From contig CAWGDD010000009.1 in assembly GCA_963821285.1 (NCBI GenBank), positions 2,431 through 66,430 of the forward strand: a stretch of 64,000 nucleotides of DNA. Direction: 5' to 3'. Origin of the DNA: an uncultured Acidobacteriota bacterium. Its GTDB lineage: Bacteria; Acidobacteriota; Vicinamibacteria; Vicinamibacterales; CAVVIG01. This document shows positions 1-64,000 of the stretch, in pieces. A program made the translations under genes and the position numbers. Within the stretch, counting starts at the first letter, position 1. Each line of letters starts with the position of its first letter. A model generated the notes under the pieces. It was not told the DNA's origin. It did no database searches and saw nothing but the letters and a program-made list of their open reading frames with translations.

Positions 1-735
1 AACGCCGGCCAGACGATTGGCGGATTCTACGATCCGAACCGAATCGTCGCTCCGCTGAACGTGGTCAAGATGGCGTCCGATTTCGGGGAGCAGCTTCAGC
101 ATTGGAATGGTTTCGACTTTGGCGTCGACGCGCGGCCACGCAGCGGATTGCTCCTGCAGGGCGGTCTCGGCGTGGGCAAGTCGATGACCGATAACTGCGC
201 GATCGTCGGCGCCGTCCCCGAGGCGCTGACGGCGAACTTCCCGGCTGGCATCCAGATCCCGGTCTCGAACCCGGGTGCCAACGTGCTCACGTCGAATGCC
301 TTCTGCCATCAGGAAACGCCCTACCAGGCGGGCTACAAGGGCCTCGCCAGCTACCTCACACCGTGGTGGGGCATCCGCGTGGCCGGCACCTTCCAGAGCC
401 TGATCGGTCCGCAGGTGCCCGCGACGAACATCTACAACAACACGAACCGGACGACGACGACGGATCTGGCGCGGCCGTTTACGAACGGTCAGGCCAACGT
501 GAACCTGATTCAGCCGGGCTCGATGTGGGGCGATCGGCTCAACCAGATCGACTTGCGGTTGACCAAGGTCGTCAACGTCGGCAGCGGCAGGATTGACCTG
601 AACGTGGATTTCTACAACGCGTTCAACTCGGACGCCGTCCTCACCGAGGTCGGCTCGTTCGGCCCCGTGTGGCGGTTGCCGACGAGCGTCATCCAGCCGC
701 GGTTCGTGAAGCTTGCGGTGCGGTACGATTTCTAG
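1..735 (+). CDS. TonB-dependent outer-membrane receptor, C-terminal part (5' end outside window)
   Basis: Frame 1 is open from nt 1. The beta-barrel C-terminus ends ...RFVKLAVRYDF. It shares the block (Y/W)GDR.N..DLR.TK...G......D.YN..N with the full-length receptors at 9852-12947 and 13299-16403. Confidence 0.75.
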   Translation, partial: NAGQTIGGFYDPNRIVAPLNVVKMASDFGEQLQHWNGFDFGVDARPRSGLLLQGGLGVGKSMTDNCAIVGAVPEALTANFPAGIQIPVSNPGANVLTSNAFCHQETPYQAGYKGLASYLTPWWGIRVAGTFQSLIGPQVPATNIYNNTNRTTTTDLARPFTNGQANVNLIQPGSMWGDRLNQIDLRLTKVVNVGSGRIDLNVDFYNAFNSDAVLTEVGSFGPVWRLPTSVIQPRFVKLAVRYDF

Positions 736-1421
736 CTTGCCGGCTTGACGCGGGTGTCGCCGTGGCGGTTGAGGACGACCCAGACCGCCACGGCCGGTTC
801 TTTGCCGACCGTCCAGAGCCGGTGAGGCATCTGCGCGTCGAAGGAAATCGAGTCGCCGGGGCCCAGCTCGAATTCCTCGAAGCTGATCTTGATGCCGAGC
901 CGCCCGCTGATGAGATACGCGTACTCCTTGCCGCCATGCCGGATCAGCGCGTCCTTCGGACAGGATTCCGCGCCGACGTTGTAAACCACGATCAGGAACT
1001 CGAGCTCCTTGTCGGGGACCGGCGTGAGCCGCTCCCACCTGACGCCGTCGGCCAGGTTGATCGTCTTGCGCTGGTCGGGCGTGATCACCGGGTTCTGGAT
1101 GTCCACGAAGGACGATTCCTTTTCCGGCGTCTTCTCACGGCCCTTCGCCCGTGACGGGGAGCCTCTGAAGAGATCGTCGACGACCAGCCCGAGCTCGTTC
1201 GCGATGGCGTAGAGCGTGCCAACCGATGGCATGACGCGGCTGCGTTCGATCTGTGAAACGAGGCTCGGGGAGACGCCCACGTAGCGCGCGAGCCCTCGAA
1301 CCGTCATGCCTTTTTGCTCGCGGGCGATGCGAAGCCGCGAGCCCAGCGCGGCGGAGATCTTTTCGCGGCGCCCGTCGGCACTTGCTGCGGCGTCCCGCTC
1401 GACTTTTTTCGATCCGGACAT
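732..1421 (-). CDS. XRE-family HTH transcriptional regulator with C-terminal cupin domain
   Basis: N-terminal HTH_3-like LRIAREQKGMTVRGLARYVGVSPSLVSQIERS. C-terminal cupin-like GKEYAYLISGRLGIKI...GDSISFDAQMPHRLW. Confidence 0.85.
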   Translation of the reverse strand: MSGSKKVERDAAASADGRREKISAALGSRLRIAREQKGMTVRGLARYVGVSPSLVSQIERSRVMPSVGTLYAIANELGLVVDDLFRGSPSRAKGREKTPEKESSFVDIQNPVITPDQRKTINLADGVRWERLTPVPDKELEFLIVVYNVGAESCPKDALIRHGGKEYAYLISGRLGIKISFEEFELGPGDSISFDAQMPHRLWTVGKEPAVAVWVVLNRHGDTRVKPAS

Positions 1422-1475
1422 GGCCGCGATTATACAGAACGCTTGTGCGGCGGCCTCGCGATACGTGCGTGTGCA

Positions 1476-1488
1476 TTGACACTACACA
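1476..1488 (+). promoter_or_regulatory. Recurrent motif TTGACACTACACA (site 1), upstream of the 1595 operon, inside inverted repeat GCATTGACAC-N11-GTGTCATGC (1473-1503)
   Basis: Exact 13-mer also at 17568-17580 (minus). One-mismatch copy at 8437-8449. Related copies at 6328-6340 and 6350-6360. Confidence 0.5.
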
Positions 1489-1594
1489 AATCACCGTGTC
1501 ATGCTTCGGAAGATCTGCCGGTGAACATCCGAGTTGACCTGTGTTGACCCCTTATCCAGTGCGCCGCCGACCGGCGCGCAAGAGAGACTGAATC

Positions 1595-2776
1595 ATGTTG
1601 AAAGCCACCGCTGGGCTGGTGATGCCCACGACGATCACGGGTTCGCTGCCGCGTCCGAGCTGGTATACCGAGAATCTGCAGTTGAAGTCGTTTCTGGACG
1701 CGATGGTGATCAGCCGCTTCCGCGAGCAGTATGTGGATGCGCTGTCGGTGTATCTGCGCGAGCAGGAAGTGGCGGGCCTGGACATCGTGACCGACGGGGA
1801 CTGCCGGTTCGACCAGGACGTGGGCGGGCAGAGCTGGACGAGCTATCCGCCGCATCACATGAGCGGGTTCGACGCGACGCATCCGAAGCTGGCGACGGTG
1901 GGCGCGGGCGGCATCGGGTTTCCGCGCGGGCACATCCTGCACGACTACCTCGAAGCGCGGGTGATGCCGAAGATCGTCGGGCCGCTGGGCCCCGGCGAGA
2001 TGCAGTATGCGGAGATCTGGAAGGCCGCGCAGCGCCTGACGAAGAAACCGGTGAAGTTCGGGACGGTGACGCCCGAGCTGGTGGCGTTTGCGGTGCAGGA
2101 CGAGCACTACAAAGACCTGCCGTCGCGGATCCTGGCGATGAGCGACGCGTTCAACCAGGAGCTGCACGACCTGGCGGATGCGGGCTGCCCGATCATCCAG
2201 ATGGAAGAGCCGCAGATTCACCTGCTGGCGGCGCGCGGTTACAAGGACCCGGTGATCAACCCCGAGTTCATGCTCAAGGTGTTCAACAACACCGTGAAGG
2301 GGCTGCGGGCGAAGACCGAGGTGTGGTGCCACACGTGCTGGGGCAACCCGTCGCAGCAGCGGATGTTCGCCAAGGTCCAGTCGTACAAGCCAGCGCTGGA
2401 GCTCTTGAACCAGGTGGACGCGGACGTGATCACGTTCGAGATGGCGAGCAGCCAGTGCGCGGACCTCGAGGACGTCGGCAAGCACATCACGTCCATGAAG
2501 GTGGGGATCGGCGCGATCGACCACCACACGCTGCAGGTGGAGGCGCCCGAGGAGGTGGCGGCGCTGGTGAAGCGGGCGCTGCAGGTGATCCCGAAGGAAC
2601 GGCTGATTCTGTCGTCGGACTGCGGGATGGGGCGGGAAGGGATGTCGCGACGCCATGCGTTCTACAAGATGGTGGCGCTGGTGCAGGGCGTCAACCTGGT
2701 GAAGCAGGAGCTCGGCCTCCCCGTCACGCCGAGCCAGGCGGCCGATCCGAAGTTCTCGCTGATTCGCACCGTGTAG
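1595..2776 (+). CDS. Cobalamin-independent methionine synthase C-terminal-domain-like (MetE-like/Meth_synt_2) Zn-dependent alkyltransferase family protein
   Basis: 393 aa, single domain. N-terminus MPTTITGSLPRPSWY. Putative Zn ligands in MetE-like order: H-x-C (WCHTCWGN), E (ITFEMAS), C (SSDCGMG). Confidence 0.8.
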   Translation: MLKATAGLVMPTTITGSLPRPSWYTENLQLKSFLDAMVISRFREQYVDALSVYLREQEVAGLDIVTDGDCRFDQDVGGQSWTSYPPHHMSGFDATHPKLATVGAGGIGFPRGHILHDYLEARVMPKIVGPLGPGEMQYAEIWKAAQRLTKKPVKFGTVTPELVAFAVQDEHYKDLPSRILAMSDAFNQELHDLADAGCPIIQMEEPQIHLLAARGYKDPVINPEFMLKVFNNTVKGLRAKTEVWCHTCWGNPSQQRMFAKVQSYKPALELLNQVDADVITFEMASSQCADLEDVGKHITSMKVGIGAIDHHTLQVEAPEEVAALVKRALQVIPKERLILSSDCGMGREGMSRRHAFYKMVALVQGVNLVKQELGLPVTPSQAADPKFSLIRTV

Positions 2777-2839
2777 GACGGCCGACTGCCGACTGCCGAC
2801 TGCCGACTGCCGACTGCTGACTGCTGACTGTTGACTGAG
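2777..2839 (+). repeat. Heptamer tandem array, about 9 x GACTGCC (degenerating to GACTGCT/GACTGTT)
   Basis: Read directly. It starts 1 nt after the stop codon at 2776 and ends 7 nt before the ATG at 2846. Confidence 0.95.
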
Positions 2840-2845
2840 ACGCGT

Positions 2846-3868
2846 ATGTTAAATGCGGCGATGGTGGGACTGGGCTGGTGGGGGAAGACGCTGGTGGAGT
2901 CGGTGCAGGGCACCAGCGCGGACCTGCAGTTCGTGGCGGGCGTGGCGCGGACGCACACCGCCGAGCAGACGGCGTTTGCGACGGCGCAGGGGTTCACGCT
3001 GTACCACACCTACGAGGAGGCGCTGGCGGACTCGCGCGTCCAGGCCGTGGTGCTGGCGACGCCGCATTCGCTGCATAGTCCGCAGGTCATCGCGGCCGCG
3101 CAGGCCGGCAAGCACGTCTTCTGCGAGAAGCCGTTCGCGCTGACGAAGGCCGACGCGGTGGCCGCGGTCGCCGCCACGCAGGCCGCCAAGGTCACGCTGG
3201 GACTCGGCTACAACCGACGGTTTCACCCGGAGATGACCACGCTCCGGCAGCAGGTCCGCCGCGGCGAGTTGGGCACGATCCTCCACATCGAAGCGACGAT
3301 GACGTTTCCGAACGGGCTGTTTCTGAAGCCCGATGCGTGGCGGGCGGCGAAGGACGAAACGCCCTGCGGCGCGCTGACGCCGATGGGCGTCCACGCCATC
3401 GACGGGATGATCGACCTGTGCGGCCCGATCGCCCAGGTCTACTGCCAGAGCTTCCGGCGGGTGGTGGCGGTGGACAGCGACGACACGACGTCGATGCTGT
3501 TCCGGATGGCGGACGGGATGTCGGGGTATCTGGGCACGATGACGGCGACGGGCCCGGGGTTCAGTTTTCAGGTGTTCGGGTCGGCGGGGTCGGTGCGGCT
3601 CGAAGGCATGACGCACGTGGCGGGGGCCTCCTCGGAGGAGCGCCGGACGCGGCTGTTCGGGACGTGCAAGTTTCAACCGATCAAGGGCGCGGCGACCGTC
3701 TGGGAGGCCGCGCGGCTCGACGTCACCCGGGCGTGCCTCGAGGCGTTCGCGCAGGCCGCCGCCGGCGGCGCGCCCTTCCCCATTCCGCTCGACCAGATGA
3801 TTCACGGCGCGGCCGTGACCGAGGCGGTCGTCCGCTCGGCGGCCTCGGGCCAGGTAGAAAAGGTGTAG
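2846..3868 (+). CDS. Gfo/Idh/MocA family NAD(P)-dependent oxidoreductase
   Basis: N-terminal Rossmann MLNAAMVGLGWWGKT. Also EKPFALT, typical of the family. The ATG at 2846 is chosen over the TTG at 2831, which lies inside the repeat. Confidence 0.85.
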   Translation: MLNAAMVGLGWWGKTLVESVQGTSADLQFVAGVARTHTAEQTAFATAQGFTLYHTYEEALADSRVQAVVLATPHSLHSPQVIAAAQAGKHVFCEKPFALTKADAVAAVAATQAAKVTLGLGYNRRFHPEMTTLRQQVRRGELGTILHIEATMTFPNGLFLKPDAWRAAKDETPCGALTPMGVHAIDGMIDLCGPIAQVYCQSFRRVVAVDSDDTTSMLFRMADGMSGYLGTMTATGPGFSFQVFGSAGSVRLEGMTHVAGASSEERRTRLFGTCKFQPIKGAATVWEAARLDVTRACLEAFAQAAAGGAPFPIPLDQMIHGAAVTEAVVRSAASGQVEKV

Positions 3869-3875
3869 ACGCGAC

Positions 3876-5075
3876 ATGAATCTCGGCAACGGCCTCGGCC
3901 ATCTGACGTACTCGACCCTCGTGCATCCCGCTGACAACTGGGATCAGCTGTGGTCGAGCGTGCAGACATATCTGCCGAAGGTGAAGGCGCGCATCTCGCC
4001 AGACCAGCCGTTCGGCGTGTGTCTGCGTCTCGCGGCCCCGACCGCGGAAGTCCTCGCCGCCAATGCTGACGAGCGCAAGAAGCTGAAATGGTTTCTGGCC
4101 GACAACGACATGTACGTCTACACGGCCAACGCCTTCCCGTACGGCGCGTTCAAAGGGACCGTCGTCAAGGAGCAGGTGTACGAGCCCGATTGGCGGACCG
4201 AAGAGCGCACCGCCTACACGATCAACGTCGCTGACATCCTCGCCGATCTCTGCGTCGACGGGATTTCGCCCTCGATCCAGACCGCCCCGCTCGGCTTCAA
4301 GCCGAACGTCACCGGCCCGGACGTCGTGGACAGCTACACGGAGCATGTCCTCCGCGTGGCCGCGCACCTGGTCGGGATCGAAGCCCGTACCGGACATCTG
4401 ATCACGCTCGGCCTCGAGCCGGAACCGCGCTGCTTCCTCGAGACCACGGACGAGACGGTCGCGTACTTCACGAACCATCTCTACACCGGCAAGTCCGCCG
4501 CGCGCCTCGCCAAACTCGCGGGCATCCCGATGGACACGGCCATCGCCGCGCTCCGCCGCCACCTGGGCGTCGTCTTCGACATCGGCCACCAGTCGGTCGG
4601 TTTCGAAGACATCCCGGTGTCGCTGCAGAAGCTCGTCGACGCCGGCATCCCGATCGTCAAGCTCCAGGAAGCCGCGGCGATGTATATCGGCGAGGTGACG
4701 GACGAAAAGGTCGAGGCCCTCAAGCGCTTCGCCAAGACCGTGTATCTGTCGCAAACCGTCGAGTGCCGGGGCGGCGCGGAGCTCGGGCACTACCTGAACC
4801 TCGAAGACGCGTTCGCCGGCTGGGAGACAGACAAGACCAAGCGCGAGTGGCGCACGCACTTCCACGTGCCGGTCTTCCTGACCGACCTTGGGCCGTTCAA
4901 GTCGACGCAGTTTGCGCTCGAGCAGGCGCTCGCCATGCACAAGAAAACCCCCCTCAGCCGTCAGCTCGAGATCGAAACCTACACGTGGGACGTCCTCCCC
5001 GACCACCTCAAGACCGGCGACATCGTCGAGTACGTCTGCCGCGAGCTGGAGTGGGTGAAGGGACAACTGACGTAG
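3876..5075 (+). CDS. Xylose-isomerase-like TIM-barrel protein, EboE-like
   Basis: 399 aa. N-terminus LGHLTYSTLVHPADNW...FGVCLRLAAPTAEVL resembles my recollection of the EboE (metabolite traffic protein) family. No other ebo genes are nearby. Confidence 0.55.
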   Translation: MNLGNGLGHLTYSTLVHPADNWDQLWSSVQTYLPKVKARISPDQPFGVCLRLAAPTAEVLAANADERKKLKWFLADNDMYVYTANAFPYGAFKGTVVKEQVYEPDWRTEERTAYTINVADILADLCVDGISPSIQTAPLGFKPNVTGPDVVDSYTEHVLRVAAHLVGIEARTGHLITLGLEPEPRCFLETTDETVAYFTNHLYTGKSAARLAKLAGIPMDTAIAALRRHLGVVFDIGHQSVGFEDIPVSLQKLVDAGIPIVKLQEAAAMYIGEVTDEKVEALKRFAKTVYLSQTVECRGGAELGHYLNLEDAFAGWETDKTKREWRTHFHVPVFLTDLGPFKSTQFALEQALAMHKKTPLSRQLEIETYTWDVLPDHLKTGDIVEYVCRELEWVKGQLT

Positions 5076-5113
5076 TCAGCAGTCAGCAGTCAGCAGTCGG
5101 CAGTTGGCAGTCG
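5072..5113 (+). repeat. Heptamer tandem array, about 6 x GCAGTCR (reverse complement of the 2777 array unit)
   Basis: Read directly. It overlaps the stop codon of the 3876-5075 CDS. Confidence 0.95.
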
Positions 5114-5117
5114 TAGT

Positions 5118-5135
5118 GCAGGCCTTTAGGCCTGC
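5118..5135. repeat. REP-like GC hairpin GCAGGCC-TTTA-GGCCTGC
   Basis: Perfect 7-bp stem. Same design at 9781-9798 and 46877-46894. Related GCGGGCC/GGCCCGC hairpins at 25366-25411 and 46901-46918. Confidence 0.85.
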
Positions 5136-5143
5136 CGGAACAC

Positions 5144-6298
5144 ATGAAACGAAGCACCGATCGCATCCTGACGACGCACGTGGGAAGTATCGTGCGGCCG
5201 CCGGCGCTGCGTGAGCTCTCGGCGGCCTCATCGAAAGATGACACGAGCCAGGAACGGTACGAGACGGGCTTGATGCAGCTCGTCGCGGATGTGGTCGAGT
5301 CTCAGGCGACCGCCGGCCTCGACATCGTCAACGACGGCGAGTTCGGGAAATCGAGCTGGTCAAATTACGTCCTGGCGCGGCTGACAGGATTCGAACCGCG
5401 TCCCGACCGGCTGGCCCCCGCCACGTGGCTCGGCCGCGATCGCGTGCGATTTGCGGAGTTCATGGCCAGCGAGTTTCCGCGCGGGCTGAAGGGCGCGCCC
5501 GCCGACGCCTGCGTCGGACCGATCGGCTACAAGGACCACGACAGCATTCGCCGTGACGCGGCCAACCTGAAGGCCGCCCTCGCCAGGGTCAAGGTCGAGG
5601 AAGGCTTTCTCACGACCGTCGCGCCGGCGAGCGTCGGCTACGACACGTTCCAGGAGTACTACACGAGCGAGCGCGACTACGTCTTCGCCATCGCCAGTGC
5701 GCTGCGCGAAGAGTATCTCGCCGTCTACAACGCCGGCCTCGTGCTGCAGGTGGACGATGCCGTGCTGGCGAACATGTACGACGAGCTCGTGCAGCAGAGC
5801 CCCGCGCATTACCGGCGATGGGCCGAGCTGCGCGTGGAAGCCCTCAATTACGCCCTGGCCGGGATTCCCGAAGACCGCGTCCGGTATCACATCTGCTTCG
5901 GCAGCTGGCATGTCCCGCACGTGGCGGACGCGCCGCTCGAGGCCGTCGTGGATCTCGTCCTCCAGGTCAACGCCGGCGCGTACCTGATCGAAGCCGCCAA
6001 TGTCCGGCACGAACACGAGTGGCGCGTCTGGGAGAAGGTCAAGCTGCCGGCGGGCAAGATTCTCATGCCGGGGGTGGTGACCCATCACACGACGACCGTC
6101 GAGCACCCCCGGCTGGTCGCTGACCGCATCGTCCGGTTCGCGAAGCTCGTCGGACGGGAGAACGTCGTCGCGTCGACCGATTGCGGCTTCGCCCAGGTCG
6201 AGACCCTCGCACGGGTGCACCCGCAGGTGATGTGGGCGAAGTTCGAGAGCCTGGCCGAGGGCGCGCGGCTGGCCTCGGCCGAGCTCTGGGGCCGGTAG
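5144..6298 (+). CDS. Second MetE-C-terminal-like (Meth_synt_2) Zn-dependent alkyltransferase family protein
   Basis: 384 aa. N-terminus ILTTHVGSIVRPP. Ligand pattern H-x-C (YHICFGSWH), E (YLIEAAN), C (STDCGFA). Confidence 0.8.
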   Translation: MKRSTDRILTTHVGSIVRPPALRELSAASSKDDTSQERYETGLMQLVADVVESQATAGLDIVNDGEFGKSSWSNYVLARLTGFEPRPDRLAPATWLGRDRVRFAEFMASEFPRGLKGAPADACVGPIGYKDHDSIRRDAANLKAALARVKVEEGFLTTVAPASVGYDTFQEYYTSERDYVFAIASALREEYLAVYNAGLVLQVDDAVLANMYDELVQQSPAHYRRWAELRVEALNYALAGIPEDRVRYHICFGSWHVPHVADAPLEAVVDLVLQVNAGAYLIEAANVRHEHEWRVWEKVKLPAGKILMPGVVTHHTTTVEHPRLVADRIVRFAKLVGRENVVASTDCGFAQVETLARVHPQVMWAKFESLAEGARLASAELWGR

Positions 6299-6327
6299 CC
6301 GGCGCTCCATCGCGCGTCCGAGTGTGT

Positions 6328-6360
6328 ATTGACGATACACGCCGGATGGCTGTAGTGTGA
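6328..6360 (+). promoter_or_regulatory. Motif variants TTGACGATACACG (6328-6340, plus) and GTCACACTACA (6350-6360, minus) upstream of the bicupin gene
   Basis: Related to TTGACACTACACA. The first copy lies in the palindrome GTGTAT-TGACG-ATACAC (6323-6339). Confidence 0.4.
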
Positions 6361-6372
6361 CGCCTGCGCCAC

Positions 6373-7299
6373 ATGCACTACGCCCTCTGCAGCAGAGATA
6401 TCAAGGTCGTCCCGGCCTATTCCGGGAATAGCCGGCAGTTCGCCCGCTGTTCGCTGGTCGACCTGTCGGTCGGCTCCGTGCATATGGGCCTGGGGCTGTG
6501 CGAGCTGAGGGCCGGGGGCTACCTCGACGTTCACGTCCATTCCTTCGAGGAAAGCTTCTACGTGCTCGAGGGTTCGCCGACGCTCATCATCGACGCGCGT
6601 GCCTATCAGCTGGGTCCTGGGGCCTGCGGTCTGGTGCCCCTCGGCACGCCGCATGCCTGGGTTGCCTCGGCTCACGGTACGGCGCGCTGGATCGACATGC
6701 TGGCGCCGCAGCCGCGCGCCGGGAACGCGCCCGCCGACACGTTCTTCCTCGGGCCTGTCGCCACCTACGAGCGGCACGATTTCGACATCCGCGATCCGCG
6801 GTCGCGGCACCTGTTCCTTGTCACGGACGGTGACATCGAGCTGGACCGTCTCAAGGCCGGCGCCTCCGTGGACGCACCCACCGTGTCTGCCAGCATGAAC
6901 ACCGCACTGCTGGCCTACAGCGGCATCGCGCTCAAGATGATGGTCGATCAGCGCCTGGGCGCCGAGCTGTCGACGATGTTCATGGTGGAGTACCAGCCGG
7001 GGGGCATCGCGCACCCGCACGACCACCCGCTGGAGGAGTCGTACTTCATTCTGGAAGGTGAGATCGAAGCCGTCGCGGACGACCGTCAATACCTGCTTCG
7101 CGCGGGGGACGTATTCTGGACGGGCGTCGGCTGCATTCACGGCTTCCGCAATACGAGCCGCAAGCCCGTGCGCTGGCTCGAGACGCAGTCTCCACAGCTC
7201 CCGTCCCGCTACGGGTACCGGTTCAATCGGGACTGGCAGTACCTGGCGGACAAACTCGCCACACCCAAGGCAGAAGAGCTGAACACCGCCGCTCGCTGA
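6373..7299 (+). CDS. Bicupin (two cupin_2-like domains) protein
   Basis: Two cupin cores: HVHSFEESFYVLEG...LVPLGTPHAW and HPHDHPLEESYFILEGE...GCIHGFRN. Start is uncertain (an internal M lies near 6486). Confidence 0.7.
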   Translation: MHYALCSRDIKVVPAYSGNSRQFARCSLVDLSVGSVHMGLGLCELRAGGYLDVHVHSFEESFYVLEGSPTLIIDARAYQLGPGACGLVPLGTPHAWVASAHGTARWIDMLAPQPRAGNAPADTFFLGPVATYERHDFDIRDPRSRHLFLVTDGDIELDRLKAGASVDAPTVSASMNTALLAYSGIALKMMVDQRLGAELSTMFMVEYQPGGIAHPHDHPLEESYFILEGEIEAVADDRQYLLRAGDVFWTGVGCIHGFRNTSRKPVRWLETQSPQLPSRYGYRFNRDWQYLADKLATPKAEELNTAAR

Positions 7300-7337
7300 A
7301 GTCCGACATGGCGTCCGCCTTCAGGCTGACGTCCGTC

Positions 7338-8291
7338 TCAGGCGATGCGGATCCGGCTGCCGTTGTCCCTGAGCCACTGTTCGAAGGTCTGGAGGGATGG
7401 GTTGAGCTGCCGCGCCACCTCGACGCTGCGCGCCGCGCGAAAGACGTCCTCGAAGTCCCGTTTGAACTGGAACATGCTGCCCAGATCGTCGGCGCCGGGA
7501 ATATCCAGGCGCCGATAGGCCTCTGGCGTCACGTCGGCATATCGGACGCGCTCGCCGATAGCGCGCGACAATGCCGACGCGAGCTCCTGCCCGGTGAGGT
7601 GATCGCCAGCGATCCCGACCGCCCGGCCGATGTAAGTTTGTCCACCCCGCAGGACGCCGTAGGCGCACCGGCCGATGTCCTCGGCCGCGATACTCGGCAA
7701 CCGTTTATCGCCCATTGGGAGCGTCAGCGTCAGCACGCCGCCGGCATCCCGGCGCGGAGCCATGCCGGGGAAGCTGATGAAGTTGTCGAAGTAGAACGAT
7801 GTCAGGAGAAACGTTGCCGGCACGTTCCGGCGCGTGAACTCCGCGTTGGCTTCGCCCTTGGCGTCGAAGTGCGCGACCTTGTAGTGGCCGTGCAACGTGG
7901 GCATCTGATCGCTGTCGAGCGGAACCCATCGCCGTGTGTCCTCGAGCGTCGACCAGATCACGTGTTCGTTGCCGGCGCAGGCCACTGCGTTGGCCATGGC
8001 CCCAGCCTGTGCCAACTCTCGCTCGGGTGAACCGTGCTCCCAGAAGTTCGTGACGCAGAAGACGGCGTGGGCGCCGTCGAACGCGCGCTTCAGCGTCTCG
8101 GCGCGATCGAGATCCGCGGCCACGACCTCCGCGCCGCACGCCCTGAGCGCGCAGGCCGGCGCGGACTCCGGCCGCCGCGTCAAGGCTCTAACCGAAAAGA
8201 CACGGGCCGAGTCGGCCAGGATGGCGCGCGCCAGCCCGCCACCCTGCGCGCCGGTCGCGCCCACGATTGCGACGATCTTGTGATCCTTCAC
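7338..8291 (-). CDS. NmrA-family NAD(P)-binding protein
   Basis: N-terminus IVAIVGATGAQGGGLARAIL. Length 317 aa and overall NmrA-like pattern. Confidence 0.8.
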   Translation of the reverse strand: MKDHKIVAIVGATGAQGGGLARAILADSARVFSVRALTRRPESAPACALRACGAEVVAADLDRAETLKRAFDGAHAVFCVTNFWEHGSPERELAQAGAMANAVACAGNEHVIWSTLEDTRRWVPLDSDQMPTLHGHYKVAHFDAKGEANAEFTRRNVPATFLLTSFYFDNFISFPGMAPRRDAGGVLTLTLPMGDKRLPSIAAEDIGRCAYGVLRGGQTYIGRAVGIAGDHLTGQELASALSRAIGERVRYADVTPEAYRRLDIPGADDLGSMFQFKRDFEDVFRAARSVEVARQLNPSLQTFEQWLRDNGSRIRIA

Positions 8292-8436
8292 GTCTCCCCG
8301 ACAGATCCAGCTTGGAGATTATAGGACGACCGCTGCCATCCGTTCAGCGATACGGAACGATGGGCCTGGTGCATTCAGATTCTTGGATGCGGCGTAGACC
8401 AGGCGCTCGTCGTGTTGCCGCAATAAACAGTGTCGT

Positions 8437-8449
8437 TTGGCACTACACA
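8437..8449 (+). promoter_or_regulatory. Motif copy TTGGCACTACACA upstream of the epoxide hydrolase gene
   Basis: 12/13 match to the sites at 1476 and 17568. Same orientation as the downstream gene. A TAGAAT hexamer lies at 8484-8489. Confidence 0.4.
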
Positions 8450-8521
8450 CGAGAAGGATATCCGGGGCGGGATTTCCGGCGGTAGAATCTGGCACACCGG
8501 CTCCGCCGGCGAGTCCTGCTC

Positions 8522-9736
8522 ATGCGCTCTCTCGCCTTCACGTTCCTGGCCGCGCTGCTCGCGGCCGCTCCTGCCGCGGCGCAGCCCGAAGCGATTGTGC
8601 CGTTTAAGGTTCAGATCCCAAACGCGGTGCTGAGCGATCTGAAGCAGCGCCTTGGACAAGCCCGGTTTCCCGACGAGCTGTCGGGCACGGGCTGGACGTA
8701 CGGCACCGACCTCGCCTATCTCCGGCAGCTCACCGCGTACTGGCGCGATCGCTACGACTGGCGGGCACAGGAGCGCCTTCTCAACGACCTGCCGCAGTTC
8801 AAAACCAGGATCGACGGCCTCGACATCCATTTCGTGCACTGGCGATCGAGCGTGCCCACCGCGATGCCGATCGTCATGATTCACGGCTGGCCCGGGTCGT
8901 TTCTTGAGTTCGTGAAGATCAGCGATCTGCTGGTGAATCCCGCCCGGCACGGCGGACGCGATGCGGACGCGTTTCACGTGGTGGCAGTGTCGCTCCCTGG
9001 CTACGGGTTTTCGGACAAGCCGCGCGAGCCGGGCTTCTCGCCGGAGCGGATGGGCGGCGTCGTCGCGACGCTGATGAAGCGCCTGGGGTACGAGCGCTAC
9101 GGCGTCCAGGGCGGCGACTGGGGATCGGTGGTCGGCCGAATGGCGGCGCTCAACGACGCACCGCACGTGGCCGGCCTGCACCTCAACTTCTGCACGGCCG
9201 GGGCCCCGCCGGGAACCGCCAACCCGAACGACGGCGTGCCGCCCGCCCAGCTGGCCCGGGTTCGCGAGCGTCAGGCCGCCATGCAGAACGAGCTGGCCTA
9301 CTTTCAGGTGCAGTCGACGAAGCCGCAGACGCTGGGCTACGGCCTGAACGATTCGCCGGTCGGCCTCGCCGCGTGGATCGTCGAGAAGTTCCGCGCGTGG
9401 TGCGATTGCGGGGGAGACGTGGAGCGGAAGTTCACCAAGGACGAGCTGCTGAACAACGTCATGCTCTACTGGGTGACGCAGACGATCACGTCCTCGACCC
9501 GGATCTATTTTGAGAACCGCGTGGCCCCCAACCCGCCTCGCAAGGTCGAAGTCCCCGTCGCCTGCGCGATATTCCCGAAGGACCTCCTCGTGTCGACCGA
9601 GCGCTGGATGTCAGCGCAGCACAATCTGGTCCGCTGGACCGAGATGCCGCGCGGCGGCCACTTCGCAGCGATGGAGGAGCCTGAGCTGCTGGCCGAGGAT
9701 GTGCGAACGTTCTTCCGCCCCCTCAGGCGGTTCTAA
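8522..9736 (+). CDS. Epoxide hydrolase (EHN N-terminal domain plus alpha/beta hydrolase), signal peptide
   Basis: FKVQIP...L.DLKQRL...RFPDE, FKTRIDGLDIHFVHWRS, HGWPGSFLEF, and nucleophile context GGDWGS. Confidence 0.85.
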   Translation: MRSLAFTFLAALLAAAPAAAQPEAIVPFKVQIPNAVLSDLKQRLGQARFPDELSGTGWTYGTDLAYLRQLTAYWRDRYDWRAQERLLNDLPQFKTRIDGLDIHFVHWRSSVPTAMPIVMIHGWPGSFLEFVKISDLLVNPARHGGRDADAFHVVAVSLPGYGFSDKPREPGFSPERMGGVVATLMKRLGYERYGVQGGDWGSVVGRMAALNDAPHVAGLHLNFCTAGAPPGTANPNDGVPPAQLARVRERQAAMQNELAYFQVQSTKPQTLGYGLNDSPVGLAAWIVEKFRAWCDCGGDVERKFTKDELLNNVMLYWVTQTITSSTRIYFENRVAPNPPRKVEVPVACAIFPKDLLVSTERWMSAQHNLVRWTEMPRGGHFAAMEEPELLAEDVRTFFRPLRRF

Positions 9737-9743
9737 GCGAAAG

Positions 9744-9798
9744 AGGCCTGCCCCTTTCTTAGAGGAGCAGGCCCCGTTTCGGCAGGCCTGAGGGCCTG
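9744..9798. repeat. Two REP-like GC hairpins (GGCCTGC...GCAGGCC and GCAGGCC-TGAG-GGCCTGC)
   Basis: Read directly, between convergent genes. Confidence 0.8.
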
Positions 9799-9804
9799 CA
9801 GTCT

Positions 9805-9846
9805 ACTTCTGACTTCTAACTTCTAACTTCTAACTTCCAAGTTCTG
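9805..9846 (+). repeat. Heptamer tandem array, 6 x ACTTCTA
   Basis: Read directly. It is the complement of the AGTTAGA arrays at 21173 and 61612. Confidence 0.95.
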
Positions 9847-9851
9847 CCAGC

Positions 9852-12800
9852 CTAGAAGGACCACTCCCCGTTCAGACGGAAGACGCGCGGGTTCATGTAG
9901 GTCGTCGGCTGCAGCCAGCCCGTCGTCGTCGGGGAGTACGTGTAGTTGTAGGCCAGCGTCACGCTGTTGTTCATCACGTTGTAGATGTCCACGCCGGCCG
10001 TCACGCGCTGACGGCCGAAGCGAAGGACCTTCTTGAACGACAGGTCGAGCTGACGGACGCGATCGCCGTATACCTGCCCCGGGGCAATCAGGTTGACCGT
10101 GATCGGCCCCGTCAGCGTCAACGGACGACCGATCTGCGCGGCGGCAGCTGCCTGGTCCGCCGCCGTGAGCGTGTAGTTGGCGGCGAACGAGCCGAGGAGC
10201 TGATCGGTCCCGTTGTTGACCTCGGGCTTGTCCTGGTACACGCCGCTGATAATCACATCGGCGCGCGGGATGATGTAGCTGGCCAGGCCGCGAAACGCGG
10301 TCTGGAACGGCGATGAGACGTTGCAGTATGGGTTGAGGATGAACGCCGTCGCCTCCGGAACCTGGGCGCGGACGTCGCACCAGTTGTTGGTCACCTTGCC
10401 GGTGCTCGTGCCGCCCGAGAAGGTGAAGCTCTTGAGCGAGCGCACATTGAACGTCACGTCCACGCCGTTGAACACGCGCGTGTCGTCGCCGACGTCGCTG
10501 GTGGACCTGAACAGCTGGTTCGGTACCCTGCTGAACGCCGCGGGCGTCAGGTTGTAGAACGGGCCCGCTTTGTAGCCGCCGCCACCAGGCAGACGCGGAT
10601 CGAGCGGCGCCGTCACGTAATACGCGCTGACGTCGCTCGGTGACACTGCGAGGTTGTCGGTCACGGTGCCGCCGCTCGTGAACTGGGTGAACGTGCGGCG
10701 GTAGTAGCCGACCTCCACGGACGCTCGGGCGACGAGTTGCTGCTGCACCGACACGCCGTACGACCAGTCGGACGGACGGACGCCGTAGCCGGAGAGCAGG
10801 CCCGGATCGAAATTCGTGCCCACGGTGTTCGTCTTGCCGAAGTCGAGGTTGTCGATCTGGCCGCAATTGTCGATGCTCCCGGTCGTCGCCGGGCCCTGTG
10901 CCAGCGGACTCTGGAGGTTGCAGTCCGGAACGAAGTTCCGGTTGTTATCCGTCCACGTGCGGCCCGTCGACGGGGCGAAAATGCCGCCAAACGTCGTGTT
11001 GCCGTTCGGGATCCGCAGTGCCGGGTTCGAGCCGTACGCCAGATTGCTGACGCTGGCACCCTGCAGGTACTTGCCGGCGTTCGCCTTCAGCGCCGTCTTG
11101 CCGTTGCCGAACAGATCGTAGGTGGCGCCGACGCGCGGGGTGATGTCGTTGTAGCCGGTCACGCCGTCGGCGCGGGCGAAGCTGGCGCCGGGGAAGAAGC
11201 GGCTCGAGGGCTCGGTCACGGCCGGGAACCAGCTCCACGGATGGTCGTACCGGATTGCGCCCTGCAGCGTCAGCCGCTTGAGCGTCCACTGGTCTTGTGC
11301 GTAGAACGAAGCGTCCGCCGCGCGCGCGTTCACGTTGTAGCCGTTGATGTACTCCGTGATCGAGTTCGGCGTGCCGCCAATGAACGTGTACTGCACGCTC
11401 TGGCTGTTGACGTACATCCCCCGGTCGTCCTTCCACCAGTAACCCTGGTACCCGAACTTCATGCTGTGCGAACCGGTCACGTAGGAGGCCGACCCCTGCC
11501 AGTTCACGGCGTTGGTGAAATTCTGATACCAGCTCTGCGACCGGTACGTCATGTTGCCCGTCACCGCGGGCGTCGTTGCCGTGGCCGGCACGAACACCTG
11601 TCCGATGTTGAACACGCGCGCGAGGTCGTGGGTGGGGTTGGGATCGCGTTCCTTGCCGGCCCACTGGTAGTAGCTGGTGCCGAACCCGGCCTCGAGGAGC
11701 AGCTTGTTGGTCATCGGCGACGTCCAGCGCACCTGCTGGACGCGCTGCGGGTTGAAATCGCCGAGGCCGTCCGCTTCGGGCGACGTGGTCGGAGACGGCG
11801 AGCCGCTGAACGAGGTCGCGCCCGTGCACTTGCGGCAGATGGGCTGCTCATCCCACACGAACGAGAACTTGTTGCGCGGGCTCGCCTGCCAGGTGATACG
11901 CGGCGTGTAGTTTTCCCAGGTGCGGTCGGAATAGGCGGGCTGGTTGTAGTCGCCCACCCAGGTCCACGCATCCGCCTTGCCCGCGTTCTGGTTGAAGAAC
12001 ATGTTCAGCGTGTTCTGCCGCGAACCCTGCTGCCGGACGCTCATGTAGTACCAGAGCGTGTCCTTGACGATAGGCCCGCCGACCGCGGCGTTGAAATCGT
12101 ACACGTGGTACACAGGATTCGGCTGCGTGACACCGCGTGACTGGAGATCAGGACCGAAGTTGCTCGACTGCATGCCCTTCCCGAATCCGGAGGCGAACAC
12201 GAGGCCCGACATCGTGTTGCCGCCCGACTTCGGGATGACGTTGACGGTGAGGCCGGCCGTCTCCAGTTCGCCGAGGCCGCCGGACGTGATCATCGACACT
12301 TCGGCCGCGTTGCCGATGTCCGCGACGTAGTTCGACGGCTGGTTGCCGCCGGGCGGGTTACCGATGTTCAGGCCATCGACCGTCAGCCGCGATTCGACGC
12401 CGCGGCCGCCGTGGATCGGGAAGATCGCGAAGACCGGACCGGAGTTGACGTTGTTGTTGTTGGGCAGCACTCCGGGAACGGCGGTCAGCAGGTAGCTGTA
12501 GCTGCGGACGCTCGGAAGGTTGCGCATGGTCTCGTTGTCGAGCGTGACTTCGCGCCTGGTGCTCTGCACGTCGACCACCGGCGTCTCACCGGTGACGGTG
12601 ACCGTCTCCGCGACGCCGCCGACTTTCAGGTCCGCGTCGATCTTGATGACGCCGGTACCTGAGAGCACCACTTCATCGCGCTTCGTGGTGGAGAACCCGG
12701 CGAGCGTGAACGTCACGGTGTATGTGCCCGGTTGCAGACTTTCGATGCGGTACTGTCCTGTGGCATCGCTGGTGGCCGTCCGGGACTTTTCAATCAGGAC

Positions 12801-12947
12801 AGGACTCGACGCTTCGACGGTCACACCGGGCAGCACGGCGCCGGAGGCGTCTTTGACGGTGCCTGCAAGGGTCGCCTGGGCCCACGCGGCCGACGGAGCG
12901 AGGCCGACACACGCCAGCAACGCCACGAGTCTTGCGATTCGCGCCAT
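9852..12947 (-). CDS. TonB-dependent receptor with N-terminal carboxypeptidase-regulatory-like domain
   Basis: 1031 aa. Signal peptide, then GTVKDASGAVLPGVTVEASSP...TGQYRIESLQPGTYTVTFTLAGF. The beta-barrel ends ...RLNGEWSF. Confidence 0.9.
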   Translation of the reverse strand: MARIARLVALLACVGLAPSAAWAQATLAGTVKDASGAVLPGVTVEASSPVLIEKSRTATSDATGQYRIESLQPGTYTVTFTLAGFSTTKRDEVVLSGTGVIKIDADLKVGGVAETVTVTGETPVVDVQSTRREVTLDNETMRNLPSVRSYSYLLTAVPGVLPNNNNVNSGPVFAIFPIHGGRGVESRLTVDGLNIGNPPGGNQPSNYVADIGNAAEVSMITSGGLGELETAGLTVNVIPKSGGNTMSGLVFASGFGKGMQSSNFGPDLQSRGVTQPNPVYHVYDFNAAVGGPIVKDTLWYYMSVRQQGSRQNTLNMFFNQNAGKADAWTWVGDYNQPAYSDRTWENYTPRITWQASPRNKFSFVWDEQPICRKCTGATSFSGSPSPTTSPEADGLGDFNPQRVQQVRWTSPMTNKLLLEAGFGTSYYQWAGKERDPNPTHDLARVFNIGQVFVPATATTPAVTGNMTYRSQSWYQNFTNAVNWQGSASYVTGSHSMKFGYQGYWWKDDRGMYVNSQSVQYTFIGGTPNSITEYINGYNVNARAADASFYAQDQWTLKRLTLQGAIRYDHPWSWFPAVTEPSSRFFPGASFARADGVTGYNDITPRVGATYDLFGNGKTALKANAGKYLQGASVSNLAYGSNPALRIPNGNTTFGGIFAPSTGRTWTDNNRNFVPDCNLQSPLAQGPATTGSIDNCGQIDNLDFGKTNTVGTNFDPGLLSGYGVRPSDWSYGVSVQQQLVARASVEVGYYRRTFTQFTSGGTVTDNLAVSPSDVSAYYVTAPLDPRLPGGGGYKAGPFYNLTPAAFSRVPNQLFRSTSDVGDDTRVFNGVDVTFNVRSLKSFTFSGGTSTGKVTNNWCDVRAQVPEATAFILNPYCNVSSPFQTAFRGLASYIIPRADVIISGVYQDKPEVNNGTDQLLGSFAANYTLTAADQAAAAAQIGRPLTLTGPITVNLIAPGQVYGDRVRQLDLSFKKVLRFGRQRVTAGVDIYNVMNNSVTLAYNYTYSPTTTGWLQPTTYMNPRVFRLNGEWSF

Positions 12948-13298
12948 ATCTATTCCCTTCCCTCTCTGGTTTTGCTTGAATTGATTACCACTGCTGATCT
13001 ACCTCAGACGGGTTAAGTGCAGTCCTAATCTACAAGACGTCAGCTCGAAATTCTGTAAGAAAAGGCTGCGTTTGAGGCGATCCAGGCCGTCGGATCCCAT
13101 TTCTTGGATCCCAGCTTGTGCATGGCCACTATACGCGGCCCGGCGTGCATTGCCCCGAAGCTGAGCAATCTTTTGGATCAGCGGCGGCATTTTTCCGGGC
13201 CGGCGGCGAATGCCTCTTGACGCCTACCACATCTGGGGCATATGTTCAGCCGCGCTACACGGCTGGATTGGTGTCTCGCGTCTTGGTGGAGGTCCGCA

Positions 13299-16200
13299 AT
13301 GCGTGGTCTGCGATTCCTGTTCGTCCTCGGGCTCCTCCTGCTGCTTCCCGCGGTCTCGCGGGCACAGTCGATCGCCGGTGTCGCGAAGGACACATCCGGC
13401 GCCGTGCTACCGGGCGTGACGGTTGAAGCCGCCAGCCCGGCGCTGATCGAAAAGGTCCGTTCGGTAACGACTGATACCAGTGGTCAGTACAAGATCGTCG
13501 ATCTGCGGCCCGGCACCTACACGGTCACCTTCACCTTGACCGGCTTCAGCGTCGTCAAGCGCGAGGGCATCGAGCTTGGCGGTTCCGGCACCGTCACGGT
13601 CAACGGAGACCTGAAGGTCGGCACGCTGCAAGAGACGATCACGGTGACGGGCGAGACGCCGATCGTGGACGTGCAGAACGCCGCGCGCCAGCAGGTGCTC
13701 GACGGCAATCTCGTTGCGAACACGCCGGCCGCGAAGAGCTGGAACGGCATCATGCTGCTCGTGCCCGGCGTGACGGGCGACCCGGGCACCGTGCAGCTCA
13801 CACCCGGGATGGTGCTGTTCGGCATCCACGGCGGGCCGGCCACGGAAGGCCGTCTCCAGGTGGACGGCATGAACGTCGGCGCGTCGCGCGGCGGCGGCGG
13901 CGTGTCGGGGTACTCCGTCGACACGGCGAACGTGCAGGAAGTGACGTTCCGCACGTCGGGCGGCCTGGGCGAGGCGGAAACCGGCGGGCCGTACATGAAC
14001 ATCGTGCCGAAGACAGGCGGCAACACGTTCAGGGGAACGGGCTCGTTCCAGTTCTCGAACTCCTCGCTGCAGAGCGACAACTACGACGACTTTCTGCGAA
14101 GCAAGTTGAACAAACCGAGTACGCTCCTCAGCCTGTATGACGTAGACGGCGCGCTCGGCGGGCCGATCAAGAAGGACAAGCTGTGGTTCTTCTACCTCGG
14201 CCGCACGTACGGCAACGGCACGTCGGTCACCGGCATGTTCGCCAACAAGAATGCGGGCAACCCGAACTCCTGGAGCTACACGCCCGATAACACGCTGCAG
14301 GCGCGCAACGACGGCTCGACGATTACGAATGGCGTGCGGCTGACGTGGCAAATCACCCAGAAGGGCAAGCTCAATCTGTTCTGGGACTCGCAACAGGGGT
14401 GCAACGGCTCGGCGTGGATCGGCACCACGGCCCAGGCCTGCCGGCAGAATCCCGACGGCTGGATTGAAGGCGGCACGTCGACCGTCGCGCCGGAAGGCCA
14501 GACGTATGGCAACACGGCGCCCCAGCGCATCCAGCAGGCCACCTACACGAACACGCTCAACAGCCGGATGCTGTTCGAGTTCGGGTACAGCGGCTACAAC
14601 AGCCGCTGGGGCGGACCTCAGGGCCCTGGCAACCCGACGCAGGACTTCATCCAGGTTCGCGAACAGGGTGGCTCCATTCCGGGGCTCTGCTATCGCTCGA
14701 TCAGCACGTTGTGCGGCACCGGTTTCCTGACGTCCACGGGGTGGATCTCGGCGAACACCTGGCACGCCAATCTGTCGTACGTGACCGGCTCGCACAACAT
14801 CAAGTTCGGATACAACGGTCTGTACGACTACGACAACCAGGATTCGAACTACGCCAACTCGCAGGCGATGGTCTACCAGTTCAACAACGGCACGCCGAAC
14901 CAGTTCTGGGAGCTCTCGGGGATCTTCAAGAGCCAGTGGCGCACGCGGTATGACGCGTTCTTCATCCAGGATTCGTGGACGCGCGACCGGCTGACGCTGC
15001 AGGCCGCCGTGCGCTACGAGCACGCCTGGAGCTACTACCCGGAGTCCTTCATCGGGGGGACGCGCTTCATCCCCTACTCGACGATTCCGGCAGCGGACGG
15101 CGCGAACTTCAACGACATCCTGCCGCGCGTCGGTGTCGCGTACGACCTCTTCGGCACCGGCAAGACGTCGGTGAAGGCCAACTGGGGGAAGTATGTCCAG
15201 CCGGCGCAGAACGCGGGCATCTATACCGGCGCGGCGCCGACGTCGACGATTGTGACGGCGGCTACGCGCAGCTGGACCGACGCGAACAAGAATTTCGTCG
15301 TGGACTGCAACCTGACCACGCCGGGCGCGTCGGACGCAACGGGCACCGGCGGCGACCGCTGCGGCGGCCTGAGCAACACCAACTTCGGCACGCTGACCCC
15401 GGGCTTCACGTACAGCAACCAGCTGATGACCGACCTGCGGCCGTGGGACTACCAGTTCGGCGTCGCCGTCCAGCAGCAGCTCACGTCACGCATTTCCGCC
15501 GAGGTGCAGTGGAACAAGCGGTGGTTCGACGGCTACTACGTGAGCCGCAACACCGCGATCAGCCCGTCTGACTGGCAGACCTTCAACGTGACGGCGCCGG
15601 TCGACTCCCGCCTGCCGGGTGGCGGCGGCTACACCGTGAGCGGCCTGCACGATATCGCCCCGACCCAGTTCGGGAAGGCGAACTATCAGATCCAGGCGGC
15701 CGGCAACTACGGCCTCGACTCGTCGTTCCAGCAATGGAGCGGCGTGGACGTGACGGTGGCGATGCGCTCGGCCAAGGGCCTCTCGTTCCAGGGCGGCACC
15801 AGCACGGGTGAGTACAACATGGACATCTGCAGCGCCTCCAATGCCGTGCCCGACGCGCTCCTCGCATCGCAGGCATTGGCCATCGGGGTGAGTGTCCCTG
15901 GTTTCAGCTCGTTCAATGGCGTCCTGCCGTTGACGCAGGCGGGCATGGCGCCTGGCCAGTACTGCAAGATATCCTCGGGCTTCCTCACGCAGTTCAGAGG
16001 GCTCGGATCGTATGCGGTGCCAAAGGTGGACGTCGAGGTCTCGGCGACCTACCAGAGCAAGCCGGGTGCGCTGCTGGCCGCCAACTACAACATGCCAGCG
16101 GCGCAGGTCGCACAGTACCTGGGTCGTCTGCCGTCAGGCGGGGTCGCGAATGTGTCGATGAATCTCGTCACGCCCGGCACGCTTTACGGTGACCGGATCA

Positions 16201-16403
16201 ACGAGCTCGATCTGCGGTTTACGAAGGTGCTCAAGTACGGCCGCACGCGGACGAAGATCAGCCTGGACATGTACAACGCGCTCAATTCGGCGCCGGTGCT
16301 GACCTACAACCAGACCTACAGCCCGACCACGACCACGTGGCTGACGCCGACGGCGGTGCTGGCGGCGAGGGTCATGAAGATCGGCGCGTCGATCGACTTT
16401 TAG
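13299..16403 (+). CDS. TonB-dependent receptor with N-terminal carboxypeptidase-regulatory-like domain
   Basis: Paralog of 9852-12947. MRGLRFLFVLGLLLLLPAVSRAQ signal peptide. GVAKDTSGAVLPGVTVEAASP...GQYKIVDLRPGTYTVTFTLTGF. Ends ...KIGASIDF. Confidence 0.9.
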   Translation: MRGLRFLFVLGLLLLLPAVSRAQSIAGVAKDTSGAVLPGVTVEAASPALIEKVRSVTTDTSGQYKIVDLRPGTYTVTFTLTGFSVVKREGIELGGSGTVTVNGDLKVGTLQETITVTGETPIVDVQNAARQQVLDGNLVANTPAAKSWNGIMLLVPGVTGDPGTVQLTPGMVLFGIHGGPATEGRLQVDGMNVGASRGGGGVSGYSVDTANVQEVTFRTSGGLGEAETGGPYMNIVPKTGGNTFRGTGSFQFSNSSLQSDNYDDFLRSKLNKPSTLLSLYDVDGALGGPIKKDKLWFFYLGRTYGNGTSVTGMFANKNAGNPNSWSYTPDNTLQARNDGSTITNGVRLTWQITQKGKLNLFWDSQQGCNGSAWIGTTAQACRQNPDGWIEGGTSTVAPEGQTYGNTAPQRIQQATYTNTLNSRMLFEFGYSGYNSRWGGPQGPGNPTQDFIQVREQGGSIPGLCYRSISTLCGTGFLTSTGWISANTWHANLSYVTGSHNIKFGYNGLYDYDNQDSNYANSQAMVYQFNNGTPNQFWELSGIFKSQWRTRYDAFFIQDSWTRDRLTLQAAVRYEHAWSYYPESFIGGTRFIPYSTIPAADGANFNDILPRVGVAYDLFGTGKTSVKANWGKYVQPAQNAGIYTGAAPTSTIVTAATRSWTDANKNFVVDCNLTTPGASDATGTGGDRCGGLSNTNFGTLTPGFTYSNQLMTDLRPWDYQFGVAVQQQLTSRISAEVQWNKRWFDGYYVSRNTAISPSDWQTFNVTAPVDSRLPGGGGYTVSGLHDIAPTQFGKANYQIQAAGNYGLDSSFQQWSGVDVTVAMRSAKGLSFQGGTSTGEYNMDICSASNAVPDALLASQALAIGVSVPGFSSFNGVLPLTQAGMAPGQYCKISSGFLTQFRGLGSYAVPKVDVEVSATYQSKPGALLAANYNMPAAQVAQYLGRLPSGGVANVSMNLVTPGTLYGDRINELDLRFTKVLKYGRTRTKISLDMYNALNSAPVLTYNQTYSPTTTTWLTPTAVLAARVMKIGASIDF

Positions 16404-16408
16404 ATAGA

Positions 16409-16492
16409 GCAAAGGGCAGAGGGCAAAAGGCAAAGGGGAAGAGTTCCCTTTGCCCTTCCCTTTGCCCTCTGCCCTTTGCCTTCTGCCCTTCT
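16409..16492. repeat. Inverted pair of heptamer arrays (AGGGCAR x4 / CTTTGCC-type x5) forming a long imperfect hairpin
   Basis: Left arm 16409-16443 and right arm 16446-16492 are largely complementary. It fills the gap between convergent genes. Confidence 0.9.
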
Positions 16493-17545
16493 TTATTCCT
16501 TTTCCTCCGCCCGCGCGCCGCTCAGGATGTGCTTCATCGCGTAGTTGCCTTCGTGGCACGCGTACTCGAACATTCCGTACTGAGGCTGTGACCTGAGCGG
16601 AAGGGTGACCGTCCACGGACGCGTCCACGTCGCCGGATCGTGCACCGTCGCCTGATACTGCAGCGTCGTCGCGTCGACCCTCGTGATGCGCTCCACGATC
16701 CGCATCTCCGGGCTCGTCGGCAGCGTGTTGCCGTTGCGGGTGATGCCGACTTTCCCGTTGAAGTTCGTCGATTCGATGACCAGCGTGTCGCCTTCCCAGC
16801 GACCCCGTGAATCCCCCATGTACGACCGGATCTTCGCGCCGACGTGCGGCCGGCCGTCGAGGGGAATGACGCGCGTCTCGTGGATCATCTCGTTGCGGAT
16901 GATGACGAATCCTGGAATCTGGAAGATCTGGTTGCCCATGTTGTAGCCCGTGGGCAGCATGGACGGGAGCAGCCCGCGCGTGATGCATCGATCGTAGGGC
17001 CCCAGATCCTCGAACGTGTCGAACGGGTGCGCCGTGACGGCGTCGGGGAAATCGAGGAAGTACGTGCTGTAGGCTTCCTTCGATCGGCGGACGCCGTCGG
17101 CGGTCATCGGCGGAAACCGGCCGTCAGGCGGATCGACGATGAGGGAGGCCTGCGGGGACGGCTTGCCGCGCTCGCCCCAGTGCGACGGTGGACCGGTTCC
17201 CGTGCCCCGGGGCGCACGCTGTGTGTTGACGACCGTCTCCGAGTCCACCTCCTCCTGACGCACGGTCTGAGCCTGCCGTTCCGCGAGCTCTTGAGGCGTC
17301 AGGGTCGCGCGCTCGCCGAACTGGGCCGGCCGCTCGTACGGCGTGCCCTGCATGTCGTTGGCGGGCCAGAGGCCCTGCAGATCCGGATCGCCCCAGGGCG
17401 TGCGGGGGACCGTCCAGGTCTTGCTGCTGCTGCCGGTGGTGGCCCGTGCCGGGCTGGTGCCGTTGGCCTGAGCCGCCGCGTCGGGCAGGCTCAGCGTCAG
17501 CGCGCCGAGAAACGTGGCCGCGACGACGATAATGTGGTGTTTCAT
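16493..17545 (-). CDS. Secreted protein of unknown function (WEGDTLV.E.TNF family)
   Basis: Signal peptide MKHHIIVVAATFLGALTLSLPDAAAQ. Shares motifs with the 17632-18510 product. No family name recognised. Confidence 0.6.
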   Translation of the reverse strand: MKHHIIVVAATFLGALTLSLPDAAAQANGTSPARATTGSSSKTWTVPRTPWGDPDLQGLWPANDMQGTPYERPAQFGERATLTPQELAERQAQTVRQEEVDSETVVNTQRAPRGTGTGPPSHWGERGKPSPQASLIVDPPDGRFPPMTADGVRRSKEAYSTYFLDFPDAVTAHPFDTFEDLGPYDRCITRGLLPSMLPTGYNMGNQIFQIPGFVIIRNEMIHETRVIPLDGRPHVGAKIRSYMGDSRGRWEGDTLVIESTNFNGKVGITRNGNTLPTSPEMRIVERITRVDATTLQYQATVHDPATWTRPWTVTLPLRSQPQYGMFEYACHEGNYAMKHILSGARAEEKE

Positions 17546-17551
17546 GGGCGG

Positions 17552-17580
17552 ATTGTTCCACCCGGCCTGTGTAGTGTCAA
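17552..17580 (-). promoter_or_regulatory. Candidate promoter: TTGACA(CTACACA...)-17 nt-AACAAT, ending 6 nt before the ATG at 17545 (possible leaderless mRNA)
   Basis: Minus strand reads TTGACA CTACACAGGCCGGGTGG AACAAT CCGCCC ATG. It contains the exact 13-mer TTGACACTACACA. Confidence 0.4.
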
Positions 17581-17631
17581 TAAACCTGTTGGTGTACGAT
17601 GACCCCGATTCCAGCCCGGGAGGCATGTACC

Positions 17632-18510
17632 GTGTCACGGATTCTCATCGCCGCTACCGTTACGCTCGCCGCCAGTTTCTCGCCGAACCTGCTGGCGCAA
17701 TGGCCGCGTCAGATCGTCTCGAACGTGCCGAGAACGGCGGACGGCAAGGTCAACCTCGACGCACCGGTGCCGAAGACCGCTGACGGCAAGCCCGATCTTT
17801 CGGGCGTCTGGGAAACCGTTCCGTGCCGTGGCTGCGGCGTGCCGGTGATCTCGGGCCTTGGTTCGGCCCCGCCGCAGGGACGCGGCGGCGCGCCCGCGCC
17901 TCCGCCCGCGCCGGCGCCGAACCCCGGCGCCAACGTCTTCGGCAACATCGGCGGCCAGACCCAGGGCGGCGCTCCGTATCAGCCGTGGGCCGACGAGCTG
18001 GTGAAGAAGCGGATGGCGGACAACAGCAAGGACAACCCCGATGCGCATTGCCTGCCGATGGGCATCATGCAGCTCAATTCGCATCCGTTTCCCCGGAAGA
18101 TCATCCAGACCGCTTCGGAGATCGTGATCATTTACGAGGGATCCGGCACGACTGTCCGCGAGATCTTCACGGACGGCCGCGCGCTGCCCGGCAAGGATGC
18201 CGAGCCCTGGTGGAACGGCTACTCGGTCGGCCACTGGGAAGGCGACACGCTGGTCGTCGAGACCACGAACTTCATGGACGACGGCTGGCTCGACGTGCGG
18301 GGGAGTCCGCTCACCAGCGAAGGCAAGATGATCGAGCGCTTTCGCCGTACGAGCTACGGGAACCTCGAGCTGACCGTGACGATCGACGACAAGAAGGCCT
18401 ACACGAGGCCGTTTTCCGCGGTCATTCACAACCGAATCGCTCCCGATCTGCAGCTGAGCGAGTTCGTGTGCATAGACAAGGATGCCGGCCACTACGTCGG
18501 AGGGAAGTAG
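17632..18510 (+). CDS. Secreted protein of unknown function, paralog of 16493-17545
   Basis: GGGAGG lies 8 nt before the GTG at 17632. Signal peptide VSRILIAATVTLAASFSPNLLAQ. Motif GHWEGDTLVVETTNF. Confidence 0.6.
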   Translation: MSRILIAATVTLAASFSPNLLAQWPRQIVSNVPRTADGKVNLDAPVPKTADGKPDLSGVWETVPCRGCGVPVISGLGSAPPQGRGGAPAPPPAPAPNPGANVFGNIGGQTQGGAPYQPWADELVKKRMADNSKDNPDAHCLPMGIMQLNSHPFPRKIIQTASEIVIIYEGSGTTVREIFTDGRALPGKDAEPWWNGYSVGHWEGDTLVVETTNFMDDGWLDVRGSPLTSEGKMIERFRRTSYGNLELTVTIDDKKAYTRPFSAVIHNRIAPDLQLSEFVCIDKDAGHYVGGK

Positions 18511-18546
18511 GGCAGGCGGGGCGGGCAAGGCGGGCAGGTCGGGCTG
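18511..18546 (+). repeat. 9-mer tandem array, 4 x GGCGGGCAG-like
   Basis: Read directly. It starts at the nt after the stop codon at 18510, between convergent genes. Confidence 0.9.
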
Positions 18547-18550
18547 CTGC

Positions 18551-19420
18551 TCACGTCGCGACGATGTCGCGCAGCGCCGACTCGACGTCGGTGAACTGAA
18601 ACCTGAAGCCCGCCGCGGTCGCACGCCGAGGTTCGACGTACTGTCCGGTCAGCAGCACATCCGCCACTTCGCCGAGCGCCAGCCGCAACATCAGCGCAGG
18701 CACTGGCATCAACGCAGGTCGATGCAGGGCGTGGCCAAGGCCTCGCGCCAGCTGCGTCATCGTCACGGGCGCCGGCGCCGTCGCGTTGAACACCCCTGAC
18801 GCGTCCGGCCGGGTGAGCAGGAATGCGATCAGCGACGTCAAGTCGTCGATGTGGATCCACGACACCCATTGCCGGCCGCTGCCCAGCGGGCCCCCGACGC
18901 CGAGCTTGAACGGCGGCAGCATCTTCGCCAGCGCGCCGCCGCCCTGGCCGAGCACGACGCCCAGACGCACGATCGCGGTTCGGACGCCGGCGGTGGTGGC
19001 CGCACCGGTGGCCGCTTCCCATTCGCCGCACAGGCCGGCGAGGAACCCGGTTCCTTGAGGCGTCGTCTCGTCGAAGCGCGCCTCGTCGCTGGCGCCGTAG
19101 TAGCCAATCGCTGACGCGCTGATGAAGCAGGCCGGCCGCCGCTGCGCGACGAGCGCCGCGAGCCGGCGCGTGGGGTCGACCCGGCTCGACCCCAGGATTT
19201 GCTTCTGCTTCCGGCTCCAGCGCTTATCGAAGAGGTTCTCCCCGGCCAGATGAACGACGGCGTCGGCCTCCCTGACGCCCCGCGCCAGGCCATCATCCGA
19301 CCAGTCATAGCGGGCGCCCGCCCGCCGGCTCACCGGCAGCACGACGTGTCCTGCTGATTCGAGGCGGTGGGAGAGCGCCGTGCCGACGAAGCCGGTCGCG
19401 CCGGTGAGCAAGATCTTCAT
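18551..19420 (-). CDS. TIGR01777/YfcH-like NAD-dependent epimerase family protein (SDR with DUF1731-like C-terminus)
   Basis: MKILLTGATGFVGTAL, HLAGENLFDKRWS..QK, and a C-terminus typical of the family. Confidence 0.8.
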   Translation of the reverse strand: MKILLTGATGFVGTALSHRLESAGHVVLPVSRRAGARYDWSDDGLARGVREADAVVHLAGENLFDKRWSRKQKQILGSSRVDPTRRLAALVAQRRPACFISASAIGYYGASDEARFDETTPQGTGFLAGLCGEWEAATGAATTAGVRTAIVRLGVVLGQGGGALAKMLPPFKLGVGGPLGSGRQWVSWIHIDDLTSLIAFLLTRPDASGVFNATAPAPVTMTQLARGLGHALHRPALMPVPALMLRLALGEVADVLLTGQYVEPRRATAAGFRFQFTDVESALRDIVAT

Positions 19421-19959
19421 GATCGATCCTTTCTGTGGCTTCTTCGGCCGGCCGCGGCCACGAGCACTTTCAGGCCGAGGCGGTTCACCATGCCGCCTTT
19501 GAGGAACGATTCGGCCATCGAATCCGCCAGGCCGACCAGGGCTTCGAGGGCCTTCAGGCGGTCACGAAAGACCTGGGCGTCGGGCGATCGGTCGGCGGTA
19601 AGCTTGGGAATCCACGTTCGCAGGTGTTCGAGAATCGGATCCCACTCACGGCGCTTGCGCGTCTGCACGATGTTCCGAATCGCCTTTTCGAGATCCGTCT
19701 CCGGCCGGTAGGACGACTGGCGGGAGCCCGACGCGCGGTCGTCGTGGATGAGGCCCCAGTCGCGGAGTTCGCGGCAGGCCATGCTGACGGCGCCGCGGCT
19801 GAGGCCGAGGCCTTCGACGATGTCGTCCGCGGTGGCGCTGTCGGGGCGGGACAGCAGCCAGCCGTAGACGCGCGCGGTCGTGGGCGGGACGCCCCAGAAG
19901 GGCCCCATGCTGCCCCAGAGCCGCACGAACTCCTCGCGTACTGCTTCCGTTTCGGTCAT
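19417..19959 (-). CDS. GbsR/MarR-type winged-helix transcriptional regulator
   Basis: FVRLWGSMGPFWGVPPTTARVYGWLLSRPDSATADDIVEGLGLSRGAVSMACRELRDWGLI. 4-nt overlap with the downstream gene. Confidence 0.7.
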   Translation of the reverse strand: MTETEAVREEFVRLWGSMGPFWGVPPTTARVYGWLLSRPDSATADDIVEGLGLSRGAVSMACRELRDWGLIHDDRASGSRQSSYRPETDLEKAIRNIVQTRKRREWDPILEHLRTWIPKLTADRSPDAQVFRDRLKALEALVGLADSMAESFLKGGMVNRLGLKVLVAAAGRRSHRKDRS

Positions 19960-19981
19960 GGGGCATCATACACACAAGCGG

Positions 19982-20006
19982 ATTGAAATTTCAATAATTA
20001 TTGAAA
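19982..20006. promoter_or_regulatory. AT-rich overlapping palindromes (TTGAAATTTCAA; perfect 18-mer TTTCAATAATTATTGAAA), candidate operator of the GbsR/MarR-type gene
   Basis: The perfect palindrome at 19989-20006 lies 30 nt upstream of the start at 19959. The local AT-richness is striking in a 67% GC context. Confidence 0.5.
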
Positions 20007-20037
20007 CTTATACAATATGACCGGCGGGGCACTCATG

Positions 20038-20127
20038 CGGGCGGGTCGGGCCTGACGGGCGGGCCGGGCAGGGCTGGCGGGTCAGGGGTCGGGCGGGTCG
20101 GGCGAGGCAGGCGGGTCGGGCAGGCTT
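20038..20127 (+). repeat. 9-mer tandem array, about 10 x GGGCGGGTC/GGGCAGGGC-like
   Basis: Read directly. It lies downstream of tRNA-Leu. Confidence 0.85.
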
Positions 20128-20206
20128 GCCGAGCCGAGGCTTGCTCCTACGGGTCCTTGCGTGGCTGGCTTGCCAGCCGAAGCTCACGCTCAGCGTCAGC
20201 GCGCGT

Positions 20207-20295
20207 GAGCGAAGGCTGGTGCCGGAGGAGGGAATCGAACCCTCACGGGGGGTGACCCCCACGGGATTTTGAGTCCCGCGCGTCTGCCAGTTTCA
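20207..20295 (-). tRNA. tRNA-Leu (anticodon CAA), class II with long variable arm, CCA encoded
   Basis: Reverse complement GCCGGAG...CGGGA-CTCAAAA-TCCCG...GAGGGTTCGATTCCCTC-CTCCGGC-A-CCA. Acceptor, anticodon and T arms pair correctly. Confidence 0.95.
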
Positions 20296-20495
20296 CCACT
20301 CCGGCCGGAAGTGGGGGAGTCCTGCAGTATACCGCCCAACTTCGCCTTACTGAGCCACTTAGCTCACCACTTGCGCCGATTGACGGCTGCGCAGACCGGG
20401 GCGTCTGCGCCCAATATCCGTTCGTTCGGCGACTTCTCTTTGCAACCTTTCACCAGGCAAAACTGCGAAAACGCCCATGTTTTCGGCCCTTTCTC

Positions 20496-20524
20496 GTTGT
20501 TTTTCGGGGGTGACTGCGCTACAC
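20496..20524 (+). promoter_or_regulatory. Candidate carD promoter TTGTTT-17 nt-TACACT
   Basis: Spacing read directly. The hexamers are only moderate matches to sigma-70 consensus. Confidence 0.3.
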
Positions 20525-20584
20525 TTAGAAGGCTGCCGGGACGCTGTCCAGCCTTCCATACAGCACTTCCAGTCAGGGGGAACC

Positions 20585-21172
20585 GTGACATTTGAGGTCG
20601 GAGACAAGGTCATTTACCCGAACCATGGTCTCGGGATCGTCGAACGCATCGAAGAGAAGACCATTCTCGGCACTACCTGCGGTTTCTATCACCTTCGTAT
20701 CGTCGCCAACGAAACCATCGTGCTCGTTCCCATCGCCAACGTCGACGGCGTCGGCCTCCGCCGCGCTATCAGCGATATGGAAGTCGAACGCCTGTTCGGC
20801 CTGCTCGGCGATGGCAAGATCGACAACCATCAGAACTGGAAGGGGCGCTTCAAGGACAACTCCGACAAGATGCGCAGCGGCTCGATCTACGACGTGGCCG
20901 ATGTGCTCAAGAGCCTGACGTTCCTGGCCAAATCCAAGAGCCTGTCGTTCCGCGAAAAGCGCATGCTCGACCGCGCCAAGTTCCTCGTGGTCTCCGAAGT
21001 CTCCGAAGTGATGCGCGAAACGGCGCCCGCCATCGAAGCGCAGGTCGACCGCGCCCTCGAGCGCTGCTTTTCGACCAAGGCGCGGACCATGGCCCGCGCG
21101 AAGGTCGTGAAGGTGGCCCCGCGCGTCGCGGCCCCGGCCGCGGCTCCCCGGCGCGCCGCACGCGCTAGCTGA
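20585..21172 (+). CDS. carD: CarD-family (CdnL) RNA-polymerase-binding transcriptional regulator
   Basis: FEVGDKVIYPNHGLGIVERIEEK...YHLRI...VLVP, followed by a helical C-terminal domain. GTG start follows GGGGAACC. Confidence 0.9.
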   Translation: MTFEVGDKVIYPNHGLGIVERIEEKTILGTTCGFYHLRIVANETIVLVPIANVDGVGLRRAISDMEVERLFGLLGDGKIDNHQNWKGRFKDNSDKMRSGSIYDVADVLKSLTFLAKSKSLSFREKRMLDRAKFLVVSEVSEVMRETAPAIEAQVDRALERCFSTKARTMARAKVVKVAPRVAAPAAAPRRAARAS

Positions 21173-21207
21173 ACTTAGAAGTTAGAAGTTAGAAGTTAGA
21201 AGTTAGA
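21173..21207 (+). repeat. Heptamer tandem array, 5 x AGTTAGA
   Basis: Starts at the nt after the carD stop codon. Confidence 0.95.
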
Positions 21208-21209
21208 AC

Positions 21210-21248
21210 GCCCGCTGTGGCACCAACCGCAGCGGGCGTTTTTCATTT
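21210..21248 (+). terminator. Intrinsic terminator after carD
   Basis: 10-bp stem CCCGCTGTGG / CCGCAGCGGG (one G-U pair), loop CACCAA, then CGTTTTTCATTTT. Confidence 0.8.
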
Positions 21249-21255
21249 TGTAGCA

Positions 21256-21296
21256 ACCTGCCGACTGCCGACTGCGGACTGCCGACTGCCACTGCT
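21256..21296 (+). repeat. Heptamer tandem array, about 6 x GACTGCC
   Basis: Read directly, between the carD terminator and the plsC-like start. Confidence 0.9.
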
Positions 21297-21308
21297 ATCA
21301 TTGGCCCC

Positions 21309-22037
21309 GTGCTCATCGCCGCGGTTCGTTCCGCGATCACCTACGTCGCCGTTTCCCTCTACGTGCTCGTCACCGGCCTGGTCGGCATGCTGCTGGCGAC
21401 GCTGTTTGGCTGGGTCGGGCTCCTGTACATCTTCGGGCACGGAGGCGTGTACCTCGGCCTCTGGCTGTGCGGGATCCGGTTCAAGGTGGCAGGCCAGGAA
21501 CACCTTCCGCTCGATCGCGCCGCCGTCTACTGCTCCAACCACGAGAGTAACGTCGATCCACCGCTGCTCTTCACGGCGCTCCACCCGCGGATGCACATTC
21601 TCTACAAGCACGAGATCGACCAGATTCCGGTGCTCGCGCGGGCGTTCCGCATGGGCGGCTTCATCCCCATCGACCGCCGCAACAAGGAATCGGCGATGCG
21701 GTCGATCGAGAAGGGCGCGGCCGCGATTCGTTCGGGCAGTTCGTTCCTGATTTTTCCGGAAGGCACGAGGAGCCGGACCGGGGAGATGCTGCCGTTCAAG
21801 AAGGGCGGCTTCGTGATGGCGATCAAGGCCGGCGCGCCCATCGTGCCGATCGCCATTTCGGGCGGCCGTGCGGCGATGCAGCGGGGCAGCGCCATCATCC
21901 GTCCGGTCAGGATCAGCATCCGCGTCGGACCGCCGGTCGAGACCGCGCACGTCGACCTCAACGACCGCGACGCCCTCATCGCCGACGTCCGGCAACGAAT
22001 CGAAGCCCTGCTGCGAGAGGGACCTGTTGTAAGCTGA
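21309..22037 (+). CDS. plsC: 1-acyl-sn-glycerol-3-phosphate acyltransferase
   Basis: HX4D motif NHESNVDPP, plus FPEGTRS and a PIVPIAI block. GTG start. Confidence 0.85.
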   Translation: MLIAAVRSAITYVAVSLYVLVTGLVGMLLATLFGWVGLLYIFGHGGVYLGLWLCGIRFKVAGQEHLPLDRAAVYCSNHESNVDPPLLFTALHPRMHILYKHEIDQIPVLARAFRMGGFIPIDRRNKESAMRSIEKGAAAIRSGSSFLIFPEGTRSRTGEMLPFKKGGFVMAIKAGAPIVPIAISGGRAAMQRGSAIIRPVRISIRVGPPVETAHVDLNDRDALIADVRQRIEALLREGPVVS

Positions 22038-22044
22038 GGGTGTC

Positions 22045-24153
22045 TTGAGGCTGTCAGTTGCGATCGCGATCGGCGCCTCGGCCGCGGTCCTCGCCGCTGG
22101 ACAGGACCAGCAGCCGCCTCCGCCCCAGCCCCCGCCTCAGCCAACGTTCCGCGCCGAAGCCAACTACGTCCGCGTGGACGTCTACCCGACGCTCGATGGC
22201 GCCCCGGTGGCGGACCTGCGCCAGGACGAGTTCGAGGTCTCCGAAGACCGCGTCGTCCAGAAGGTCGAGCAGTTCGAGCGCATCGTCATCGCCGGCGGGG
22301 CCGGGCAGCCGGGCCGGCCAGAACCCAATACCGTCGAGGAATCGCGCCGCGCCGTCCAGGACCCGCGCGCGCGCGTCTTCGTGCTGTTCCTGGACCTCAA
22401 GCACGTCGAAGGCGACGCGTCGCGCACGATTGCCAGGCCCCTCGTGAAGGCGCTCAACAGCCTGATCGGTCCCGACGACTACGTGGCCGCGATGACGCCA
22501 GGCATGTCGGCTCGCGACATCACCTTCGCGCGCCGCAGGACCTCGATCGAGGGCCTGCTCTCGCGGGAGTGGTGGGGTGAACGGGACCGGGTGAATTTCA
22601 GCGACCCGGTCGAGAACGAGTACGCGCTCTGCTATCCGGGCGTGCCGTCATCCGGTCAGGCTGACGCATCCGACAAGGGCATTGCCCAGGAGATGATCCT
22701 CCGCCGGCGCGAAAAGCAGACGCTGGACGCGTTCGAGGACCTCGCGACGTTCCTGCGGGACGTGCGCGAGGAGCGGAAGGCTGTCATCACGATCACGGAC
22801 GGCTGGCGGCTTTACACGCCCGATCGGACCCTTGCGCGGCCGCTCGACAACGTCAGCCCGCCGATGGCCACCGTGAATGTCGACCCGCGAAACGGCAGGC
22901 TGACGACCAGGGACACGCCGAACACCACGGGCAACATACGCGCGAGGTGCGAGGCGGATCGCTACACGCTGTCCGAACTGAACGACCAGCAGCGCATCCG
23001 GACGATTTACGACGAGGCCAACCGCGCGAACGTCTCGTTCTATCCGATCGACCCGCGCGGCCTCGTCGTGTTCGACGAGCCGATTGTCCCGACGGCGGGC
23101 GTCGGATTCGGCCGCAACGCCAACCCGACGCTGTCGTTGACGGAGGAGAATGCGCGGGTGTTCGAGCGGAGCACGTCGCTGCGCGGGCTGGCCGAGGCGA
23201 CCGACGGGCTCGCCATCGTCGGCACGAACGAGATCGAGAAGGGCTTCAAGCGCATCATCGACGACATGAGCGCGTACTACCTGCTCGGGTACTACTCGAC
23301 CGGGAAGCTCGACGGCCGGTTCCACTCGATTCGGGTCCGCGTCAAACGTCCCGGCGTGGAAGTACGGGCCCGCCGCGGCTACCTGGCGCCGAGCGCGGCC
23401 GACGCCGCCCGCGGCCTGCCCAGGGCTCCCACGCCGGGCGCGCCCGGCGCGGAGAACGCCATCGCCACCGCCGCCGCCGCCGCGGTCGCCACGCTGCCTG
23501 CCGCGGTCCGTGACCAGCCGCTCCGCGTGCACGTGACGGCGGGCTGGCGGCCGGGCGGCGAGGGCTCCGGTGGGCAGCCGCAGGCCGCTTTCTGGACCGT
23601 CACCGAAGTCGCCGATCGCATTCCCGGAAGCGAAATCGAGACCCTGCTGATGCGTCGCGGCGAAGTGGTCGGGTCGGCTCGCGGACGCATCGCGCCCGGT
23701 GCCATCAGCCTGCTGATGCCCATGGTCGCGACCGGTCGCCTGGACCAGGGCGATTATCAGATTCGAGTGCGCAGCCAGACGCCGAGCGGCGTCGAGACGC
23801 TGACCGTGCCCGTCACCTTACCGCCGGCGTCGTCGGCGTCCGGAGCCGTCTACCTGCGGCGCGGGCCGTCATCGGGAAACAAGGATCTGCCGACGGCCGA
23901 CCTCAGGTACCGCCGGAGCGATCGGCTGCACGTCGAGGTGCCGTCGGCGGCCGCCTCGGCCACGGCACGGTTGCTCGATCGCACCGGGAAGCCTTTTCCG
24001 GTCCCCGTGGCCTCCTCGATGCGCGACGATGCAGACGGTTCGCGCTGGGCGAGCGCCGAGGTCGCGCTCGCGCCGCTGGCGCCCGGGGACTATCTGATCG
24101 AAGTGTCAGCGGACTCCACGCGAACGCTGGTGCCGTTCAGGCTTGTGCCGTAG
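22045..24153 (+). CDS. VWA-domain protein with the acidobacterial VWFA-related N-terminal domain
   Basis: FRAEANYVRVDVYPTLDGAPVADLRQDEFEVSEDRVVQKV resembles the TIGR03436-type domain. 702 aa, signal-like N-terminus, TTG start. Confidence 0.7.
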   Translation: MRLSVAIAIGASAAVLAAGQDQQPPPPQPPPQPTFRAEANYVRVDVYPTLDGAPVADLRQDEFEVSEDRVVQKVEQFERIVIAGGAGQPGRPEPNTVEESRRAVQDPRARVFVLFLDLKHVEGDASRTIARPLVKALNSLIGPDDYVAAMTPGMSARDITFARRRTSIEGLLSREWWGERDRVNFSDPVENEYALCYPGVPSSGQADASDKGIAQEMILRRREKQTLDAFEDLATFLRDVREERKAVITITDGWRLYTPDRTLARPLDNVSPPMATVNVDPRNGRLTTRDTPNTTGNIRARCEADRYTLSELNDQQRIRTIYDEANRANVSFYPIDPRGLVVFDEPIVPTAGVGFGRNANPTLSLTEENARVFERSTSLRGLAEATDGLAIVGTNEIEKGFKRIIDDMSAYYLLGYYSTGKLDGRFHSIRVRVKRPGVEVRARRGYLAPSAADAARGLPRAPTPGAPGAENAIATAAAAAVATLPAAVRDQPLRVHVTAGWRPGGEGSGGQPQAAFWTVTEVADRIPGSEIETLLMRRGEVVGSARGRIAPGAISLLMPMVATGRLDQGDYQIRVRSQTPSGVETLTVPVTLPPASSASGAVYLRRGPSSGNKDLPTADLRYRRSDRLHVEVPSAAASATARLLDRTGKPFPVPVASSMRDDADGSRWASAEVALAPLAPGDYLIEVSADSTRTLVPFRLVP

Positions 24154-24164
24154 AGGATCCGTAC

Positions 24165-24206
24165 GGTTCAGGGTTCAGGGTTCAGGGTTCAAGGTTCAGG
24201 GTTCAC
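24165..24206 (+). repeat. Heptamer tandem array, 6 x GGTTCAG
   Basis: Read directly, between convergent genes. It is the complement of the array at 42224. Confidence 0.95.
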
Positions 24207-24210
24207 CGTT

Positions 24211-25347
24211 CTACTGAGCTCCACCCAGGTCGAAGCTCAACACCCACGGCTTGAGCGGCTGCTTGTCGGTACCCAGGATCCCCTCGCCGAGCTCGATGCG
24301 AATCGTCCGGAACCGCTCGAGCGGTTTCGTGAATTTCAACTCCAGCATGCGGCTGGCCCCGGTGTACTGCGTCGTGAACTCGGCGGTCGGCGTCGTCGGT
24401 TCGCCTCGCTCGGCCGTCTGCGCGTCGAGATAGCGCACGCGCAGGTTGCCGCGGATCGTGGACTGATCGATCTCGCGCGAAAACTGAATCCGGACGGTCG
24501 TGCTCATCGAGACGTCCGTTTCGTCCTGCGTCGGGGCGCTGAAGATCACTTCCGGCGGCGGCGCGGCCGACACGCGAATAGGCTCCGTGTCCACGGCCGG
24601 CGCCTCGGTCGGCGCCTTGCCGAGCTGGATCCCGTTCTCCCCGACCTCGAGCCACTCGAGTCCGCGGCCGGTCTTGACGGTGCCGGTGATTTCGAGCCAT
24701 CGGCCGGTGTCGATCCGGGCGTCCAGCGACAGATTGAAACCCTTGCCCTTCGGCTGCGCGCCGCTGATCCAGATAGCCGCGTCCGCCGATCGCACCACGA
24801 AGTCGTACCGGCTCTTGCCCGGCGCGTCCGGGAGGTCGCCGAAGAGGTTCCTGCCGCCGAACTGTCCGATGATCGTCACCTTCTGATCGACGAACCGTGT
24901 CGGGTGCAGTGCGATGGACCGGATCGAAGCGTTGGGCGGCAGCTGCGCCTGCGTCACGGAGGTGGCGATGATGGCCGTCACTTCGCCCGGTCGAGGCCAC
25001 GACCCGATCTGGTCGATGTTGAACGTGCGCTTCAGGTCGTAGCTCGAAAGCTGAGGATCGTCGGGCTTCATCCGGCCGATGTCCCAGAACTCGCCGCGGA
25101 CCTCGTCCAGGCCATCCGGCGTGGGGCCTTTCGAGAGCAGGCGGATGGACGCGTTGTCGTCCGCCACCCGCGCGCCGGCCTCCGTCGTGGTCACGGTGCC
25201 GACGATGAGAATCGGGCGGCCGTGGTAGAAGCCTGGGTAGGCTGCCAGCGAGGCGAGATTGGTCGAACGGCGCGTGGCCGTCTGCGCGGAGACGACGCCC
25301 GGCAGGGTCGCGAGAGCAACGACGAGCCCAATGAGAGTTCGCTGCAT
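24211..25347 (-). CDS. Secreted protein with C-terminal Ig-like (SbsA_Ig/Big_5-like) domain
   Basis: Signal peptide MQRTLIGLVVALATLPGVVSAQ. C-terminus APTQDETDVSMSTTVRIQFSREID..TIRGN. Function unknown. Confidence 0.5.
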   Translation of the reverse strand: MQRTLIGLVVALATLPGVVSAQTATRRSTNLASLAAYPGFYHGRPILIVGTVTTTEAGARVADDNASIRLLSKGPTPDGLDEVRGEFWDIGRMKPDDPQLSSYDLKRTFNIDQIGSWPRPGEVTAIIATSVTQAQLPPNASIRSIALHPTRFVDQKVTIIGQFGGRNLFGDLPDAPGKSRYDFVVRSADAAIWISGAQPKGKGFNLSLDARIDTGRWLEITGTVKTGRGLEWLEVGENGIQLGKAPTEAPAVDTEPIRVSAAPPPEVIFSAPTQDETDVSMSTTVRIQFSREIDQSTIRGNLRVRYLDAQTAERGEPTTPTAEFTTQYTGASRMLELKFTKPLERFRTIRIELGEGILGTDKQPLKPWVLSFDLGGAQ

Positions 25348-25365
25348 CCTGCCTTCTAGTGTAGC

Positions 25366-25411
25366 GCGGCCCTTTCAGGGCCGCGGCGCTGGCGGGCCTG
25401 AAAGGCCCGCC
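25366..25411. repeat. Two tandem REP-like GC hairpins (GCGGCCC-TTTCA-GGGCCGC; GGCGGGCC-TGAAA-GGCCCGCC)
   Basis: Read directly. They lie between the OPT gene stop and the next gene start on the minus strand. Confidence 0.85.
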
Positions 25412-27382
25412 CTACATCACTTTCTTCTGGGCCTGCCGCGCCAGGATGCCGGCCAGCGCCAGGAACAGCAGCACGCCCGCGATGTAGCCGCTGCGGCCTT
25501 CGTGCAGGAACGGCACCAGGTTGCCGATGGACTGCGGTCCGGCGATGTTCCCCGTCCCCACGAGCACCGCGAACAGGATCCCGCAGAGCGATCCGCCGGC
25601 GATCAGGCCTGAGCTGAACAGCGTGCCGGAGCTGACGTCGGACTCCTGCGGCGCGCCCGTCCTCCGCTCGACGTAGGCGCGCACGAGGCCTCCGACGAAG
25701 ATCGGCGCCGTCGTCGCGATCGGCAGGTACGATCCTACGGCGAACGACAGCGAACGAATGCCGCAGAGCTCGAGCGCGATCGAGACGAAGACACCGACCA
25801 GCACGAGGCCCCACGGCAGGTTCTGGTCGAGCAGGCCCTTGATGATGGTGGCCATGAGCGTCGCCTGGGGCGCCGGCACCGCGGGGGAGCCGATCGTGAA
25901 CACGCTGTGGAGATACAGGGTGGTCCATCCGATGACCCCCGCCGATGTCACGACGCCGATGATGAGCCCGATCTGCTGGTACTTGGGAGTCGCACCGACG
26001 AGGTATCCGGTCTTCAGATCCTGAGACGTCCCTCCGGCGTTGGCGGCCGCAATGCAAACCACGGCGCCCACGCAAAGTGCGATCGGCCCGTACTGGTTGC
26101 CGGTCCAGCCGAGCGCGACGAATACGAGGCACGTGACGATCAGGGTGGCGATGGTCATCCCCGAGATCGGATTGGAGGAGGTCCCGATGAGGCCCGTGAT
26201 GCGGGATGACACGGTCACGAAAAGAAACCCGAAAACGATGACGAGAATTGCGGCGAGGAAATTGCCCTGCATCGGCATCTTCGGCGCCAGGGCGAGGAAG
26301 ATAGCTAAGAGCAGCGACCCCACGAGCACGAAGATCATCGGCAGATCGCGCTCCGTGCGGACGACGGCACCGCCGCCGGCCCCTGCTCCGAAACCTTTCA
26401 GGCCTTCGCGCGCCGAGGCCAGGATCGTCGGGAGCGTCCGGCCCAGCGTGATGAGCCCGGCCGCGAGCACCGCGCCCGCCCCGATGTAGCGGATGTACGC
26501 GCTCCACATCTGGCCGGCGGCCATCTCGGAGATGAGGAACGGCATCCCGGTCGCGGGGTTGTTCGCGAAGTTGGGGTGTATCGGCGGAAAGGGCACCGGG
26601 ATGTAGGCGCCCAGAATCGTCAGCAGCGGCAGCAGCACCAGCCACGACAGCACGCCGCCGGCGAACATGATGCCGGCGATGCGCGGGCCGATGACGTAGC
26701 CGACGCCCATGTACTCGGGCGAGATGTCGACGTTCAGGGTCGCGTTCGGAAACTGGCTGCCGCGCGGCGTGGAATAGTCGAGTTCGGTCAGGAAGATGTT
26801 GAACACCCACGAGAGGGACTTCCACAGCGCGCCGATGCCGAGACCGCCGAACACCATCGACGCGAGCTTTCCGCCGCGCTCGCCGGCGACCAGCACGTCC
26901 GCGCACGCGGTCCCTTCCGGGTACGGCAGCACGCCGTGTTCCTTGACGATCAGCGCGCGCCGGAGCGGCACCATCATCAGGACGCCCAGAATACCGCCCG
27001 CGAACGCGAGCATCGAGATCTGGTAGTAGTTGAAGTAGCCCGGCCCGTCCGGCGTCAGGAAGATCAGCGCGGGGATCGTGAACACCACGCCGCCGGCCAC
27101 CGACTCGCCGGCCGACCCGATCGTCTGGACGATGTTGTTCTCGAGGATGGACGAGCCGCCGAGTCTCTTGAGCACCGAGATGGCCAGTACGGCGATCGGA
27201 ATGGACGCGCTGACGGTAAGGCCCGCACGCAGGCCCAGGTACACGGTGGAGGCGCCGAACAGGAGCCCGAACAGCACGCCGATGATGACGGCCTTGAGCG
27301 TGAACTCGGCCGGCGACTGCGAGGCCGGGACGTAGGGCTGAAAGGCGCGCGCCCCTGACGGTGAACCGGCGGGATTGGCCAT
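25412..27382 (-). CDS. OPT-family oligopeptide transporter
   Basis: About 656 aa polytopic membrane protein with FTLKAVIIGVLFG...STVYLGL..GLT...SIP and other OPT-like blocks. Start set at MANPAGS. Confidence 0.85.
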   Translation of the reverse strand: MANPAGSPSGARAFQPYVPASQSPAEFTLKAVIIGVLFGLLFGASTVYLGLRAGLTVSASIPIAVLAISVLKRLGGSSILENNIVQTIGSAGESVAGGVVFTIPALIFLTPDGPGYFNYYQISMLAFAGGILGVLMMVPLRRALIVKEHGVLPYPEGTACADVLVAGERGGKLASMVFGGLGIGALWKSLSWVFNIFLTELDYSTPRGSQFPNATLNVDISPEYMGVGYVIGPRIAGIMFAGGVLSWLVLLPLLTILGAYIPVPFPPIHPNFANNPATGMPFLISEMAAGQMWSAYIRYIGAGAVLAAGLITLGRTLPTILASAREGLKGFGAGAGGGAVVRTERDLPMIFVLVGSLLLAIFLALAPKMPMQGNFLAAILVIVFGFLFVTVSSRITGLIGTSSNPISGMTIATLIVTCLVFVALGWTGNQYGPIALCVGAVVCIAAANAGGTSQDLKTGYLVGATPKYQQIGLIIGVVTSAGVIGWTTLYLHSVFTIGSPAVPAPQATLMATIIKGLLDQNLPWGLVLVGVFVSIALELCGIRSLSFAVGSYLPIATTAPIFVGGLVRAYVERRTGAPQESDVSSGTLFSSGLIAGGSLCGILFAVLVGTGNIAGPQSIGNLVPFLHEGRSGYIAGVLLFLALAGILARQAQKKVM

Positions 27383-27432
27383 ATGGAGCGCGATATTAGC
27401 ATGCGGTCTTTTGCTACAATTCTGATCAGCTT

Positions 27433-28108
27433 GTGAAAAACGCGAACAAAGACGGGGCGAAGACGGCATCGGGCAAGGCGAGCGGCGACCAGGTGTCCGA
27501 GCTCACCACCAATCGCCTGTCGGTCTACCTGCGCTGCCTGAACACCCTGGAGGAAGCCGGCGTCCGCGCGATCTCGTCGCAGGCGCTGGCCGAACAGTTT
27601 CACCTGAACGCCGCCCAGATTCGGAAGGACCTGGCGTACTTCGGGGAGTTCGGCGTCCGGGGGGTGGGCTACTACGTGCGCGACTTGAAGCGCCACCTCC
27701 GCCAGATCCTCGGCCTCGATCGCAACCTGCGCGTGGCCATCATCGGTGCCGGCAACCTGGGCCTCGCGCTGGCCGATTACCCCGGCTTCCGCCAGGAGGG
27801 TTTCGAGATCCTGGCGCTCTTCGATACGCTCAGCGCCAAGGTCGGCCAGCAGTCGCGCGGGGGCGTACCGATTCACGCGGTGGCGGACCTCAGGAAGATC
27901 GCGCGCCGCGACGGCATCAGCATCGCCGTCATCGCCGTGCCGGCGCCGTCGGCGCAGCTCGTGGTCAACCAGGTCGTCGCCGCCGGCATCAAGGCCGTCC
28001 TCAATTTTTCGCCCGGCACGCTCGAGGTGCCGCCGGGGGTGAAGATGAAGAGCGTGGACCTCACGGTCTCGCTCGAGAGCCTGTCGTTCTTCCTGGCGCG
28101 GGCCGACC

Positions 28109-28119
<11 letters not shown>
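27433..28119 (+). CDS. rex: Redox-sensing transcriptional repressor Rex
   Basis: [10 protein letters not shown]...G...ISS..LA.......[20 protein letters not shown], plus Rossmann IIGAGNLG. Confidence 0.9.
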
Positions 28120-28630
<511 letters not shown>

Positions 28631-28635
28631 GAACG

Positions 28636-29490
28636 ATGAAGCCGCTGTGTCTCGCGCTGGGTCTATTTGCGGTTCTTGTATTCCCCGGCCTGCCAAGCCC
28701 GGCCCGCCCGCCCGGCCTGCCCGTTCCGGCCGTCTCCGCCCAAGTCCCGGCCGTGCCTCCATCGTCATCCCGCGCGCCGGTGTGGGGCTATCAGATCATC
28801 CGAGCGTATCCCCACGACGCCGAGGCGTTCACGCAGGGTCTCGAATACGTCGACGGCTTCTTCTACGAAGGTACCGGCCTGAACGGCCGATCGTCCATCC
28901 GCAAGGTGAAGCTCGAGACGGGCGATGTGGTGCAGCGGCGCGCGGTCGGTGCGGAGCACTTCGGCGAGGGCATCACCGTCTGGAACGACACGCTGGTCGA
29001 GCTCACCTGGCAGTCGCAGGTGGCGCTCGTCTACGATCGGCGGACGTTTCAGCCGCTCCGCACCTTCTCGTACTCCGGCGAAGGATGGGGGCTGACGCAC
29101 GACGCGGCGAACCTGATCATGAGCGACGGCACGGCCGCGCTGAGGTTCCTCGACCCGGCCACGTTTCGCGAGCGCCGCCGCGTGACGGTGACCGATGCCG
29201 GCGTGCCCGTGACGGCGCTGAACGAGCTGGAGTTGGTGAAGGGCGAGGTGTGGGCCAACGTGTGGACCACGGACTTCATCGCCCGCGTGGACCCTGTGAC
29301 GGGGCGCGTGGCCGGCTGGATCGATTTGCGAGGCCTGCTGCCCGCCCGCGAGCGCGCCGGCGACGCCGTGCTGAACGGGATCGCGTACGACGCCGCCAAC
29401 GACCGTCTCTTCGTGACCGGCAAACTCTGGCCGCGCCTGTTCGAGATCAAGGTCGTCAGTCGACAGTCAGCAGTCGGCAGTCGGCAGTAA
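28636..29490 (+). CDS. Glutaminyl-peptide cyclotransferase (bacterial/plant-type glutamine cyclotransferase)
   Basis: YQIIRAYPHDAEAFTQGLEYVDGFFYEGTGLNGRSSIRKVKLETG, NELE...GEVWANVW, NGIAYD. The C-terminal SRQSAVGSRQ comes from a heptamer array. Confidence 0.85.
   Translation: MKPLCLALGLFAVLVFPGLPSPARPPGLPVPAVSAQVPAVPPSSSRAPVWGYQIIRAYPHDAEAFTQGLEYVDGFFYEGTGLNGRSSIRKVKLETGDVVQRRAVGAEHFGEGITVWNDTLVELTWQSQVALVYDRRTFQPLRTFSYSGEGWGLTHDAANLIMSDGTAALRFLDPATFRERRRVTVTDAGVPVTALNELELVKGEVWANVWTTDFIARVDPVTGRVAGWIDLRGLLPARERAGDAVLNGIAYDAANDRLFVTGKLWPRLFEIKVVSRQSAVGSRQ
28685..28729 (+). repeat. 9-mer tandem array, 5 x CCGGCCTGC/CCCGCCCGC (complement orientation of 28581 array), inside the 5' coding region of the cyclotransferase gene
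   Basis: Read directly. It encodes PGLPSPARPPGLPVP just after the signal-peptide hydrophobic core. Confidence 0.85.
29457..29490 (+). repeat. Heptamer tandem array, about 5 x CAGTCGG, containing the stop codon of the cyclotransferase gene
   Basis: Read directly. Confidence 0.9.
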
Positions 29491-29502
29491 CCCCCGATCC
29501 CC

Positions 29503-29523
29503 AACCTCTAACCTCTAACCTCT
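29503..29523 (+). repeat. Heptamer tandem array, 3 x AACCTCT
   Basis: Read directly. It abuts the lepB stop codon at 29525-29527. Confidence 0.85.
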
Positions 29524-29524
29524 A

Positions 29525-30202
29525 CTAGAACATCCTCGCCGTCGGCACCGGCCACCAGCGCAGCTGGATCTTGCCGATGATGTAGCGCTTCGGCACCATG
29601 CCCCAGTGGCGGCTGTCCGAGCTGTTGTTCCGGTGATCGCCCATCACGAAGTCGTAGCCCTCGGGAATCATCTGCGGGCCCCAGTCGTCGTGGCTCCGGT
29701 AATCGGCCGGCACGTAGTCGTCGCGCAGCGGGATGTCGTTGACGTAGACGCGGCCGTCCACGATGCGCACGGTGTCGCCTTCTTCGGCGATGACGCGTTT
29801 GACGAACGACTTGTCCGGGTTCAGCGGGTAGTAGAGCATCACGATGTCGCCGCGGCGCGGCTCGCCGATCCGGTAGACCAGCTTGTTGACGATGAGGCGG
29901 TCCTGATCCTCGAGCGTCGGCGCCATGCTCTGGCCCTCGACGCGCGCGACCTGGACGCCGAACGTGACGATCAGGACGGCGTACACCGCGGCCGACGCCA
30001 GCGTCTTGACCCAGGCCACCAGCTCTTCCTGCACCTGCGCCAGCTGGATGGCCGGACTCGGGACCGGCACCTGCTGCAGCTGGGCGTCGGACGCGGTCAG
30101 AGCTTCAAGTACTCTTTGAGCCGGCGCGTCTGCGTGCGGCTCACCGGGATCTCCGTCGCCTTCTCGTCTTTCATTCTCAGGATGTAGTTCCGATTGAACC
30201 AA
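29525..30202 (-). CDS. lepB: Signal peptidase I
   Basis: GQSMAPTL (catalytic Ser box), RGDIVM, GDHRNNSSDSRHWG. Start uncertain: the longest ORF overlaps the upstream gene by 106 nt, and a GTG at 30070 is an alternative. Confidence 0.85.
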   Translation of the reverse strand: MVQSELHPENERREGDGDPGEPHADAPAQRVLEALTASDAQLQQVPVPSPAIQLAQVQEELVAWVKTLASAAVYAVLIVTFGVQVARVEGQSMAPTLEDQDRLIVNKLVYRIGEPRRGDIVMLYYPLNPDKSFVKRVIAEEGDTVRIVDGRVYVNDIPLRDDYVPADYRSHDDWGPQMIPEGYDFVMGDHRNNSSDSRHWGMVPKRYIIGKIQLRWWPVPTARMF

Positions 30203-30894
30203 GGGACGATCTCCTTGATCTTGTTGATGTTCACAAGATGTGAGCGGTGGACGCGGAAGAAGACGCCGGGATCGAGCCGTTCCTGCAGCTCGTCGAGCGT
30301 CCGGTAATTCGATGTGCCGACGTGTTTGCCGGCCGCCACGGTGATGACGTCATCGGTCAGCGACGCAAACACCACATCGTCGGCCTGGACGAGGACAAAG
30401 CGTTCGCCGACCTTGAGGGCCAGCCGCTCGCGCCTGTTCCGGCGCTCGGCGACGCGTTCGACAATCTGTTCGAGCTGTTCGGCGGTGACGCCGGGCGCCA
30501 CGTCACCTGAGTCGGGGGACCGCTCGAAGGCGACGAGCCGGCGCGCGCGCGTGACGGCGACGTCGAGCCGCGCCGGATCGACCGGCTTCAGCAGGTAGTC
30601 GACGGCGTTCACTTCGAACGCCTCGATCGCGTGCTGGTCGTACGCGGTCACGAAGATGATGTGCGACGCCGCGTGCGCGTCGATCATGCGCCGCGCGACC
30701 TCGAAGCCGGTGAGGCCGGGCATCTGGACGTCGAGGAACACGACGTCCGGCTGGAGCCGGCCGATCGTGGTCAGGGCTTCGACGCCGTCGCCCGCCTGGC
30801 CGATCACCGACACTCCGCCGACCTGACCCAGCAGGAACCCCAGCTCGTCGCGCGCGAGCTGCTCGTCGTCGACGAGGACGGCCTTGAGGTCCAT
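30097..30894 (-). CDS. LytR/AlgR-family response regulator (receiver plus LytTR DNA-binding domain)
   Basis: Receiver motif VLVDDE...PDVVFLDVQMPG..G. C-terminal LytTR-like FFRVHRSHLVNI..I. Confidence 0.9.
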   Translation of the reverse strand: MDLKAVLVDDEQLARDELGFLLGQVGGVSVIGQAGDGVEALTTIGRLQPDVVFLDVQMPGLTGFEVARRMIDAHAASHIIFVTAYDQHAIEAFEVNAVDYLLKPVDPARLDVAVTRARRLVAFERSPDSGDVAPGVTAEQLEQIVERVAERRNRRERLALKVGERFVLVQADDVVFASLTDDVITVAAGKHVGTSNYRTLDELQERLDPGVFFRVHRSHLVNINKIKEIVPWFNRNYILRMKDEKATEIPVSRTQTRRLKEYLKL

Positions 30895-30897
30895 CGA

Positions 30898-32217
30898 TCA
30901 GGCCGTCACGCGTTCGGGCACGGCCAGCTCCGGGATTTCGAGGCTGACCGCCATGCCCTGTCCGGGGGCGCTCTTGAACCGCAGCTGGCACTGGGCGCCG
31001 TAGATCGTCCGCAGCCGCTCGTTGACGTTGCTGAGGCCGATGCCGCGCCCGAGCACCTGCTCCATGCGTTCCTCGGACATGCCCATGCCGTCGTCCACGA
31101 CTTCGATGATCGTGTGGCCGTTGTGCGGGCGGCTGGCGATCGTAATCCGGCCGCCGCCGACCTTCGGCGCCAGGCCGTGCTTGATCGAGTTCTCGATGAG
31201 CGGCTGCAGGATGAGGCTCGGCACGGTGACGTCGAGCGTCGCCGGGTGGATCTGCTTGACCACCCTGAGCTGGGGGCCGAACCGCGTCGTCTCGATGTGG
31301 AGGTACTCGTCGATGGCCTCGAGCTCCTCGCGCAGCGTGACGAAGTGATCGGTGCTGCGCAGCAGTCGCCGCAGGAGGCCCGAGAGTTTCGTGATGAGGA
31401 CGCGCGCCGTTTCCGGCTGCGTGCGGATGAGCGAGGAGATCGATGTGAGGGTGTTGAACAGGAAATGCGGGTTGATCTGGTTCGCGAGGGCTTCGAGCTT
31501 GGCTGCGAGCAGGAGTTTTTCCTGTTCCTGGAGACGATGCTCGATGCGCGCGTTGTTCCAGATCTTGATCGGCGTGGCGACGGCCAGCACGGTCGCGAAT
31601 ACGATGATGACGAGCCACACCGAGCGCGGCGAGCCCGGCGCCATGAAGAAGAGGCGGTGGTAGCGCGCGCCGAGCAGCTGCCGGATGATCTCGAGGCCGA
31701 TCGGCGCGAGCAGCAGCATGACCTGCCAGTCCACCTTCAGCGACCGGAGCATCTGCCAGGCGCGCCGGTGGAGGCTGGTGAAGACGAACGGCGAGAACTG
31801 CCAGAGGACGTCCTTGGGGCACAGCTCGCGGAGCCCGCCGCCCGCGAACCCGCAGCCGATGGCGAACGGCAGGGCGATGAATTCGTGCGAGAAGAGCGGA
31901 GGGATGCCGACCATCACCCCGACGGCGAACCCCGCGTACGGGCCGTCGATTAGTCCCGCCAGAAACGCGCCTTCGAGCGTGAGATCGGCGGCCTGGTAGC
32001 CCAGGACGAGACGCGCCACCACCCCCAGTGACAGCAGGCTGCCCAGGCTCAAGGCGAAGGTGAGCCGGTCGGGCGACGGCCGCTGCTCGAAGATCAGGAA
32101 GTGGCGAAACCGCCGGAACCGCACCAGAATCGTCGCGGCGGCCGCCATCACGGCTAGTTTCACGACCAGCGTCGTGAGCAGCACCTGGTCCGTCGGGAGT
32201 GAATTCGGCCCCGGCAT
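30898..32217 (-). CDS. LytS-type sensor histidine kinase (multi-TM sensor, His_kinase and HATPase_c)
   Basis: QINPHFLFNTLTSISSLI, LILQPLIENSIKHG, DDGMGM, and GIGLSNV.ERL. Confidence 0.85.
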   Translation of the reverse strand: MPGPNSLPTDQVLLTTLVVKLAVMAAAATILVRFRRFRHFLIFEQRPSPDRLTFALSLGSLLSLGVVARLVLGYQAADLTLEGAFLAGLIDGPYAGFAVGVMVGIPPLFSHEFIALPFAIGCGFAGGGLRELCPKDVLWQFSPFVFTSLHRRAWQMLRSLKVDWQVMLLLAPIGLEIIRQLLGARYHRLFFMAPGSPRSVWLVIIVFATVLAVATPIKIWNNARIEHRLQEQEKLLLAAKLEALANQINPHFLFNTLTSISSLIRTQPETARVLITKLSGLLRRLLRSTDHFVTLREELEAIDEYLHIETTRFGPQLRVVKQIHPATLDVTVPSLILQPLIENSIKHGLAPKVGGGRITIASRPHNGHTIIEVVDDGMGMSEERMEQVLGRGIGLSNVNERLRTIYGAQCQLRFKSAPGQGMAVSLEIPELAVPERVTA

Positions 32218-32256
32218 GATTTACATTGATCTTATCGGCCGGGTAAACTGAGGGCA

Positions 32257-32700
32257 ATGGGTGTCATTCGGCCTCTCCTCGTCGGGTTCGCGACGACGTT
32301 CAAGCACATTTTCAAGAAGCCCGTGACGGTGAACTACCCGGACCAGAAGGTCCCGATGTTCCCGAAATACCGCGGCAAACAGGTGCTGATGCGCGACGAG
32401 AACGATCTCGAGAAGTGCGTCGCCTGCGGCCTGTGCTCGGTCGCCTGCCCGGCCGATGCCATCTATCTCGAGGCCCAGGAAAACACCGGCCACGTCCAGG
32501 CGGGCCCGCGCTACGCCGCGGTGTACCAGATTCACAAGACGCGCTGCATCTTCTGCGGCTACTGCGAGGAGGCCTGCCCCGTCGGCGCCATCTTCATGGG
32601 CAAGGACTACGAACTGGCCGTCTACAGCAAGGACGACTTCGTGTGGGACAAGACGGACCTTCTGGTGCCCGCGTCGACCACGCGAACGCAGACCCCGTAA
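32257..32700 (+). CDS. nuoI: NADH-quinone oxidoreductase subunit I-like 2x[4Fe-4S] ferredoxin
   Basis: TVNYPDQK......RG, then CVACGLCSVACPADAI and CIFCGYCEEACPVGAI. No other nuo genes are in the window. Confidence 0.8.
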   Translation: MGVIRPLLVGFATTFKHIFKKPVTVNYPDQKVPMFPKYRGKQVLMRDENDLEKCVACGLCSVACPADAIYLEAQENTGHVQAGPRYAAVYQIHKTRCIFCGYCEEACPVGAIFMGKDYELAVYSKDDFVWDKTDLLVPASTTRTQTP

Positions 32701-32701
32701 C

Positions 32702-32728
32702 GGCAGGCAAGGCAGGCAGGGCAGGCGA
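32702..32728 (+). repeat. 9-mer tandem array, 3 x GGCAGGCAR
   Basis: Starts 2 nt after the nuoI stop. Degenerate complementary copies (CGCCTGCCC) occur at 32763-32796. Confidence 0.85.
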
Positions 32729-32762
32729 AAACCGATGATCGCTTCGTCAGAACTGCCCGGCT

Positions 32763-32796
32763 CGCCTGCCCGCGCCAGTTCTGTCCGCCTGCCCCG
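32763..32796 (+). repeat. Degenerate complementary 9-mer copies (2 x CGCCTGCCC)
   Basis: CGCCTGCCC at 32763-32771 and 32786-32794. Together with 32702-32728 this gives an inverted arrangement. Confidence 0.6.
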
Positions 32797-32799
32797 CAG

Positions 32800-33495
32800 A
32801 TGACGATCGGCGCGCTCGGCGACATCCACGGCGAGTTCGACACCGTCCAGGAGATCATGCGCCGGCACGCGGACGTGCCGTTCTGGCTGCAAGTGGGCGA
32901 CGTCGCGAGCAACGACGGCGAGTACTTCACACCCGCCGCGCCCCTCTACTGGATCAAGGGCAACAACGAGGACTTCGACGTGGTGGCCGAGGCAGCGGCC
33001 GGCCGTTCGCCGGCGCCGACGCTGCACTACCTGCGCAACGGCGCGCTCCATCACGTGGGGCAGTGGCGCGTCGCGGCGCTGGGGGGCACGTTCGCGCCGA
33101 GCTGGTACAACGCGCCGGCCTCGGCTCTGCCGCCGTCCAGGGGACACAGGACCACGACCGCCTTCGTCAAGCTGGGCAAGCGGCGCGACGATAAACGCCG
33201 GCATTTCGTCAAGGACGAGGTCCTGGCGTGCAAGGCGCTCGCGGGCATCGACGTGTTCCTGACGCACGAGGCGCCGAGGCCGTTCTATCCCGCGGGGCGG
33301 CATATTGACGCAGGGAAGACCGTCTTGAACGAAATTCTCACCACCATGCGGCCGCGGCTGCATCTGTTCGGCCACCATCACGAATTCACCGATTCGGCCC
33401 GACAGGGCGTCCGGTCGATCGGACTCGACCTGGTGACGAAATCGTATTTGCTCATCAACGACGAAACCTTTCGCTGCGAGCGGCTCGATACGTGA
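32800..33495 (+). CDS. Metallophosphoesterase family protein
   Basis: GDIHGEF, GNNED, THE.P, and GHHH motifs in calcineurin-like order. Confidence 0.7.
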   Translation: MTIGALGDIHGEFDTVQEIMRRHADVPFWLQVGDVASNDGEYFTPAAPLYWIKGNNEDFDVVAEAAAGRSPAPTLHYLRNGALHHVGQWRVAALGGTFAPSWYNAPASALPPSRGHRTTTAFVKLGKRRDDKRRHFVKDEVLACKALAGIDVFLTHEAPRPFYPAGRHIDAGKTVLNEILTTMRPRLHLFGHHHEFTDSARQGVRSIGLDLVTKSYLLINDETFRCERLDT

Positions 33496-33552
33496 TATTA
33501 CGCACTGACATGGACTTCGCTGACCTTCCCATGTATAGTTCCGAAGGCACTG

Positions 33553-34254
33553 ATGGCCATTTTTGAGCCGCCGTCGACGCAGTCGCGCGAGGAGTTCATC
33601 GGGTCCGACGCCGCCTCGCGCGCGTTGTCGGTGGCCGTCGTCGAAAACGACTTCGTCGAGCGGGTCTACGAGAACATCGCGTGGGCCTACGACGCCTTCT
33701 TTGGGCCGACGCTGCACCCTGGACGCGTCCAGGCGATCCAGCGCATGGCCATCGGTCCCCGCGATCGCGTGCTCGAGGTGGGCGTCGGCACCGGAATCAA
33801 CGCGGCGCTCTATCCGCGTTCGTGCTCGGTCACCGGCATCGACTTCTCGGGATCCATGCTGGAAAAGGCCCGCGACCGGATGGCCCGCAAGGGCATCCGC
33901 AACGTGCGCCTGCTCGAGATGGATGCGGCCGACCTCAAGTTCGCCGACGACACCTTCGACATCGTGTACGCGCCGTACGTCATCAGCGTCGTTCCCGACC
34001 CTGTAGCCGTCGTGCGCGAGATGCAGCGTGTCTGCCGCCCCGGCGGGCGGGTCGTCGTCCTCAACCATTTCCGCAGCCCGCACAGGGCGCTGGCAACCGT
34101 CGAACGGGCCATCTCGCCCTTCACGGTTCACATCGGCTTCAAGTCGGATCTCGACCTGCCCGCTTTCATCGCCCAGGCCAACCTTCGTCCCGTGTCAATC
34201 GAGAAGGTGAACCTGCTGGGGCTCTGGTCGCTCATCACCTGCGTCAAGCCATAA
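33553..34254 (+). CDS. Class I SAM-dependent methyltransferase
   Basis: Motif I VLEVGVGTG. Also LEMDAADL.F.D.TFD and GGRVVV. Confidence 0.8.
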   Translation: MAIFEPPSTQSREEFIGSDAASRALSVAVVENDFVERVYENIAWAYDAFFGPTLHPGRVQAIQRMAIGPRDRVLEVGVGTGINAALYPRSCSVTGIDFSGSMLEKARDRMARKGIRNVRLLEMDAADLKFADDTFDIVYAPYVISVVPDPVAVVREMQRVCRPGGRVVVLNHFRSPHRALATVERAISPFTVHIGFKSDLDLPAFIAQANLRPVSIEKVNLLGLWSLITCVKP

Positions 34255-35299
34255 GACCAAGAATTTCGTCCGCGGCCACCTGAGCCCCGTCAACGCGCGC
34301 GGTGTCAGGCGGCGACGGCTGCGCGAGCAGCGCGCGGACCGCCCCGGACCATCGGCCCGCCAGAAAATCTGATCGATCGAGATAGCGGCAGCGCAGAACA
34401 CGCGGCATCCCGGCGACGAACACCTCGTACTCGGCGAATCGTCCGCGCGAGGTGTAGAGCAACGGCGTCCCGTTGGCGACGCATTCCGACACGATGCCGT
34501 AGCCGGGCTTACTGACGACGACGTCGGCCGCGGCCACCAGATCCGGATAGCTCAGCCCCGCCGGCGGCTCGCGCTCCGGCGCCAGCACGGTCAGGTGTTC
34601 CGTGTCGGCGATGTGCTGATACGGCAGGTCGAGGTCCGCGGCGCTGAAGCAGGCCAGCACGAACGGCCGATTGCCGGCGATACCGAGCCGCTCGCGCGTC
34701 TCGGCCGCATCGCGCGTCGAGCGCCGCGCGATGAACGGGATGTCGGACGTCACGGTCGCCATCGCGTCGAATCCGCCATGGAGCGGCAGCCGCAGGGCAC
34801 GAGTGGCCGTGGCATACGCGTCGCGGACGACGCCGATGACATCAGCCCCGTCGTTTCCCACCGCGCCGAACGCGTCGTACGCGCGGTAGATCCAATCCCA
34901 GGTGAAGTTCCCGATCGCGACGGACGGCACGCGGGCCTGTGCCGCCGCCGCGAACGCAAGAGGCGGGATGTCGCCCAGGACCACCGTCGCGCGTTCGGCC
35001 AACAGGAAGGCGGCCTCCTCGTCCACACGCCGATCGAACGTCCCATAGAACCTTGCCGCGCGACGCGCCGTCTCGGGCTCGTCGACGTTCAGGCTGTCGA
35101 TCTGGACGACGCCGGTATCCGTTTCGATCGGCCTCACCTCCGCGTGCGCCGGCGCCGTCGCTCGAAACAGCCACAACGGCACCGCCGTGCGGACGATGAG
35201 CCGCGCATCCGGCCGGCGCGCGGCCAGCTCCGTCAGCAGCTCAATGCTGCGCGAGGCGTGGCCGAAGCCATGGCCGGAGATATAGAAGACGATGGTCAC
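34244..35299 (-). CDS. Glycosyltransferase-like protein (GT1/MJ1255-like fold)
   Basis: N-terminus VTIVFYISGHGFGHASRSIEL. C-terminus VVSKPGYGIVSE...G.P. GTG start chosen so that the protein begins at the conserved N-terminus. Confidence 0.55.
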   Translation of the reverse strand: MTIVFYISGHGFGHASRSIELLTELAARRPDARLIVRTAVPLWLFRATAPAHAEVRPIETDTGVVQIDSLNVDEPETARRAARFYGTFDRRVDEEAAFLLAERATVVLGDIPPLAFAAAAQARVPSVAIGNFTWDWIYRAYDAFGAVGNDGADVIGVVRDAYATATRALRLPLHGGFDAMATVTSDIPFIARRSTRDAAETRERLGIAGNRPFVLACFSAADLDLPYQHIADTEHLTVLAPEREPPAGLSYPDLVAAADVVVSKPGYGIVSECVANGTPLLYTSRGRFAEYEVFVAGMPRVLRCRYLDRSDFLAGRWSGAVRALLAQPSPPDTARVDGAQVAADEILGLMA

Positions 35300-35368
35300 G
35301 GCTTCCAAGGTGCTCTGGCGGCCACGGTTCCCAACGTGCTGCCAGCACTGTGCATGTTCTTCGCACCC

Positions 35369-35436
35369 GAGCACGTTGCGGTGTTCCTGACGCCGTGAGC
35401 ACCTTGCGGGGCTCTTGATGGCCGAGCACTCTGCGC
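35369..35436. repeat. Three direct copies of a 13-mer GAGCAC(G/C/T)(T/C)TGCG(G/C) spaced 27-28 nt
   Basis: Copies at 35369-35381, 35397-35409 and 35424-35436, upstream of the glycosyltransferase-like gene. Confidence 0.7.
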
Positions 35437-35441
35437 GTTCT

Positions 35442-36548
35442 TTACCACCATCGCTTCTGCCAGACGATCTGAACCCCTCCCTGCTGGTCCCAGGTCAGTC
35501 GTCCGTACGGCTGGCGGGCGTAGTAGCTGGCTTTGAGGGTGATTTCGCGCGTGAGGCGGTACCGCGCGGTGAGTTCGTTGGCGAGCAGGCGGGGCTGCGC
35601 GCGGAAGATCGCGCCGGTTCCCGCGATCGGTGCGTCCGTGCCTTCGTGCCGGCCGCCAATCGACCAGCGCGGGCTGATCGTCTGGGTCGCCTGGATGAAC
35701 CACGCGTAGGCGGCGGCGTCGAGTTCCGGGATGGCGAAGCTGTCGCGCACGAATTCGCCGGTCACCTTTGTGTACCGCACGGCGTAATCGCCCTCGAACC
35801 CGATGAGCGTCACCGTGCGATCGCCGCGCACCGCGTTGGCGTTCAGCTCCTCGTCCTCGAGAAATGTGCCGTGGGCGAACGACACGCCAAAGCGCAGGCC
35901 CGTCGTGGGCGTGATGCCGGCGCCCGCTTCGAAGACGGGCGTGGAGAGGGGGTTGGTCGCGGCACCGAGGACAAAGCTGCGCACGGGTGCGGAGTTCACG
36001 ACGGCCGCTCGCGCATCCCATCGGGCGGCCGACAGCGTGAGCACTGCGCCGAGTGGATACGTCGACGCCACCGCGGGCCCGCGCGGGCCGCCGGCGTCGA
36101 ACGGCAGCATCGGCGTGAAGTAGCTCGTGTGTCCGGCGATCGTGGGGTTGACGCTCGGGTAGGAATCGAACAGGCCGAGGCCGACGGGCGATGCCATGTA
36201 GCCTGCGTCCACGCGCGTCGCGATCGGTCCCGGCCGCTCGTAGCGCACGCTGGCCTGGTAGAGCTGCGTGTCCCACGCGGGCGGCGGCGCTGTGGGCGGC
36301 GAGGGCCGCGGCAGACGGAACCACGGCCGCACGTAGACCTGCCACCGGTCGCTCAGCTGCACTGTGCCGATGATGTCGACGATGACCTGCGGGCGATCGG
36401 ACACGTTGTCGCCCCTGAACAGATCGAGGCCGACGGTCGTGTCGAGGCTGAACCGCTCGTACGGCGTCTGGGCGGAGGCCGGAACGGCCGACGTCCAGAC
36501 GGCCAGAATCGCCATGCCCGGCAGCAGCCCGACGCGCGCGCTACGCAT
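35442..36548 (-). CDS. Putative outer-membrane beta-barrel (porin-like) protein
   Basis: Signal peptide ...AVPASAQ, alternating beta-strand-like pattern, aromatic C-terminus ...VWQKRWW. 8-nt overlap with the upstream HD-GYP gene. Confidence 0.45.
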   Translation of the reverse strand: MRSARVGLLPGMAILAVWTSAVPASAQTPYERFSLDTTVGLDLFRGDNVSDRPQVIVDIIGTVQLSDRWQVYVRPWFRLPRPSPPTAPPPAWDTQLYQASVRYERPGPIATRVDAGYMASPVGLGLFDSYPSVNPTIAGHTSYFTPMLPFDAGGPRGPAVASTYPLGAVLTLSAARWDARAAVVNSAPVRSFVLGAATNPLSTPVFEAGAGITPTTGLRFGVSFAHGTFLEDEELNANAVRGDRTVTLIGFEGDYAVRYTKVTGEFVRDSFAIPELDAAAYAWFIQATQTISPRWSIGGRHEGTDAPIAGTGAIFRAQPRLLANELTARYRLTREITLKASYYARQPYGRLTWDQQGGVQIVWQKRWW

Positions 36549-38229
36549 GCATGCGCTCGAGCACGACTTCGCCCGTGTCAGAGATCACGCCGGGCAGCAC
36601 CGTCGCGAGAGCGCCGACCGCTTCGGCGTGGAAGGCCGTACCCGCGAAGTGCCAGAGCTCCTGCAGCGCGGCCGTCGGGTGCCGGGCGCCACGGTACGCG
36701 CGGGCCGTCGTCATGGCGTCGTAGGCGTCGGCCACGTGCACGATGTGCGCGGCGATGGGGATCTCGTCCCCGCGCAGTCCGTGGGGGTAGCCGCGTCCAT
36801 CCGGCCGCTCGTGGTGCAGCTCGACAATCGGGATATGGGGCGCGAGGAACGGGACGGACTGCAGGATCCGCGCGCCCGCGCCGGGATGCTGCTTGATGAT
36901 GTCGAACTCGGCGGGCGTCAGCGCCGTGGGCTTGAGCAGCACCGCGTCGGGCACGCCGATCTTGCCGATGTCGTGCAGCAGCGCGCCCAGCCGGATCACT
37001 TCGATTTCCTCGTCGCGCAGGCGAAGCGATCGGCCGATGGCGACCGACAGCACGCTGACGCGCTCGGAGTGTCCTGCCGTGTACGGATCGCGCGCGTCGA
37101 GCGCCATCGCGAGCGCGCGAATCGCCCCCGTGTAGGCGCCCTGCGTCTGATCCTCGGCGGCCGTGACCGACGTGATGAGGGCGTTGAACGTGTCGGTCAG
37201 CTCGTCGATCTCGAGGCTCGACCCGCTCGGCGCCGGCAGGCCGGCCACGTCCCGTGACGCGGCCATGCGCTTCAACGACGTCGAAAGCTGTCCGATCGGC
37301 TCGGTGATCATCCGCGCCAGCCAGAAACTCGCCGCGAGGGCCAGCAGCGTCGCGCCGCCGGCGATGAGCGACAGACGCTGCACGGCCGTCCGCGTCGCGG
37401 CGCGGGAGGAGTCGTCGATCGACGTCAGGGCGTAAAAGCTGGCGCCGTTCACGTCGACCAGGCGGCGGAACGCGTGCGAGTCGCCGTCGAGCGCGATGAT
37501 GCCCCCGGCCGGGGGTGCTGACGCCCATGCGGACTCAAAGGCGCGTGCCGACGCGGGCGAGAGCGTGCTGGCCACGACTCGACCGCCGCTGACGATCGCG
37601 GTGCGCGCACCGGCCAGCGCCGAGAGATCATCGGCGTACCGGCGATCCAGGCCGGTCGCGAGGTAGAGCGCGCCGATTCTCACGCCGTCCAGATCGAACG
37701 GGACCGAGACGACCCGGAACACCGTGCCGTCCACGCGCGCGACGCCGTCCACACGATCGCCCTCGGCGCCGCCGGCGATGCGGACTTCGCGGTCGCGCGG
37801 CCAGAGGGCTGCCAGCCGGCCTGCGGCCGCGAGCGTCCGATGGCGGGTGTCGGTCAGCACGATCGCGTCGGAGTCGATCCGCGCCGCCACTTCCTCGAGC
37901 TGCCGGCCGATCGTCGTCAGCCATTGCTCGCGAACCGCCGGATCGGCGTTCGTCCGGGACTCGGCCGCGTATGTGTCCACGGCGGCCTTGAGCCGCGGGC
38001 TCTCGGCGAGCGCAGCCACCTGCTCGCTGAGCTCGCGCTGTCGCCGGGCCTCGATCGCCGCAAATACCCGCTGGCCGGCCTCGAGGTTGGTCGACACAGA
38101 CTGCCGGACCTGATCGCGGACGCTGGCAGTCACGAGCACGAAGACGCCGACGAGCAGCAGCGCCACCGTCGCGAAGGTGACCGCGAGCGTTTTGACGAGC
38201 AGGCGCGGCGGCCGCCGCCGATCCGTCAC
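36541..38229 (-). CDS. Membrane-anchored sensor with HAMP and HD-GYP (c-di-GMP phosphodiesterase-type) domains
   Basis: HSERV...LLHDIGKIGVPDAVLLKP..LT..E...IK.HP...HHERPDGRGYPHGL. The GTG start overlaps the upstream stop (GTGA). Confidence 0.85.
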   Translation of the reverse strand: MTDRRRPPRLLVKTLAVTFATVALLLVGVFVLVTASVRDQVRQSVSTNLEAGQRVFAAIEARRQRELSEQVAALAESPRLKAAVDTYAAESRTNADPAVREQWLTTIGRQLEEVAARIDSDAIVLTDTRHRTLAAAGRLAALWPRDREVRIAGGAEGDRVDGVARVDGTVFRVVSVPFDLDGVRIGALYLATGLDRRYADDLSALAGARTAIVSGGRVVASTLSPASARAFESAWASAPPAGGIIALDGDSHAFRRLVDVNGASFYALTSIDDSSRAATRTAVQRLSLIAGGATLLALAASFWLARMITEPIGQLSTSLKRMAASRDVAGLPAPSGSSLEIDELTDTFNALITSVTAAEDQTQGAYTGAIRALAMALDARDPYTAGHSERVSVLSVAIGRSLRLRDEEIEVIRLGALLHDIGKIGVPDAVLLKPTALTPAEFDIIKQHPGAGARILQSVPFLAPHIPIVELHHERPDGRGYPHGLRGDEIPIAAHIVHVADAYDAMTTARAYRGARHPTAALQELWHFAGTAFHAEAVGALATVLPGVISDTGEVVLERMHA

Positions 38230-38924
38230 GGCTGGTCCTCGACGGGCACGGTCAGGTTGACCGTGGTGGTCTGGCCCGCGTCGACGCGCACGGTCAGCGT
38301 CCGTTCGCCGACGCGCTCGTGCCACCCGACGAGCGTGTACCGGCCGGCAGGGATGTTGGGCAGCTCGAACGCACCATCGGCCGAGGGAATCGTGAAATAC
38401 GGATGATCGAGGACGAGGATTGAGGCGCTCATGTGCGAGTGGATATCGCAGAACACCTTCACCAGGCCCGGCTTGTTGAAGCGCTGACCGCGCGTCTCGC
38501 CGCGCGGGTACCGGCCCAGGTTGAACGTCGCCGTCGAAGACAGGGAGAACACGTTGTGGAAGAACGGATCACCGTTGGGAAACTCGACCGTCGATCCCCG
38601 CGTGATCGCCAGCACGTGCGGGATGAACGTCTCGTCTTCCTGCCGGAGCTCCGACTTCGTCGTGCGCAGCACGCCGCGGAATCCCACATCCTTCAGGTAG
38701 ACGACGACGTTGCGGATTTCCGGAATGGCGGGGGCCGTGTGCTTGCCGATCGTTCTCGAGGGATAGACGTTGGAGGGCAGCGGCGAGCGGATACGGGCGG
38801 TCAGCCTGACGCGGCCGCTGATCGTACCCGTGCCGGACTGTGCTGTTTGCGCGCGCGGTCCCGCGGTCGCGGCGGCGAGACACATGAGTGCAACGACGTG
38901 CAGCAGCACGACCTGAGAGCGCAC
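38226..38924 (-). CDS. Secreted cupredoxin-like protein with C-terminal CarboxypepD_reg-like segment
   Basis: Signal peptide. GSTVEFPNGDPFFHNVFS and KVFCDIHSHM give an H...C-x2-H-x2-M pattern suggestive of a type-1 Cu site. Also FELPNIPAGRYTLVGWHE. Confidence 0.55.
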   Translation of the reverse strand: MRSQVVLLHVVALMCLAAATAGPRAQTAQSGTGTISGRVRLTARIRSPLPSNVYPSRTIGKHTAPAIPEIRNVVVYLKDVGFRGVLRTTKSELRQEDETFIPHVLAITRGSTVEFPNGDPFFHNVFSLSSTATFNLGRYPRGETRGQRFNKPGLVKVFCDIHSHMSASILVLDHPYFTIPSADGAFELPNIPAGRYTLVGWHERVGERTLTVRVDAGQTTTVNLTVPVEDQP

Positions 38925-38928
38925 CTCG

Positions 38929-41304
38929 TCATTTTACGTCCGCGCCTGTCGCGGCCGGCAGCGCCACGCGTAAAACTTCTGCGAGGGTGTGCACGGGAAT
39001 GAAGCGCATCCCGCGCCTGAGTTCGGGCGGCAGCTCGGCGAGGTCCGGCTCGTTGCGGGCCGGAAGGATGAACTCCTTGATGCCGTGCCGCATGGCCGCG
39101 AGCGCCTTCTCGCGAATCCCGCCGACGGGCAGCACGAGGCCGCTCAGCGTAATCTCGCCCGTCATCGCCACGTCGTCGCGCACCTTCTGCTTCTTCAGCG
39201 CCGACACAATCGCCGTCGCCATCGTTACGCCGGCTGACGGCCCGTCTTTCGGGATCGCGCCGGCCGGCACGTGGACGTGCAGATCGTGGTTGTCGAGGAA
39301 GTCCGCCGGCACGCCGATCTCGGCGGCTTGCGATCGGATGTGGCTGACGGCGGCGCGCGCCGACTCCTGCATCACGGCGCCCAGCTGGCCGGTGAGGATC
39401 ACGTCGTGGTGTCCGGACGGGAGCAGGGTGGCCTCGATGAACAGCACGTCGCCGCCCGTCTCCGTCCAGGCGACGCCGGTGGCCACGCCCGGGCGTGACA
39501 CGCGGAACGCCACCTCGTCGTGGAAGCGCGGCGGGCCCAGGTAGTCGGGGATCGCGTCGGCGCGGACGATCGTCGGCTGCGCGTTCTCCGTCGACGCCGT
39601 GCGCGCGGCGATCTTCCTGGCCACGGCCCCGATGTGGCGCTCGAGGCTGCGAACCCCGGCCTCGCGCGTGTAGTCCAGGATGATGCGCTGGATCGCGGCG
39701 TCCTCGAACGTCACGGACGCAGCCGTCAGGGCATGCTCGTCGAGCTGCCGCGGCACGAGATACCGCGTCGCGATGTGGAGCTTTTCATCCGCCGTGTAGC
39801 CGGCGAGCGAGATGATCTCCATGCGATCGAGGAGCGCCGGGTGTACCGGGCCGAGCTGGTTGGCCGTCGCGATGAACAGCACGCGCGACAGGTCCATGTT
39901 GATTTCGAGGTAATGATCGCGGAACGAGTGGTTCTGCGCCGGGTCGAGCACCTCGAGCAGCGCGGCCGCAGGATCGCCCTGGAACCCGACGCTGAGCTTG
40001 TCGATCTCGTCCAGCATGAACACGGGGTTCATCGCGCCGGCCTGTTTCAGCGCCTGGACGATGCGGCCGGGAATGGAACCGATGTACGTGCGCCGGTGTC
40101 CGCGGATTTCCGCCTCGTCTCTCACGCCGCCGAGCGAGATGCGCACGAACTTCCGGTTCATCGCCCGCGCGATGGACTGGCCGAGCGACGTCTTGCCCAC
40201 GCCCGGCGGCCCGACGAAACACAGGATCGGCCCCTTGATCGAGCCCGCCGACGCGAGGTCCTTCGACTGCCGCGACTTCAGCTTCTGAACGGCCAGGTAC
40301 TCGACGATGCGTTCCTTGACCTTGTCGAGATCGTAGTGATCGTCGTCCAGCACCTGCCGGGCGGCCACCGGATCCAGGCGATCCGCCGTCACCGTGGACC
40401 AGGGCACGTCCAGCACCCAGTCGAGGTACGTGCGGATCATCTGGTGATCGGGCGAAGCCGACGGCGTGCGCTCCAGCCGTTCGACTTCGCGCGCGGCGAC
40501 CGCGGCGACCGCGTCGGGAAGGTGGGCGTCGCGGATCCGCTTGTGGACATCCTCGAAGTCGGTTTTCTCGCCTTCGCCGAGCTCGTCCTGGATGGTCTTG
40601 AGCTGCTGCCGCAGGTAGTACTGACGCTGCGCGTCCGTCATCTCCTCCTGCGTCTCGCTTTCGATCTTGCTCTTGAGCTCGAGCAACGATATCTCCCGGC
40701 TGAGCGCTGTGGTCACCGCCTGCAGCTTCGCGACGAGTTGGTCCGTCTCGAGAATGTTCTGCTTTTCCTCCGCTTTCATGTCGAGCAGGTTGGACAGCAG
40801 GTAGGAGAGGCGCAGCGGCTCGTCGATCCCGCTGACCATCCCGCGAAGGTCCTGCGACAGCCCCGCCGCGATCGACAGGCCGCGCTCGACCAGTTCCTGC
40901 AGCCGGCGGACGTAGGCGTCCACTTCGAGCGTTCGTTCGACGGGCTCGGGGATCGGGTTGACCGTCGCGCGCAGCGAGGCGCCGCTCTTCGTGACGATCT
41001 CCGCCCTGGCCCGCATCAGACCTTCGACGATGATGTGCAGGCCGCCGTTGGGGGCACGGGCCATCTGCCGCACGGCCGCGATCGTCCCGATCCGGCGGAC
41101 GTCGTCCGGTTCTGGGTCCTCGGCCGAGTCGCTGTTCTGAAGCGCCAGAAACAGCAGCCGATCGGTGGCCAGCGCGCGGTTCACCGATTCCATGGAAGCC
41201 GGCCGGTTCACGGCCAGGGGCTGCAGCGTCAAGGGAAAGACGACGATCTGCCTCAGTGCGACGACGGGGAGCTCGCTCGGGTAGGCGCGGACCGATTCGG
41301 CCAT
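38929..41304 (-). CDS. lon: ATP-dependent Lon protease (endopeptidase La)
   Basis: Walker A GPPGVGKTSLG, catalytic PKDGPSAGVTMATA and GG.REK. ATG at 41304 preferred over TTG at 41322. Confidence 0.95.
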   Translation of the reverse strand: MAESVRAYPSELPVVALRQIVVFPLTLQPLAVNRPASMESVNRALATDRLLFLALQNSDSAEDPEPDDVRRIGTIAAVRQMARAPNGGLHIIVEGLMRARAEIVTKSGASLRATVNPIPEPVERTLEVDAYVRRLQELVERGLSIAAGLSQDLRGMVSGIDEPLRLSYLLSNLLDMKAEEKQNILETDQLVAKLQAVTTALSREISLLELKSKIESETQEEMTDAQRQYYLRQQLKTIQDELGEGEKTDFEDVHKRIRDAHLPDAVAAVAAREVERLERTPSASPDHQMIRTYLDWVLDVPWSTVTADRLDPVAARQVLDDDHYDLDKVKERIVEYLAVQKLKSRQSKDLASAGSIKGPILCFVGPPGVGKTSLGQSIARAMNRKFVRISLGGVRDEAEIRGHRRTYIGSIPGRIVQALKQAGAMNPVFMLDEIDKLSVGFQGDPAAALLEVLDPAQNHSFRDHYLEINMDLSRVLFIATANQLGPVHPALLDRMEIISLAGYTADEKLHIATRYLVPRQLDEHALTAASVTFEDAAIQRIILDYTREAGVRSLERHIGAVARKIAARTASTENAQPTIVRADAIPDYLGPPRFHDEVAFRVSRPGVATGVAWTETGGDVLFIEATLLPSGHHDVILTGQLGAVMQESARAAVSHIRSQAAEIGVPADFLDNHDLHVHVPAGAIPKDGPSAGVTMATAIVSALKKQKVRDDVAMTGEITLSGLVLPVGGIREKALAAMRHGIKEFILPARNEPDLAELPPELRRGMRFIPVHTLAEVLRVALPAATGADVK

Positions 41305-41323
41305 CCAATCGAGTTTACTCAAT

Positions 41324-41467
41324 TAGTCAGCAGTCAGCAGTCGGCAGTCGGCAGTCGGCAGTCGGCAGTCGGCAGTCGGCAGTCGGCAGTCGGCAGTCGG
41401 CAGTCGGCAGTCGGCAGTCAGCAGTCGGCAGTGGCAGTCGGCAGTCAGCAGTCGCAGTCAGCAGTCG
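41324..41467 (+). repeat. Heptamer tandem array, about 20 x GCAGTCG (a few 6-nt variants)
   Basis: Read directly. This is the longest array in the window. It starts about 20 nt upstream of the lon ATG. Confidence 0.95.
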
Positions 41468-41535
41468 CGATCGCGCCAGCCCAGCCCGCCAGTCCCCAGC
41501 CCCTGAACCTCCGCCCTCTGTCCCCGTAACCCCTT

Positions 41536-42220
41536 TCAATACACGTAAGGCACGATCCGCCAGCGTACGAGTTGGCGGTATCGGCGGTACGGCTCCCCGA
41601 AGCTCTGCGATGAGGGATCGTTCCTCGAACGGCATCGCGATCAGCAGGTAGAACAGCGAGATTCCCGCGAACATCAGGCGATCGCCGGTCATGTGGGCCG
41701 GGCCGAAGGTGGCGAGCAGCCAGCCGAGGTAGAGCGGATGGCGCACCCAGCGGTACGGGCCGCGAAATTGCAGCGCATCGGCAGCGGGATGGGGACGAAT
41801 GCCGGCCAGGTCCAGCGCATCGATCGCCCGGACGGCGCTCGCGATGATCAGCACGCCTGCGACCTGGACCGCGGCCAGCGCCATCGCCGGCCAGCCACGG
41901 GCGTCGGTAGATCTCGCCGCCGACAGGCTGCCACGCCGCGCAGACGGCGACGAGCAGGAGGCTCGCGAGCCCAGACGTAGACCGACCGCAGCAGACGTTC
42001 CGGAACCACGCGTGCCAGCCAGCGCTTCGCGGGGTCGCGCGCAAACACGCTGTGGTGAGCGGCGAAGGCCGTAAAGAGGGCCGCGTCCATCCAGATCGCC
42101 GGAGGCGTCAAACGGCGCGGGCCGGTTCCACACGGCAACAAACGTGTAGCCGCAGTAGAGCAGGGCGCCGACGAACACCGCGCCGCCCGTCCACAGAATC
42201 GCGCGCTCCAACGTCTTCAT
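41536..42220 (-). pseudogene. ICMT/NnrU-type membrane methyltransferase, reading frame broken about 4 times
   Basis: Plausible protein segments lie in three frames. They read MKTLERAILWTGGAVFVGALLYCGYTFVAVWN, then AIWMDAALFTAFAAHHSVFARDPAKRWL, then LASLLLVAVCAAWQPVGGEIY, then WPAMALAAVQVAG...RWVRHPLYLGW...PFEERSLIAE, then FGEPYRRYRQLVRWRIVPYVY-stop. Confidence 0.6.
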
Positions 42221-42223
42221 CTC

Positions 42224-42279
42224 AGAACCTTGAACCTTGAACCCTGAACCCTGAACCCGGAACCTTGAACCCGGAACCT
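42224..42279 (+). repeat. Heptamer tandem array, 8 x TGAACCY/GGAACCT
   Basis: Read directly. It fills the divergent gap between the start at 42220 (minus) and the ATG at 42298 (plus). Confidence 0.95.
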
Positions 42280-42297
42280 TGTATTGTAGAACCTGCC

Positions 42298-43575
42298 ATG
42301 CATCACTCGGACCAGCCACGCGTCGTGATCACCGGCATCGGCGTCGTCTCGCCGTTTGGCGTGGGGCGCGAGCGCTTCTGGGATCACGTGCGCCGCGGCT
42401 GCAGCGGCACCCGCACGATCACCGAGTTCGACGCGTCGACGTTCGGGTGCCAGGTCGCGGCGCCTGCGAGCGGCGTCACGATCGACGATGTGCCGGCGTT
42501 CGAGGGAGAGGACGTCTGGGACCCGGACTACCGGGCGGACCCCAAGCGGTATTCGCGGGCGGCGCTCATCGGCGTCATCGCCGCGCGCGAAGCCTGGAGC
42601 GACGCCGGCCTGCGCATCGGCGAACCGGGCGCGGGCGTCATCGTCGGCAGCGGCGGCGGGGGTATCGATGTCGGCGAGCGGCAGTACGCAGACTTCTTCG
42701 GCGCGCGTGAACGGAAGGTGACGCCGTATGCGATCCCCGTGTCGATCGTCGGCATGGTGTCGAGCGAGATTTCGATCTCGCTGCGTCTCCGCGGCGTGAG
42801 CCACGTGCTGTCGTGCGGATGCACCAGCTCGACGGACGCCATCGGATACGCGGCGGCGCAGATCCGCGCCGGCGAGGCCGACGTCCTGTTGTCGGGCGGC
42901 ACCGACGCGTGCGTGACGCCGGGGATGATCTTCGGCTTCTCGCGGATGAAGGTCGTGTCCACGGCGTACAACGACGCGCCCGGCAGCGCCTCGCGGCCGT
43001 TCGATCGCGGGCGGGACGGGTTCGTGCTGGGCGAGGGCGCGTGGATGGTGGTGCTCGAGCGCGAGGACCGCGCGCGGGCGCGGGGCGCGCGTGTCTACGC
43101 GTCGATCGACGGCTACGGATCGACGTGCGACGCGTACCACCGCGTCCAGATGGCGCCGGACGGACGCGAGATCGTGCGGGCGATCGGCCTGGCGCTCGAG
43201 CGGTCGGGGCGTTCGCGCGACGAGATCGGCTACGTGAGCTATCACGGGACATCGACGGTGCTCAACGACGCCGTCGAGGCGCGGTGCGTGCGCGAGGTGT
43301 TCGGCGGCCATGCCGAGCGGCTCGCGGGCTCCTCGGTAAAATCGATGATCGGGCACCCGCAGGGTGCGAGCGGATCGGCCGGCGTCGTGACGGCGGCCCT
43401 CGCGCTGGCGCGGGGCTATTTCCCGCCCACGATCAACCAGCACCACCCCGATCCCGCCTGCGATCTCGACTTCGTCCCGAACACCGGCCGCGAGGCGCAC
43501 GCCGAGGCCGCGCTGTGCAACTGCCTCGGCTTCGGATCGAAAAACAGCGCGCTCGTCATCGGAGCCGCGCGGTGA
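42298..43575 (+). CDS. Beta-ketoacyl-ACP synthase family protein (FabF/KAS II-type condensing enzyme)
   Basis: VVITGIGVVSPFG, active-site Cys in SCGCTSS, His in SYHGTST and IGHPQGASG, C-terminus GFGSKNSALVIG. Confidence 0.9.
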   Translation: MHHSDQPRVVITGIGVVSPFGVGRERFWDHVRRGCSGTRTITEFDASTFGCQVAAPASGVTIDDVPAFEGEDVWDPDYRADPKRYSRAALIGVIAAREAWSDAGLRIGEPGAGVIVGSGGGGIDVGERQYADFFGARERKVTPYAIPVSIVGMVSSEISISLRLRGVSHVLSCGCTSSTDAIGYAAAQIRAGEADVLLSGGTDACVTPGMIFGFSRMKVVSTAYNDAPGSASRPFDRGRDGFVLGEGAWMVVLEREDRARARGARVYASIDGYGSTCDAYHRVQMAPDGREIVRAIGLALERSGRSRDEIGYVSYHGTSTVLNDAVEARCVREVFGGHAERLAGSSVKSMIGHPQGASGSAGVVTAALALARGYFPPTINQHHPDPACDLDFVPNTGREAHAEAALCNCLGFGSKNSALVIGAAR

Positions 43576-43583
43576 ACGGCGAA

Positions 43584-43690
43584 TTTAGTCATCTGGTCAT
43601 CTCGTCATCTGGTCTTCGTTTTGAAATTGCCCAGATTTCAAAATTGATCAGCAATGACCAGATGACCAGAATGACCGAGATGACCAGATG
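43584..43690. repeat. Composite palindromic element, copy A: 8-mer array (GTCATCTG x3), AT-rich palindromic core (TTTTGAAATT...AGATTTCAAAATT), inverted 8-mer array (CAGATGAC-type x4)
   Basis: Homologous to 63879-63984. The right end contains the ATG (43688) of the downstream gene. Confidence 0.9.
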
Positions 43691-44833
43691 CTTGATTGCC
43701 TGATCGTCGGCGCGGGCCCGGCGGGTGCGGTCGCCGCCACCGTGCTGGCGCGTGCGGGTGCCCGTGTGCGCATCGTGGATCGCAGCACGTTCCCGCGCGA
43801 CAAGCTGTGCGGGGACACGGTCAATCCGGGCACGCTCGGGCTGCTGCGGCGGCTGAAGATGGCGGCCGCGATCGACGCGTGCGGGCTGCCGGTCGCGGGC
43901 ATGCGCGTCACGGGCGAACGCGGCGTCGTGATCGAGGGACGCTACCGGGACGGCGTCGCCGGCCGAGCGCTGCTGCGGCGTCACCTGGACTGGATGCTGC
44001 TGCAGGACGCGCTCGCGGCCGGCGCGCAGTTCGAGCCCGCGTTCACGGTCCGAGGCGCGATCGTGGACGGATCCCGCGTCGCGGGCGCCCGGGTGAGCGG
44101 GCGCCAATTCGACGGCGAGATTCGCGCGCGTGTGACGATCGCGGCCGACGGCCGCCGGTCGACGCTGACGTTCGGGCTGGGGATGGCGCGGCATCCCGCG
44201 CGGCCGCGTCGCTGGGCCATGGGCGCGTACGTCGAGAACACCGCTGTGACCGGGCCGCCTCGCGACCTGGGCGAGATGCACGTGCGCGCGGGACGCTACA
44301 TCGGCGTCGCGCCCGTGCCCGGTGGCCTGACGAATGTCTGCGTCGTGAGGCCGTGGATGCCCGGCGACCGGACGATTGGCGATCCGAAGGCGGCGGTGCT
44401 CGGTGAACTGGCGCGCGACCCGTTGTTGCGCGACCGGTTTGCCGGCGCGCGGCTGGTCGGCACGCCCGCCGTGCTGGGCCCGCTGGCGGTCGACGTCAAC
44501 GACTCCGCACACCTCGAGGGGCTGCTGCTGGCCGGCGACGCTGCGGGGTTCATCGACCCCATGACCGGCGACGGCCTCCGGTTCGCCGTGCGCGGCGCCG
44601 AACTCGCCGCCCTTGCGGCGCTCGACGCGCTCGAACACGGCTGGCACGGCGTGCACGAGCGGCTGGCGATCAGCCGCAGGGCCGAGTTTGCGGGGAAGTG
44701 GCGATTCAACCGCCTGCTGCGGTCGCTCGTCACCTCGCCGGCTGCCGTCGGCGGGGCATCGTGGGGCGCGCGCCTCGCGCCTGCGGGTCTGCGCGCGGCG
44801 ATCGAATACGCCGGAGATGTCGGGTACGCCTGA
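43688..44833 (+). CDS. NAD(P)/FAD-dependent oxidoreductase (geranylgeranyl-reductase-like flavoprotein)
   Basis: DCLIVGAGPAGAVAA..LA..G..V.I.D, KLCGD, and LAGDAAGFIDPMTGDG. Confidence 0.85.
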   Translation: MLDCLIVGAGPAGAVAATVLARAGARVRIVDRSTFPRDKLCGDTVNPGTLGLLRRLKMAAAIDACGLPVAGMRVTGERGVVIEGRYRDGVAGRALLRRHLDWMLLQDALAAGAQFEPAFTVRGAIVDGSRVAGARVSGRQFDGEIRARVTIAADGRRSTLTFGLGMARHPARPRRWAMGAYVENTAVTGPPRDLGEMHVRAGRYIGVAPVPGGLTNVCVVRPWMPGDRTIGDPKAAVLGELARDPLLRDRFAGARLVGTPAVLGPLAVDVNDSAHLEGLLLAGDAAGFIDPMTGDGLRFAVRGAELAALAALDALEHGWHGVHERLAISRRAEFAGKWRFNRLLRSLVTSPAAVGGASWGARLAPAGLRAAIEYAGDVGYA

Positions 44834-45378
44834 AACGGTCGCGCTGCTCGCGATCGTGTTCGTGCCGATGCTCGTCGAGGCCCGGCGCGCGGATCGCAAC
44901 GAACGCGTGCAGTGGGCGCGCGGCGGCATCGAGCCTTCGGGCGATGTCTACCGCCGTGATGCGCATCGCCTACCCGGCCGTGTTTCTCGCGATGATCGTC
45001 GAGGGTGGCGCCGTGCGCCGGCGCAGGCGTTCGCACAGCTCGATTCGGAGCTCGCCGGATGTTCGTCGCGGACTCGGAGCTGGCGATCGCGGGGTTCTTG
45101 CGCTGTTCTGCGGCGACAAGGCGCTCAAGTGGTGGGCCATCGTGTCGCTCGGCCCGGCGTGGACGTTTCGCGTGATCGTCGTGCCGGGTGATGCGCCCGT
45201 CGCCGGCGGCCCGTACACCTGGCTGCGTCATCCGAACTACGTGGGGGTGGTGGGCGAGCTGGTGGGCGTCGCGCTGATGTCGGGCGCGCGCGTGAGCGGG
45301 CCGATCGGCACGCTGGCGTTTTGCGCGCTGATGCTCAGGCGCATCGCCGTCGAGAATCGCGCGCTCCATCGGGTCTAG
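44817..45378 (+). pseudogene. Isoprenylcysteine carboxyl methyltransferase (ICMT)-family protein, at least one frameshift near 44946-44950
   Basis: MSGTPETVALLAIVFVPMLVEARRADRNERVQWARGGIEPSGDVY is in frame 3. It continues as AVMRIAYPAVFLAMIVEG...KALKWWAIVSLGPAWTFRVIVVPG...GPYTWLRHPNYVGVVGEL in frame 1. The segment 45000-45100 may hold further shifts. Confidence 0.6.
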
Positions 45379-45409
45379 CGTGCGCTGAGTGTACAATTCG
45401 CGGCGGCAG

Positions 45410-46872
45410 ATGCCTTCGCCGACCGCCCGCACACCTCTGCCTTCCTCCGAGCCGCGGCGCTGGGTTCGCGCAATCGACGCGCTCTGCCTCGCGCTGGTGG
45501 TGCTGAGCGCCCTCGTCGCGATGTCGGGCGGTTTCCGCGTGCGCCTCGGCCCGCTGCGCGTGGCCGTCACGTCGCCGTACTCGACGCTGCTGTGGGCGTT
45601 CGTCGATCGCGATCGTCCGGCACGTCCTGGCACCGGCGGCGCCGATCTACCGCGACCTGCCGGCGCGGCTGGCCGCGTGGTGGCATCAGCCCGGCGTGCA
45701 CACCGCCGCGATCGTGACGGCGGGGACGCGCCCGGCGATCCTGTTTGTCGGCTACATGGCCGTGCTCGTGTTCGGCTACCCGCCGGGGCCGGCGCCGCCG
45801 GTGCAGATCAACAACGAGCTGGTGAACCTGCAGGCGCGGTGGGACGCCAACTGGTATCTCGGCATCGTGACCGAGGGCTACCACTTCGTGCCGGAACCAG
45901 CCGGGCCTTCAGCAGAGCATCGCCTTCTTCCCGGCCTACCCGCTGCTCGTGCGCGGCGTCGGCCGCATTCTGGGCGGACGGCTGACGAGCTACATCGGCG
46001 CGGGTATGCTCGTCTCGTTCGCGGCGTTTTTCGGGGCGCTCATCTACCTCTACGCGCTGGCGCGCGACACGCTCGAAGAAGACCAGGCGCGCTTCGCGGT
46101 CTGGGCGATGGCGACGTACCCGTTCGCGCTGTTCTTCGGCGCGATCTACGTCGAACCGCTGCTGCTGCTCGGGATGACCGCGACGTTCTACCACTTCACG
46201 CACGGACGGTTCGCGCGCGCCGCGGCCTGGGGTGTGCTGGTTGGTCTGACGAAGACGAACGGGTTTCTGCTCTCGATCCCGCTCGCGATGCTCGCGATCC
46301 AGGTCGGACGCGCGGGGCAGGCCGGGCAGGTCGGGCAGGTCGGGCAGGCCGGGCAGGGCGGGCAGGGCAAGAACGTCGTCACGGCGCTGGCCGCGGCGGC
46401 GATGCCTGGCCTGGGCATGCTCATCTACTCCGCTTACGTCTGGCAGCTGACCGGGGATCCGCTGGGGTGGCTCAGGGCGCACGGCGCGTGGGGCCGGGAG
46501 TATCAGGGGCTCGTGACGCTCGTGGGCGACCGGCTGAACATCATCGCGAACGCCGGCATCGAGGGCTACGTCGCGTCGCTTCCGTACGACCTCATCAACG
46601 CGCTCGGTGCGATCTTCGTGCTGGCCGCGGTCTGGCCGGTGGCCCGCAAGCTCGGTCTGGCCTACGCGGTGTTCATCCTCGTCTTCATGCTGCCGCCGCT
46701 GGCGGCCGGCGGCCTCATCTCGGCCGGGCGCTTCTCGTCCGTGTTGTTCCCCGCGTTCCTCTGGCTGGCCGGTCTGGTGCCGCCGAAACATCGCCCGGCA
46801 TGGCTCGCTTCATTCGCGGCCTTTCAGGCGCTGAACGCGGCCATGTTCTACACCTGGCGCCCGCTGTACTAG
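45410..46872 (+). pseudogene. PIG-V-like/GT-C-type membrane mannosyltransferase, two frameshifts (about 45600-45606 and 45895-45905)
   Basis: Segments MPSPTART...YSTLLWAF (frame 2), IAIVRHVLAPAAPIYRDLP...WDANWYLGIVTEGYHFVPEP (frame 3), and QQSIAFFPAYPLLVRG...to the end (frame 1). Confidence 0.6.
46312..46365 (+). repeat. 9-mer tandem array, 6 x G(G/C/T)CGGGCAG, in frame inside the glycosyltransferase gene
   Basis: Encodes AGQAGQVGQVGQAGQGGQ between two predicted TM segments. Confidence 0.9.
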
Positions 46873-46876
46873 CAGT

Positions 46877-46918
46877 GCAGGCCTTCAGGCCTGCGTGCAG
46901 GCGGGCCTAAAGGCCCGC
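46877..46918. repeat. Two REP-like GC hairpins (GCAGGCC-TTCA-GGCCTGC; GCGGGCC-TAAA-GGCCCGC)
   Basis: Read directly, 5 nt after the stop at 46872. Confidence 0.85.
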
Positions 46919-46948
46919 ACTACTTCAGGTTGTCCATCGCAGCGCGGA

Positions 46949-46954
46949 TATAAT
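46949..46954 (+). promoter_or_regulatory. Perfect TATAAT hexamer 10 nt upstream of the ATG at 46965 (candidate -10 of the MoxR-type operon)
   Basis: TATAAT read directly. No convincing -35 (TTCAGG at 19 nt or TTGTCC at 13 nt). Confidence 0.3.
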
Positions 46955-46964
46955 ACGAGGCGAG

Positions 46965-49511
46965 ATGCCTCGCACCTTCTCGCGCAGGTTCTATCTGCTG
47001 GCGCTGCTGCTGGCGGTCGGCGTGCCGCTGGGCGCCGTGCTGGTGGTGGCGCAGGGACAGCGCCGGGCGCAGGCGCCCGCCACGCCGGCGACGCCGTTCC
47101 AGGCCGCGACTCGTGCCTACATCGAGGGACGGTACGCCGAGGTCGACACGCTCACCGACAAGCTCGATCTGAAGGATCCGAACGTCGTCGCGCTGCGCGG
47201 CCGGGCGGCCATCGCGCGCGGGCTGTACGCCGACGCGGAGTCCGCGTTACAGGCGGCCGCGTCCCGCGCGCCTTCCAGCGAGGCCGCGCTCGAGCTCGGT
47301 CTGCTGCAGCAGATGCTGAGCCGTCCGGCGGCGCGCACGACGCTCTCGCGCGTGGCCGCGCTGGCGGAGACGTCGCAGAACGCGCGTGAACTCGCGCGCG
47401 CGGGCCGTGCCCTGCATGCCCTCGACCTCATTCCGGACGCCAAGACGGCCTTCATCGAGGCGACGCGCCTGGCTCCAAACGATGCCGCGATCGAAGCGGC
47501 CTTCGGCGATCTGTTCCTCGCGAAGTACAACAACGCCGAAGCCGTCAAGTCGTACCAGCGGGTCCTGGAACTCGATCCTCGCTGGGCCCCCGCGCTCATC
47601 GGCGCCGCGCAGGCGCTCGAAAACGACAACCCGCCGCAGGCGGCGGCGCTCGTCAAGCGCGCGATGGAAATCAATCCCAACTCGGTGGACGCGCACGTGT
47701 TTCTCGCGAACCAGGCGATCGACTCCGAGAAGCGCGCCGAGGCGCGCGAGCTGCTGACCAAGGCGCTGGCCATCAACCCGTCCAGCCTCGACGCCCGCGG
47801 CACCCTGGCCGCGCTGGCGTACGTCGAGGACAAACCCCAGGAGTTCGAGGCCGAGGTGGCGAAGGTCCTGGCCATCTCGCCCGGTCACGGCGAGGTGTAC
47901 CGCGTGGCCGGCGAGATGGTCGCGCACAACTACCGGTTCGAAGAAGCCGTGGTGCTGACGCGCAAGGCCCTGGCGCTGACGCCCAACGATCCGCGCGCCC
48001 TGGCCGACCTCGGCGCCCAGCTCCTCCGCACGGGCGACGAGCCCGAAGCACGTTCGGCGCTCGAAGCCTCGTTCAAGATCGATCCGTACGACGTCGTTAC
48101 CTTCAACGCCCTGCGCCTGCTCGACTCGCTCGACAAGTTCGAGACGATCACCGACGGCGATCTCGTCGTCAAGCTGAGCAAGGAAGAAGCGCCGGTCCTC
48201 AAGGAATACACGGTCGCGCTCGCGCATCAGGCGCTCAGCACGATGGCGGCGAAGTACGAATTCACCCCGAAGGGCCCCATCCTCATCGAGATGTTCCCGA
48301 AGCACGACGACTTCGCCGTCAGGACGCTCGGCCTGCCCGGCATGATCGGCGCGCTGGGCGCGTGTTTCGGCCGCGTCGTCACGCTCGACTCGCCGAAGGC
48401 GCGTCCGCCGGGTGAGTTTCAGTGGGAAGCCACGCTCTGGCACGAGCTCGGCCACGTCATTACGCTGCAGATGTCGAACCAGCGCGTGCCGCGGTGGCTG
48501 ACCGAAGGCATCTCCGAATACGAGGAGCGCCGCGCCCATCGCGAATGGGCCCGCCAGATGGACTTCACGTTCGCGTCGCTGCTGAATCGCGACGGAACGA
48601 TCAAGCTCAAGGACCTGAACGCCGCGTTCCAGGATCCGAAGCTCATCGGGATTGCGTACTACGAGGCGTCGCTCGTGGTCGATCACCTGGTGGGCACGTT
48701 CGGACAGAGCGGCCTGAACAGGCTGGTGCGCGCGTACGCCCGCGGCCTCGACACGGAAACGGCGCTCAAGGAGGTGCTGAACACCGACTTCGACAAGCTG
48801 CAGATCGGCTTCGATCAGTACACCGAGCGGACGTTCGGCGCGCTGCAGAAGGCGCTGGTCGTGCCGAAGGACGTCCAGCTCGCGAAGGCCCCGATCGACG
48901 AACTCCGCAAGCTCGCGAACGAGAATCCCCGGAGCTATCCGGTCCAGCTCGCCTACGGACATGCGCTCCGGAAGGCCGGCGGCACCGACGAGGCCATGCA
49001 GGTGTTCGAGCGGGCGGCGGCGCTCGCCCCGAGCGCCACCGGGGATGACAGCCCGCGCGCGCAGATGGCCGAGATCGCGCTCGAGAAGAAGGATCGCGCG
49101 CGCGCGATCTCCGAACTGACGGCGTTCCTGAACGCCGACTTCGAGAACGTCGGCGCCGCGCACAAGCTGGCGTCGCTCCTGAAGGAGGCCGGCGTCACGG
49201 ATCCGGCCCGTCTCCGCCCCGTCTACGAGCGCATCGTCGCGCTCGATCCGTTCGACGGCGACGCCAGGGCGGCGCTCGGGCGGATGGCGATGCAGCGGAA
49301 CGACGTCGACTACGCCGCGCGCGAATTCCGGACCGTGATCGCGCTCAAGCCAATCGATCCGGCCGTCGCGCACACAGACCTGGCCGAGAGCTACCTCAAG
49401 GCGGGCAAGCGCGACGAAGCGAAGCGCCAGACGTTGGCGGCGCTGGAGATCGCGCCCACGTACGAGCGCGCGCAGGACCTTCTGCTGAAGCTGGCGGAGG
49501 CGCGGCCGTGA
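46965..49511 (+). CDS. TPR-repeat protein with embedded HExxH...E metallopeptidase (MA-clan-like) module
   Basis: Signal or anchor N-terminus, multiple TPR-like A..A...A.......P repeats, and WHELGHVITLQ...WLTEGISEYEE. Confidence 0.75.
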   Translation: MPRTFSRRFYLLALLLAVGVPLGAVLVVAQGQRRAQAPATPATPFQAATRAYIEGRYAEVDTLTDKLDLKDPNVVALRGRAAIARGLYADAESALQAAASRAPSSEAALELGLLQQMLSRPAARTTLSRVAALAETSQNARELARAGRALHALDLIPDAKTAFIEATRLAPNDAAIEAAFGDLFLAKYNNAEAVKSYQRVLELDPRWAPALIGAAQALENDNPPQAAALVKRAMEINPNSVDAHVFLANQAIDSEKRAEARELLTKALAINPSSLDARGTLAALAYVEDKPQEFEAEVAKVLAISPGHGEVYRVAGEMVAHNYRFEEAVVLTRKALALTPNDPRALADLGAQLLRTGDEPEARSALEASFKIDPYDVVTFNALRLLDSLDKFETITDGDLVVKLSKEEAPVLKEYTVALAHQALSTMAAKYEFTPKGPILIEMFPKHDDFAVRTLGLPGMIGALGACFGRVVTLDSPKARPPGEFQWEATLWHELGHVITLQMSNQRVPRWLTEGISEYEERRAHREWARQMDFTFASLLNRDGTIKLKDLNAAFQDPKLIGIAYYEASLVVDHLVGTFGQSGLNRLVRAYARGLDTETALKEVLNTDFDKLQIGFDQYTERTFGALQKALVVPKDVQLAKAPIDELRKLANENPRSYPVQLAYGHALRKAGGTDEAMQVFERAAALAPSATGDDSPRAQMAEIALEKKDRARAISELTAFLNADFENVGAAHKLASLLKEAGVTDPARLRPVYERIVALDPFDGDARAALGRMAMQRNDVDYAAREFRTVIALKPIDPAVAHTDLAESYLKAGKRDEAKRQTLAALEIAPTYERAQDLLLKLAEARP

Positions 49512-50308
49512 ACCGGGCGGCCGTGGCCGCCGCCGCGGCGCTGCTCCTCAGCCTGCCCACCGCCGGCTCTGGGCTCGACGGCGCCACCGATGGTCATGAA
49601 AACGTCAACGTGGCCGCCCGCTCCGCCGGGCTGCAGTGGCGCTTCGTTCGCATCAAGTACCACTACGACCCCGCCGCGCTGCGCGCGATGCAACTCGATG
49701 TCTACGGCGAGCCCTGGGGCATCGACTCGCCGGCAGCGGAGCAGAACCTCTCGCGGCGCGTGAAGACCGCGACCTCGATCGCCGTCGAAGATCCCATTCT
49801 GATGACGCTCGACGATCCCCAGCTGTTTGAGCACCCCTGGATCTACATCGTCGAACCGGGAGCGCTCCGCCTGACCGACAGCGAGGCGGCGAACCTGCGC
49901 GAGTTCCTGCTGCGCGGCGGGACGGCGATGCTGGATGACTTTCACGGACCGTACGAGTGGGAGAGCCTCGAACGCCAGCTGCGCAAGGTGTTTCCGGATC
50001 GCCGGATCACCGAGATCACGCCCGACCACCCCGTCTTCAGGTGCTTCTACGCGCTCGAGGCTTACCCGCAGGTCGCGGGCATCGGCTCGTTCCTGGCCGG
50101 GCGCACGTGGGAGAAGGGCGGGCTCGTCCCGCACCTGCGCACCATCCTGGACGATGCCGGGCGGCCGATGCTGTTCATCAACTGGAACACCGACATGGGC
50201 GACGGCTGGGAGTGGTCCAACGTCGAGGAATACCCGGGCTACCTGAAATACACCTCGATGGCCTATCGCATGGCGATCAACGAGATCGTCTACTCCCTGA
50301 CGCACTGA
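49508..50308 (+). CDS. DUF4159-like protein
   Basis: WRFVRIKY.....WGIDSPAAEQNL...V...T....EDP..M.LDDP.LFEHPWIY..E.G...L...EA..LREFLLRGG....DDFHG. The GTG overlaps the upstream stop (GTGA). Confidence 0.7.
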   Translation: MNRAAVAAAAALLLSLPTAGSGLDGATDGHENVNVAARSAGLQWRFVRIKYHYDPAALRAMQLDVYGEPWGIDSPAAEQNLSRRVKTATSIAVEDPILMTLDDPQLFEHPWIYIVEPGALRLTDSEAANLREFLLRGGTAMLDDFHGPYEWESLERQLRKVFPDRRITEITPDHPVFRCFYALEAYPQVAGIGSFLAGRTWEKGGLVPHLRTILDDAGRPMLFINWNTDMGDGWEWSNVEEYPGYLKYTSMAYRMAINEIVYSLTH

Positions 50309-50327
50309 TACGGGTTCCACACCAGAC

Positions 50328-51320
50328 ATGAGTGTTGCTGCTACAGCGGAGAAGGTCGCGGAAGGCCGCGCGCAGATCCTCGCCGAACTGAGAAAGGTCA
50401 TCATCGGCCAGGACGAGGTGGTCGAGGAGGTCCTCATCGCGCTGTTCACGGGCGGACACTGCCTGATCACCGGCGTGCCGGGCCTGGCCAAGACGCTGCT
50501 CATCAAGACGCTGGCCGGCATCCTGGACCTCGACTTCAAGCGCATTCAGTTCACGCCCGATCTGATGCCGTCGGACATCACCGGCACCGAAATTCTTGAC
50601 GAAGACCAGGGTGCACGCCGGCTTCATTTCGTGAAGGGCCCGATCTTCGCGCAGATTATCCTGGCCGACGAGATCAACCGCACGCCGCCGAAGACGCAGG
50701 CGGCGCTGCTCGAGGCCATGCAGGAGGCCCACGTGACGGCCGCGGGGCGGACGTATCCGCTCGAACAGCCGTTCTTCGTCCTCGCCACGCAGAACCCGAT
50801 CGAGCTCGAGGGCACGTATCCGCTGCCGGAAGCGCAGCTCGACCGCTTCATGTTCAACATCGTCATCACGTACCTCAGCCAGGATGATGAGGTGCGGGTG
50901 GTGACGCAGACGACCGGCGGCGCGCAGCCGCTGCCGGCGCGCGTGCTGACCGGGTCCGACATCCTGCAGTTCCAGGAGATCGTGCGTCAGGTGGCGATCG
51001 CCGACGAGATCGCGCGTTATGTCGTCCGGCTCGTCGACGCCTCGCGCCCCGGCCGGCCCGGTGCGCCCGAATTCATCGAGCAGTGGGTGAAGTGGGGCGC
51101 CGGACTCCGCGCGTCGCAGGCGCTCGTGCGCGGCGCCAAGGCGCGCGCGCTGATGCACGGCCGCTATCACGTCTCGGTCAAGGACATCCAGGCGCTTGCG
51201 AAGCCGATCCTGCGTCACCGGATCATGACGAACTTCTACGCCGACTCCGAGCGCATCACCCCCGATGCCATCGTCGATCGGCTGCTGGACGCCGTGCCGG
51301 TGCCGAAGAGCGGGATGTAG
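50328..51320 (+). CDS. MoxR-family AAA+ ATPase
   Basis: LITGVPGLAKTLL, IQFTPDLMPSDITG, ILADEINRTPPKTQAALLEAMQE, VLATQNPIE.EGTYPLPEAQLDRF. Confidence 0.95.
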   Translation: MSVAATAEKVAEGRAQILAELRKVIIGQDEVVEEVLIALFTGGHCLITGVPGLAKTLLIKTLAGILDLDFKRIQFTPDLMPSDITGTEILDEDQGARRLHFVKGPIFAQIILADEINRTPPKTQAALLEAMQEAHVTAAGRTYPLEQPFFVLATQNPIELEGTYPLPEAQLDRFMFNIVITYLSQDDEVRVVTQTTGGAQPLPARVLTGSDILQFQEIVRQVAIADEIARYVVRLVDASRPGRPGAPEFIEQWVKWGAGLRASQALVRGAKARALMHGRYHVSVKDIQALAKPILRHRIMTNFYADSERITPDAIVDRLLDAVPVPKSGM

Positions 51321-51321
51321 G

Positions 51322-52221
51322 ATGCAGGCGAGCGAGGGGAGGTTTCTCGACCCCGCCGTCATCGCGCGCCTCGGCACGCTCGAGCTGAAGGCCAAGACGA
51401 TCGTCGAGGGATTTCTTTCGGGGCTCCATCGCAGCCCGTACAAGGGCCTCAGCGTGGAATTCGCCGAGTACCGGCAGTACATCCGCGGCGACGACCTCTC
51501 GACGATCGACTGGAAGGTCTTCGCGCGCAGCGACCGGTACTACGTCAAGAAGTTCGAAGAGGAAACCAACCTCGACTGCCATCTGATCCTCGATGTGAGC
51601 GGGTCGATGGCCTACCAGTCGCGCGGGCCGAGCAAGTTCGAATACGCCGCCTGCCTGGCCGCCTCGCTCGGCTACCTGATGAGCCGGCAGCGCGACGGCG
51701 TGGGGCTGATGGCGTTCGACGATCGCATTGTCAGCGCCGTACCGGCGAGCACCCGTCCGGGCCATCTGCGCAACCTGCTCGTGGCGCTGTCTCGCCTGCA
51801 TCCCGGCCGCCGCACGAATGTGGCCAGGCCGCTGCGCCAGGTCGCCGAAGCGCTGACCCGGCGCGGTCTGGTGGTCGTCATCTCCGATCTGCTGGACGAC
51901 CCCGAGACGGTCGTGCGCGGCCTCAAGCTCTTTCACCATCGAGGCTCCGACGTCCTTGTCTTTCAGGTGCTCGACCCCGACGAGATCGACTTTCCGTTCG
52001 AGCGGCCCACCCGTTTCGAGGATCTGGAGAGCGCCGAAGCGGTGACGGCGGTGCCCGACGTCGTACGCGAGCACTACCGGAAGGCCATCGGCGACCTCAT
52101 CGATCGCTATCGTCGCGAGCTGGGCGGCGCCGGCATCGATTACCAGCTGCTGAACACGAAGCAACCGCTCGAAATGGCGCTGCTGGCGTATCTCTCGACC
52201 CGATCGAGAACAGCCAAATGA
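51322..52221 (+). CDS. DUF58-domain protein (MoxR partner, VWA-like fold)
   Basis: G.H.SPYKGLSVEFAEYRQYIRGDDLSTIDWKVFARSDRYYVKKFEEET. Starts 1 nt after the MoxR stop. Confidence 0.9.
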   Translation: MQASEGRFLDPAVIARLGTLELKAKTIVEGFLSGLHRSPYKGLSVEFAEYRQYIRGDDLSTIDWKVFARSDRYYVKKFEEETNLDCHLILDVSGSMAYQSRGPSKFEYAACLAASLGYLMSRQRDGVGLMAFDDRIVSAVPASTRPGHLRNLLVALSRLHPGRRTNVARPLRQVAEALTRRGLVVVISDLLDDPETVVRGLKLFHHRGSDVLVFQVLDPDEIDFPFERPTRFEDLESAEAVTAVPDVVREHYRKAIGDLIDRYRRELGGAGIDYQLLNTKQPLEMALLAYLSTRSRTAK

Positions 52222-52280
52222 ACCACGAAGATCACGAAGCCCACAAAGCTATCCTTGGTGGTCTTTGTGTGCTTTGTGGT
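52222..52280. repeat. Inverted pair of 9-mer arrays (ACCACGAAG ATCACGAAG CCCACAAAG / CTTGGTGGT CTTTGTGTG CTTTGTGGT)
   Basis: Read directly. Imperfect hairpin with G-U pairs. It fills the DUF58 to BatA-like junction. Confidence 0.9.
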
Positions 52281-52288
52281 TCTGAATT

Positions 52289-54178
52289 GTGATGCCCTTG
52301 TTCCTCTCTCCGTTCTTTCTGTTCGCGATAGCCGCTGCGGCGATCCCCGTGGTTCTGCACCTCCTCAAGCGCGATCCGGAACCGCGGGTGAAGTTTGCCG
52401 CGGTGGCGCTGCTGCGCCGGGCGCCGGTGGAACGCTCGTCCACACGACGACTGCGACAGATCGTGCTGCTGCTTCTGCGCGTGTCGGCGTTGATCGCGCT
52501 GGCCCTGGCGTTCGCCCGGCCCTTCTTCCCGTCCCCCGCCGCCGCAGTCGCGCGCCACGCGACGATCGTCGCGCTCGACACCTCCTACAGCCTGTCGGCG
52601 CCCGGCAGATTCGCCCGCGCCCAGCAACTCGCACGAGAGGCCGTGAACCGCGCGCCGGCCGGAGACGATGTGGGCGTCGTGACGTTTGCGGATCGCGCGG
52701 ATCTGGCCGCGCCGCCTTCGAGTGGCCGAACGGCGGCGCTCACCGCCATCGACTCGGCCGCGGCGGGAGCGGGAGGCACCCGGTATCTGGCGGCCGTGAA
52801 CGCCGCGGGTCGAGCGCTCGGCGGCCGAGGCGGAACCGTTGTTGTTGTCACGGATCTCCAGGCAGGCGGATGGGACGCAGGCGATCACGCGTCGCTGCCC
52901 GAACCGGCGCGCGTCGAGGTGCGCGACGTCGGCGCGCTGCCCGACAACTTCGCCGTCATCGGATTCCGATCGGACGGCGATCGCGCGGTTGTCACCGTGA
53001 GAAATGACAGCCTGCGGACCCGCGAGGCCGCCGTCCGCCTGACCGTCGATGGCCGGGTCGTGGGCGGCCAATCGGCGTCGATTGCGCCACATGGTGCCGG
53101 CGACGTCGTGTGGTCGCGCGTGCCCGGCGGCGAAGCCGCCGCAGCCGTGGACGATCGCGAGGGACTGCAGGCCGATAACGTCCGCTACGCGCGGCTCACT
53201 GGCGCGTCGCGTGCTGCGGTGCTTGTCGTGACGGCCACCGGTGATCTCGACCGCGAGGCGTTCTACGTGCACCAGGCCGTGGCCGCGGGTGGCGATGCCC
53301 GCGGGGGGGCGGCCGTGACCGGCGTGGCCGCCGGGCAGCTGAGCAGCTGGACGGCCGCACGATTGGCCGGCTTCCCATCCGTGCTGCTGCTGTCGACGCG
53401 CGGCCTTGAGCGTCGCGGCCGCGAGCTGATCGCGTCGCATGTCGCTGCCGGGGGCGGACTGCTGATTGCCGCCGGCCCGGATGTCGACGGCGACGTGGCG
53501 GCCGACGTGCTCGGCCCGAGCGCGAGACTGCGCGTGCTGCCGCCGGACGATCGACGGATGCCGGATCAGGTGTCGCTGGCACCGGCCGATATCCGGCACC
53601 CGATCTTCCAGCCGTTCGGCCCGGCGGCTGCCTCGCTCGGTCTCGTCCGCTTCGGTCGCACATCGAGCATCAGCGGTGCGGGTTGCCAGACGCTGGCGAA
53701 ATTCACCTCGGGCGAGGCCGCCGTCATCGACTGCGGCATCGGCGAGGGCCATGCCATCGTGATGTCGTCCGACTTGAACAACCGCTGGAACGACTTTCCC
53801 CTGCACGCGTCTTTCGTGCCCTTCGTCCACGAGACGGTGCGGTATCTGTCGAGCGCACGTGCCCGGGCCACCGAGTACCTCGTCGGCGAGGTGCCCGCGG
53901 GCGTTTCGCCCGTGCCGGGAATCGTGACGGTCGGAGTGGCCGGCGCGCCGGGAGCACACCGGGCCGTGATCAACGTCGATCCGGGCGAGTCCGAGCCCGC
54001 GCGGATTTCGCCGGACGAGTTCGGATCCGCCATCGCGCGGTTGAAGGACGCCGGGATCGCCGAGACGCGAGCGGCCGAGTCCGGCCGCGAATCGAGCCAG
54101 CATGTCTGGCAGTATCTGCTCGCAGCGATGATGGTGTTGCTGGCCGTGGAAGGCGTGGTCGCAGGGCGAACTGTGTAG
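52289..54178 (+). CDS. BatA-type membrane protein (N-terminal double-TM aerotolerance-regulator domain plus VWA-like region, C-terminal TM)
   Basis: PLFLSPFFLFAIAAAAIPVVLHLLKR......F....LL, then a second TM, a VVALDTSYS (VWA DxSxS-like) motif, and a C-terminal TM. Confidence 0.75.
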   Translation: MMPLFLSPFFLFAIAAAAIPVVLHLLKRDPEPRVKFAAVALLRRAPVERSSTRRLRQIVLLLLRVSALIALALAFARPFFPSPAAAVARHATIVALDTSYSLSAPGRFARAQQLAREAVNRAPAGDDVGVVTFADRADLAAPPSSGRTAALTAIDSAAAGAGGTRYLAAVNAAGRALGGRGGTVVVVTDLQAGGWDAGDHASLPEPARVEVRDVGALPDNFAVIGFRSDGDRAVVTVRNDSLRTREAAVRLTVDGRVVGGQSASIAPHGAGDVVWSRVPGGEAAAAVDDREGLQADNVRYARLTGASRAAVLVVTATGDLDREAFYVHQAVAAGGDARGGAAVTGVAAGQLSSWTAARLAGFPSVLLLSTRGLERRGRELIASHVAAGGGLLIAAGPDVDGDVAADVLGPSARLRVLPPDDRRMPDQVSLAPADIRHPIFQPFGPAAASLGLVRFGRTSSISGAGCQTLAKFTSGEAAVIDCGIGEGHAIVMSSDLNNRWNDFPLHASFVPFVHETVRYLSSARARATEYLVGEVPAGVSPVPGIVTVGVAGAPGAHRAVINVDPGESEPARISPDEFGSAIARLKDAGIAETRAAESGRESSQHVWQYLLAAMMVLLAVEGVVAGRTV

Positions 54179-54179
54179 A

Positions 54180-54214
54180 AATCAGCAATTAGCAATCAGC
54201 AATCAGCAATTGAA
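54180..54214 (+). repeat. Heptamer tandem array, 5 x AATCAGC/AATTAGC
   Basis: Read directly. It fills the gap between the stop at 54178 and the ATG at 54216. Confidence 0.95.
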
Positions 54215-54215
54215 C

Positions 54216-57200
54216 ATGGGCCGTCAGTACGAACCAATTCGGCGATTCCTGCAGCGCGTCCGGACGCGGCTGCGGGCGTTGTCCGCGCTCGACGCGGCCG
54301 CGCGCGCGGCGCTCGCGTTGTCGGCGGTCGTCGCCGTCGCGCTCGCCGTGTGGTCGCTGGCGTCGCTGGGCGGCCGCCCGCCGATCGCACTCGCCGGCCT
54401 GGCTGGCGTCGTGCTCGCCCTTGCCGCGTGGGCGCTGGTGTGGGGCCTTCTCCCGCTTCGCCGCGCGCCGACCGACGCGCAGCTCGCGCGGTTTGTCGAA
54501 GAGCAGGTACCTGCGCTCGACGACCGCCTCGCAACCGCCGTCGACATCGTTCGGCGCGACACGCCGTCCCTCCTGGTCGGGCCGCTGGTCGAGGATGCGG
54601 CCCGCCGCGTGGACGCCATCGATGTGGACGAGATCGTGCCGCGCAGCCGTATCCGCCGCGGTGGTTTCAAGGCGGGGGCCGCGGCCATCGTCCTGCTCGT
54701 CCTCGCCGTGATGGCCCGCGAGCCTGCGCGCCAGTCGCTCGACGCCGCGTCGCTCGCCCTGTTTCCCGAGCGGGTGCGTCTGGAGATCAAGCCCGGCAAC
54801 GCCCACGTGCTCCAGGGCGCGCCGCTCACGATTCAGGCGCGCCTCATTGGCAACCGCGCCCCGGTTGGCGCGCGCCTCGAGGTCGGCGGCGGCGACATTT
54901 GGCGGGCCAGCGAGATGCTGGCCGAGTCGGCTGGCGCATTCCGCCTGGTGATGCCGCCGGCTGCCGCCGATTTCCAGTACCGTGTGGTCGCGGGTTCAAT
55001 CACATCGCCCGTCTATCGGATCACCGTGGCGCACCCGCCCCGCGTCACGCGAATCGACGTCGACTACGCGTACCCGTCGCCTCTGGGCCTCCCGCCCCGC
55101 ACCGAGACCGATAGCGGCGACGTGTATGCGCCGGCCGGCACGGACGTCACGCTCCACGTCCACACCGACCGTCCCATCGCGTCCGGCCAGCTGTCGCTCG
55201 CGAACGGCCGGTCGATCGCGCTGTCGGCGGGCTCGCCCGCGCAGCTCACCGCCGCGCTGAAGGTCGTCGAGGACGGGTCGTACAGAATCGCGCTTCGCGA
55301 TCTCGATGGCCTGGCCGATCAGGGCCAGACCGAGTACTTCATTCGCGCGATCGAGGATCGGCCGCCGGACGTGCACGTGGTGAAGCCCGCGAGCGACCGA
55401 TCCGTCACGCGGCTCGAGGAAGTGGAGATCGAGGCGCAGGCCGAAGACGACTACGGCATCGATCGTATGGAGCTGGTGTACGCCGTACGCGGGCAGTCCG
55501 AAACGGCCGTCCCGCTCGACGTGCCGCGCCGCGGCACCAGCGTGACCGCCCGGCATACCCTGTACCTCGAGGACCTCGACGTTCGTCCAGGCGATTTTGT
55601 CTCCTACTACGTGCGCGCGCGCGACATCACGCGCGGCACGCGCCCGAACGAAGGGCGCAGCGACATCTTCTTCCTCGAGGTCAGGCCGTTCGAACAGGAA
55701 TTTGCCCTGGCGCAGAGCCAGTCGATGGCCGGCGGGGGCTACAACGGGTCGATCGACGACCTCGTCACCGCGCAGAAACAGGTGGTCGTCGCCACATGGA
55801 AGCTCGATCGGCGCGGCCAGAGCGCCAGGGGCGCGCAGTCGCCGGCCGATATCCGGGCGGTCGGCCGCACCGAAGCCGATCTCAAGGCCCGCACCGAGGA
55901 GACGGCGAGCTCGCTCCGCGAGTCCGCGATGCGCGACCCGCGCCGCCGGCTGCAGGGCAGGGGCGACACCGCCGGCCAGGCGATGCCCGAGGAAGATGCG
56001 ATGGCGACGGCGGTCGAGGCGATGGGACGCGCCGTCGTGGCGCTCGACGCGCTGAAGACGGGTGCCGCGCTCCCCCCCGAGATGCAGGCGCTGAACTCGC
56101 TCCTCGAGGCGCAGGCGCTCGTGAAGAAGCGTCAGGTGTCGCGGCAGCAGTCGGGACAGGGCGGCCCCGGCAACAACAACCGGAACTACGACATCTCGGC
56201 GCTGTTCGACAAGGAGCTGCAGCGGCTGCAGCAGACACGATACGAAACGCGCCAGCCCTCCGGCGGCCCGAATCGGGAGAATCGTGAAGCCCTCGAGAAG
56301 ATCGCGGAGCTGGCGCGGCGGCAGGACGAGATGCTCAAGCGGCAGCAGGACCTGGCCCGCCAGCGGCCGGACGAGGCCGAGCTGGCGCGGCAGCTGGAGA
56401 AGCTGACGCGTGAGCAGGCCGAGCTGCGGCAGCAGGCCGAGGAGCTGGCGCGCCGGATGTCGATGCTCGAGTCGGGCCAGCAGAACACGGCGGGGCCGCA
56501 GACCGGGTCGTCGTCCGGAAGCGAGCAGACCGCGCGTCAGCTGCGCGACATCTCGAACGACATGCGCGGCGCCACGAACGATCTGCGCCGCCGCGACTCG
56601 GTGCAGGCGGGGGCCGGCGGCAGCCGGGCGCTCGAGAAGCTGAGGTCGCTGGAACAGCGGCTCCGCGCGGGGAACGAAGGCCAGCAGAAGAAGAGCAACG
56701 ACCCGCAGCGGGGAGGGGCGGGCTCGGGTACACGCCGCGACGCGGAGTCGCGAGCGATGGCGGAGCAGCGCGGACGCGCGCAGCAGCTGCGCCAGAACAT
56801 CGAGCGCCTGACGCGCGATCTCGAGAGGCTCGCCGGTCGGGAGTCCGGCAGGAACACACCGGGCGGCCAGAAGGCGCCAAACCAGACGGGGAAAACCGAC
56901 GAACGCCGCGAGCCCGGTCCCGGCGGACGCGGCGACGAGATTACACGGCTGCGCGAGCAGGCCGCGCGCGAGCTCGAGCGAACGCGGCAGCTGCTCGACG
57001 AGCTGCGCCGGCAAGACCCGAGCTTCGCCAGTGGCGGCGCCGGCTTCACGTTCGAGGGCGCGGGCATGGTCTTCTCCTCGCCGGGCACCGAGGCGTTCAA
57101 GCAGGACCTGGGGCGCTGGCAGGCGCTCAGCGCTGAAGCGACGCGCGCACTGGACCGCGCCGAGTCGTCGCTGTCGAGCCGGCTGCAGGAGAAGGATGCG

Positions 57201-57302
57201 TCCGGCCGGCTGGCTGCGGGCGTCGACGACAAGGCGCCGGCTGCGTATCAGCAGCAAGTCGACCGCTACTTCAAGGCGCTCGGGAACCGCAAGCAGCCCT
57301 GA
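54216..57302 (+). CDS. Large membrane-anchored protein with long charged coiled-coil/low-complexity C-terminal half (DUF4175-like)
   Basis: Two N-terminal TM segments, a central beta-rich region, then E/R/Q-rich repeats (ELARQLEKLTREQAELRQQAEELARR). The family assignment is tentative. Confidence 0.55.
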   Translation: MGRQYEPIRRFLQRVRTRLRALSALDAAARAALALSAVVAVALAVWSLASLGGRPPIALAGLAGVVLALAAWALVWGLLPLRRAPTDAQLARFVEEQVPALDDRLATAVDIVRRDTPSLLVGPLVEDAARRVDAIDVDEIVPRSRIRRGGFKAGAAAIVLLVLAVMAREPARQSLDAASLALFPERVRLEIKPGNAHVLQGAPLTIQARLIGNRAPVGARLEVGGGDIWRASEMLAESAGAFRLVMPPAAADFQYRVVAGSITSPVYRITVAHPPRVTRIDVDYAYPSPLGLPPRTETDSGDVYAPAGTDVTLHVHTDRPIASGQLSLANGRSIALSAGSPAQLTAALKVVEDGSYRIALRDLDGLADQGQTEYFIRAIEDRPPDVHVVKPASDRSVTRLEEVEIEAQAEDDYGIDRMELVYAVRGQSETAVPLDVPRRGTSVTARHTLYLEDLDVRPGDFVSYYVRARDITRGTRPNEGRSDIFFLEVRPFEQEFALAQSQSMAGGGYNGSIDDLVTAQKQVVVATWKLDRRGQSARGAQSPADIRAVGRTEADLKARTEETASSLRESAMRDPRRRLQGRGDTAGQAMPEEDAMATAVEAMGRAVVALDALKTGAALPPEMQALNSLLEAQALVKKRQVSRQQSGQGGPGNNNRNYDISALFDKELQRLQQTRYETRQPSGGPNRENREALEKIAELARRQDEMLKRQQDLARQRPDEAELARQLEKLTREQAELRQQAEELARRMSMLESGQQNTAGPQTGSSSGSEQTARQLRDISNDMRGATNDLRRRDSVQAGAGGSRALEKLRSLEQRLRAGNEGQQKKSNDPQRGGAGSGTRRDAESRAMAEQRGRAQQLRQNIERLTRDLERLAGRESGRNTPGGQKAPNQTGKTDERREPGPGGRGDEITRLREQAARELERTRQLLDELRRQDPSFASGGAGFTFEGAGMVFSSPGTEAFKQDLGRWQALSAEATRALDRAESSLSSRLQEKDASGRLAAGVDDKAPAAYQQQVDRYFKALGNRKQP

Positions 57303-57324
57303 CCGCGCTGCGGTTGGCCTCTCC

Positions 57325-59553
57325 ATGCATTTCGCGTCTCTCCCGCCCTGGTGGCTGACGGTGCTCGCCGCGCTGGCCCTTGCAGCCGCCGTATTCGCGG
57401 CGTATCGCCGCCCGCTCGCGCCGCTCTCGACGGCGCAGCGGGCCGTGCTGATCGGGCTTCGGTCCGCCGCGCTCATCGCGCTCCTGCTCGTGCTGTTCCG
57501 TCCCGTTGCGCTGCTGCCCCCGGCCGGCGATCGCGAGCAGGTCGTGCCCGTGCTCATCGACATCTCGCGCAGCATGCGCGTGGCGGACGCCGACGGCGAC
57601 ACCCGCATCGCGCGTGCGGCTGCGCTGCTGCGCTTCGACCTGCTGCCCCTGTTGTCGCGCCAGTTCCACACCGAGCTGCTTTCTGTCGGCGACGCGGTCG
57701 AGACGGCGTCGATCGACGCGCTGACGGCGCACGCGAGCCAGAGCGACTTGTCAGGCGCGCTGGCGTCGGTCCGCGAACGCTTCCGGGGTCAGCGGGTCGC
57801 GGGCGTCGTGGTGTTATCCGACGGCGGCGACACCGCTCCGCCCTTGCCGGCCGGACGGGGCGGCGATGCCGCCTCGCCCTGGCCCGTGTTCGCGATCGGC
57901 GTCGGGTCCGCCAGCGGGTTGCGCGATCGGGAAATCCTCGGGATCGCGGCAGGGGATCAGCGGCTCGAAGACGCGTCCGTTGACCTGCAGGTGTCGGTGG
58001 TCAGTAGCGGGTTCGGGCGCGATCCCTTTCAGTTGCGGGTCCTGGCCGGCGGGAAGCTGCTTGAAAGCCGCCGCGTGGTTCCGTCCGCCGACGGATCGCC
58101 GATCGGGCAGCGCTTCACCGTGTTTCCCGACCCGCGGCAGCCGACCGTGTACACCGTGGAAATCCCCCCGGCGGACGGAGAGCCTGTCGCCGAGAACAAC
58201 ACGCGCAGCGTCATGGTGAGCCCGGCCGGACGCAAGCGCCGTCTGCTGGTCATCGAGGGCGCGCCCGGATTCGAGCACACGTTCGTCAGGAGGGCATGGG
58301 CCGCCGACTCTGGGCTCGAGGTCGACTCTGTCGTTCGAAAAGGCAGGGACGTCAACGGCAGCGATACCTTCCTGATTCAGGCGGAAGGCGGCCGTGCCAC
58401 CACGTTGACCACAGGCTTCCCGGCGAGGCGCGAGGATCTCTACTCCTACGATGCCGTCATCGTCTCGAACGTCGAGGGTGGGTTCTTCACGCGCGGCCAG
58501 TGGACGATGATCGCGGACTTCGTGTCCGAGCGGGGCGGCGGCCTGCTCGTGACCGGCGGCCGATCGTTCGCGCAGCGAGGGCTGGTGGGCACGCCCGTCG
58601 AAGCGGTTCTGCCGGTGGAACTCGACGAGCGCCGCGGCGGGATGTCTCGCGCGGCCTCCGGCGACCGCGCGCCCGCCAACGGCGTCGTCGTCACGCCAGA
58701 AGGCGAGACGCACCCGATCATGCGGCTGGGCGCGTCCGGCGAGGAGACACGCCGGAAATGGGCCGCCCTGCCGGCGCTGGCGACGACTGCGCCGCTTGGC
58801 AGCGCCCGGCCGGGCGCCGTCGTGCTCGCCGCCGCGTCGGCCTCCGGCGGCGCCGTGTTCCCGGTCGTCGCCGTGCAGCCGTACGGCCGCGGACGCTCGA
58901 TGGTGTTCGGCGGCGAGGCGTCATGGCGCTGGCGGATGATGGCGGCCACGACCGATCGGAGCCACGAGCTGTTCTGGCGCCAGACGGCGCGATGGCTCGC
59001 CGCAGCCTCGCCCGACCCGGTGGCCATTGCTGTCACCGACAGCCCACAACCGGGCGATTCGGTCGCGATCGACGTCGACGCGCGCGACGCGGCCTTTGCC
59101 CCCGTCGCCGACGCTGCCGTCGGTGCGACGGTGGAGCTGCCAGATGGAGCCCGTCAATCCCTGACGTTCCGGCGCCTCGCATCGCCTGCCGGCCGTTTCA
59201 CGTCCACGTTCCGTCCCGATCGCGCGGGTCTGTATCATGTGCGTGCCGAAGCGGCGCGGGCCGGCTCGCCGCTTGGAGCCTCCGATCGGTGGATCTACGT
59301 CGGCGGCGGCGACCGCGAGTTCGTGGATCCGCGGCTCAACGAGGGGTTTCTGAGGCGAGCGGCACGCGAATCCGGCGGCCGCTACGTTCGTGCGGCTGAC
59401 GCGACGCGGTTGATGGCCTGGCTGCAGGAGGCCGCGAGGCAGAATGCGGTGCCCGTGCAGAACGATCTGTGGGACAAGCCGTGGGTGCTCGGCGCGCTCG
59501 TCCTCCTGTTGTCTTCCGAGTGGGGGCTGCGCCGGATGTGGGGCCTGAGATGA
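57325..59553 (+). CDS. Membrane protein with VWA-like and class-I glutamine-amidotransferase-like (ThuA/DUF1355-like) regions
   Basis: N-terminal double TM (PPWWLTVLAALALAAAVF, ...LIALLLVLFRP). VPVLIDISRSM. GGGLLVTGG. C-terminal TM. Start set at MHFASL. Confidence 0.55.
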   Translation: MHFASLPPWWLTVLAALALAAAVFAAYRRPLAPLSTAQRAVLIGLRSAALIALLLVLFRPVALLPPAGDREQVVPVLIDISRSMRVADADGDTRIARAAALLRFDLLPLLSRQFHTELLSVGDAVETASIDALTAHASQSDLSGALASVRERFRGQRVAGVVVLSDGGDTAPPLPAGRGGDAASPWPVFAIGVGSASGLRDREILGIAAGDQRLEDASVDLQVSVVSSGFGRDPFQLRVLAGGKLLESRRVVPSADGSPIGQRFTVFPDPRQPTVYTVEIPPADGEPVAENNTRSVMVSPAGRKRRLLVIEGAPGFEHTFVRRAWAADSGLEVDSVVRKGRDVNGSDTFLIQAEGGRATTLTTGFPARREDLYSYDAVIVSNVEGGFFTRGQWTMIADFVSERGGGLLVTGGRSFAQRGLVGTPVEAVLPVELDERRGGMSRAASGDRAPANGVVVTPEGETHPIMRLGASGEETRRKWAALPALATTAPLGSARPGAVVLAAASASGGAVFPVVAVQPYGRGRSMVFGGEASWRWRMMAATTDRSHELFWRQTARWLAAASPDPVAIAVTDSPQPGDSVAIDVDARDAAFAPVADAAVGATVELPDGARQSLTFRRLASPAGRFTSTFRPDRAGLYHVRAEAARAGSPLGASDRWIYVGGGDREFVDPRLNEGFLRRAARESGGRYVRAADATRLMAWLQEAARQNAVPVQNDLWDKPWVLGALVLLLSSEWGLRRMWGLR

Positions 59554-60506
59554 CGCTCGTCCGGTGCGCGCTCGCGCTGGCCGCCGTCTGTCTGGCCTCA
59601 CCGGCTGCGGCCGGCGACAACTACGCCCTTGTCGTCACGGGCGCATCAGGCGGCGACGTGTACGCGAAGAAGTACGACGGCTGGCGCCGGTCGTTCGTCT
59701 CGGCCCTTCGCGACAAGTTCGCGTATCCCGCCGATCACGTGATCGCCCTGGCCGAGAAAGAGGAGCCTGGCGTCGGGCCGGCCACGCGGACACAGGTGCA
59801 GCGGGTATTGACGGACCTGCGCACCCGTCTCACGCGGGACGATCTGCTCGTCGTCCTGCTCATCGGGCATGGCACGTTGACGGACCATGCCGACGCCAAG
59901 TTCAACCTGGTGGGTCCCGACCTGAGCGCGAGCGAGTGGGCGGACCTGCTGAAACCCATCACCGCCCGCCTTGTCTTCGTCGACACGACGTCGGTCAGCT
60001 TCCCGTTCATGGCGAAACTCGCGGCTCCCGGCCGTGTCGTGGTGACGGCGACGGATTCGACCGCGCAGGAATTCGAAACGATCTTCGCCGAGTGGTTCGT
60101 CAAGGCGCTGACCGAAATGGCCGCCGACGCCGACAAGAACGGCCGCGTGTCGATGCTCGAGGCGTTCACGTATGCCAGCGCGGCCGTGCGCCGCTGGTAC
60201 GACGAGCACAACCAGCTCCCGACCGAACGTCCGCTGATCGACGACGATGGCGACGGCGTGGGGCGGGAAGCGCAGAATCAGGGGGCCGACGGGTCGCTGG
60301 CGCGCGGAACGTATCTCCAGGTTGCCGGTGAGCCTGTCGATGCGCCGCGGCGGGCGCTGGCCGCGCGTCAGGCCGCGCTCGAAGCGCAAGTCGACGCGCT
60401 CAAGGCGAGGCGATCGTCGATGGCGTCCGAAGCGTATCAGGCAGAGCTCGAACGTCTCCTCCTCGACCTGGCTCGCATTTCTGCTGAACTCCGGTCCAAG
60501 TCCTGA
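59550..60506 (+). CDS. Secreted caspase/legumain-fold (peptidase C13-like) protein with C-terminal coiled coil
   Basis: Signal peptide. NYALVVTGASGG, LLVVLLIGHGT (His-Gly dyad), and LVFVDTTSVSF where the catalytic Cys would be expected. ATGA overlap with the upstream stop. Confidence 0.5.
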   Translation: MTLVRCALALAAVCLASPAAAGDNYALVVTGASGGDVYAKKYDGWRRSFVSALRDKFAYPADHVIALAEKEEPGVGPATRTQVQRVLTDLRTRLTRDDLLVVLLIGHGTLTDHADAKFNLVGPDLSASEWADLLKPITARLVFVDTTSVSFPFMAKLAAPGRVVVTATDSTAQEFETIFAEWFVKALTEMAADADKNGRVSMLEAFTYASAAVRRWYDEHNQLPTERPLIDDDGDGVGREAQNQGADGSLARGTYLQVAGEPVDAPRRALAARQAALEAQVDALKARRSSMASEAYQAELERLLLDLARISAELRSKS

Positions 60507-60536
60507 CCGGCCGTCTGCCAGTCGCCTGCCGAGATC

Positions 60537-60938
60537 GTGCCCACCCTGGTCGATGCGAACGTATTGCTCGACTCTCTCGACGAGGGCAGCGAGTGGGAAG
60601 ATTGGTCAGCGTCCATGATCGCGTCGGCGAGCGAGACTGGTGTCCTCGTCATCAATCCGATCATTTACGCAGAGGTATCCGTCGGATTTCGATCGATTGA
60701 CGACCTTGATGACGCGCTGCCTCCGGAATACTTCACGAGGGCGCCACTGCCATGGGAGGCGGGCTTTCTCGCCGGCAAGGTGTTCGAGCAGTACCGACGG
60801 CGAGGCGGAGCGAAGCGTTCCCCCCTGCCGGACTTCTACATCGGCGCGCACGCCGCAGTGACCGGAATGACCCTTCTCACTCGCGACGCCCGTCGCTACC
60901 GTGCGTACTTTCCGAAGCTCCGGATCATCGCGCCCTAG
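60537..60938 (+). CDS. vapC: PIN-domain ribonuclease, VapC-type toxin
   Basis: LVDANVLL (Asp1), YAEV (Glu), PDFYIGAHA (Asp), LLTRDARRY (Asp). 133 aa, GTG start. Confidence 0.8.
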   Translation: MPTLVDANVLLDSLDEGSEWEDWSASMIASASETGVLVINPIIYAEVSVGFRSIDDLDDALPPEYFTRAPLPWEAGFLAGKVFEQYRRRGGAKRSPLPDFYIGAHAAVTGMTLLTRDARRYRAYFPKLRIIAP

Positions 60939-60940
60939 CT

Positions 60941-61597
60941 TCAGGCGTCCCACGCGCCAAACCGCTCGCGCCTTCGGAAAACGAAGACGCCGAGCACGCC
61001 GACGACAAAGCCCGCCACGTGCGCCGCGAACGCGACGCCGCCCTGCCCCGTGTTCGCCATCGAGGCCACCGCGCCGGCGTTGAACAGCTGCATCAGGAAC
61101 CAGAACCCGAGCAGGGCGATCGCCGGCATCTCGATCACGTTGAAGAAGAAGATGGGCACGAGCGTCAGCACCCGCGACTTCGGGTAGAGCACGAAGTACG
61201 CGCCCATCACGCCCGCAATCGCGCCGCTGGCGCCGATGGTCGGCAGCATCGACGCCGGCTCCATGAGGATCTGGCCGGCGGCCGCCGTCATCCCGCAGAG
61301 CAGGTAGAAGATCACGAACCGGCCGTGGCCGAACGTGTCCTCGATGTTGTCGCCGAAAATCCACAGGTACCACATGTTGCCGATGACGTGCGACCAGCCG
61401 CCATGCAGGAACATCGAGGTGAAGAGCGTGACGGGCCTGAAGGCGGCCGGCACGACGCCGTAGGTGACGAGAAACCGGGTGAGCTCGCGCGGCTCCATCG
61501 AGATCTCGAGGACCCAGGCCGCGGCGTTGAGGAAAATGATGGTGACGGTGACGAAGGGTACGGTTCGCGACGGAATCACGTCGCGCAGGGGAATCAC
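60941..61597 (-). CDS. Rhomboid-family intramembrane serine protease
   Basis: FLHGGWSHVIGNMWYLWIFG, GASGAIAGVMGAY (GxSG), and AHVAGF (His). Confidence 0.9.
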   Translation of the reverse strand: MIPLRDVIPSRTVPFVTVTIIFLNAAAWVLEISMEPRELTRFLVTYGVVPAAFRPVTLFTSMFLHGGWSHVIGNMWYLWIFGDNIEDTFGHGRFVIFYLLCGMTAAAGQILMEPASMLPTIGASGAIAGVMGAYFVLYPKSRVLTLVPIFFFNVIEMPAIALLGFWFLMQLFNAGAVASMANTGQGGVAFAAHVAGFVVGVLGVFVFRRRERFGAWDA

Positions 61598-61611
61598 TGG
61601 GATAGCTTACA

Positions 61612-61696
61612 ACTTAGAAGTTAGAACTTAGAAAGTTAGAACCTAGAAGTCCTGGTTCCTAGTTCTTACTTCTTACTTCTCAGTTCTAACTTCTAA
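61612..61696. repeat. Inverted pair of heptamer arrays (ACTTAGA/AGTTAGA x5 ; TTCTTAC/TTCTAAC x6) forming a hairpin
   Basis: Read directly. The right arm overlaps the stop codon region of the 61693-62928 gene. Confidence 0.9.
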
Positions 61697-62928
61697 ACCC
61701 CGTGTCCGTACCCCACATGCTCGACGTGATGTCCACCGTTGGCATCGTCGGGCGCCGCGGGGCCGCTCCCGCGCAGCCGCTCGACGATGCGCCGAAGATC
61801 GCCGTCGCCGACGATCTTGCGGTGCTCGCCGAACGAAATGACGGCGCGATACACCTGGTCGATCTCGCCCGCGGCGACGTGCAGGCCGAGCGCGTCGCAG
61901 CGCCGTTGAACCGCGTGCCGGCCGGAGTGCCGGCCGAGGACCAGCTGCTCGGGCTCCTGGCCGACGTCCTGCGGCCGCATGATCTCGTAGGTGCGCGCGT
62001 CCTTCAGCACGCCGTCCTGGTGAATGCCCGCTTCGTGGGCGAAGGCGTTGCGTCCGACGATGGCCTTGTTGGCCTGCACCGGTTCGTTGGCGAGCTTCGC
62101 GAGCAGCTGGCTCGTCTCGAAGAGCAGGGGCGACTGGATCCCCGTCTCGAACGGCAGCCGGTCCTTCCGCACGCGCATCGCCATCACGACTTCTTCGAGC
62201 GCCGCGTTGCCGGCCCGTTCGCCGATACCGTTGATCGCGACCTCGACCTGACGGGCGCCGCCGGCGATCGCGGCCAGGCTGTTGGCGACGGCCAGGCCCA
62301 GATCGTCGTGGCAGTGTGCGCTGAAGACGGCCTTGTCGGAGTTGGGAACACGCCGGATGATCTCGGCGAAGAATTCCTGCGTCTCGTCCGGCGTCGTGTA
62401 CCCGACCGTGTCAGGCAGATTGATCGTCGTTGCGCCGGCCGCGATCGCCGCCTCGACGACGCGGCACAGGAAGTCGTGGTCGCTTCGCGTCGCGTCCTCC
62501 GCCGAGAACTCGACGTCGTCGGTGAACTGCCGGGCGCGGCGGACGCCGTCGACGACGGCCGTCAGGCAGGCCTCGCGCGTGATGCGCAGCTTGCGCTCGA
62601 GATGCAGGTCGGACGTCGCCAGGAACGTGTGAATGCGGCGGCGGGCGGCCGGCGCGAGGGCGCGGGCGGCTTCGTCGATGTCCAGGGGCCGGCATCGGGC
62701 CAGGGCGGCAATCACCGGCCGGCGGACCTCTTTGGCGATCTGGGTGACGGCTTCGGCGTCGGCCGGCGACGCGATGGGAAAGCCGGCTTCGATGATGTCC
62801 ACGCCCAGCGCGTCGAGAGCCCGCGCCATCTGCACCTTGGCCGGGACCTCGAGCGAGAAGCCGGGGGCCTGCTCGCCGTCCCGCAGGGTGGTATCGAAGA
62901 TCACGACCCGTGCGGATTCAGTAGCCAT
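61693..62928 (-). CDS. 2-isopropylmalate synthase / homocitrate synthase family protein (short form without LeuA regulatory domain)
   Basis: VVIFDTTLRDGEQAPG, HCHDDLGLAVANSLAA, GIGERAGNAALEE. 411 aa. Confidence 0.85.
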   Translation of the reverse strand: MATESARVVIFDTTLRDGEQAPGFSLEVPAKVQMARALDALGVDIIEAGFPIASPADAEAVTQIAKEVRRPVIAALARCRPLDIDEAARALAPAARRRIHTFLATSDLHLERKLRITREACLTAVVDGVRRARQFTDDVEFSAEDATRSDHDFLCRVVEAAIAAGATTINLPDTVGYTTPDETQEFFAEIIRRVPNSDKAVFSAHCHDDLGLAVANSLAAIAGGARQVEVAINGIGERAGNAALEEVVMAMRVRKDRLPFETGIQSPLLFETSQLLAKLANEPVQANKAIVGRNAFAHEAGIHQDGVLKDARTYEIMRPQDVGQEPEQLVLGRHSGRHAVQRRCDALGLHVAAGEIDQVYRAVISFGEHRKIVGDGDLRRIVERLRGSGPAAPDDANGGHHVEHVGYGHGV

Positions 62929-62999
62929 GGACCTGAGTGTGCGCGCCCGGCAGATTAGAAGTCAAAGTGATAATCATTACGATACAATAAGCGCAATTT

Positions 63000-63953
63000 A
63001 TGGACATCGCCGCCCTGAAGACCTTCCTGGCCGTCGCCCAGGAGCGAAGTTTCTCGCGCGCCGCGGCCAAGGTTCACCGCACGCAGCCCGCGGTGAGCCA
63101 GGCGGTGCGGCGGCTCGAAGAGGATCTCGGTGAGCAGTTGTTCGATCGCTCCTCGAAGACGGGCACCCTCACCGATGCCGGGAAGGTGCTCCAGAACTAC
63201 GGGCAGCGTCTCGTGCGGCTTGCCGAGGAGGCGGAGTCGGCGATGCGTGAACTCCGCGACCTGCGCCGCGGCCGCGTGCTGATCGGCGCCAACGAAGCCG
63301 CCGTCCACACGCTGCTGCCACTCATCGGGCGGTTCCGGCGGGGTTTCCCCGATATCGCGATCGACGTCCGCCGTGTCCCGGCCCGGCAAATCGCGGTCGA
63401 AGTCCAGCAGGGGAGCCTCGACTTCGGCGCCCTGACATTTCACCCCACGGAAGAAGGCCTCCTCGAGGTCCCGGTCGGCAGCGACGAGCTCGTGCTGCTC
63501 GTCTCACCCTCGCACGAGCTGGCCGGGCGCCGTCAGGTCACCATGGCGGAGCTGGCGGGGCATCCCGTGGTGGCCCACAACGATCCGTCGCCCGCGCGGG
63601 AACGCGTCCTTCGCCTCTTCGAGGAGCACCACATCACGCTCAACATGGTGATCGCGTTGCCGAGCCTCGACGGTATCAAGCGCGCGGTCGAACTCAACCT
63701 CGGTGTGGCGCTGCTGCCCAGACGCTGCGCGATCACCGAGATCGCGAGCAAGCGGCTCGTGGCGGTGCAGGTGACGGGTGTGTCGCGCAAACGCCAGGTC
63801 ACGCTGGTGTGTCGCAGGGCGCACCGGTCGCATGCGTCGGACGCGTTCCTGAAAGTGGCCCAGGAGCACTCGCACAACCATTTAGTCATCTGGTCATTTG
63901 GTCATCTGGTCATCGTTTTGGAATTCTCAGATTTCACAATTTCCAAACGATGA
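63000..63953 (+). CDS. LysR-family transcriptional regulator
   Basis: MDIAALKTFLAVAQERSFSRAAAKVHRTQPAVSQAVRRLEEDLGEQLFDR. The last about 25 aa (HNHLVIWSFGHLVIVLEFSDFTISKR) are encoded by the composite repeat element. Confidence 0.9.
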   Translation: MDIAALKTFLAVAQERSFSRAAAKVHRTQPAVSQAVRRLEEDLGEQLFDRSSKTGTLTDAGKVLQNYGQRLVRLAEEAESAMRELRDLRRGRVLIGANEAAVHTLLPLIGRFRRGFPDIAIDVRRVPARQIAVEVQQGSLDFGALTFHPTEEGLLEVPVGSDELVLLVSPSHELAGRRQVTMAELAGHPVVAHNDPSPARERVLRLFEEHHITLNMVIALPSLDGIKRAVELNLGVALLPRRCAITEIASKRLVAVQVTGVSRKRQVTLVCRRAHRSHASDAFLKVAQEHSHNHLVIWSFGHLVIVLEFSDFTISKR

Positions 63954-63984
63954 CCAGATGACCAGATGACTAAATGACCAGATT
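63879..63984. repeat. Composite palindromic element, copy B (8-mer arrays flanking the core TTTTGGAATTCTCAGATTTCACAATTTCCAAA)
   Basis: Same architecture and largely the same sequence as 43584-43690. Confidence 0.9.
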
Positions 63985-64000
63985 CATCGTTCGCGAGCGC

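Follow-up and report, generated by a model that had tools for sequence, protein, structure and literature searches.

Heptanucleotide-class tandem-repeat arrays at gene ends in a soil bacterium of the Vicinamibacterales

The arrays of the window

The DNA considered here, called the window, is a stretch of 64,000 nucleotides from a soil bacterium of the Vicinamibacterales, Acidobacteriota, a lineage in line with the Acidobacteriota-like host surmised in an earlier account made from the letters alone (the sequence-only reading). Many of its gene ends carry short-period tandem arrays, which were called with Tandem Repeats Finder (TRF). At a TRF score of at least 40, 22 arrays of period 7, 8, 9 or 14 are found, against a mean of 1.2 and a maximum of 5 in 30 dinucleotide shuffles of the window. 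The periodicity is also apparent independently of TRF, since the autocorrelation of the window gaps peaks at lags 7, 14, 21 and 28 (0.36, 0.36, 0.33 and 0.32, respectively, over a baseline of about 0.255). Two regions of the window are without a consistent reading frame. The features are listed below, together with observations from L001 and L002, two close comparison loci with 85-89% DNA identity to the window; inverted pairs are given no strand, and all entries except the carD terminator and 52222..52280 are TRF calls.

2777..2837, plus strand: (GACTGCC)n(GACTGCT)m, about 8 copies, occupying the 54-nt gap that separates a Meth_synt_2 stop codon from the next start; unstructured as RNA (z = -1.2)
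5074..5112, minus strand: AGCAGTC/GGCAGTC heptamers, the GACTGCC family reversed, overlapping the stop codon at 5073-5075, with a REP-like hairpin after it
9805..9845, minus strand: ACTTCTA heptamers (AGAAGTT family), single array in a convergent gap, 6 nt off the stop codon of a gene for a TonB-type outer-membrane protein; MFE 0 kcal/mol
16409..16490: GCAAAGG/CCCTTTG inverted pair in a convergent gap, folding as RNA into a hairpin of some 35 bp (-55.3 kcal/mol, z = -6.7)
18511..18546, plus strand: G-tract 9-mer GGCGGGCAN, in a convergent gap and with the motif of a G-quadruplex; the orthologous site holds a 9-mer array in L001 and a REP-like hairpin instead in L002
20037..20125, plus strand: G-tract 9-mer, about 9.6 copies, 3' of tRNA-Leu(caa); the gap has an insertion of 7.5 kb in L001 and of 2 kb in L002
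21171..21208, plus strand: (AGTTAGA)5, single array filling the carD 3' UTR from stop codon to intrinsic terminator
21205..21242, plus strand: carD intrinsic terminator (context, not a repeat), a 16-bp GC-rich stem with a T-run, conserved among relatives and with an array on either side
21258..21295, plus strand: CTGCCGA heptamers (GACTGCC family), single array with the terminator T-run on one side and, on the other, the TATCAT box that precedes an acyltransferase gene
24165..24205, plus strand: (GGTTCAG)6, single array in a convergent gap; about 3 copies in L001, degenerate in L002
28580..28723: a 9-mer array rich in G and an inverted C-rich partner, straddling the MoaC/cyclase junction (fold -103.5 kcal/mol, z = -5.8); MoaC receives its tail RAGRAG... 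from the left arm, and residues following the cyclase signal peptide come from the right arm; kept, with variation, in L001 and L002
29452..29488, minus strand: GACTGCC-family heptamers, translated as the final 11 residues of glutaminyl cyclase; other copy numbers in L001 and L002
29503..29524, plus strand: (AACCTCT)3, abutting the stop of a minus-strand signal peptidase gene; AACCTCY plus CCCCAGC arrays at the orthologous site in L001 and L002
32702..32796: 9-mer GGCAGGCAA at 32702-32726, followed by its degenerate inverted partner, within a co-directional gap (fold z = -2.6)
41325..41467, minus strand: GACTGCC, 20.7 copies, the longest array, with a degraded ICMT-like gene on one side and lon on the other, ending about 20 nt before the lon start at 41304
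42225..42281, minus strand: GAACCYT heptamers (GGTTCAG family), 5' of a ketoacyl-synthase gene that starts at 42298; the sole divergent-gap array in the window
43588..43690: palindromic element of inverted GTCATCTG 8-mer arrays with a small inner palindrome between the arms, in a co-directional gap (fold -52.6 kcal/mol, z = -7.5)
46300..46366, plus strand: GGGCAGGYC 9-mer, in frame inside a membrane-protein gene and encoding (AGQ)n; also a G-quadruplex motif match
52222..52280: three imperfect 9-mers, ACCACGAAG-like, with an inverted copy, immediately 3' of a stop codon (fold -29.9 kcal/mol)
54180..54210, plus strand: (AATCAGC)4.4, single array taking up a whole 31-nt co-directional gap; unstructured (z = -0.07)
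61607..61694: AGTTAGA-family inverted pair between a rhomboid gene start and an HMGL-like gene stop (fold z = -2.3)
63885..63983: second GTCATCTG 8-mer palindromic element (fold -59.3 kcal/mol, z = -10.1), its left arm and loop encoding the last 27 residues of LysR and its loop related to that of the element at 43588

The arrays named in the sequence-only reading are real, as TRF places each of them where it had been reported with the exception of 52222-52280, which falls under the TRF threshold and was confirmed by reading the sequence and by folding (z = -5.0). At 32702-32796 a tandem array is present only over 32702-32726, the remainder being the degenerate inverted partner.

Periods, units, placement and pairing

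The period spectrum was computed over 1.83 Mb of sequence, in which period 7 (n = 149) predominates irrespective of unit sequence, with period 9 (n = 90) and period 8 (n = 68) also frequent, periods 5, 6 and 10 represented by 2, 4 and 7 arrays, and periods 1-4 by next to none. The earlier view that the period is kept, at 7 or 9, while the units vary is supported for period 7, here and at the carD site described below, and one genome can combine units of 7, 8 and 9 nt. Arrays of period 7 and 8 are chiefly non-coding and those of period 9, 12 and 15 lie chiefly within genes; gene bodies exclude arrays whose period is not a multiple of three.

The units had been called unrelated. Many distinct units do exist, but several differ by one substitution, with single changes linking GACTGCC, AGTCAGC and AATCAGC, and likewise ACTTCTA with AACCTCT; taken as a mutational network, the units show 58 one-step links where 30 +/- 5 would be expected. 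The families are also genome-specific and recur at distant sites, a feature that had been overlooked: identical-family pairs make up 10% within a genome and 0.73% between genomes, and 10% was reached in 0 of 500 permutations. Four of the five GACTGCC arrays have in common the arrangement (GACTGCC)n(GACTGCT)m, a shared internal polarity.

An array is present in 16 of the 29 window gaps of at least 30 nt, close to the 17 of 29 or so first claimed. By gap type, the window arrays are found in 5 of 6 convergent, 10 of 16 co-directional and 1 of 7 divergent gaps (gene-end versus divergent, Fisher p = 0.026). The phenomenon recurs across 160 related loci taken from independent short- and long-read assemblies. 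By length, arrays amount to 2.94 per kb in convergent, 1.68 in co-directional and 0.44 in divergent gaps (chi-square p = 9e-11), and the proposed scarcity in promoter-only gaps is supported. Arrays were said to start within 0-2 nt of a stop codon, and this is true of eight of them (2777, 5074, 18511, 21171, 32702, 52222, 54180 and 61694), which overlap a stop or are separated from it by no more than 1 nt; for the rest the distance is 5-12 nt. Among co-directional arrays, 29 of 75 begin no more than 5 nt after the upstream stop. The concentration at gene ends is not exclusive, as 46300-46366 is intragenic and the arrays at 41325 (lon) and 42225 (ketoacyl synthase) are on the 5' side of genes.

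Some arrays supply C-terminal tails, as had been proposed, and in each case the Pfam domain stops before the tail. The cyclase ends in ...FEIKVVSRQSAVGSRQ and a stop, with the domain ending at residue 273 of 284; MoaC, for which an array-derived tail of 16 residues had been listed, has its domain end at residue 151 of 173; and LysR, which ends in ...HLVIWSFGHLVIVLEFSDFTISKR and a stop, has its own at residue 290 of 317.

That both orientations occur had been recognized but understated, since at seven window sites two arrays of one unit stand in inverted orientation and fold into a hairpin. It had been missed that roughly half of the intergenic arrays form the arms of long hairpins. An inverted partner accompanies 65 of 123 arrays (53%), and a separate direct partner 3; nested inverted pairs occur in L057 and L072, and the loops of most heptamer pairs are unique. 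When unpaired arrays are set against controls, which are imperfect, the medians for hairpin adjacency are equal, and strong hairpins flank 35% of the arrays versus 20% of the controls (p = 0.011).

Persistence and turnover at orthologous sites

L001 and L002 have arrays in the same gaps as the window, with differing copy numbers or units, the copy-number differences being those between species. The best-sampled site is the carD spacer, the segment from stop codon to terminator, which was compared in 126 relatives. Identity within this spacer is 0.425 at lag 7, 0.386 at lag 14 and about 0.25 elsewhere. Periodicity of 60% or more is reached by 21 spacers at lag 7 and by no spacer at other lags. 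The units number more than 12 and appear in both orientations, the array of L090 running opposite to that of the window. Very different arrays occur in lineages whose CarD proteins are 98% identical and whose terminators are nearly the same, and many relatives retain the terminator with a spacer that is free of any array. Among arrays at orthologous sites the unit sequence drifts gradually.

Relation to known repeats and possible origins

Heptanucleotides are described, in Mrazek et al. 2007 as relayed by PMC4679880 and PMC4692102, as the commonest long simple-sequence repeats of many large, high-GC genomes, and a slippage hypothesis has already been proposed for them (PMC4679880, PMC4692102). 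The cyanobacterial STRRs belong to the same class as the Vicinamibacterales arrays, but the likeness to the GGGAATC arrays of Xanthomonas deserves more stress, as these have nearly all of the same features: they are 89-93% intergenic, are found beside the upstream stop codon or extend over it, occur in about 70 cases as inverted pairs, and keep a constant position between species while varying in length (PMC4692102). The novelty first claimed is accordingly reduced, the class being known from Xanthomonas, cyanobacteria and other bacteria, although our literature search found no publication on such arrays in Acidobacteriota. The window adds a new lineage, with unusually high unit diversity, to a known kind of repeat.

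On balance, we lean towards the arrays being long simple-sequence repeats of the heptanucleotide class, native to the Vicinamibacterales, that arise through slippage and template switching and are tolerated at gene 3' ends. Slipped-strand mispairing in replication would create and constantly remodel the arrays. The efficiency of mismatch repair declines for loops of more than 3 nt (PMC4060949); loops of 7-9 nt would evade a system efficient on 1-3 nt, so that very short units would be purged and longer ones persist. Cycles of expansion and contraction would homogenize an array while point mutations shift its unit, thereby keeping the period and not the sequence. Segments might be copied elsewhere in the genome by template switching or ectopic conversion, giving genome-specific families, and intrastrand template switching could mirror arrays across a nearby hairpin, giving inverted pairs and nested palindromes. 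Selection would clear arrays from coding sequence and promoters, leading to their build-up in the free DNA 3' of stops. There, we infer, arrays likely serve as 3'-UTR spacers and, where paired, as REP/BIME-like 3' hairpins that may stabilize or delimit transcripts, and some arrays likely become dispensable C-terminal tails by translation. Several observations sit uneasily with this scheme. The recurrence of one unit at distant sites of a genome and the shared (GACTGCC)n(GACTGCT)m polarity go beyond purely local slippage, and it is for these that the hypothetical copying step is invoked; the preference for 7 over 5, 6 or 10 has no explanation; unpaired arrays show only a weak tendency to lie next to hairpins; and the persistence of carD-site arrays across many species, despite the deletion bias of bacteria, could reflect selection rather than tolerance.

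Such selection is central to a second, less probable explanation, in which the arrays are cis-elements, periodic platforms on which a nucleic-acid-binding protein covering some 7 nt would recognize the period and the local composition in place of an exact sequence. The binder could be, for example, a cold-shock-domain protein (RNA or single-stranded DNA) or a nucleoid protein (DNA), and the role of the arrays would be to adjust how 3' ends form, how stable the mRNA is or how well neighbouring genes are insulated from one another. The conservation of period but not sequence at one orthologous 3' UTR, that of carD, favours this reading, as does the presence of arrays in the same gaps of different species, including the replacement of the hairpin pair at about 16409 by a pair of another unit in L002. 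Canonical terminators are also scarce, with 12 terminator-like sites over 15000-34000 versus 9.0 +/- 3.1 in shuffles and a long GC-rich stem only in the carD terminator, and the binding of CspB to heptamer repeats, one protein per heptamer, has been discussed (PMC4679880). However, array composition and orientation are without bias relative to the transcribed strand and hairpin stability gives no sense-strand advantage (n = 15), an absence of asymmetry that points to a DNA-level process. Either orientation is accepted at the carD site, a single genome mixes 7-, 8- and 9-nt units, the carD terminator is kept where the array is missing, and no candidate protein was identified.

It is also doubtful, and somewhat more so, that some or all arrays are parts of small non-autonomous, MITE- or REPIN-like mobile elements with tandem arrays as terminal inverted repeats, in which case deletion would have left half-elements, now seen as unpaired arrays, and dispersal by a transposase would account for genome-specific families. 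The two GTCATCTG elements, with common arms and related loops, fit this: L025 has two copies with the same arms and a different loop common to both, and the arm sequence is found again in L029, L022 and L008. The frequency of inverted pairing, the distant recurrence of families with a common polarity, and the gene-end position, typical of REP, BIME and MITE elements, agree with it. Yet no target-site duplication is evident, no transposase or RAYT gene is among the scanned window proteins, the GACTGCC, AGTTAGA and GGTTCAG arrays have no common flanking or internal non-repeat sequence, most heptamer-pair loops are unique, and gradual unit drift at orthologous sites fits descent in place.

A role as contingency loci, with copy-number change switching genes or altering proteins by phase variation, is very improbable. 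Related species do differ in copy number at the same site, a one-unit change would alter the C-terminal tail at the three ORF ends overlapped by heptamer arrays, and arrays occupy the lon 5' leader (20.7 copies) and a position upstream of the ketoacyl-synthase promoter. The arrays are, however, depleted relative to convergent gaps in divergent promoter gaps, the very places in which phase-variable repeats act, and those not of 3n period are excluded from gene bodies; the genes touched are housekeeping ones (carD, moaC, lon), with no surface or restriction gene among them, and the tails lie beyond the Pfam domains.

An assembly or sequencing artefact, which the sequence-only reading had named as its refuter and at which the regions of broken reading frame (a hint of indel errors) and the known proneness of assemblies to error at tandem repeats might hint, is effectively refuted, because the same arrays occur at orthologous sites in independent megahit, SPAdes, long-read and JGI metagenome assemblies of relatives and the phenomenon recurs in the 160 related loci; the placement of the arrays also respects stop codons and terminators.

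Repeat class and period spectrum

The arrays of the window are near-certainly heptanucleotide-class long simple-sequence repeats (SSRs), with a STRR-like identity. The class is a known one, met here in a further lineage and with a repertoire of unusual diversity, and the observation first made in a sequence-only reading is confirmed and extended here. The arrays are built from head-to-tail units within the range of 5-11 nt and run beyond chance length. Tandem Repeats Finder (TRF) recovers every array that the earlier reading had listed, with the exception of 52222-52280, which lies under the TRF threshold and, from reading and folding, is plainly made of three imperfect 9-mers and an inverted copy.

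Arrays recovered by TRF (window positions)
GACTGCC family: 2777, 5074, 21258, 29452 and 41325
AGTTAGA family: 9805, 21171 and 61607-61694
GGTTCAG: 24165 and 42225
GCAAAGG: 16409-16490
AACCTCT: 29503
AATCAGC: 54180
G-rich 9-mers: 18520, 20037, 28580, 28684, 32702 and 46300
8-mer GTCATCTG: 43588-43690 and 63885-63983

The array at 41325 contains 20.7 copies of its GACTGCC-family unit. At a TRF score of at least 40, the window holds 22 arrays of period 7, 8, 9 or 14, against 1.2 (maximum 5) in 30 dinucleotide shuffles. Independently of TRF, the autocorrelation of the intergenic gaps has its maxima at lags of 7, 14, 21 and 28 (0.32-0.36, baseline around 0.255). The repertoire consists of at least five heptamer clusters together with the 8-mer and 9-mer families, and is mostly not G-rich. 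When the whole window was searched against Rfam 15 at the gathering threshold, tRNA-Leu was the sole match, and no array falls within a curated RNA family.

Two sets of relatives, with loci numbered under the prefix L, were used for comparison. The first consists of the 80 closest loci obtained by scanning the window CarD against one genome per GTDB species, and the second of 80 further loci from metagenome contigs scanned with the neighboring acyltransferase. The loci of the first set are nearly all titled as Vicinamibacterales, Vicinamibacteria or Acidobacteriota MAGs, with L020, L028 and L033 labelled otherwise; they derive from numerous short-read and long-read projects, with top CarD identities of 96% and 94%. 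When TRF is run over the 1.83 Mb of both sets and the window, period 7 accounts for 149 arrays, period 8 for 68 and period 9 for 90, with only 2, 4 and 7 arrays at periods 5, 6 and 10, a single array at period 2 and none at periods 1, 3 and 4. Seven is the modal unit length, units of 1-4 nt are rare, and the lineage as a whole has more than 60 units in use. Arrays of periods 7 and 8 are mostly outside called genes, whereas those of periods 9, 12 and 15 are mostly within them; period-7 arrays are divided 74 to 21 between non-coding DNA and called ORFs, and period-12 arrays 11 to 72. The period-7 arrays within ORFs appear to be mostly due to over-extended ORF starts, 47 of which were re-trimmed. 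Units that are not multiples of three are kept out of coding DNA and are concentrated intergenically.

These properties are shared with the long SSRs surveyed by Mrazek, Guo and Shah (2007), as summarised in PMC4679880 and PMC4692102. Among SSRs with units of 5-11 nt, these summaries describe heptanucleotides as the most abundant, over-representation in many large, high-GC genomes of non-pathogens, and the absence from coding DNA of units that are not multiples of three; slippage was put forward as their source, and the 7-nt length was linked to polymerase geometry. Repeats of 1-3 nt are suppressed (Huang and Mrazek 2014, PMC4060949), and work cited in the same paper has mismatch repair correcting loops of 1-3 nt efficiently and longer loops poorly. 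Heptamer dominance, coding exclusion and the rarity of 1-3-nt repeats are common to both. As far as these summaries go, the 2007 survey differs in covering neither Vicinamibacterales, for which there were no genomes at the time, nor inverted pairing or unit turnover at orthologous sites. A 2025 survey only notes an enrichment of 6-9-bp STRs in some prokaryotic phyla (PMC12699852). The earlier reading was aware of no equivalent description for Acidobacteriota-like genomes, and the searchable literature agrees, as no paper was found in it that describes arrays of this kind for Acidobacteria or Vicinamibacterales.

The STRRs of heterocystous cyanobacteria (Calothrix and Nostoc), said to have been described by Mazel et al. 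in 1990, reportedly comprise several tandem heptamers per genome, mostly intergenic, within a low-GC host, and their genome-specific families are said to serve in strain fingerprinting. The occurrence of several heptamers in one genome, the intergenic position and the genome-specific families are all mirrored here. The difference lies in the host phylum, as the 80 closest loci are nearly all from Vicinamibacterales or Acidobacteriota and not from heterocystous cyanobacteria. The units of STRR1-3 are reportedly CCCCAGT, TTGGTCA and CAACAGT, and a comparison by eye with the window units, in any rotation or reverse complement, gave no match. Why heptamers dominate among long bacterial repeats has been a question since the cyanobacterial discovery and the 2007 survey, and the spread of genome-specific families and any role of the repeats are equally old questions. 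With dozens of units, periods of 7, 8 and 9, and both single and hairpin-paired forms, the Vicinamibacterales provide a natural experiment on why the period is 7 and on how genome-specific families spread.

Turnover of units and genome-specific families

The explanation that we favor on balance joins the class identity to slippage, to copying and mirroring of array segments, and to purifying selection; the odds on its mechanistic details are about even. Slippage would expand, contract and homogenise the arrays, such that the period is kept while the unit drifts. Segments of arrays would now and then be copied to other sites by template switching, which would also mirror them across hairpins, and purifying selection would restrict the arrays to the DNA that follows stop codons.

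Two of the loci, L001 and L002, share synteny with the window and are 85-89% identical to it in DNA sequence. In all of the gaps compared (16404, 18511, 21173, 24154, 28560-28740 and 29440-29524) an array or hairpin is found at the same place in at least one of the two, with differing copy numbers and often differing units. In L002, the 16404 gap harbors a hairpin pair made from CACAGAGG-like units instead of GCAAAGG, and the 18511 gap harbors a REP-like hairpin, (G)TGCAGGCCTnnAGGCCTGC(A) at ~6230-6250 of L002, instead of the 9-mer array. The comparison of unit counts with sister MAGs, suggested in the earlier reading, thus reveals differing copy numbers at shared sites, at the level of species. 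Exact-protein look-ups for three window proteins gave no record, and a search of metagenome contigs for exact flanks around a variable gap gave no match. The closest relatives recovered by protein identity stand at 93% for the acyltransferase and 98% for CarD, so copy-number polymorphism is established only between species.

The most extensive view of turnover comes from the carD 3' UTR. In 128 loci the carD stop codon is followed by a spacer (median 36 nt) and then by a conserved intrinsic terminator. Among the 126 spacers of at least 21 nt, self-identity is 0.425 at lag 7 and 0.386 at lag 14, with other lags at around 0.25; a self-identity of at least 60% is reached by 21 spacers at lag 7 and by no spacer at other lags, against a null of 0.05 per set. 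The units found within these spacers include GCCTCAA, AGTTAGA, AACCCTG, GCAAGTC, AAGTCTC, AACTTAG, CACCACG, GAATTAG, GAACGTA, CAATTTA and AATCATC, and the spacer of L090 contains the window unit AGTTAGA in reverse orientation. In the window and in L081/L083 and L082, CarD is 98% identical and the terminators are nearly identical, yet the arrays are quite different, and hence the array evolves far faster than its flanks while the 7-nt period is kept. Across more than 100 species-level lineages, the carD 3' UTR retains the period and turns over the unit, so that period and sequence come apart more cleanly here than in the one-unit system of Xanthomonas.

A separate observation on carD concerns its start codon. 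The longest-ORF start within 20477-21172 is probably too far upstream, and in relatives carD starts at a conserved VTFEVGDKVIYPNHG (GTGACATT...), after a conserved GGGGGAAyCGTG. With the start lying downstream, the gap between the tRNA and carD is greater than 171 nt.

The units had been described as unrelated, which is not entirely the case. In the window, single substitutions connect GACTGCC, AGTCAGC and AATCAGC, and likewise ACTTCTA and AACCTCT. Among 57 distinct heptamers there are 58 one-step links, compared with 30 +/- 5 for composition-matched random heptamers, and the largest connected component takes in 44 of the 57 (null mean 12, maximum 31). The units are AT-richer than the genome (51-54% GC versus around 66%). 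As singletons, the unit words have ordinary counts with no over-representation, and they are rejected as special genomic motifs.

Units also recur by genome. An identical unit family is found in 10% of within-genome array pairs but in 0.73% of pairs between genomes, and units at most one substitution apart in 17.3% and 4.5%, respectively; the within-genome pairs lie more than 400 nt apart, and 500 permutations of the labels never reached the observed value. In the window, the order (GACTGCC)n then (GACTGCT)m is common to four of the five GACTGCC arrays, and the AGTTAGA arrays at 9805, 21171 and 61607 open with an AACTT variant unit. No common flanks were found around the GACTGCC or AGTTAGA arrays of the window. 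Local slippage does not explain this family recurrence and common internal order, which point either to the copying of array segments between sites or to genome-specific unit selection. That the arrays are selected periodic binding sites is an alternative to which we accord a minor, though real, share of the probability.

Inverted pairs, hairpins and dispersed elements

The sequence-only reading missed the pairing of arrays into hairpins. Of 123 intergenic arrays of period 7-9 with at least three copies, 65 have a partner array, built from the reverse-complement unit, no more than 200 nt away, whereas a separate direct partner is found in only 3. The window contains seven such pairs, five of which fold as RNA at z = -5 to -10.

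Inverted pairs of the window (RNA folding)
16404: -55 kcal/mol
43580: -53 kcal/mol
63879: -59 kcal/mol
28580: -104 kcal/mol
52222: -30 kcal/mol
61598: weaker, z = -2.3
32701: weaker, z = -2.6

Most unpaired window arrays are unstructured as RNA (z around 0). The GGCAGTC orientation is able to self-pair through G-U, giving z = -7.3 at 41325 and z = -3.6 at 5074, and the unpaired array at 24160 has z = -2.1. In the relatives, the loops of pairs range from 5 to 99 nt; a pair encloses an intrinsic terminator in L010, L022 and L029. Nested pairs are found in L057 (8970-9148) and L072 (6733-6878), where an outer heptamer pair surrounds an inner pair or array of a different unit, which suggests that the palindromes grow outwards layer by layer. 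Paired arrays would probably behave as REP/BIME-like hairpins at mRNA 3' ends, and unpaired ones as spacers.

The pair at 28580-28723 brackets the stop codon of MoaC together with the codons for the start and the signal peptide of the glutaminyl cyclase. Its stem of -104 kcal/mol would hold the downstream translation start in the loop and is kept in L001 and L002; a role in translational coupling or regulation is possible.

By structure the array hairpins of the window do not qualify as intrinsic terminators, as they do not combine a GC-rich hairpin with an immediate U-tract. No convincing T-run follows the array hairpins of the window, those at 43588 and 63885 being without one on direct reading, and the terminator-scan match inside the 16404 pair covers only the stem tip with a weak T tail. 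The sole canonical long-stem terminator between 15 and 34 kb is that of carD (21205-21242). For co-directional pairs (n = 15), folding energy gave the sense strand no systematic advantage over the antisense strand (9 against 6, p = 0.39), a comparison of low power. On the sense strand of the preceding gene, unpaired arrays are not significantly skewed in A/T, G/C or purine content, which argues against rut-site or other sense-strand RNA roles. Together with the Rfam result, these null findings favor, within their limited power, an origin at the level of DNA. Strong hairpins are in modest excess beside unpaired arrays; the medians are identical to those of controls, leaving hairpin-adjacent nucleation a weak candidate. 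DNA bending is a poor candidate, since units spaced 7 bp apart do not keep in phase with the helical repeat.

The 9-mers form a somewhat separate class. In the window they are GGGY-type G-tract repeats, with a G-quadruplex motif at 18502-18543, 20039-20102, 28581-28610 and 46314-46367, and their arrays are kept with variation in L001 and L002. Their length, being divisible by three, also lets them persist in frame within genes, as (AGQ)n at 46300-46366 and (RAG)n in the MoaC tail.

The 8-mer palindromic element is more like a dispersed element than the other arrays are. Two copies with related loops are present in the window and two in L025; the loop is common within a genome, and between genomes only the arms are. 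The heptamer pairs, in contrast, have unique loops. Mobility of a MITE or REPIN kind, which would apply mainly to this 8-mer element, is nevertheless unlikely. No obvious target-site duplication is present at 43576-43700 or 63879-63990, where repetitive ends blur the boundaries, and no RAYT (IS200/IS605-like) domain was found among the scanned proteins of the 64-kb window. REP/BIME/REPIN elements (Bertels and Rainey 2011, PMC3116915) also form extragenic hairpin doublets at gene ends in genome-specific families. In those elements each arm is one imperfect palindrome, 20-40 nt long and conserved in sequence, and RAYT mobilises them (PMC3116915), whereas the arms here consist of tandem arrays whose copy number varies and for which many units are used. 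The two are analogous in location and hairpin form, not in architecture.

Genuine REP-like hairpins (GCAGGCCTnnAGGCCTGC) coexist with the arrays in the window and replace one at a single orthologous site. Those of the GC-rich form (G)TGCAGGCCTnnAGGCCTGC(A) are found, single or doubled, at gene ends at 5118-5137, 9783-9803, 25364-25411 and 46875-46920. A second palindromic family, CCAGCCGAAGCTC...GAGCGAAGGCTGG, is found at 20170-20216 of the window and downstream of carD in L017.

It is rather doubtful that an active and sequence-independent process sets the period in Vicinamibacterales, with a trans-acting factor installing, copying and maintaining heptamer arrays after genes. Such a factor might be a protein whose footprint spans 7 nt, or else a polymerase or primase activity of a specialised kind, and the arrays would be built into nested hairpins that replace canonical terminators. 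Were this so, the genome-specific families with common polarity and the genomes that prefer 8-mers would be its signatures. L025, L029 and L042 strongly favor 8-nt units, of several different sequences, with 17 8-mer against 2 7-mer arrays (p = 6e-8, a value that treats arrays of one genome as independent, which they are not). The contrast is with L078, L071, L002 and L003, which have only 7-mers (for example 11 versus 0 in L078). A clade-specific preference for 7 or 8 nt does not follow from these counts, as L029 and L042 do not form one clade in a CarD-acyltransferase tree in which L025 was not placed.

Placement relative to genes and neighboring loci

On a gene map drawn from GC3/GC1/GC2 frame statistics and Pfam, 16 of the 29 window gaps of at least 30 nt carry an array, essentially the 17 of 29 counted in the sequence-only reading. 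These are divided into 5 of 6 convergent, 10 of 16 co-directional and 1 of 7 divergent gaps (Fisher p = 0.026). In the first set of relatives plus the window, arrays of period 7, 8, 14 or 16 occur at 2.94, 1.68 and 0.44 per kb of convergent, co-directional and divergent gaps, respectively, roughly in proportion to the number of gene ends (chi-square p = 9e-11). Of 75 arrays in co-directional gaps, 29 start within 5 nt of the upstream stop codon, and in convergent gaps the nearer stop is a median of 5 nt away. The start codons used are approximate, being those of longest ORFs re-trimmed at arrays, which works against the association with stop codons and not for it. The C-terminal tails that the arrays had been said to encode on the cyclase, MoaC and LysR are present, past the ends of the Pfam domains. 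Exceptions to gene-end placement are the 20.7-copy array in the 5' leader of lon (lon start 41304) and a GAACCYT array upstream of a ketoacyl-synthase start at 42298.

The scarcity of arrays in divergent gaps, both in the window and by density, argues against contingency loci for phase variation, and overlaps with coding sequence fall at 3' tails rather than in promoter spacers or 5' coding regions; this explanation is very improbable. An assembly artefact has a practically negligible probability and is excluded by the recovery of arrays at orthologous positions by independent assemblers, one of the checks that the earlier reading had proposed.

In this behavior the closest known system is the GGGAATC repeat of Xanthomonas, which the window arrays resemble without being members. 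In X. campestris and X. axonopodis these heptamers lie within a high-GC genome and are 89-93% intergenic, with a strong bias to adjoin or overlap the stop of the upstream ORF, and 7-8% lie between divergent genes (Rehm et al. 2015, PMC4692102). Both strands are used equally, around 70 inverted pairs per genome are capable of forming stem-loops, and 83% of positions are kept between species, with differing lengths and a preserved single or paired type (PMC4692102). Intergenic and stop-adjacent location, inverted pairs, cross-species position and the use of both strands are all found here. However, Xanthomonas has essentially one G-rich, G-quadruplex-forming unit, in comparison with the many families and periods of the window. 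The heptamers of the window are without the G3-4 tracts of the Xanthomonas and Nostoc G-quadruplex heptamers (GGGNATC/GGGGAYT). G3-type motifs are confined in the window to the 9-mers, and units of the GGGGATT type are carried by relatives (GGGGATT, GGGATTT and GGGTAATC in L008, L078 and L025). Few inverted pairs are reported for the Nostoc GGGGAYT arrays in the same paper, which also mentions cyanobacterial STRRs (PMC4692102).

The TAACTGA repeats of marine Beggiatoaceae, some cyanobacteria and Bacteroidetes are likewise intergenic tandem heptamers (MacGregor 2015, PMC4679880). They are mixed with other heptamers in Microcystis and Flavobacteria, and, as here, the unit is not over-represented as a singleton. 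Sets of 2-6 copies are mainly directly upstream of start codons in a 'forward' orientation (PMC4679880), whereas arrays of the window type follow stop codons and lack an orientation bias. The provision of stop codons in all frames is not the purpose of the units, given that inspection reveals no stop triplet in GACTGCC, GCCTCAA or GCAAGTC.

Gene callers can be expected to produce spurious array-encoded C-terminal tails and over-extended N-termini on these genomes, and short-read assemblies would break or collapse at the arrays.

At 21243-21308 a CTGCCGA array sits between the T-run of the carD terminator and a TATCAT box. In most relatives a TTTATGATG/TTTATCATC box directly follows this T-run, so in the window the acyltransferase promoter has its upstream portion displaced or rebuilt by the array. 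Arrays between the carD terminator and the acyltransferase promoter box are likewise present in L084, L085, L010 and L047.

Several other loci of the window were noted:

41545-42219, minus strand: about 0.7 kb without a consistent GC3 coding frame, with weak ICMT/PEMT matches
44834-45948, plus strand: about 1.1 kb without a consistent GC3 coding frame; 44836-45378 is the C-terminal half of an ICMT-family methyltransferase (E = 6e-20)
19960-20216: gap downstream of the 3' end of tRNA-Leu(caa) (20217-20305, minus strand), holding a G-rich 9-mer array
60537-60938, plus strand: gene for a PIN-domain protein (E = 1e-9), starting 30 nt after the ORF at 59469-60506

The two frame-less stretches are either degraded paralogues or the result of long-read indel errors, and the first is flanked by the two largest-scale array anomalies, at 41325 and 42225. 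The tRNA-Leu(caa) gap is larger by around 2 kb in L002 and 7.5 kb in L001, with both flanks syntenic, and has the look of an integration hot spot associated with the tRNA. The PIN-domain gene could encode the toxin of a VapBC-like pair.

What the first reader, a model, noticed from the sequence alone, without database searches (positions are those of the whole stretch)
41536..46872. Condensing-enzyme / flavoprotein / ICMT-methyltransferase cluster in which only the three polytopic membrane genes are frame-disrupted, always by +1
Gene order is ICMT/NnrU-like methyltransferase (minus strand), KAS II-type synthase, geranylgeranyl-reductase-like flavoprotein, ICMT-family methyltransferase, then PIG-V-like glycosyltransferase. 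A condensing enzyme with an ICMT-type methyltransferase and a flavoprotein recalls the alkylresorcinol/alkylpyrone type of cluster (for example SrsABC of Streptomyces griseus). Here, though, the condensing enzyme is FabF-like instead of a type III PKS.

The synthase and flavoprotein are intact. The three membrane-protein genes need at least 7 frame changes to be read through: about 42095, 41965, 41915 and 41600; about 44948; about 45603 and 45900. Every junction I could place is a +1 shift, consistent with a single inserted base. No other gene in the 64-kb window shows this.

Possible explanations are recent pseudogenisation of the pathway's membrane steps, localised consensus errors, or selection against the intact genes during cloning.
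Basis: partly seen in the sequence, partly recalled or inferred. Interest (0 to 1): 0.6.

Follow-up and report, generated by a model that had tools for sequence, protein, structure and literature searches.

The report
Likely assembly-error frameshifts in gene cluster
Three genes of a soil acidobacterial gene cluster are broken by at least ten tiny frame changes; these match the typical consensus errors of long-read metagenome assemblies much better than real gene decay, so the finding is most likely an artefact.

Summary
The window comes from a Vicinamibacterales (Acidobacteriota) genome. Seven single extra bases break three genes: an MddA-like ICMT-family methyltransferase (minus strand), an ICMT methyltransferase and a PIG-V-like glycosyltransferase. 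The KAS II and flavoprotein genes between them, and the rest of the 64 kb, are intact.

"Always +1" is incomplete. A close short-read relative shows three more disruptions (-1 mod 3) hidden in a loop of the ICMT gene.

The likeliest cause is local long-read consensus error (about 0.78).
- Independent short-read contigs of the same lineage (94-96% nt) lack the extra base at the 5 of 7 sites they cover, and their genes are intact.
- Long-read assemblies of relatives carry the same signature: single G/C insertions outside homopolymers (34:5 and 26:6 over deletions). Frameshifts occur in 15/25 Nanopore MAG loci but only 5/135 others.
- Repaired genes show no relaxed selection.

Real recent pseudogenisation (about 0.15) is not excluded. 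It would neatly explain why KAS and the flavoprotein are spared. Cloning toxicity and programmed frameshifting are not supported.

The Srs-type analogy is only a resemblance, because the condensing enzyme is FabF-type. Only raw reads can settle the cause. Interest is low.

The parts
41536..42220 (-). Gene A: an MddA-like, ICMT/NnrU-family membrane methyltransferase. It is broken by four single extra bases at about 42101, 41970, 41904 and 41607.
   Evidence: Alignment with 7 relatives. Pairwise gaps against L001 and L081. The repaired 226-aa protein matches NF045656 MddA at 133 bits (cutoff 270), plus PF04140, PF04191 and PF07298. The same-lineage contig L161 lacks the extra base at 42101 and 41970.
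41325..41467 (.). Heptamer tandem array (AGTCGGC x 20.7) between Lon and gene A.
   Evidence: Tandem Repeats Finder. The Lon-A adjacency is also seen in L166. L001, L162 and L164 instead carry an ECF-sigma block at this place.
42298..43575 (+). Gene B: a FabF-type beta-ketoacyl-ACP synthase II. It is intact.
   Evidence: PF00109 and PF02801 match full length. NF005589 scores 407 bits, above its cutoff of 387; TIGR03150 scores 416, below its cutoff of 493.75. No coding indel against L161 or L165. dN/dS is 0.08.
43588..43690 (+). B-C intergenic hairpin made of an inverted pair of 8-nt tandem arrays. The window has 3-4 extra nt here relative to L161 and L165.
   Evidence: Tandem repeat scan. RNA fold of -52.6 kcal/mol, z -7.3. 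Gap list.
43688..44833 (+). Gene C: a geranylgeranyl-reductase-family FAD flavoprotein. It is intact.
   Evidence: PF01494. TIGR02032 at 121 bits. No indel against L165. Substitutions on the window branch are S=9, N=2.
44817..45378 (+). Gene D: an ICMT-family methyltransferase. It has one extra base at 44951-44954. It also has three hidden disruptions: 4 nt missing at 45005, 1 nt missing at 45057, and 2 nt extra at 45116.
   Evidence: The L165 orthologue is an intact 187-aa ORF whose loop reads EGAWRRVPPQAFAQLDSVFAVVFVAVSELAIAGFFLFLLAK. The window needs three frames to read the same peptide. PF04140 scores 72 bits.
45389..46872 (+). Gene E: a PIG-V-like GT-C glycosyltransferase. It has single extra bases at 45603 and 45893-45901. 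The last 970 nt are clean.
   Evidence: PF04188 scores 29 bits on the repaired protein. L165 and L166 both lack the two extra bases.
46965..49511 (+). TPR plus peptidase-MA protein downstream. It is intact and has no 1-nt indel against L001.

Best explanation
The frame disruptions are most likely errors of the consensus sequence. They sit in two short, poorly resolved patches (41607-42101 and 44954-45893) of what is probably a long-read (Nanopore-type) metagenome assembly. They are probably not mutations of the organism.

Shown here:
- Each junction is a 1-nt insertion, or a small indel in the D loop, relative to every relative.
- Short-read assemblies of the same lineage do not have these indels.
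- Undoubted long-read assemblies of related Vicinamibacterales carry the same kind of indel in many unrelated genes.

Inferred:
- The window itself is a long-read assembly.
- The patches reflect locally poor read support. Possible causes are a coverage dip or a mixture of strains around a presence/absence polymorphism of the KAS-flavoprotein-ICMT segment.

In the living organism, genes A, D and E are then probably intact. The cluster would be an ordinary, conserved, uncharacterised Vicinamibacterales cassette: a divergent MddA-like methyltransferase, then a FabF-like synthase, a GGR-like flavoprotein and an ICMT methyltransferase.
For: 1. Same-lineage independent contigs lack the extra bases.
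- L161 (JGI, 95.8% nt identity) lacks them at 42101 and 41970.
- L165 (Logan SRR22808081, 94.5% nt) lacks them at 44954, 45603 and 45893. It has intact C, D and E ORFs of 381, 187 and 488 aa.

2. Frameshifts track the assembly technology.
- The same 7 genes were scanned in 160 related loci.
- Frameshifts occur in 15/25 Microflora Danica long-read MAG loci against 5/135 other loci (Fisher p = 8e-11).
- Those MAGs are Nanopore-only, built with Flye and one round of Medaka (PMC12313526).

3. The error spectrum matches.
- In those loci, 34 shifts are of the +1 type and 5 are -1.
- L166 is a Flye-style ENA contig, 91-92% identical to the window over 14 kb. It has 26 single-base insertions against 6 deletions, inside genes that are intact in the window (Lon, TPR, MoxR and others).
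- Those insertions are mostly G or C, lie outside homopolymers, and often create a CpG, for example C[G]ATC. Window sites 1 and 6 have the same context.
- Given that spectrum, P(7/7 are +1) is 0.23-0.38.

4. Selection is not relaxed.
- dN/dS of the repaired genes against L001 is A 0.25, D 0.31, E 0.21. The intact pair L001-L081 gives 0.22, 0.29, 0.13.
- On the window branch, polarised with L001, S,N is D 9,10 and E 14,15. On the intact L165 branch it is 12,9 and 31,24.
- Neutrality for the whole window branch is rejected (p = 0.0016).
- The repaired frames have no stop codons and GC3 stays at 0.85-0.97.

5. Several hits per gene (4 in A, 4 in D), all tiny, are not what selection for inactivation would give.
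Against: - The source and sequencing technology of the window are unknown. Its own genome could not be found, and no reads are available.
- The other 58 kb of the window are clean. The assembly as a whole is therefore good, and a special local cause has to be assumed.
- KAS and the flavoprotein lie between the two patches and carry no indel at all. If errors were uniform over that span, p is about 0.001. Selection on real mutations would explain this directly.
- Two of the seven +1 sites (41904, 41607) are not covered by any same-lineage short-read contig.
- The same-lineage contigs are 4-6% divergent. They show that the population's genes are intact, not that this genome's genes are.
Confidence: 0.78

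Rival explanations
1. The pseudogenisation is real and recent. In this lineage, the two ICMT-family methyltransferases and the GT-C glycosyltransferase have been inactivated and are accumulating small indels. KAS and the flavoprotein remain under selection.
For: - Indels are confined to A, D, the first third of E, and the B-C intergenic spacer. B and C are completely spared (p about 0.001).
- The locus is structurally plastic in relatives. L166 lacks B-C-D altogether, and E is present in only 26 of about 160 loci.
- N/S on the window branch for D and E is slightly higher than on the L165 branch (1.09 against 0.77), though not significantly.
Against: - N/S is far from the neutral value (p = 0.0016).
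- At most about 15% of the short window branch (dS about 0.03) could have been neutral. That predicts about 1 indel, not 10. This inference uses and the usual ratio of about 1 indel to 10 substitutions.
- The spectrum is 7 single-base insertions outside homopolymers, with no larger deletions. This is atypical for bacterial mutation, which is deletion-biased and run-associated. It is identical to the error spectrum of long-read contigs of relatives.
- The repaired frames contain no stop codons.
- The orthologues are intact in all close relatives assembled from short reads.
Confidence: 0.15
2. The pattern is a cloning or propagation artefact. Intact polytopic membrane genes were toxic in a cloning host, and only mutated inserts survived.
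For: All three affected genes encode polytopic membrane proteins.
Against: - One hit per gene would be enough for such selection, but A and D have four each.
- Other polytopic membrane genes in the same window are intact: the 685-aa OPT transporter, the rhomboid, and the Bat-like proteins.
- The window is 64 kb of contiguous sequence from a lineage known only from MAGs, so it is not obviously a clone.
Confidence: 0.02
3. The shifts are programmed +1 ribosomal frameshifting or transcriptional slippage, and the genes are expressed despite them.
For: Seven shifts have the same sign.
Against: - The orthologues are single ORFs in about 140 related loci.
- The seven sites share no motif.
- There is no 0-frame stop at the sites. 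The old frame runs on for hundreds of nt.
- Three further shifts have the opposite sign.
Confidence: 0.01

Closest known systems
Indel consensus errors in Nanopore-only metagenome-assembled genomes, which give apparent pseudogenes (for example the MFD-LR catalogue, PMC12313526; frameshift correction in PMC8103633)
   Same: - The events are single-base indels that split ORFs.
- They are absent from short-read assemblies of the same lineage.
- The insertion-biased, non-homopolymer, G/C-rich spectrum is the same as in L166 and in 15 MFD loci.
   Different: - Here the errors are confined to two patches of 0.5 and 1 kb in an otherwise clean 64 kb. The error-prone relatives show about 1 shift per 0.4-1 kb everywhere.
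- The technology behind the window is not known.
Genuine bacterial pseudogenes formed by frameshift
   Same: Some genes have disrupted frames while their neighbours stay intact. Sister lineages carry intact copies.
   Different: There is no relaxation of selection, no stop codons, and no deletions larger than 4 nt. Each gene has many hits within a very short branch.
Methyltransferase, FAD-oxidoreductase and type III PKS operons: SrsABC of Streptomyces griseus (from my own knowledge), and hidABC and the planctomycetal operons (PMC10896814)
   Same: A condensing enzyme sits next to an FAD-dependent oxidoreductase and a membrane ICMT-type methyltransferase.
   Different: - The condensing enzyme is a FabF-type KAS II (PF00109/PF02801, with the Cys-His-His motifs), not a chalcone-synthase-like type III PKS.
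- The flavoprotein is closest to the geranylgeranyl-reductase family, not to UbiH-type hydroxylases.
- No product is known.
MddA methanethiol S-methyltransferase (NF045656)
   Same: It is the best family match for repaired gene A (E = 7.5e-39 over residues 41-218). It is a membrane ICMT-fold enzyme.
   Different: The score of 133 bits is well below the equivalog cutoff of 270, so gene A is a distant paralogue of unknown substrate.

Membership tests
Long-read consensus indel error | The indel is absent from independent assemblies of the same lineage. | tested here: met
   L161 lacks 2 of the +1 insertions and L165 lacks 3, so 5 of 7 sites are covered. L165 also shows the three D-loop disruptions. 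Sites 41904 and 41607 are not covered.
Long-read consensus indel error | The indel spectrum is the same as in known long-read assemblies of relatives, and such shifts are rare in short-read assemblies. | tested here: met
   Frameshifts occur in 15/25 MFD Nanopore loci against 5/135 others. The +1 to -1 ratio is 34:5 in those loci and 26:6 in L166.
Long-read consensus indel error | Raw reads do not support the consensus base, and the window comes from a long-read assembly. | not testable with these tools
   No reads are available and the source genome was not found.
Genuine pseudogene | Relaxed purifying selection (dN/dS moving towards 1) on the affected lineage. | tested here: not met
   dN/dS is 0.21-0.31, about the same as for intact pairs. 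Branch N/S is 1.09 against 0.77 on the intact branch. Neutrality is rejected at p = 0.0016.
Genuine pseudogene | Disruptions are confined to dispensable DNA, with selected neighbours spared. | tested here: met
   B and C have no indel. A, D, E and the B-C spacer do.
Programmed +1 frameshift (prfB type) | The shift site is conserved in orthologues, with a slippery motif and a 0-frame stop. | tested here: not met
   The orthologues are single ORFs. There is no shared motif and no adjacent stop.
Srs/Hid/Bps-type alkylresorcinol or alkylpyrone operon | The condensing enzyme is a type III PKS. | tested here: not met
   Gene B matches PF00109 and PF02801, and NF005589 FabF at 407 bits against a cutoff of 387.
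Srs/Hid/Bps-type alkylresorcinol or alkylpyrone operon | An adjacent ICMT-type methyltransferase and an FAD-dependent oxidoreductase. | tested here: met
   D matches PF04140 at 72 bits and C matches PF01494 (E = 1e-23). This operon architecture is described in PMC10896814.
FabF / KAS II | Both ketoacyl-synthase domains, the Cys-His-His motifs, and the family score cutoffs. | tested here: met
   Both domains match full length. The motifs GCTSS, YHGTST and SMIGHPQG were read in the translation. The subfamily cutoff is met. The fabF equivalog cutoff (TIGR03150: 416 against 493.75) is not met, so this is a paralogue.
MddA methanethiol S-methyltransferase | NCBIfam equivalog cutoff of 270 bits. | tested here: not met
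   133 bits.

The most novel reading that the evidence does not exclude
The indels are real. A soil Vicinamibacterales lineage would then be dismantling the membrane steps of a conserved but uncharacterised lipid cassette: the two ICMT-family methyltransferases and the GT-C transferase. The cassette is built on a FabF-type synthase instead of a type III PKS. KAS and the flavoprotein would be kept. The mutations would come from an unusual insertion-biased, non-homopolymer process. Separately, the intact cassette (MddA-like methyltransferase, KAS II, GGR-like flavoprotein, ICMT) is conserved in more than 100 Vicinamibacterales loci. It could make a methylated lipid by a route analogous to the alkylresorcinol and alkylpyrone operons.
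Probability: 0.12. Interest if true: 0.4.

Novelty: not a real feature. Interest (0 to 1): 0.12.

Why it matters
- If the shifts are artefacts, as is most likely, this is a data-quality point. Gene calls for A, D and E in this record are wrong, and pathway or pseudogene inferences from it would be spurious.
- The session also documents a recognisable error signature in long-read MAGs of high-GC soil bacteria: single G/C insertions outside homopolymers, often creating a CpG, and sometimes in local patches. This could be used to flag false pseudogenes.
- If the shifts are real, this would be a small case of selective pathway decay.
- The underlying cassette is conserved and uncharacterised, but nothing here shows what it makes.

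Tried and rejected
- **Exact-sequence look-ups.** Four window proteins (two KAS start variants, MoxR, flavoprotein) found no source contig.
- **Collection scans.** Scans of genome and metagenome contigs with the KAS gave no same-strain sequence; the best hits were 95-96% aa. Same-lineage contigs came only from the protein-cluster route.
- **Homopolymer slippage.** Rejected as a cause. At most 3 of the 7 sites extend a 1-2 nt run, and the others are in mixed sequence.
- **Frameshift-aware protein-to-DNA alignment.** I wrote one and ran it with distant orthologues. It could not resolve the D loop: the results depended on the frameshift penalty. L165 resolved it.
- **Reference-protein frameshift correction (MEGAN-LR type, PMC8103633).** I considered this as the reason why only poorly conserved genes kept their errors. 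I set it aside for two reasons: the window has no N, and the C-terminal two thirds of gene E are clean.
- **Higher divergence of the affected genes.** This explains only part of the pattern. A and D are the most divergent genes, but the N-terminal part of E is as conserved as KAS.
- **Apparent ORF overlaps elsewhere in the window.** Those at 18551/19965, 36541/38933 and 54132/59553 are ordinary adjacent genes, not frameshifts.
Full report
**What the window is.** The window has about 67% GC and very strong GC3 periodicity. A scan of GTDB species representatives with the KAS protein returned 80 loci. Nearly all are labelled Vicinamibacterales or Acidobacteriota MAGs. The best is L001 (MFD02242.bin.2.39), at 96% aa and about 89% nt identity. 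The window's own genome was not found by exact protein look-up.

**Checking the observation.** The GC3 phase changes repeatedly between 41.5-42.2 kb and 44.8-45.9 kb, but stays constant through 42.3-43.6 kb (KAS) and 43.7-44.8 kb (flavoprotein).
- In L001 the five genes are single ORFs. tblastn of its proteins hits the window in several frames.
- MAFFT DNA alignments with seven relatives show one extra base in the window at each junction. The positions are about 42101, 41970, 41904 and 41607 (gene A, minus strand), 44951-44954 (gene D), and 45603 and 45893-45901 (gene E).
- Removing one base per site gives uninterrupted proteins that align end to end with the orthologues.
- So the seven +1 junctions are real features of the sequence, at the stated places.

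**The rest of the window.** An ORF and GC3 map of all 64 kb, followed by inspection of every gap and ORF overlap, found no other frame break.
- The intact genes include other polytopic membrane proteins: a 685-aa OPT transporter, a rhomboid, and Bat-like proteins.
- The chance that seven events fall in one 5.3-kb stretch is about 3e-7.

The protein-cluster route led to L165, a Logan assembly of SRR22808081. It is 94.5% nt identical to the window over 42756-46870 and has intact C, D and E genes.
- Against L165, gene D of the window has three more disruptions besides the extra base at 44954. Four nt are missing at 45005, 1 nt is missing at 45057, and 2 nt are extra at 45116.
- Each equals -1 mod 3 and together they net -3, so the ORF stays open and hides them.
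- L165 reads the loop as a hydrophobic segment, EGAWRRVPPQAFAQLDSVFAVVFVAVSELAIAGFFLFLLAK. The window encodes the same peptide only if three frames are used in turn.
- In 45057-45101 the window's GC3 signal jumps to another phase: 1.00 against 0.42 in the nominal frame.
- There are therefore at least ten disruptions, seven of +1 and three of the other sign. They form two patches, 41607-42101 and 44954-45893. The last 970 nt of gene E are clean.

**Are they mutations or errors? Same-lineage contigs.**
- L161 (JGI, 95.8% nt) covers sites 42101 and 41970 and lacks the extra base at both.
- L165 lacks it at 44954, 45603 and 45893.
- More distant JGI contigs (L162, L164) also have all the genes intact.

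**Frameshifts track the assembly technology.** I scanned Lon, A, B, C, D, E and the TPR gene in 160 related loci.
- Frameshifts occur in 15 of 25 Microflora Danica long-read MAG loci and in 5 of 135 others (Fisher p = 8e-11).
- Those MAGs are Nanopore-only, assembled with Flye and polished with one round of Medaka (PMC12313526).
- There the shifts hit Lon, the flavoprotein and the TPR gene as well, so they are not specific to membrane genes.

**The spectrum matches.**
- In those loci, 34 shifts are of the +1 type and 5 are -1.
- L166 is a Flye-style ENA contig, 91-92% identical to the window over 14 kb. It has 26 single-base insertions against 6 deletions inside genes that are intact in the window.
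- Its inserted bases are mostly G or C, lie outside homopolymers, and often create a CpG such as C[G]ATC. Two of the window's sites have exactly that form.
- Nanopore indels that create false pseudogenes in MAGs are well documented (PMC8103633).

**Selection.**
- dN/dS of the repaired genes against L001 is A 0.25, B 0.08, C 0.18, D 0.31, E 0.21. This is essentially the same as for the intact pair L001-L081: 0.22, 0.06, 0.15, 0.29, 0.13.
- I polarised substitutions with L001 as outgroup. The window branch has S,N of 9,10 (D) and 14,15 (E). The intact L165 branch has 12,9 and 31,24.
- Neutral evolution over the whole window branch is rejected (p = 0.0016).
- The window branch is short (dS about 0.03). 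Even a fully neutral 2.7 kb would gain about 90 substitutions and, at the usual ratio of about 1 indel to 10 substitutions, about 9 indels. With at most about 15% of the branch neutral, about one indel is expected, not ten. This is an inference.

**What remains unexplained.** KAS and the flavoprotein lie between the patches and have no indel against L161 or L165. The B-C spacer has 3-4 extra nt.
- If errors were uniform over the span, sparing B and C has p of about 0.001.
- Real pseudogenisation explains this by selection. The error model needs a local cause.
- One lead is that the locus is structurally polymorphic. L166 lacks the whole B-C-D segment, so gene A abuts gene E with breakpoints at window 42264 and 45338. 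L001, L162 and L164 carry an ECF-sigma block between Lon and A that the window lacks.
- All ten disruptions lie within 660 nt of the two L166 breakpoints. A mixture of such haplotypes in the sample could corrupt polishing near the junctions. This is speculation that only reads can test.

**The gene cluster.**
- A matches the MddA family, but far below its cutoff (133 against 270 bits).
- B is a FabF-type KAS II with the Cys-His-His motifs. It passes the PRK07314 subfamily cutoff but not the fabF equivalog cutoff.
- C is closest to the geranylgeranyl-reductase family.
- D is ICMT (72 bits).
- E is PIG-V-like (29 bits).
E is found in only 26.
- The known operon of methyltransferase, FAD oxidoreductase and type III PKS (PMC10896814) resembles it. 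However, its defining enzyme, a type III PKS, is not present. The cluster can be said to look like such an operon, but it is not a member.

**Verdict.** The cause is most likely local consensus error (0.78). Real recent pseudogenisation keeps 0.15, and cloning selection and programmed frameshifting are negligible. Interest is low. The most useful by-product is the error signature seen in long-read MAGs of this clade.

Noticed in passing
window 2777-2837, 5074-5112, 9805-9845, 16409-16490, 21171-21295, 24165-24211, 29452-29524, 41325-41467, 42225-42281, 43588-43690, 54176-54210, 61607-61694, 63885-63983: Almost every intergenic spacer carries a tandem array of a 7- or 8-nt unit. Several arrays occur as inverted pairs that fold into long hairpins: 43576-43695 folds at -52.6 kcal/mol with z -7.3. 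One unit family (GACTGCC, CTGCCGA, GTCGGCA, AGTCGGC) recurs at four places. Relatives have arrays at the same spacers but with different units. These could be terminator-like or REP-like elements. I know of no description of them.
   Followed up: partly
L166:7868-7929, corresponding to window 42264-45338: A related long-read contig (ENA ERZ25039488 contig_44045) lacks the whole KAS-flavoprotein-ICMT segment, so gene A directly abuts gene E. All ten frame disruptions of the window lie within 660 nt of these two breakpoints.
   Followed up: partly
between Lon and gene A: window 41323-41535; L001:2317-4680; L162:2825-5124; L164:1432-5105: L001, L162 and L164 carry an ECF sigma-70 gene plus 2-4 unannotated genes between Lon and gene A. 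The window and L166 have only a heptamer array there.
   Followed up: no
L166 against window 34323-41324 and 45338-52202; MFD loci L002, L010, L011, L015, L024, L040, L046, L050, L051, L053, L058, L065, L068, L072, L078: Long-read assemblies of this high-GC clade show a marked bias towards single-base insertions (26:6 and 34:5 over deletions). The inserted base is mostly G or C, outside homopolymers, and often creates a CpG. This differs from the homopolymer-deletion picture usually given for Nanopore.
   Followed up: partly
L004, L044, L056, L009: Records labelled Bifidobacteriaceae, Bifidobacterium sp., Bifidobacterium breve and Betaproteobacteria carry this Vicinamibacterales cluster, with 76-84% KAS identity. 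They are probably mis-binned or mislabelled contigs in public MAGs.
   Followed up: no
window 46300-46366 (inside gene E): A 9-nt tandem repeat (GGGCAGGCC x 5.8) encodes a GQAGQ-type low-complexity loop. Its length varies among relatives. L165 differs from the window by -5 and -1 nt here, so the frame of this loop differs between the two. The window agrees with L001.
   Followed up: partly
window 49508-59553: Downstream lies an intact Bat/MoxR-type operon: DUF4159, a MoxR AAA ATPase, DUF58, and three large membrane or vWA-like proteins. It is preceded by an 848-aa TPR plus peptidase-MA protein.
   Followed up: no
window 20037-20125 and 20217-20305: A G-rich 9-nt tandem array (CGGGCGGGT x 9.6) lies next to the only tRNA in the window, tRNA-Leu(CAA), on the minus strand.
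   Followed up: no

Follow-up and report, generated by a model that had tools for sequence, protein, structure and literature searches.

The locus between the beta-ketoacyl synthase (KAS) gene and the flavoprotein gene raises the question of how a palindrome built of short tandem units came to fill the space between the stop codon of one gene and the start codon of the next, and why a second copy is found where a LysR-type regulator gene ends, in the same stretch of DNA. An earlier note had described a two-copy composite palindromic element in the window, by which we mean the whole 64-kb stretch of DNA analysed here. Both copies lie where that note had put them, and the layout of tandem units, a core and inverted units was confirmed for each.

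Anatomy and predicted folding of the two copies

The features of the two copies and of the genes that they touch are as follows.

43573-43575, plus strand: TGA stop codon of the KAS gene (PF00109/PF02801), 5 nt before the left terminus of copy A
43581-43690, either strand: copy A, the whole palindromic element, which fills the KAS-flavoprotein spacer; predicted hairpin of 45 pairs, -52 to -54 kcal/mol, z = -8.9
43581-43619, plus strand: left arm of copy A, consisting of the terminus GAATTTA (43581-43587) and then four units (43588-43619) with a period of 8
43588-43619, plus strand: left-arm units of copy A, in order GTCATCTG, GTCATCTC, GTCATCTG, GTCTTCGT
43620-43652, either strand: AT-rich core of copy A, 33 nt, TTTGAAATTGCCCAGATTTCAAAATTGATCAGC, which holds a small stem of its own, TTTTGAAAT/ATTTCAAAA
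43653-43690, plus strand: right arm of copy A, inverted units of the ATGACCAG type with CAGATG at the end, which overlaps the start codon of the flavoprotein gene
43688-43690, plus strand: ATG of the FAD-binding oxidoreductase (flavoprotein) gene (PF01494), the ancestral start, overlapped by the last unit and paired inside the predicted stem
63879-63953, plus strand: element-encoded LysR tail HLVIWSFGHLVIVLEFSDFTISKR, 24 codons and a TGA (63951-63953)
63880-63986, either strand: copy B, the complete palindromic element, located where the LysR gene ends; predicted hairpin of 41 pairs, -59.3 kcal/mol, z = -10.6
63880-63916, plus strand: left arm of copy B, ATTTA (63880-63884) and then GTCATCTG, GTCATTTG, GTCATCTG, GTCATCGT (63885-63916)
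63917-63948, either strand: core of copy B, 32 nt, TTTGGAATTCTCAGATTTCACAATTTCCAAAC
63949-63986, plus strand: right arm of copy B, inverted units ending in the canonical terminus CCAGATTCA, with TCA as its last letters

The terminal inverted repeats (TIRs) of the two copies have arms of 37-46 nt that are 84-85% complementary, the 46-nt arms of copy B reaching 85%. Aligned over 118 columns, 11 of which are gap columns, copies A and B are 80.5% identical. Their G+C contents are 42.5% and 38.4%, respectively, in a window of 67.3% G+C. When the window was searched for the two-unit 16-mer with up to three mismatches, 12 matches were obtained against 0.35 expected, and 11 of the 12 lay inside copies A and B; no further copy of the GTCATCTG unit family was found in the 64-kb window. 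As RNA, copies A and B have predicted minimum free energies of -53.9 and -59.3 kcal/mol, compared with -27.5 and -24.4 kcal/mol for shuffled sequences, and the opposite strands fold equally well. The predicted stems agree with the hairpin of about 40 bp that had been proposed from the sequence. A search of the window against Rfam 15 returned one tRNA only, with nothing at the element locus except sub-threshold microRNA-hairpin lookalikes.

A dispersed family in Vicinamibacteria

The element was sought in other genomes by an exact scan with the 21-nt pattern GTCATYTSGTCATYTSGTCAT, one genome being taken per species. The pattern occurred at no fewer than 110 loci (at least this number in the genome scan), while only a handful would be expected by chance, as estimated from its information content. 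About 40 of the matches listed came from Acidobacteriota/Vicinamibacteria MAGs, and about 30 of these were the same composite, in at least 10 MAGs, each with at least 5-8 copies in the genome scan. The elements are 90-115 bp in size, non-coding and AT-rich, and among the matches listed they consist of 2-6 units, a core of 6-70 nt and then the inverted units. Their termini read TGAATYTG...CARATTCA, the outermost octamer being a special variant of the unit, and the exact terminus 13-mer TGAATYTGGTCAT was present 20 times in 16 loci among the matches listed. Inside the 8-nt units GTCAT is almost invariant and the adjacent positions vary. The family is thus one of inverted arms of 3-6 tandem 8-nt units GGTCATCT with a conserved outer terminus and a subfamily-specific core rich in CAATTG-like motifs.

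The cores of the family are related to one another and follow the theme CGTTG.TCAATTG...CAATTGA.CAACG. The core of the copy A type is common to an orthologous element in another metagenomic locus (L115) and to a non-orthologous one (L028), which lies at an unrelated locus in another genome and whose core is 87% identical to that of L115. Copies A and B are themselves at unrelated loci, yet have arms and core in common. Because unrelated sites share this non-repetitive sequence, whole elements must have been copied rather than produced by independent slippage. In high-G+C loci the GT-rich arm always comes first (27 vs 0), a constant order that may reflect mere common descent. A 5' arm that is invariably G-rich was also considered and rejected, since GTCATCTG arms contain about as much G as C.

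The closest protein relatives of the window are found in soil metagenomes and in MAGs named Vicinamibacterales. Copy B gave no match to plasmids or phages by BLAST, and a scan of viral contigs yielded eight 8-mer arrays, all unrelated to the element family. Two of the viral contigs (L196 and L201) hold long 8-mer arrays in which the unit shifts stepwise from AAATGGCA through AAATGGCG and AAATGACG to AAATAACG. In rumen Prevotella/Bacteroidales MAGs we observed palindromes of about 200 nt (L003, L005, L008, L014, L020, L030, L064, L083, L091, and L093), whose outer arms are three GGTCATTT units, followed inward by GTCAAAATCG motifs and a TA-rich central palindrome, CACTATA...TATAGTG; these have the architecture of the Vicinamibacterales element and a nearly identical unit in a distant phylum. 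A 38-nt tandem duplication at about 6440-6490 of another locus (L110) spans an element terminus and its flank (CCAGATGACCAAATTCAGAGTTCTCGTTTC, twice).

Copy A and the start of the flavoprotein gene

A metagenome scan with the flavoprotein provided 80 orthologous loci at which the KAS-flavoprotein junction could be compared. The junction is empty in 23 relatives, with 0-25 nt between the genes and often a TGATG overlap, and it carries a palindromic array of GTCATCTG or another unit in 27 relatives. The flavoprotein N-terminus, M-L/D-D-V-L-I-V-G-A-G, is conserved with or without an upstream element, and the nearest in-frame stop upstream of the ATG in the window is at 43655. Since relatives with an empty junction start at the same codon, the ATG at 43688 is ancestral and merely overlapped by the last unit. 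The earlier note had stated that the element donates this start codon; the last unit of the right arm does contain the ATG, but did not donate it. The ribosome-binding site, which the same note had assigned to the right arm, does belong there, as the region upstream of the ATG is wholly element sequence.

An array of GTCATCTG occupies this junction in the window and in six other loci (L004, L115-L118, and L136). The remaining filled junctions contain sister octamers (GGTGATTT, GGGTAATC, and GGTTATCT) or the unrelated heptamers TTTGCAC, GGAATTT, CACGAAG, and GCAGATT, and a few arrays are direct or one-armed. One-armed arrays were seen in L139, L153, and L096. The sister words at the junction are GGTCAT, GGTGAT, GGTAAT, and GGTTAT; what sets these families apart is the fourth base alone, which is changed complementarily in both arms. 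The two arms have complementary bases at this position in 20 of 22 junction elements, all four Watson-Crick variants are present, and both arms of an element always bear one unit type. On the flavoprotein tree, relatives with a filled junction are mixed among those with an empty one. The main stem was predicted for 25 filled junctions, and in most of them it spans the distance from the stop codon to the start codon.

Orthologous elements could be followed in two relatives. L115 shares with copy A both the core and a CTC variant of the unit, L117 shares only the right part of the core, and the number of units differs among the orthologous elements. Where the element can be aligned between the window and L115, identity is about 89%, compared with only 61% for the third positions of codons in the neighbouring KAS gene, so that the element has been either long kept or repeatedly homogenised; conservation so far above the synonymous rate would equally suit a host function. 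The closest relative (L114, 88%) is without the copy A element and has a spacer of 56 nt, which is not demonstrably a decayed remnant of copy A, as 79 of 500 shuffles score as well.

Several junctions are filled differently. In L160 and L174, spacers of 12-14 nt before the flavoprotein ATG (AGCAATTACCCG and CTCCCAGATTACCA) resemble one right-arm unit of the GGGTAATC family and could be either the footprint of a deletion or a seed. Positions 1-200 of L153 are a direct array of the 16-mer CAGATGACCAGACAAC, repeated about 10 times and flush with the flavoprotein ATG, with no left arm visible within the contig. L007 (3950-4037) and L192 have at the same junction an unrelated, array-free hairpin, CCGCGGAACTCGC...GCGAGTTCTGCGG, whose sense RNA folds to -51 kcal/mol compared with -34 kcal/mol for the antisense RNA and includes seven G-U pairs; the array elements show no such asymmetry.

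Copy B and the end of the LysR gene

The LysR-type regulator gene extends over 63000-63953, and the Pfam LysR_substrate domain of its product ends at residue 290. According to the earlier note, copy B replaces the natural end of this gene and adds about 25 residues and the stop codon; a comparison with LysR orthologs had been proposed as a check. The tail HLVIWSFGHLVIVLEFSDFTISKR turned out to be absent from all of the 120 closest homologues, which are 86-97% identical and 289-320 aa long (nearly all 289-310) and end 3-10 residues past AFLKVAQE. In the relative L111 (94% identical) the gene ends GCC AAC ATC TAG TCATTT, where the contig breaks. L111 therefore has the same element, whose first bases supply the LysR stop, and ...N-I-stop is also the end of several further close homologues. 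In the window the sequence is AAC C ATT TAG TCA, with one extra C relative to L111 (63878/63879, in a CC run), which shifts the frame so that the ORF reads through the left arm and the core to the TGA in the right arm. Either a true frameshift or an error of sequencing could explain the extra C. The 24 added codons and the TGA within the element are as claimed, but the element would normally provide a stop at its first bases, the tail resulting from a 1-nt shift. A conserved in-frame peptide of the RPE type is ruled out by the 120 homologues and by the stop of L111 at the TAG of the element.

The 3' end of the LysR gene is also polymorphic for the element, which is present in the window and L111 and absent from L113 (93%), where 8 nt separate the gene from a convergent one, and from L112, which has an unrelated spacer of 236 nt. 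Whole units of arms and core have thus been copied to unrelated intergenic sites in many genomes and are present or absent at orthologous sites. The proposal that the element is MITE- or REP-like, copy-pasted and dispersed is supported: unrelated loci in other genomes carry many further copies that agree in their termini and have related cores, and the search for further copies and empty sites that the earlier note suggested found both.

Placement among genes and tests for a function in RNA

We examined how the elements are placed relative to their neighbours. The flanking genes occur in every orientation: some pairs converge, others are co-directional, and a few diverge. Divergent (promoter-side) spacers account for only 2 of about 22 elements, a scarcity that is not significant. 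Because the elements nearly fill their short spacers, they abut or overlap the stop and start codons of the adjacent genes. Among 13 genes that face inward, the TGA of the canonical terminus is the stop codon in four, the stop lies 7-50 nt upstream in seven, and two read into the element. With four of 13 only, the terminal TGA was rejected as a systematic stop for the neighbouring gene, and the stop positions fit insertion into very short spacers or gene ends without special targeting of stop codons.

At mirrored polymorphic sites of the GTCATCTG family, no covariation was detected (C-G 42, C-A 24, T-G 12, and T-A 12; Fisher p = 0.33), and C-A mismatches account for 24 of the 90 sites (27%). 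Nor was there a bias toward folding of the sense strand at 27 co-directional junctions, the sense strand folding better in 9 and the antisense strand in 18 (p = 0.18). Since the arms share their unit type with neither covariation nor a sense bias, it is the repeated word that is conserved and not exact pairing. This pattern is the signature of inverted ends that bear the same repeated word, like the ends of transposons, and not of selected RNA pairing.

A sigma-70 promoter and a canonical terminator were both absent from copies A and B. The stem is followed by AUUCA or AUGCUU with no U-tract, so that neither copy has the G+C-rich stem and U-tract of an intrinsic terminator. Such a terminator, with a 16-pair G+C-rich stem followed by a T-run, is present at 21205-21242 of the window between two heptamer arrays, which indicates that the organism does use ordinary terminators. 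The absence of sense bias, covariation and a canonical terminator or promoter argues against an RNA-specific function.

Search for signs of mobility

Transposase genes or other partner genes with the same termini were not found in 8-kb windows around the matches. One locus (L013, 958-2029) has left and right arms with both canonical termini 1 kb apart, the only such case among the matches listed. Its interior contains an ORF of 131 aa with a signal-peptide-like N-terminus and a gene of the PF05635 type (23S rRNA intervening-sequence protein). As it encloses no transposase, it was rejected as an autonomous element; it is either an element split by an insertion or a cargo-bearing element. No target-site duplication was seen: the flanks outside TGA...TCA are without a direct repeat, a palindromic duplication such as AT would be indistinguishable from the TIR, and no pair of filled and empty sites among the loci compared has identical flanks. 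Nearly identical copies were not seen either (A and B are only about 80% identical), and there is thus no sign of recent transposition. The contigs of L111, L116, and L118 end inside the element.

Other arrays in the window

Arrays of 7-9 nt units, several of them unrelated to one another, are present in 12 of the 33 spacers of the window. The heptamer arrays are located at 2777-2837, 5074-5112, 9805-9845, 21171-21208, 21258-21295, 24165-24205, 29452-29488, 29503-29524, 41325-41467, 42225-42278, and 54180-54210; their units include GACTGCC/AGTCGGC, GAAGTTA, GGTTCAG, AATCAGC, and AACCTCT, and they fill the spacers flush with the stop and start codons. A fixed polarity of the arrays relative to genes was rejected, because a given heptamer can stand in either orientation between co-directional genes. 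Two palindromic composites of heptamers, GCAAAGG/CCTTTGC and TTAGAAG/CTTCTAA (16409-16490 and 61607-61694), share the arm-core-arm architecture, the genes around one of them converge, and the other separates a co-directional pair of minus-strand genes. As the same palindromic architecture is built here from different 7-8 nt units, a link between the element and the tandem-array phenomenon appears plausible from these sequences.

Repeats of other kinds were also noted. G+C-rich 9-nt tandem repeats of the GGGCAGGCC type occur at 46300-46366, 20037-20125, and 28580-28624, the first of which is within an ORF and encodes GQAGQVGQVGQAGQGGQG. Long imperfect inverted repeats (10399-11325 and 14939-15808, 70-88% complementary) stem from two divergent paralogous genes of about 3.1 kb, at 9852-12947 on the minus strand and 13242-16403 on the plus strand.

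Origin of the element

Taking these results together, we consider that copies A and B probably belong to a family of non-autonomous, foldback-type, MITE/REPIN-like palindromic repeats of about 90-115 bp that spread in trans in Vicinamibacterales (Acidobacteriota). It seems unlikely that the element is instead a host cis-acting element under selection whose dispersal is secondary, for example an RNase III site, a 3'-end stabiliser, a non-canonical terminator or a device for coupling or attenuation. Such a role would account for the very stable predicted hairpins, the stem that spans stop to start at the KAS-flavoprotein junction, an identity of about 89% across a deep divergence at which neighbouring synonymous-type sites retain 61%, and the presence of arrays in about one-third of the window spacers and one-half of the orthologous junctions; the rarity of divergent spacers points the same way, although it is not significant. 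However, close relatives manage without the element, using a TGATG overlap or spacers of 0-25 nt, and unit families replace one another at the same junction. The sense RNA is not favoured, more than a quarter of the mirrored sites are C-A and do not covary, the stems lack a U-tract though a canonical terminator is present at 21205-21242, no Rfam family matches, and in the window the LysR C-terminus is damaged. We give still less credence to an origin in situ, in which slippage expanded short words and inverted duplication or template switching followed, so that the two copies would be parallel products and not mobile. The many spacers with arrays of unrelated 7-9 nt units agree with that scenario, as do the same palindromic layout in the heptamer arrays at 16409-16490 and 61607-61694 and in many at the KAS junction, the variable unit number among orthologous elements, the one-armed arrays and the single-unit spacers of L160 and L174, which could be seeds. 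Independent slippage cannot, however, yield a core and a terminal octamer TGAATYTG that are common to unrelated loci and genomes, and the invariable precedence of the GT-rich arm (27 to 0) also speaks against it.

The element could further be thought of as a binding array for a chromosomal protein, nucleoid-associated or supercoiling-related as has been proposed for REP/BIME, with the palindrome serving cruciform formation or binding. The invariant GTCAT every 8 bp between variable flanking positions, the symmetry at the DNA level and the occurrence of AT-rich islands in a genome of 67% G+C suit this idea, but with a spacing of 8 bp neighbouring sites would not share one face of the helix, no protein has emerged as a candidate, and presence/absence in close relatives and the replacement of unit families are difficult to reconcile with it; we regard it as improbable. 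An artefact of assembly or sequencing is scarcely credible: contigs of three relatives do break inside the element and the LysR read-through hangs on one extra C in a CC run, but dozens of independent assemblies, long-read MAG contigs above 1 Mb among them, contain the whole element between unique flanks, and only the one-base frameshift could by itself be an error.

Comparison with known repeats

The bacterial MITEs Correia/NEMIS, ERIC, RUP and the Rickettsia RPE overlap genes and fold in mRNA. The element resembles them in being small, non-coding and AT-rich, with dispersed copies, terminal inverted repeats, presence/absence polymorphism at orthologous sites, hairpins that would be co-transcribed, and the supply of stops or extension of ORFs. 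It differs in that no target-site duplication was seen and no parent IS was found in the 8-kb windows around the matches, in TIRs made of tandem octamers, and in sister families that differ by one complementary base pair per unit. RPE is a conserved in-frame module, whereas the LysR extension here is an accident of a frameshift. Eukaryotic Foldback (FB) transposons, which measure kilobases and have a known transposase partner, likewise have long inverted termini of short tandem subrepeats and snap back as a whole; the resemblance is architectural only, as they belong to another domain of life.

REPINs are REP doublets (Bertels & Rainey, 2011; PMC3116915), and REP sequences have been grouped into super-families (Di Nocera et al., 2013; PMC3733652). 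Like REPINs, the element is non-coding and about 100 bp long, an inverted doublet whose arms and short spacer are predicted to form a long hairpin, and it is intergenic, occurs in many copies per genome and is inherited vertically with long persistence. A REP sequence is an imperfect palindrome of 20-40 nt with a GTAG or CGTC head (PMC3733652). In contrast, the arms here are direct arrays of a non-palindromic 8-mer, and the termini read TGAATYTG with no such head. TIR families linked to tyrosine transposases (TIRYTs) were described in other Acidobacteria (Di Nocera et al., 2013; PMC3733652), but no RAYT/TIRYT partner was seen for the present element in the 8-kb windows around the matches.

The nearest precedent for the wider array phenomenon is provided by TAACTGA heptamer arrays in Beggiatoaceae, Cyanobacteria and Bacteroidetes, which included one indirect repeat among 170 sets (MacGregor, 2015; PMC4679880). 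These arrays and the cyanobacterial STRR similarly consist of short tandem units that run up to start codons without a Shine-Dalgarno sequence, are patchy across phyla and have no known mechanism of spread, and the window carries heptamer arrays as well. The TAACTGA arrays are direct with almost no inverted partners, whereas the element here has an 8-nt unit and is a palindrome of inverted arms with a shared core and termini. We found no description of this unit or family in the literature. The family is apparently undescribed, yet its kind, the selfish DNA of MITEs and REPINs, is already known, and it is not a new kind of system.

Proposed mechanism and significance

We propose that the element spreads, or once spread, by a trans-acting enzyme that would recognise the GTCAT-containing units of both arms. 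A transcribed element would fold into a hairpin of about 40 bp, which at copy A would enclose and sequester the start region of the flavoprotein gene, and the upstream stop and the downstream start would face each other at the base of the stem. A ribosome terminating on the KAS gene would melt the stem base and so could still reinitiate at the flavoprotein gene, which would explain how insertions are tolerated in a gene pair that normally overlaps. At copy B the element would normally supply the stop codon of LysR, the 1-nt shift in the window giving rise to the 24-residue tail. RNase III cleavage and protection of 3' ends are further plausible effects of the hairpin.

A wider view, which we consider doubtful but worth stating, is that of a modular superfamily in which the 8-nt word is the recognition code of a putative recombinase/transposase or RNA-binding protein. 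Sister families would then evolve in step with the protein and replace one another over time at given gene junctions. By bridging stop and start the palindrome would maintain translational coupling over about 100 nt, which would be why cells tolerate it and perhaps make use of it. Spacer-filling arrays, heptamer arrays included, would on this view be an organising feature of whole genomes in Vicinamibacteria.

Vicinamibacteria are among the most abundant soil bacteria and have barely been studied. If the share of about one-half of the junction orthologs and one-third of the window spacers holds genome-wide, arrays are a major overlooked component of these genomes. The elements matter for annotation and assembly, since they create or remove stops, extend ORFs, hide start regions and break short-read contigs. 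The family is also a natural series of TIR variants, with all four base pairs at one unit position, that may help in finding the cognate protein, and it offers a test case for translational coupling of two genes across a long hairpin.
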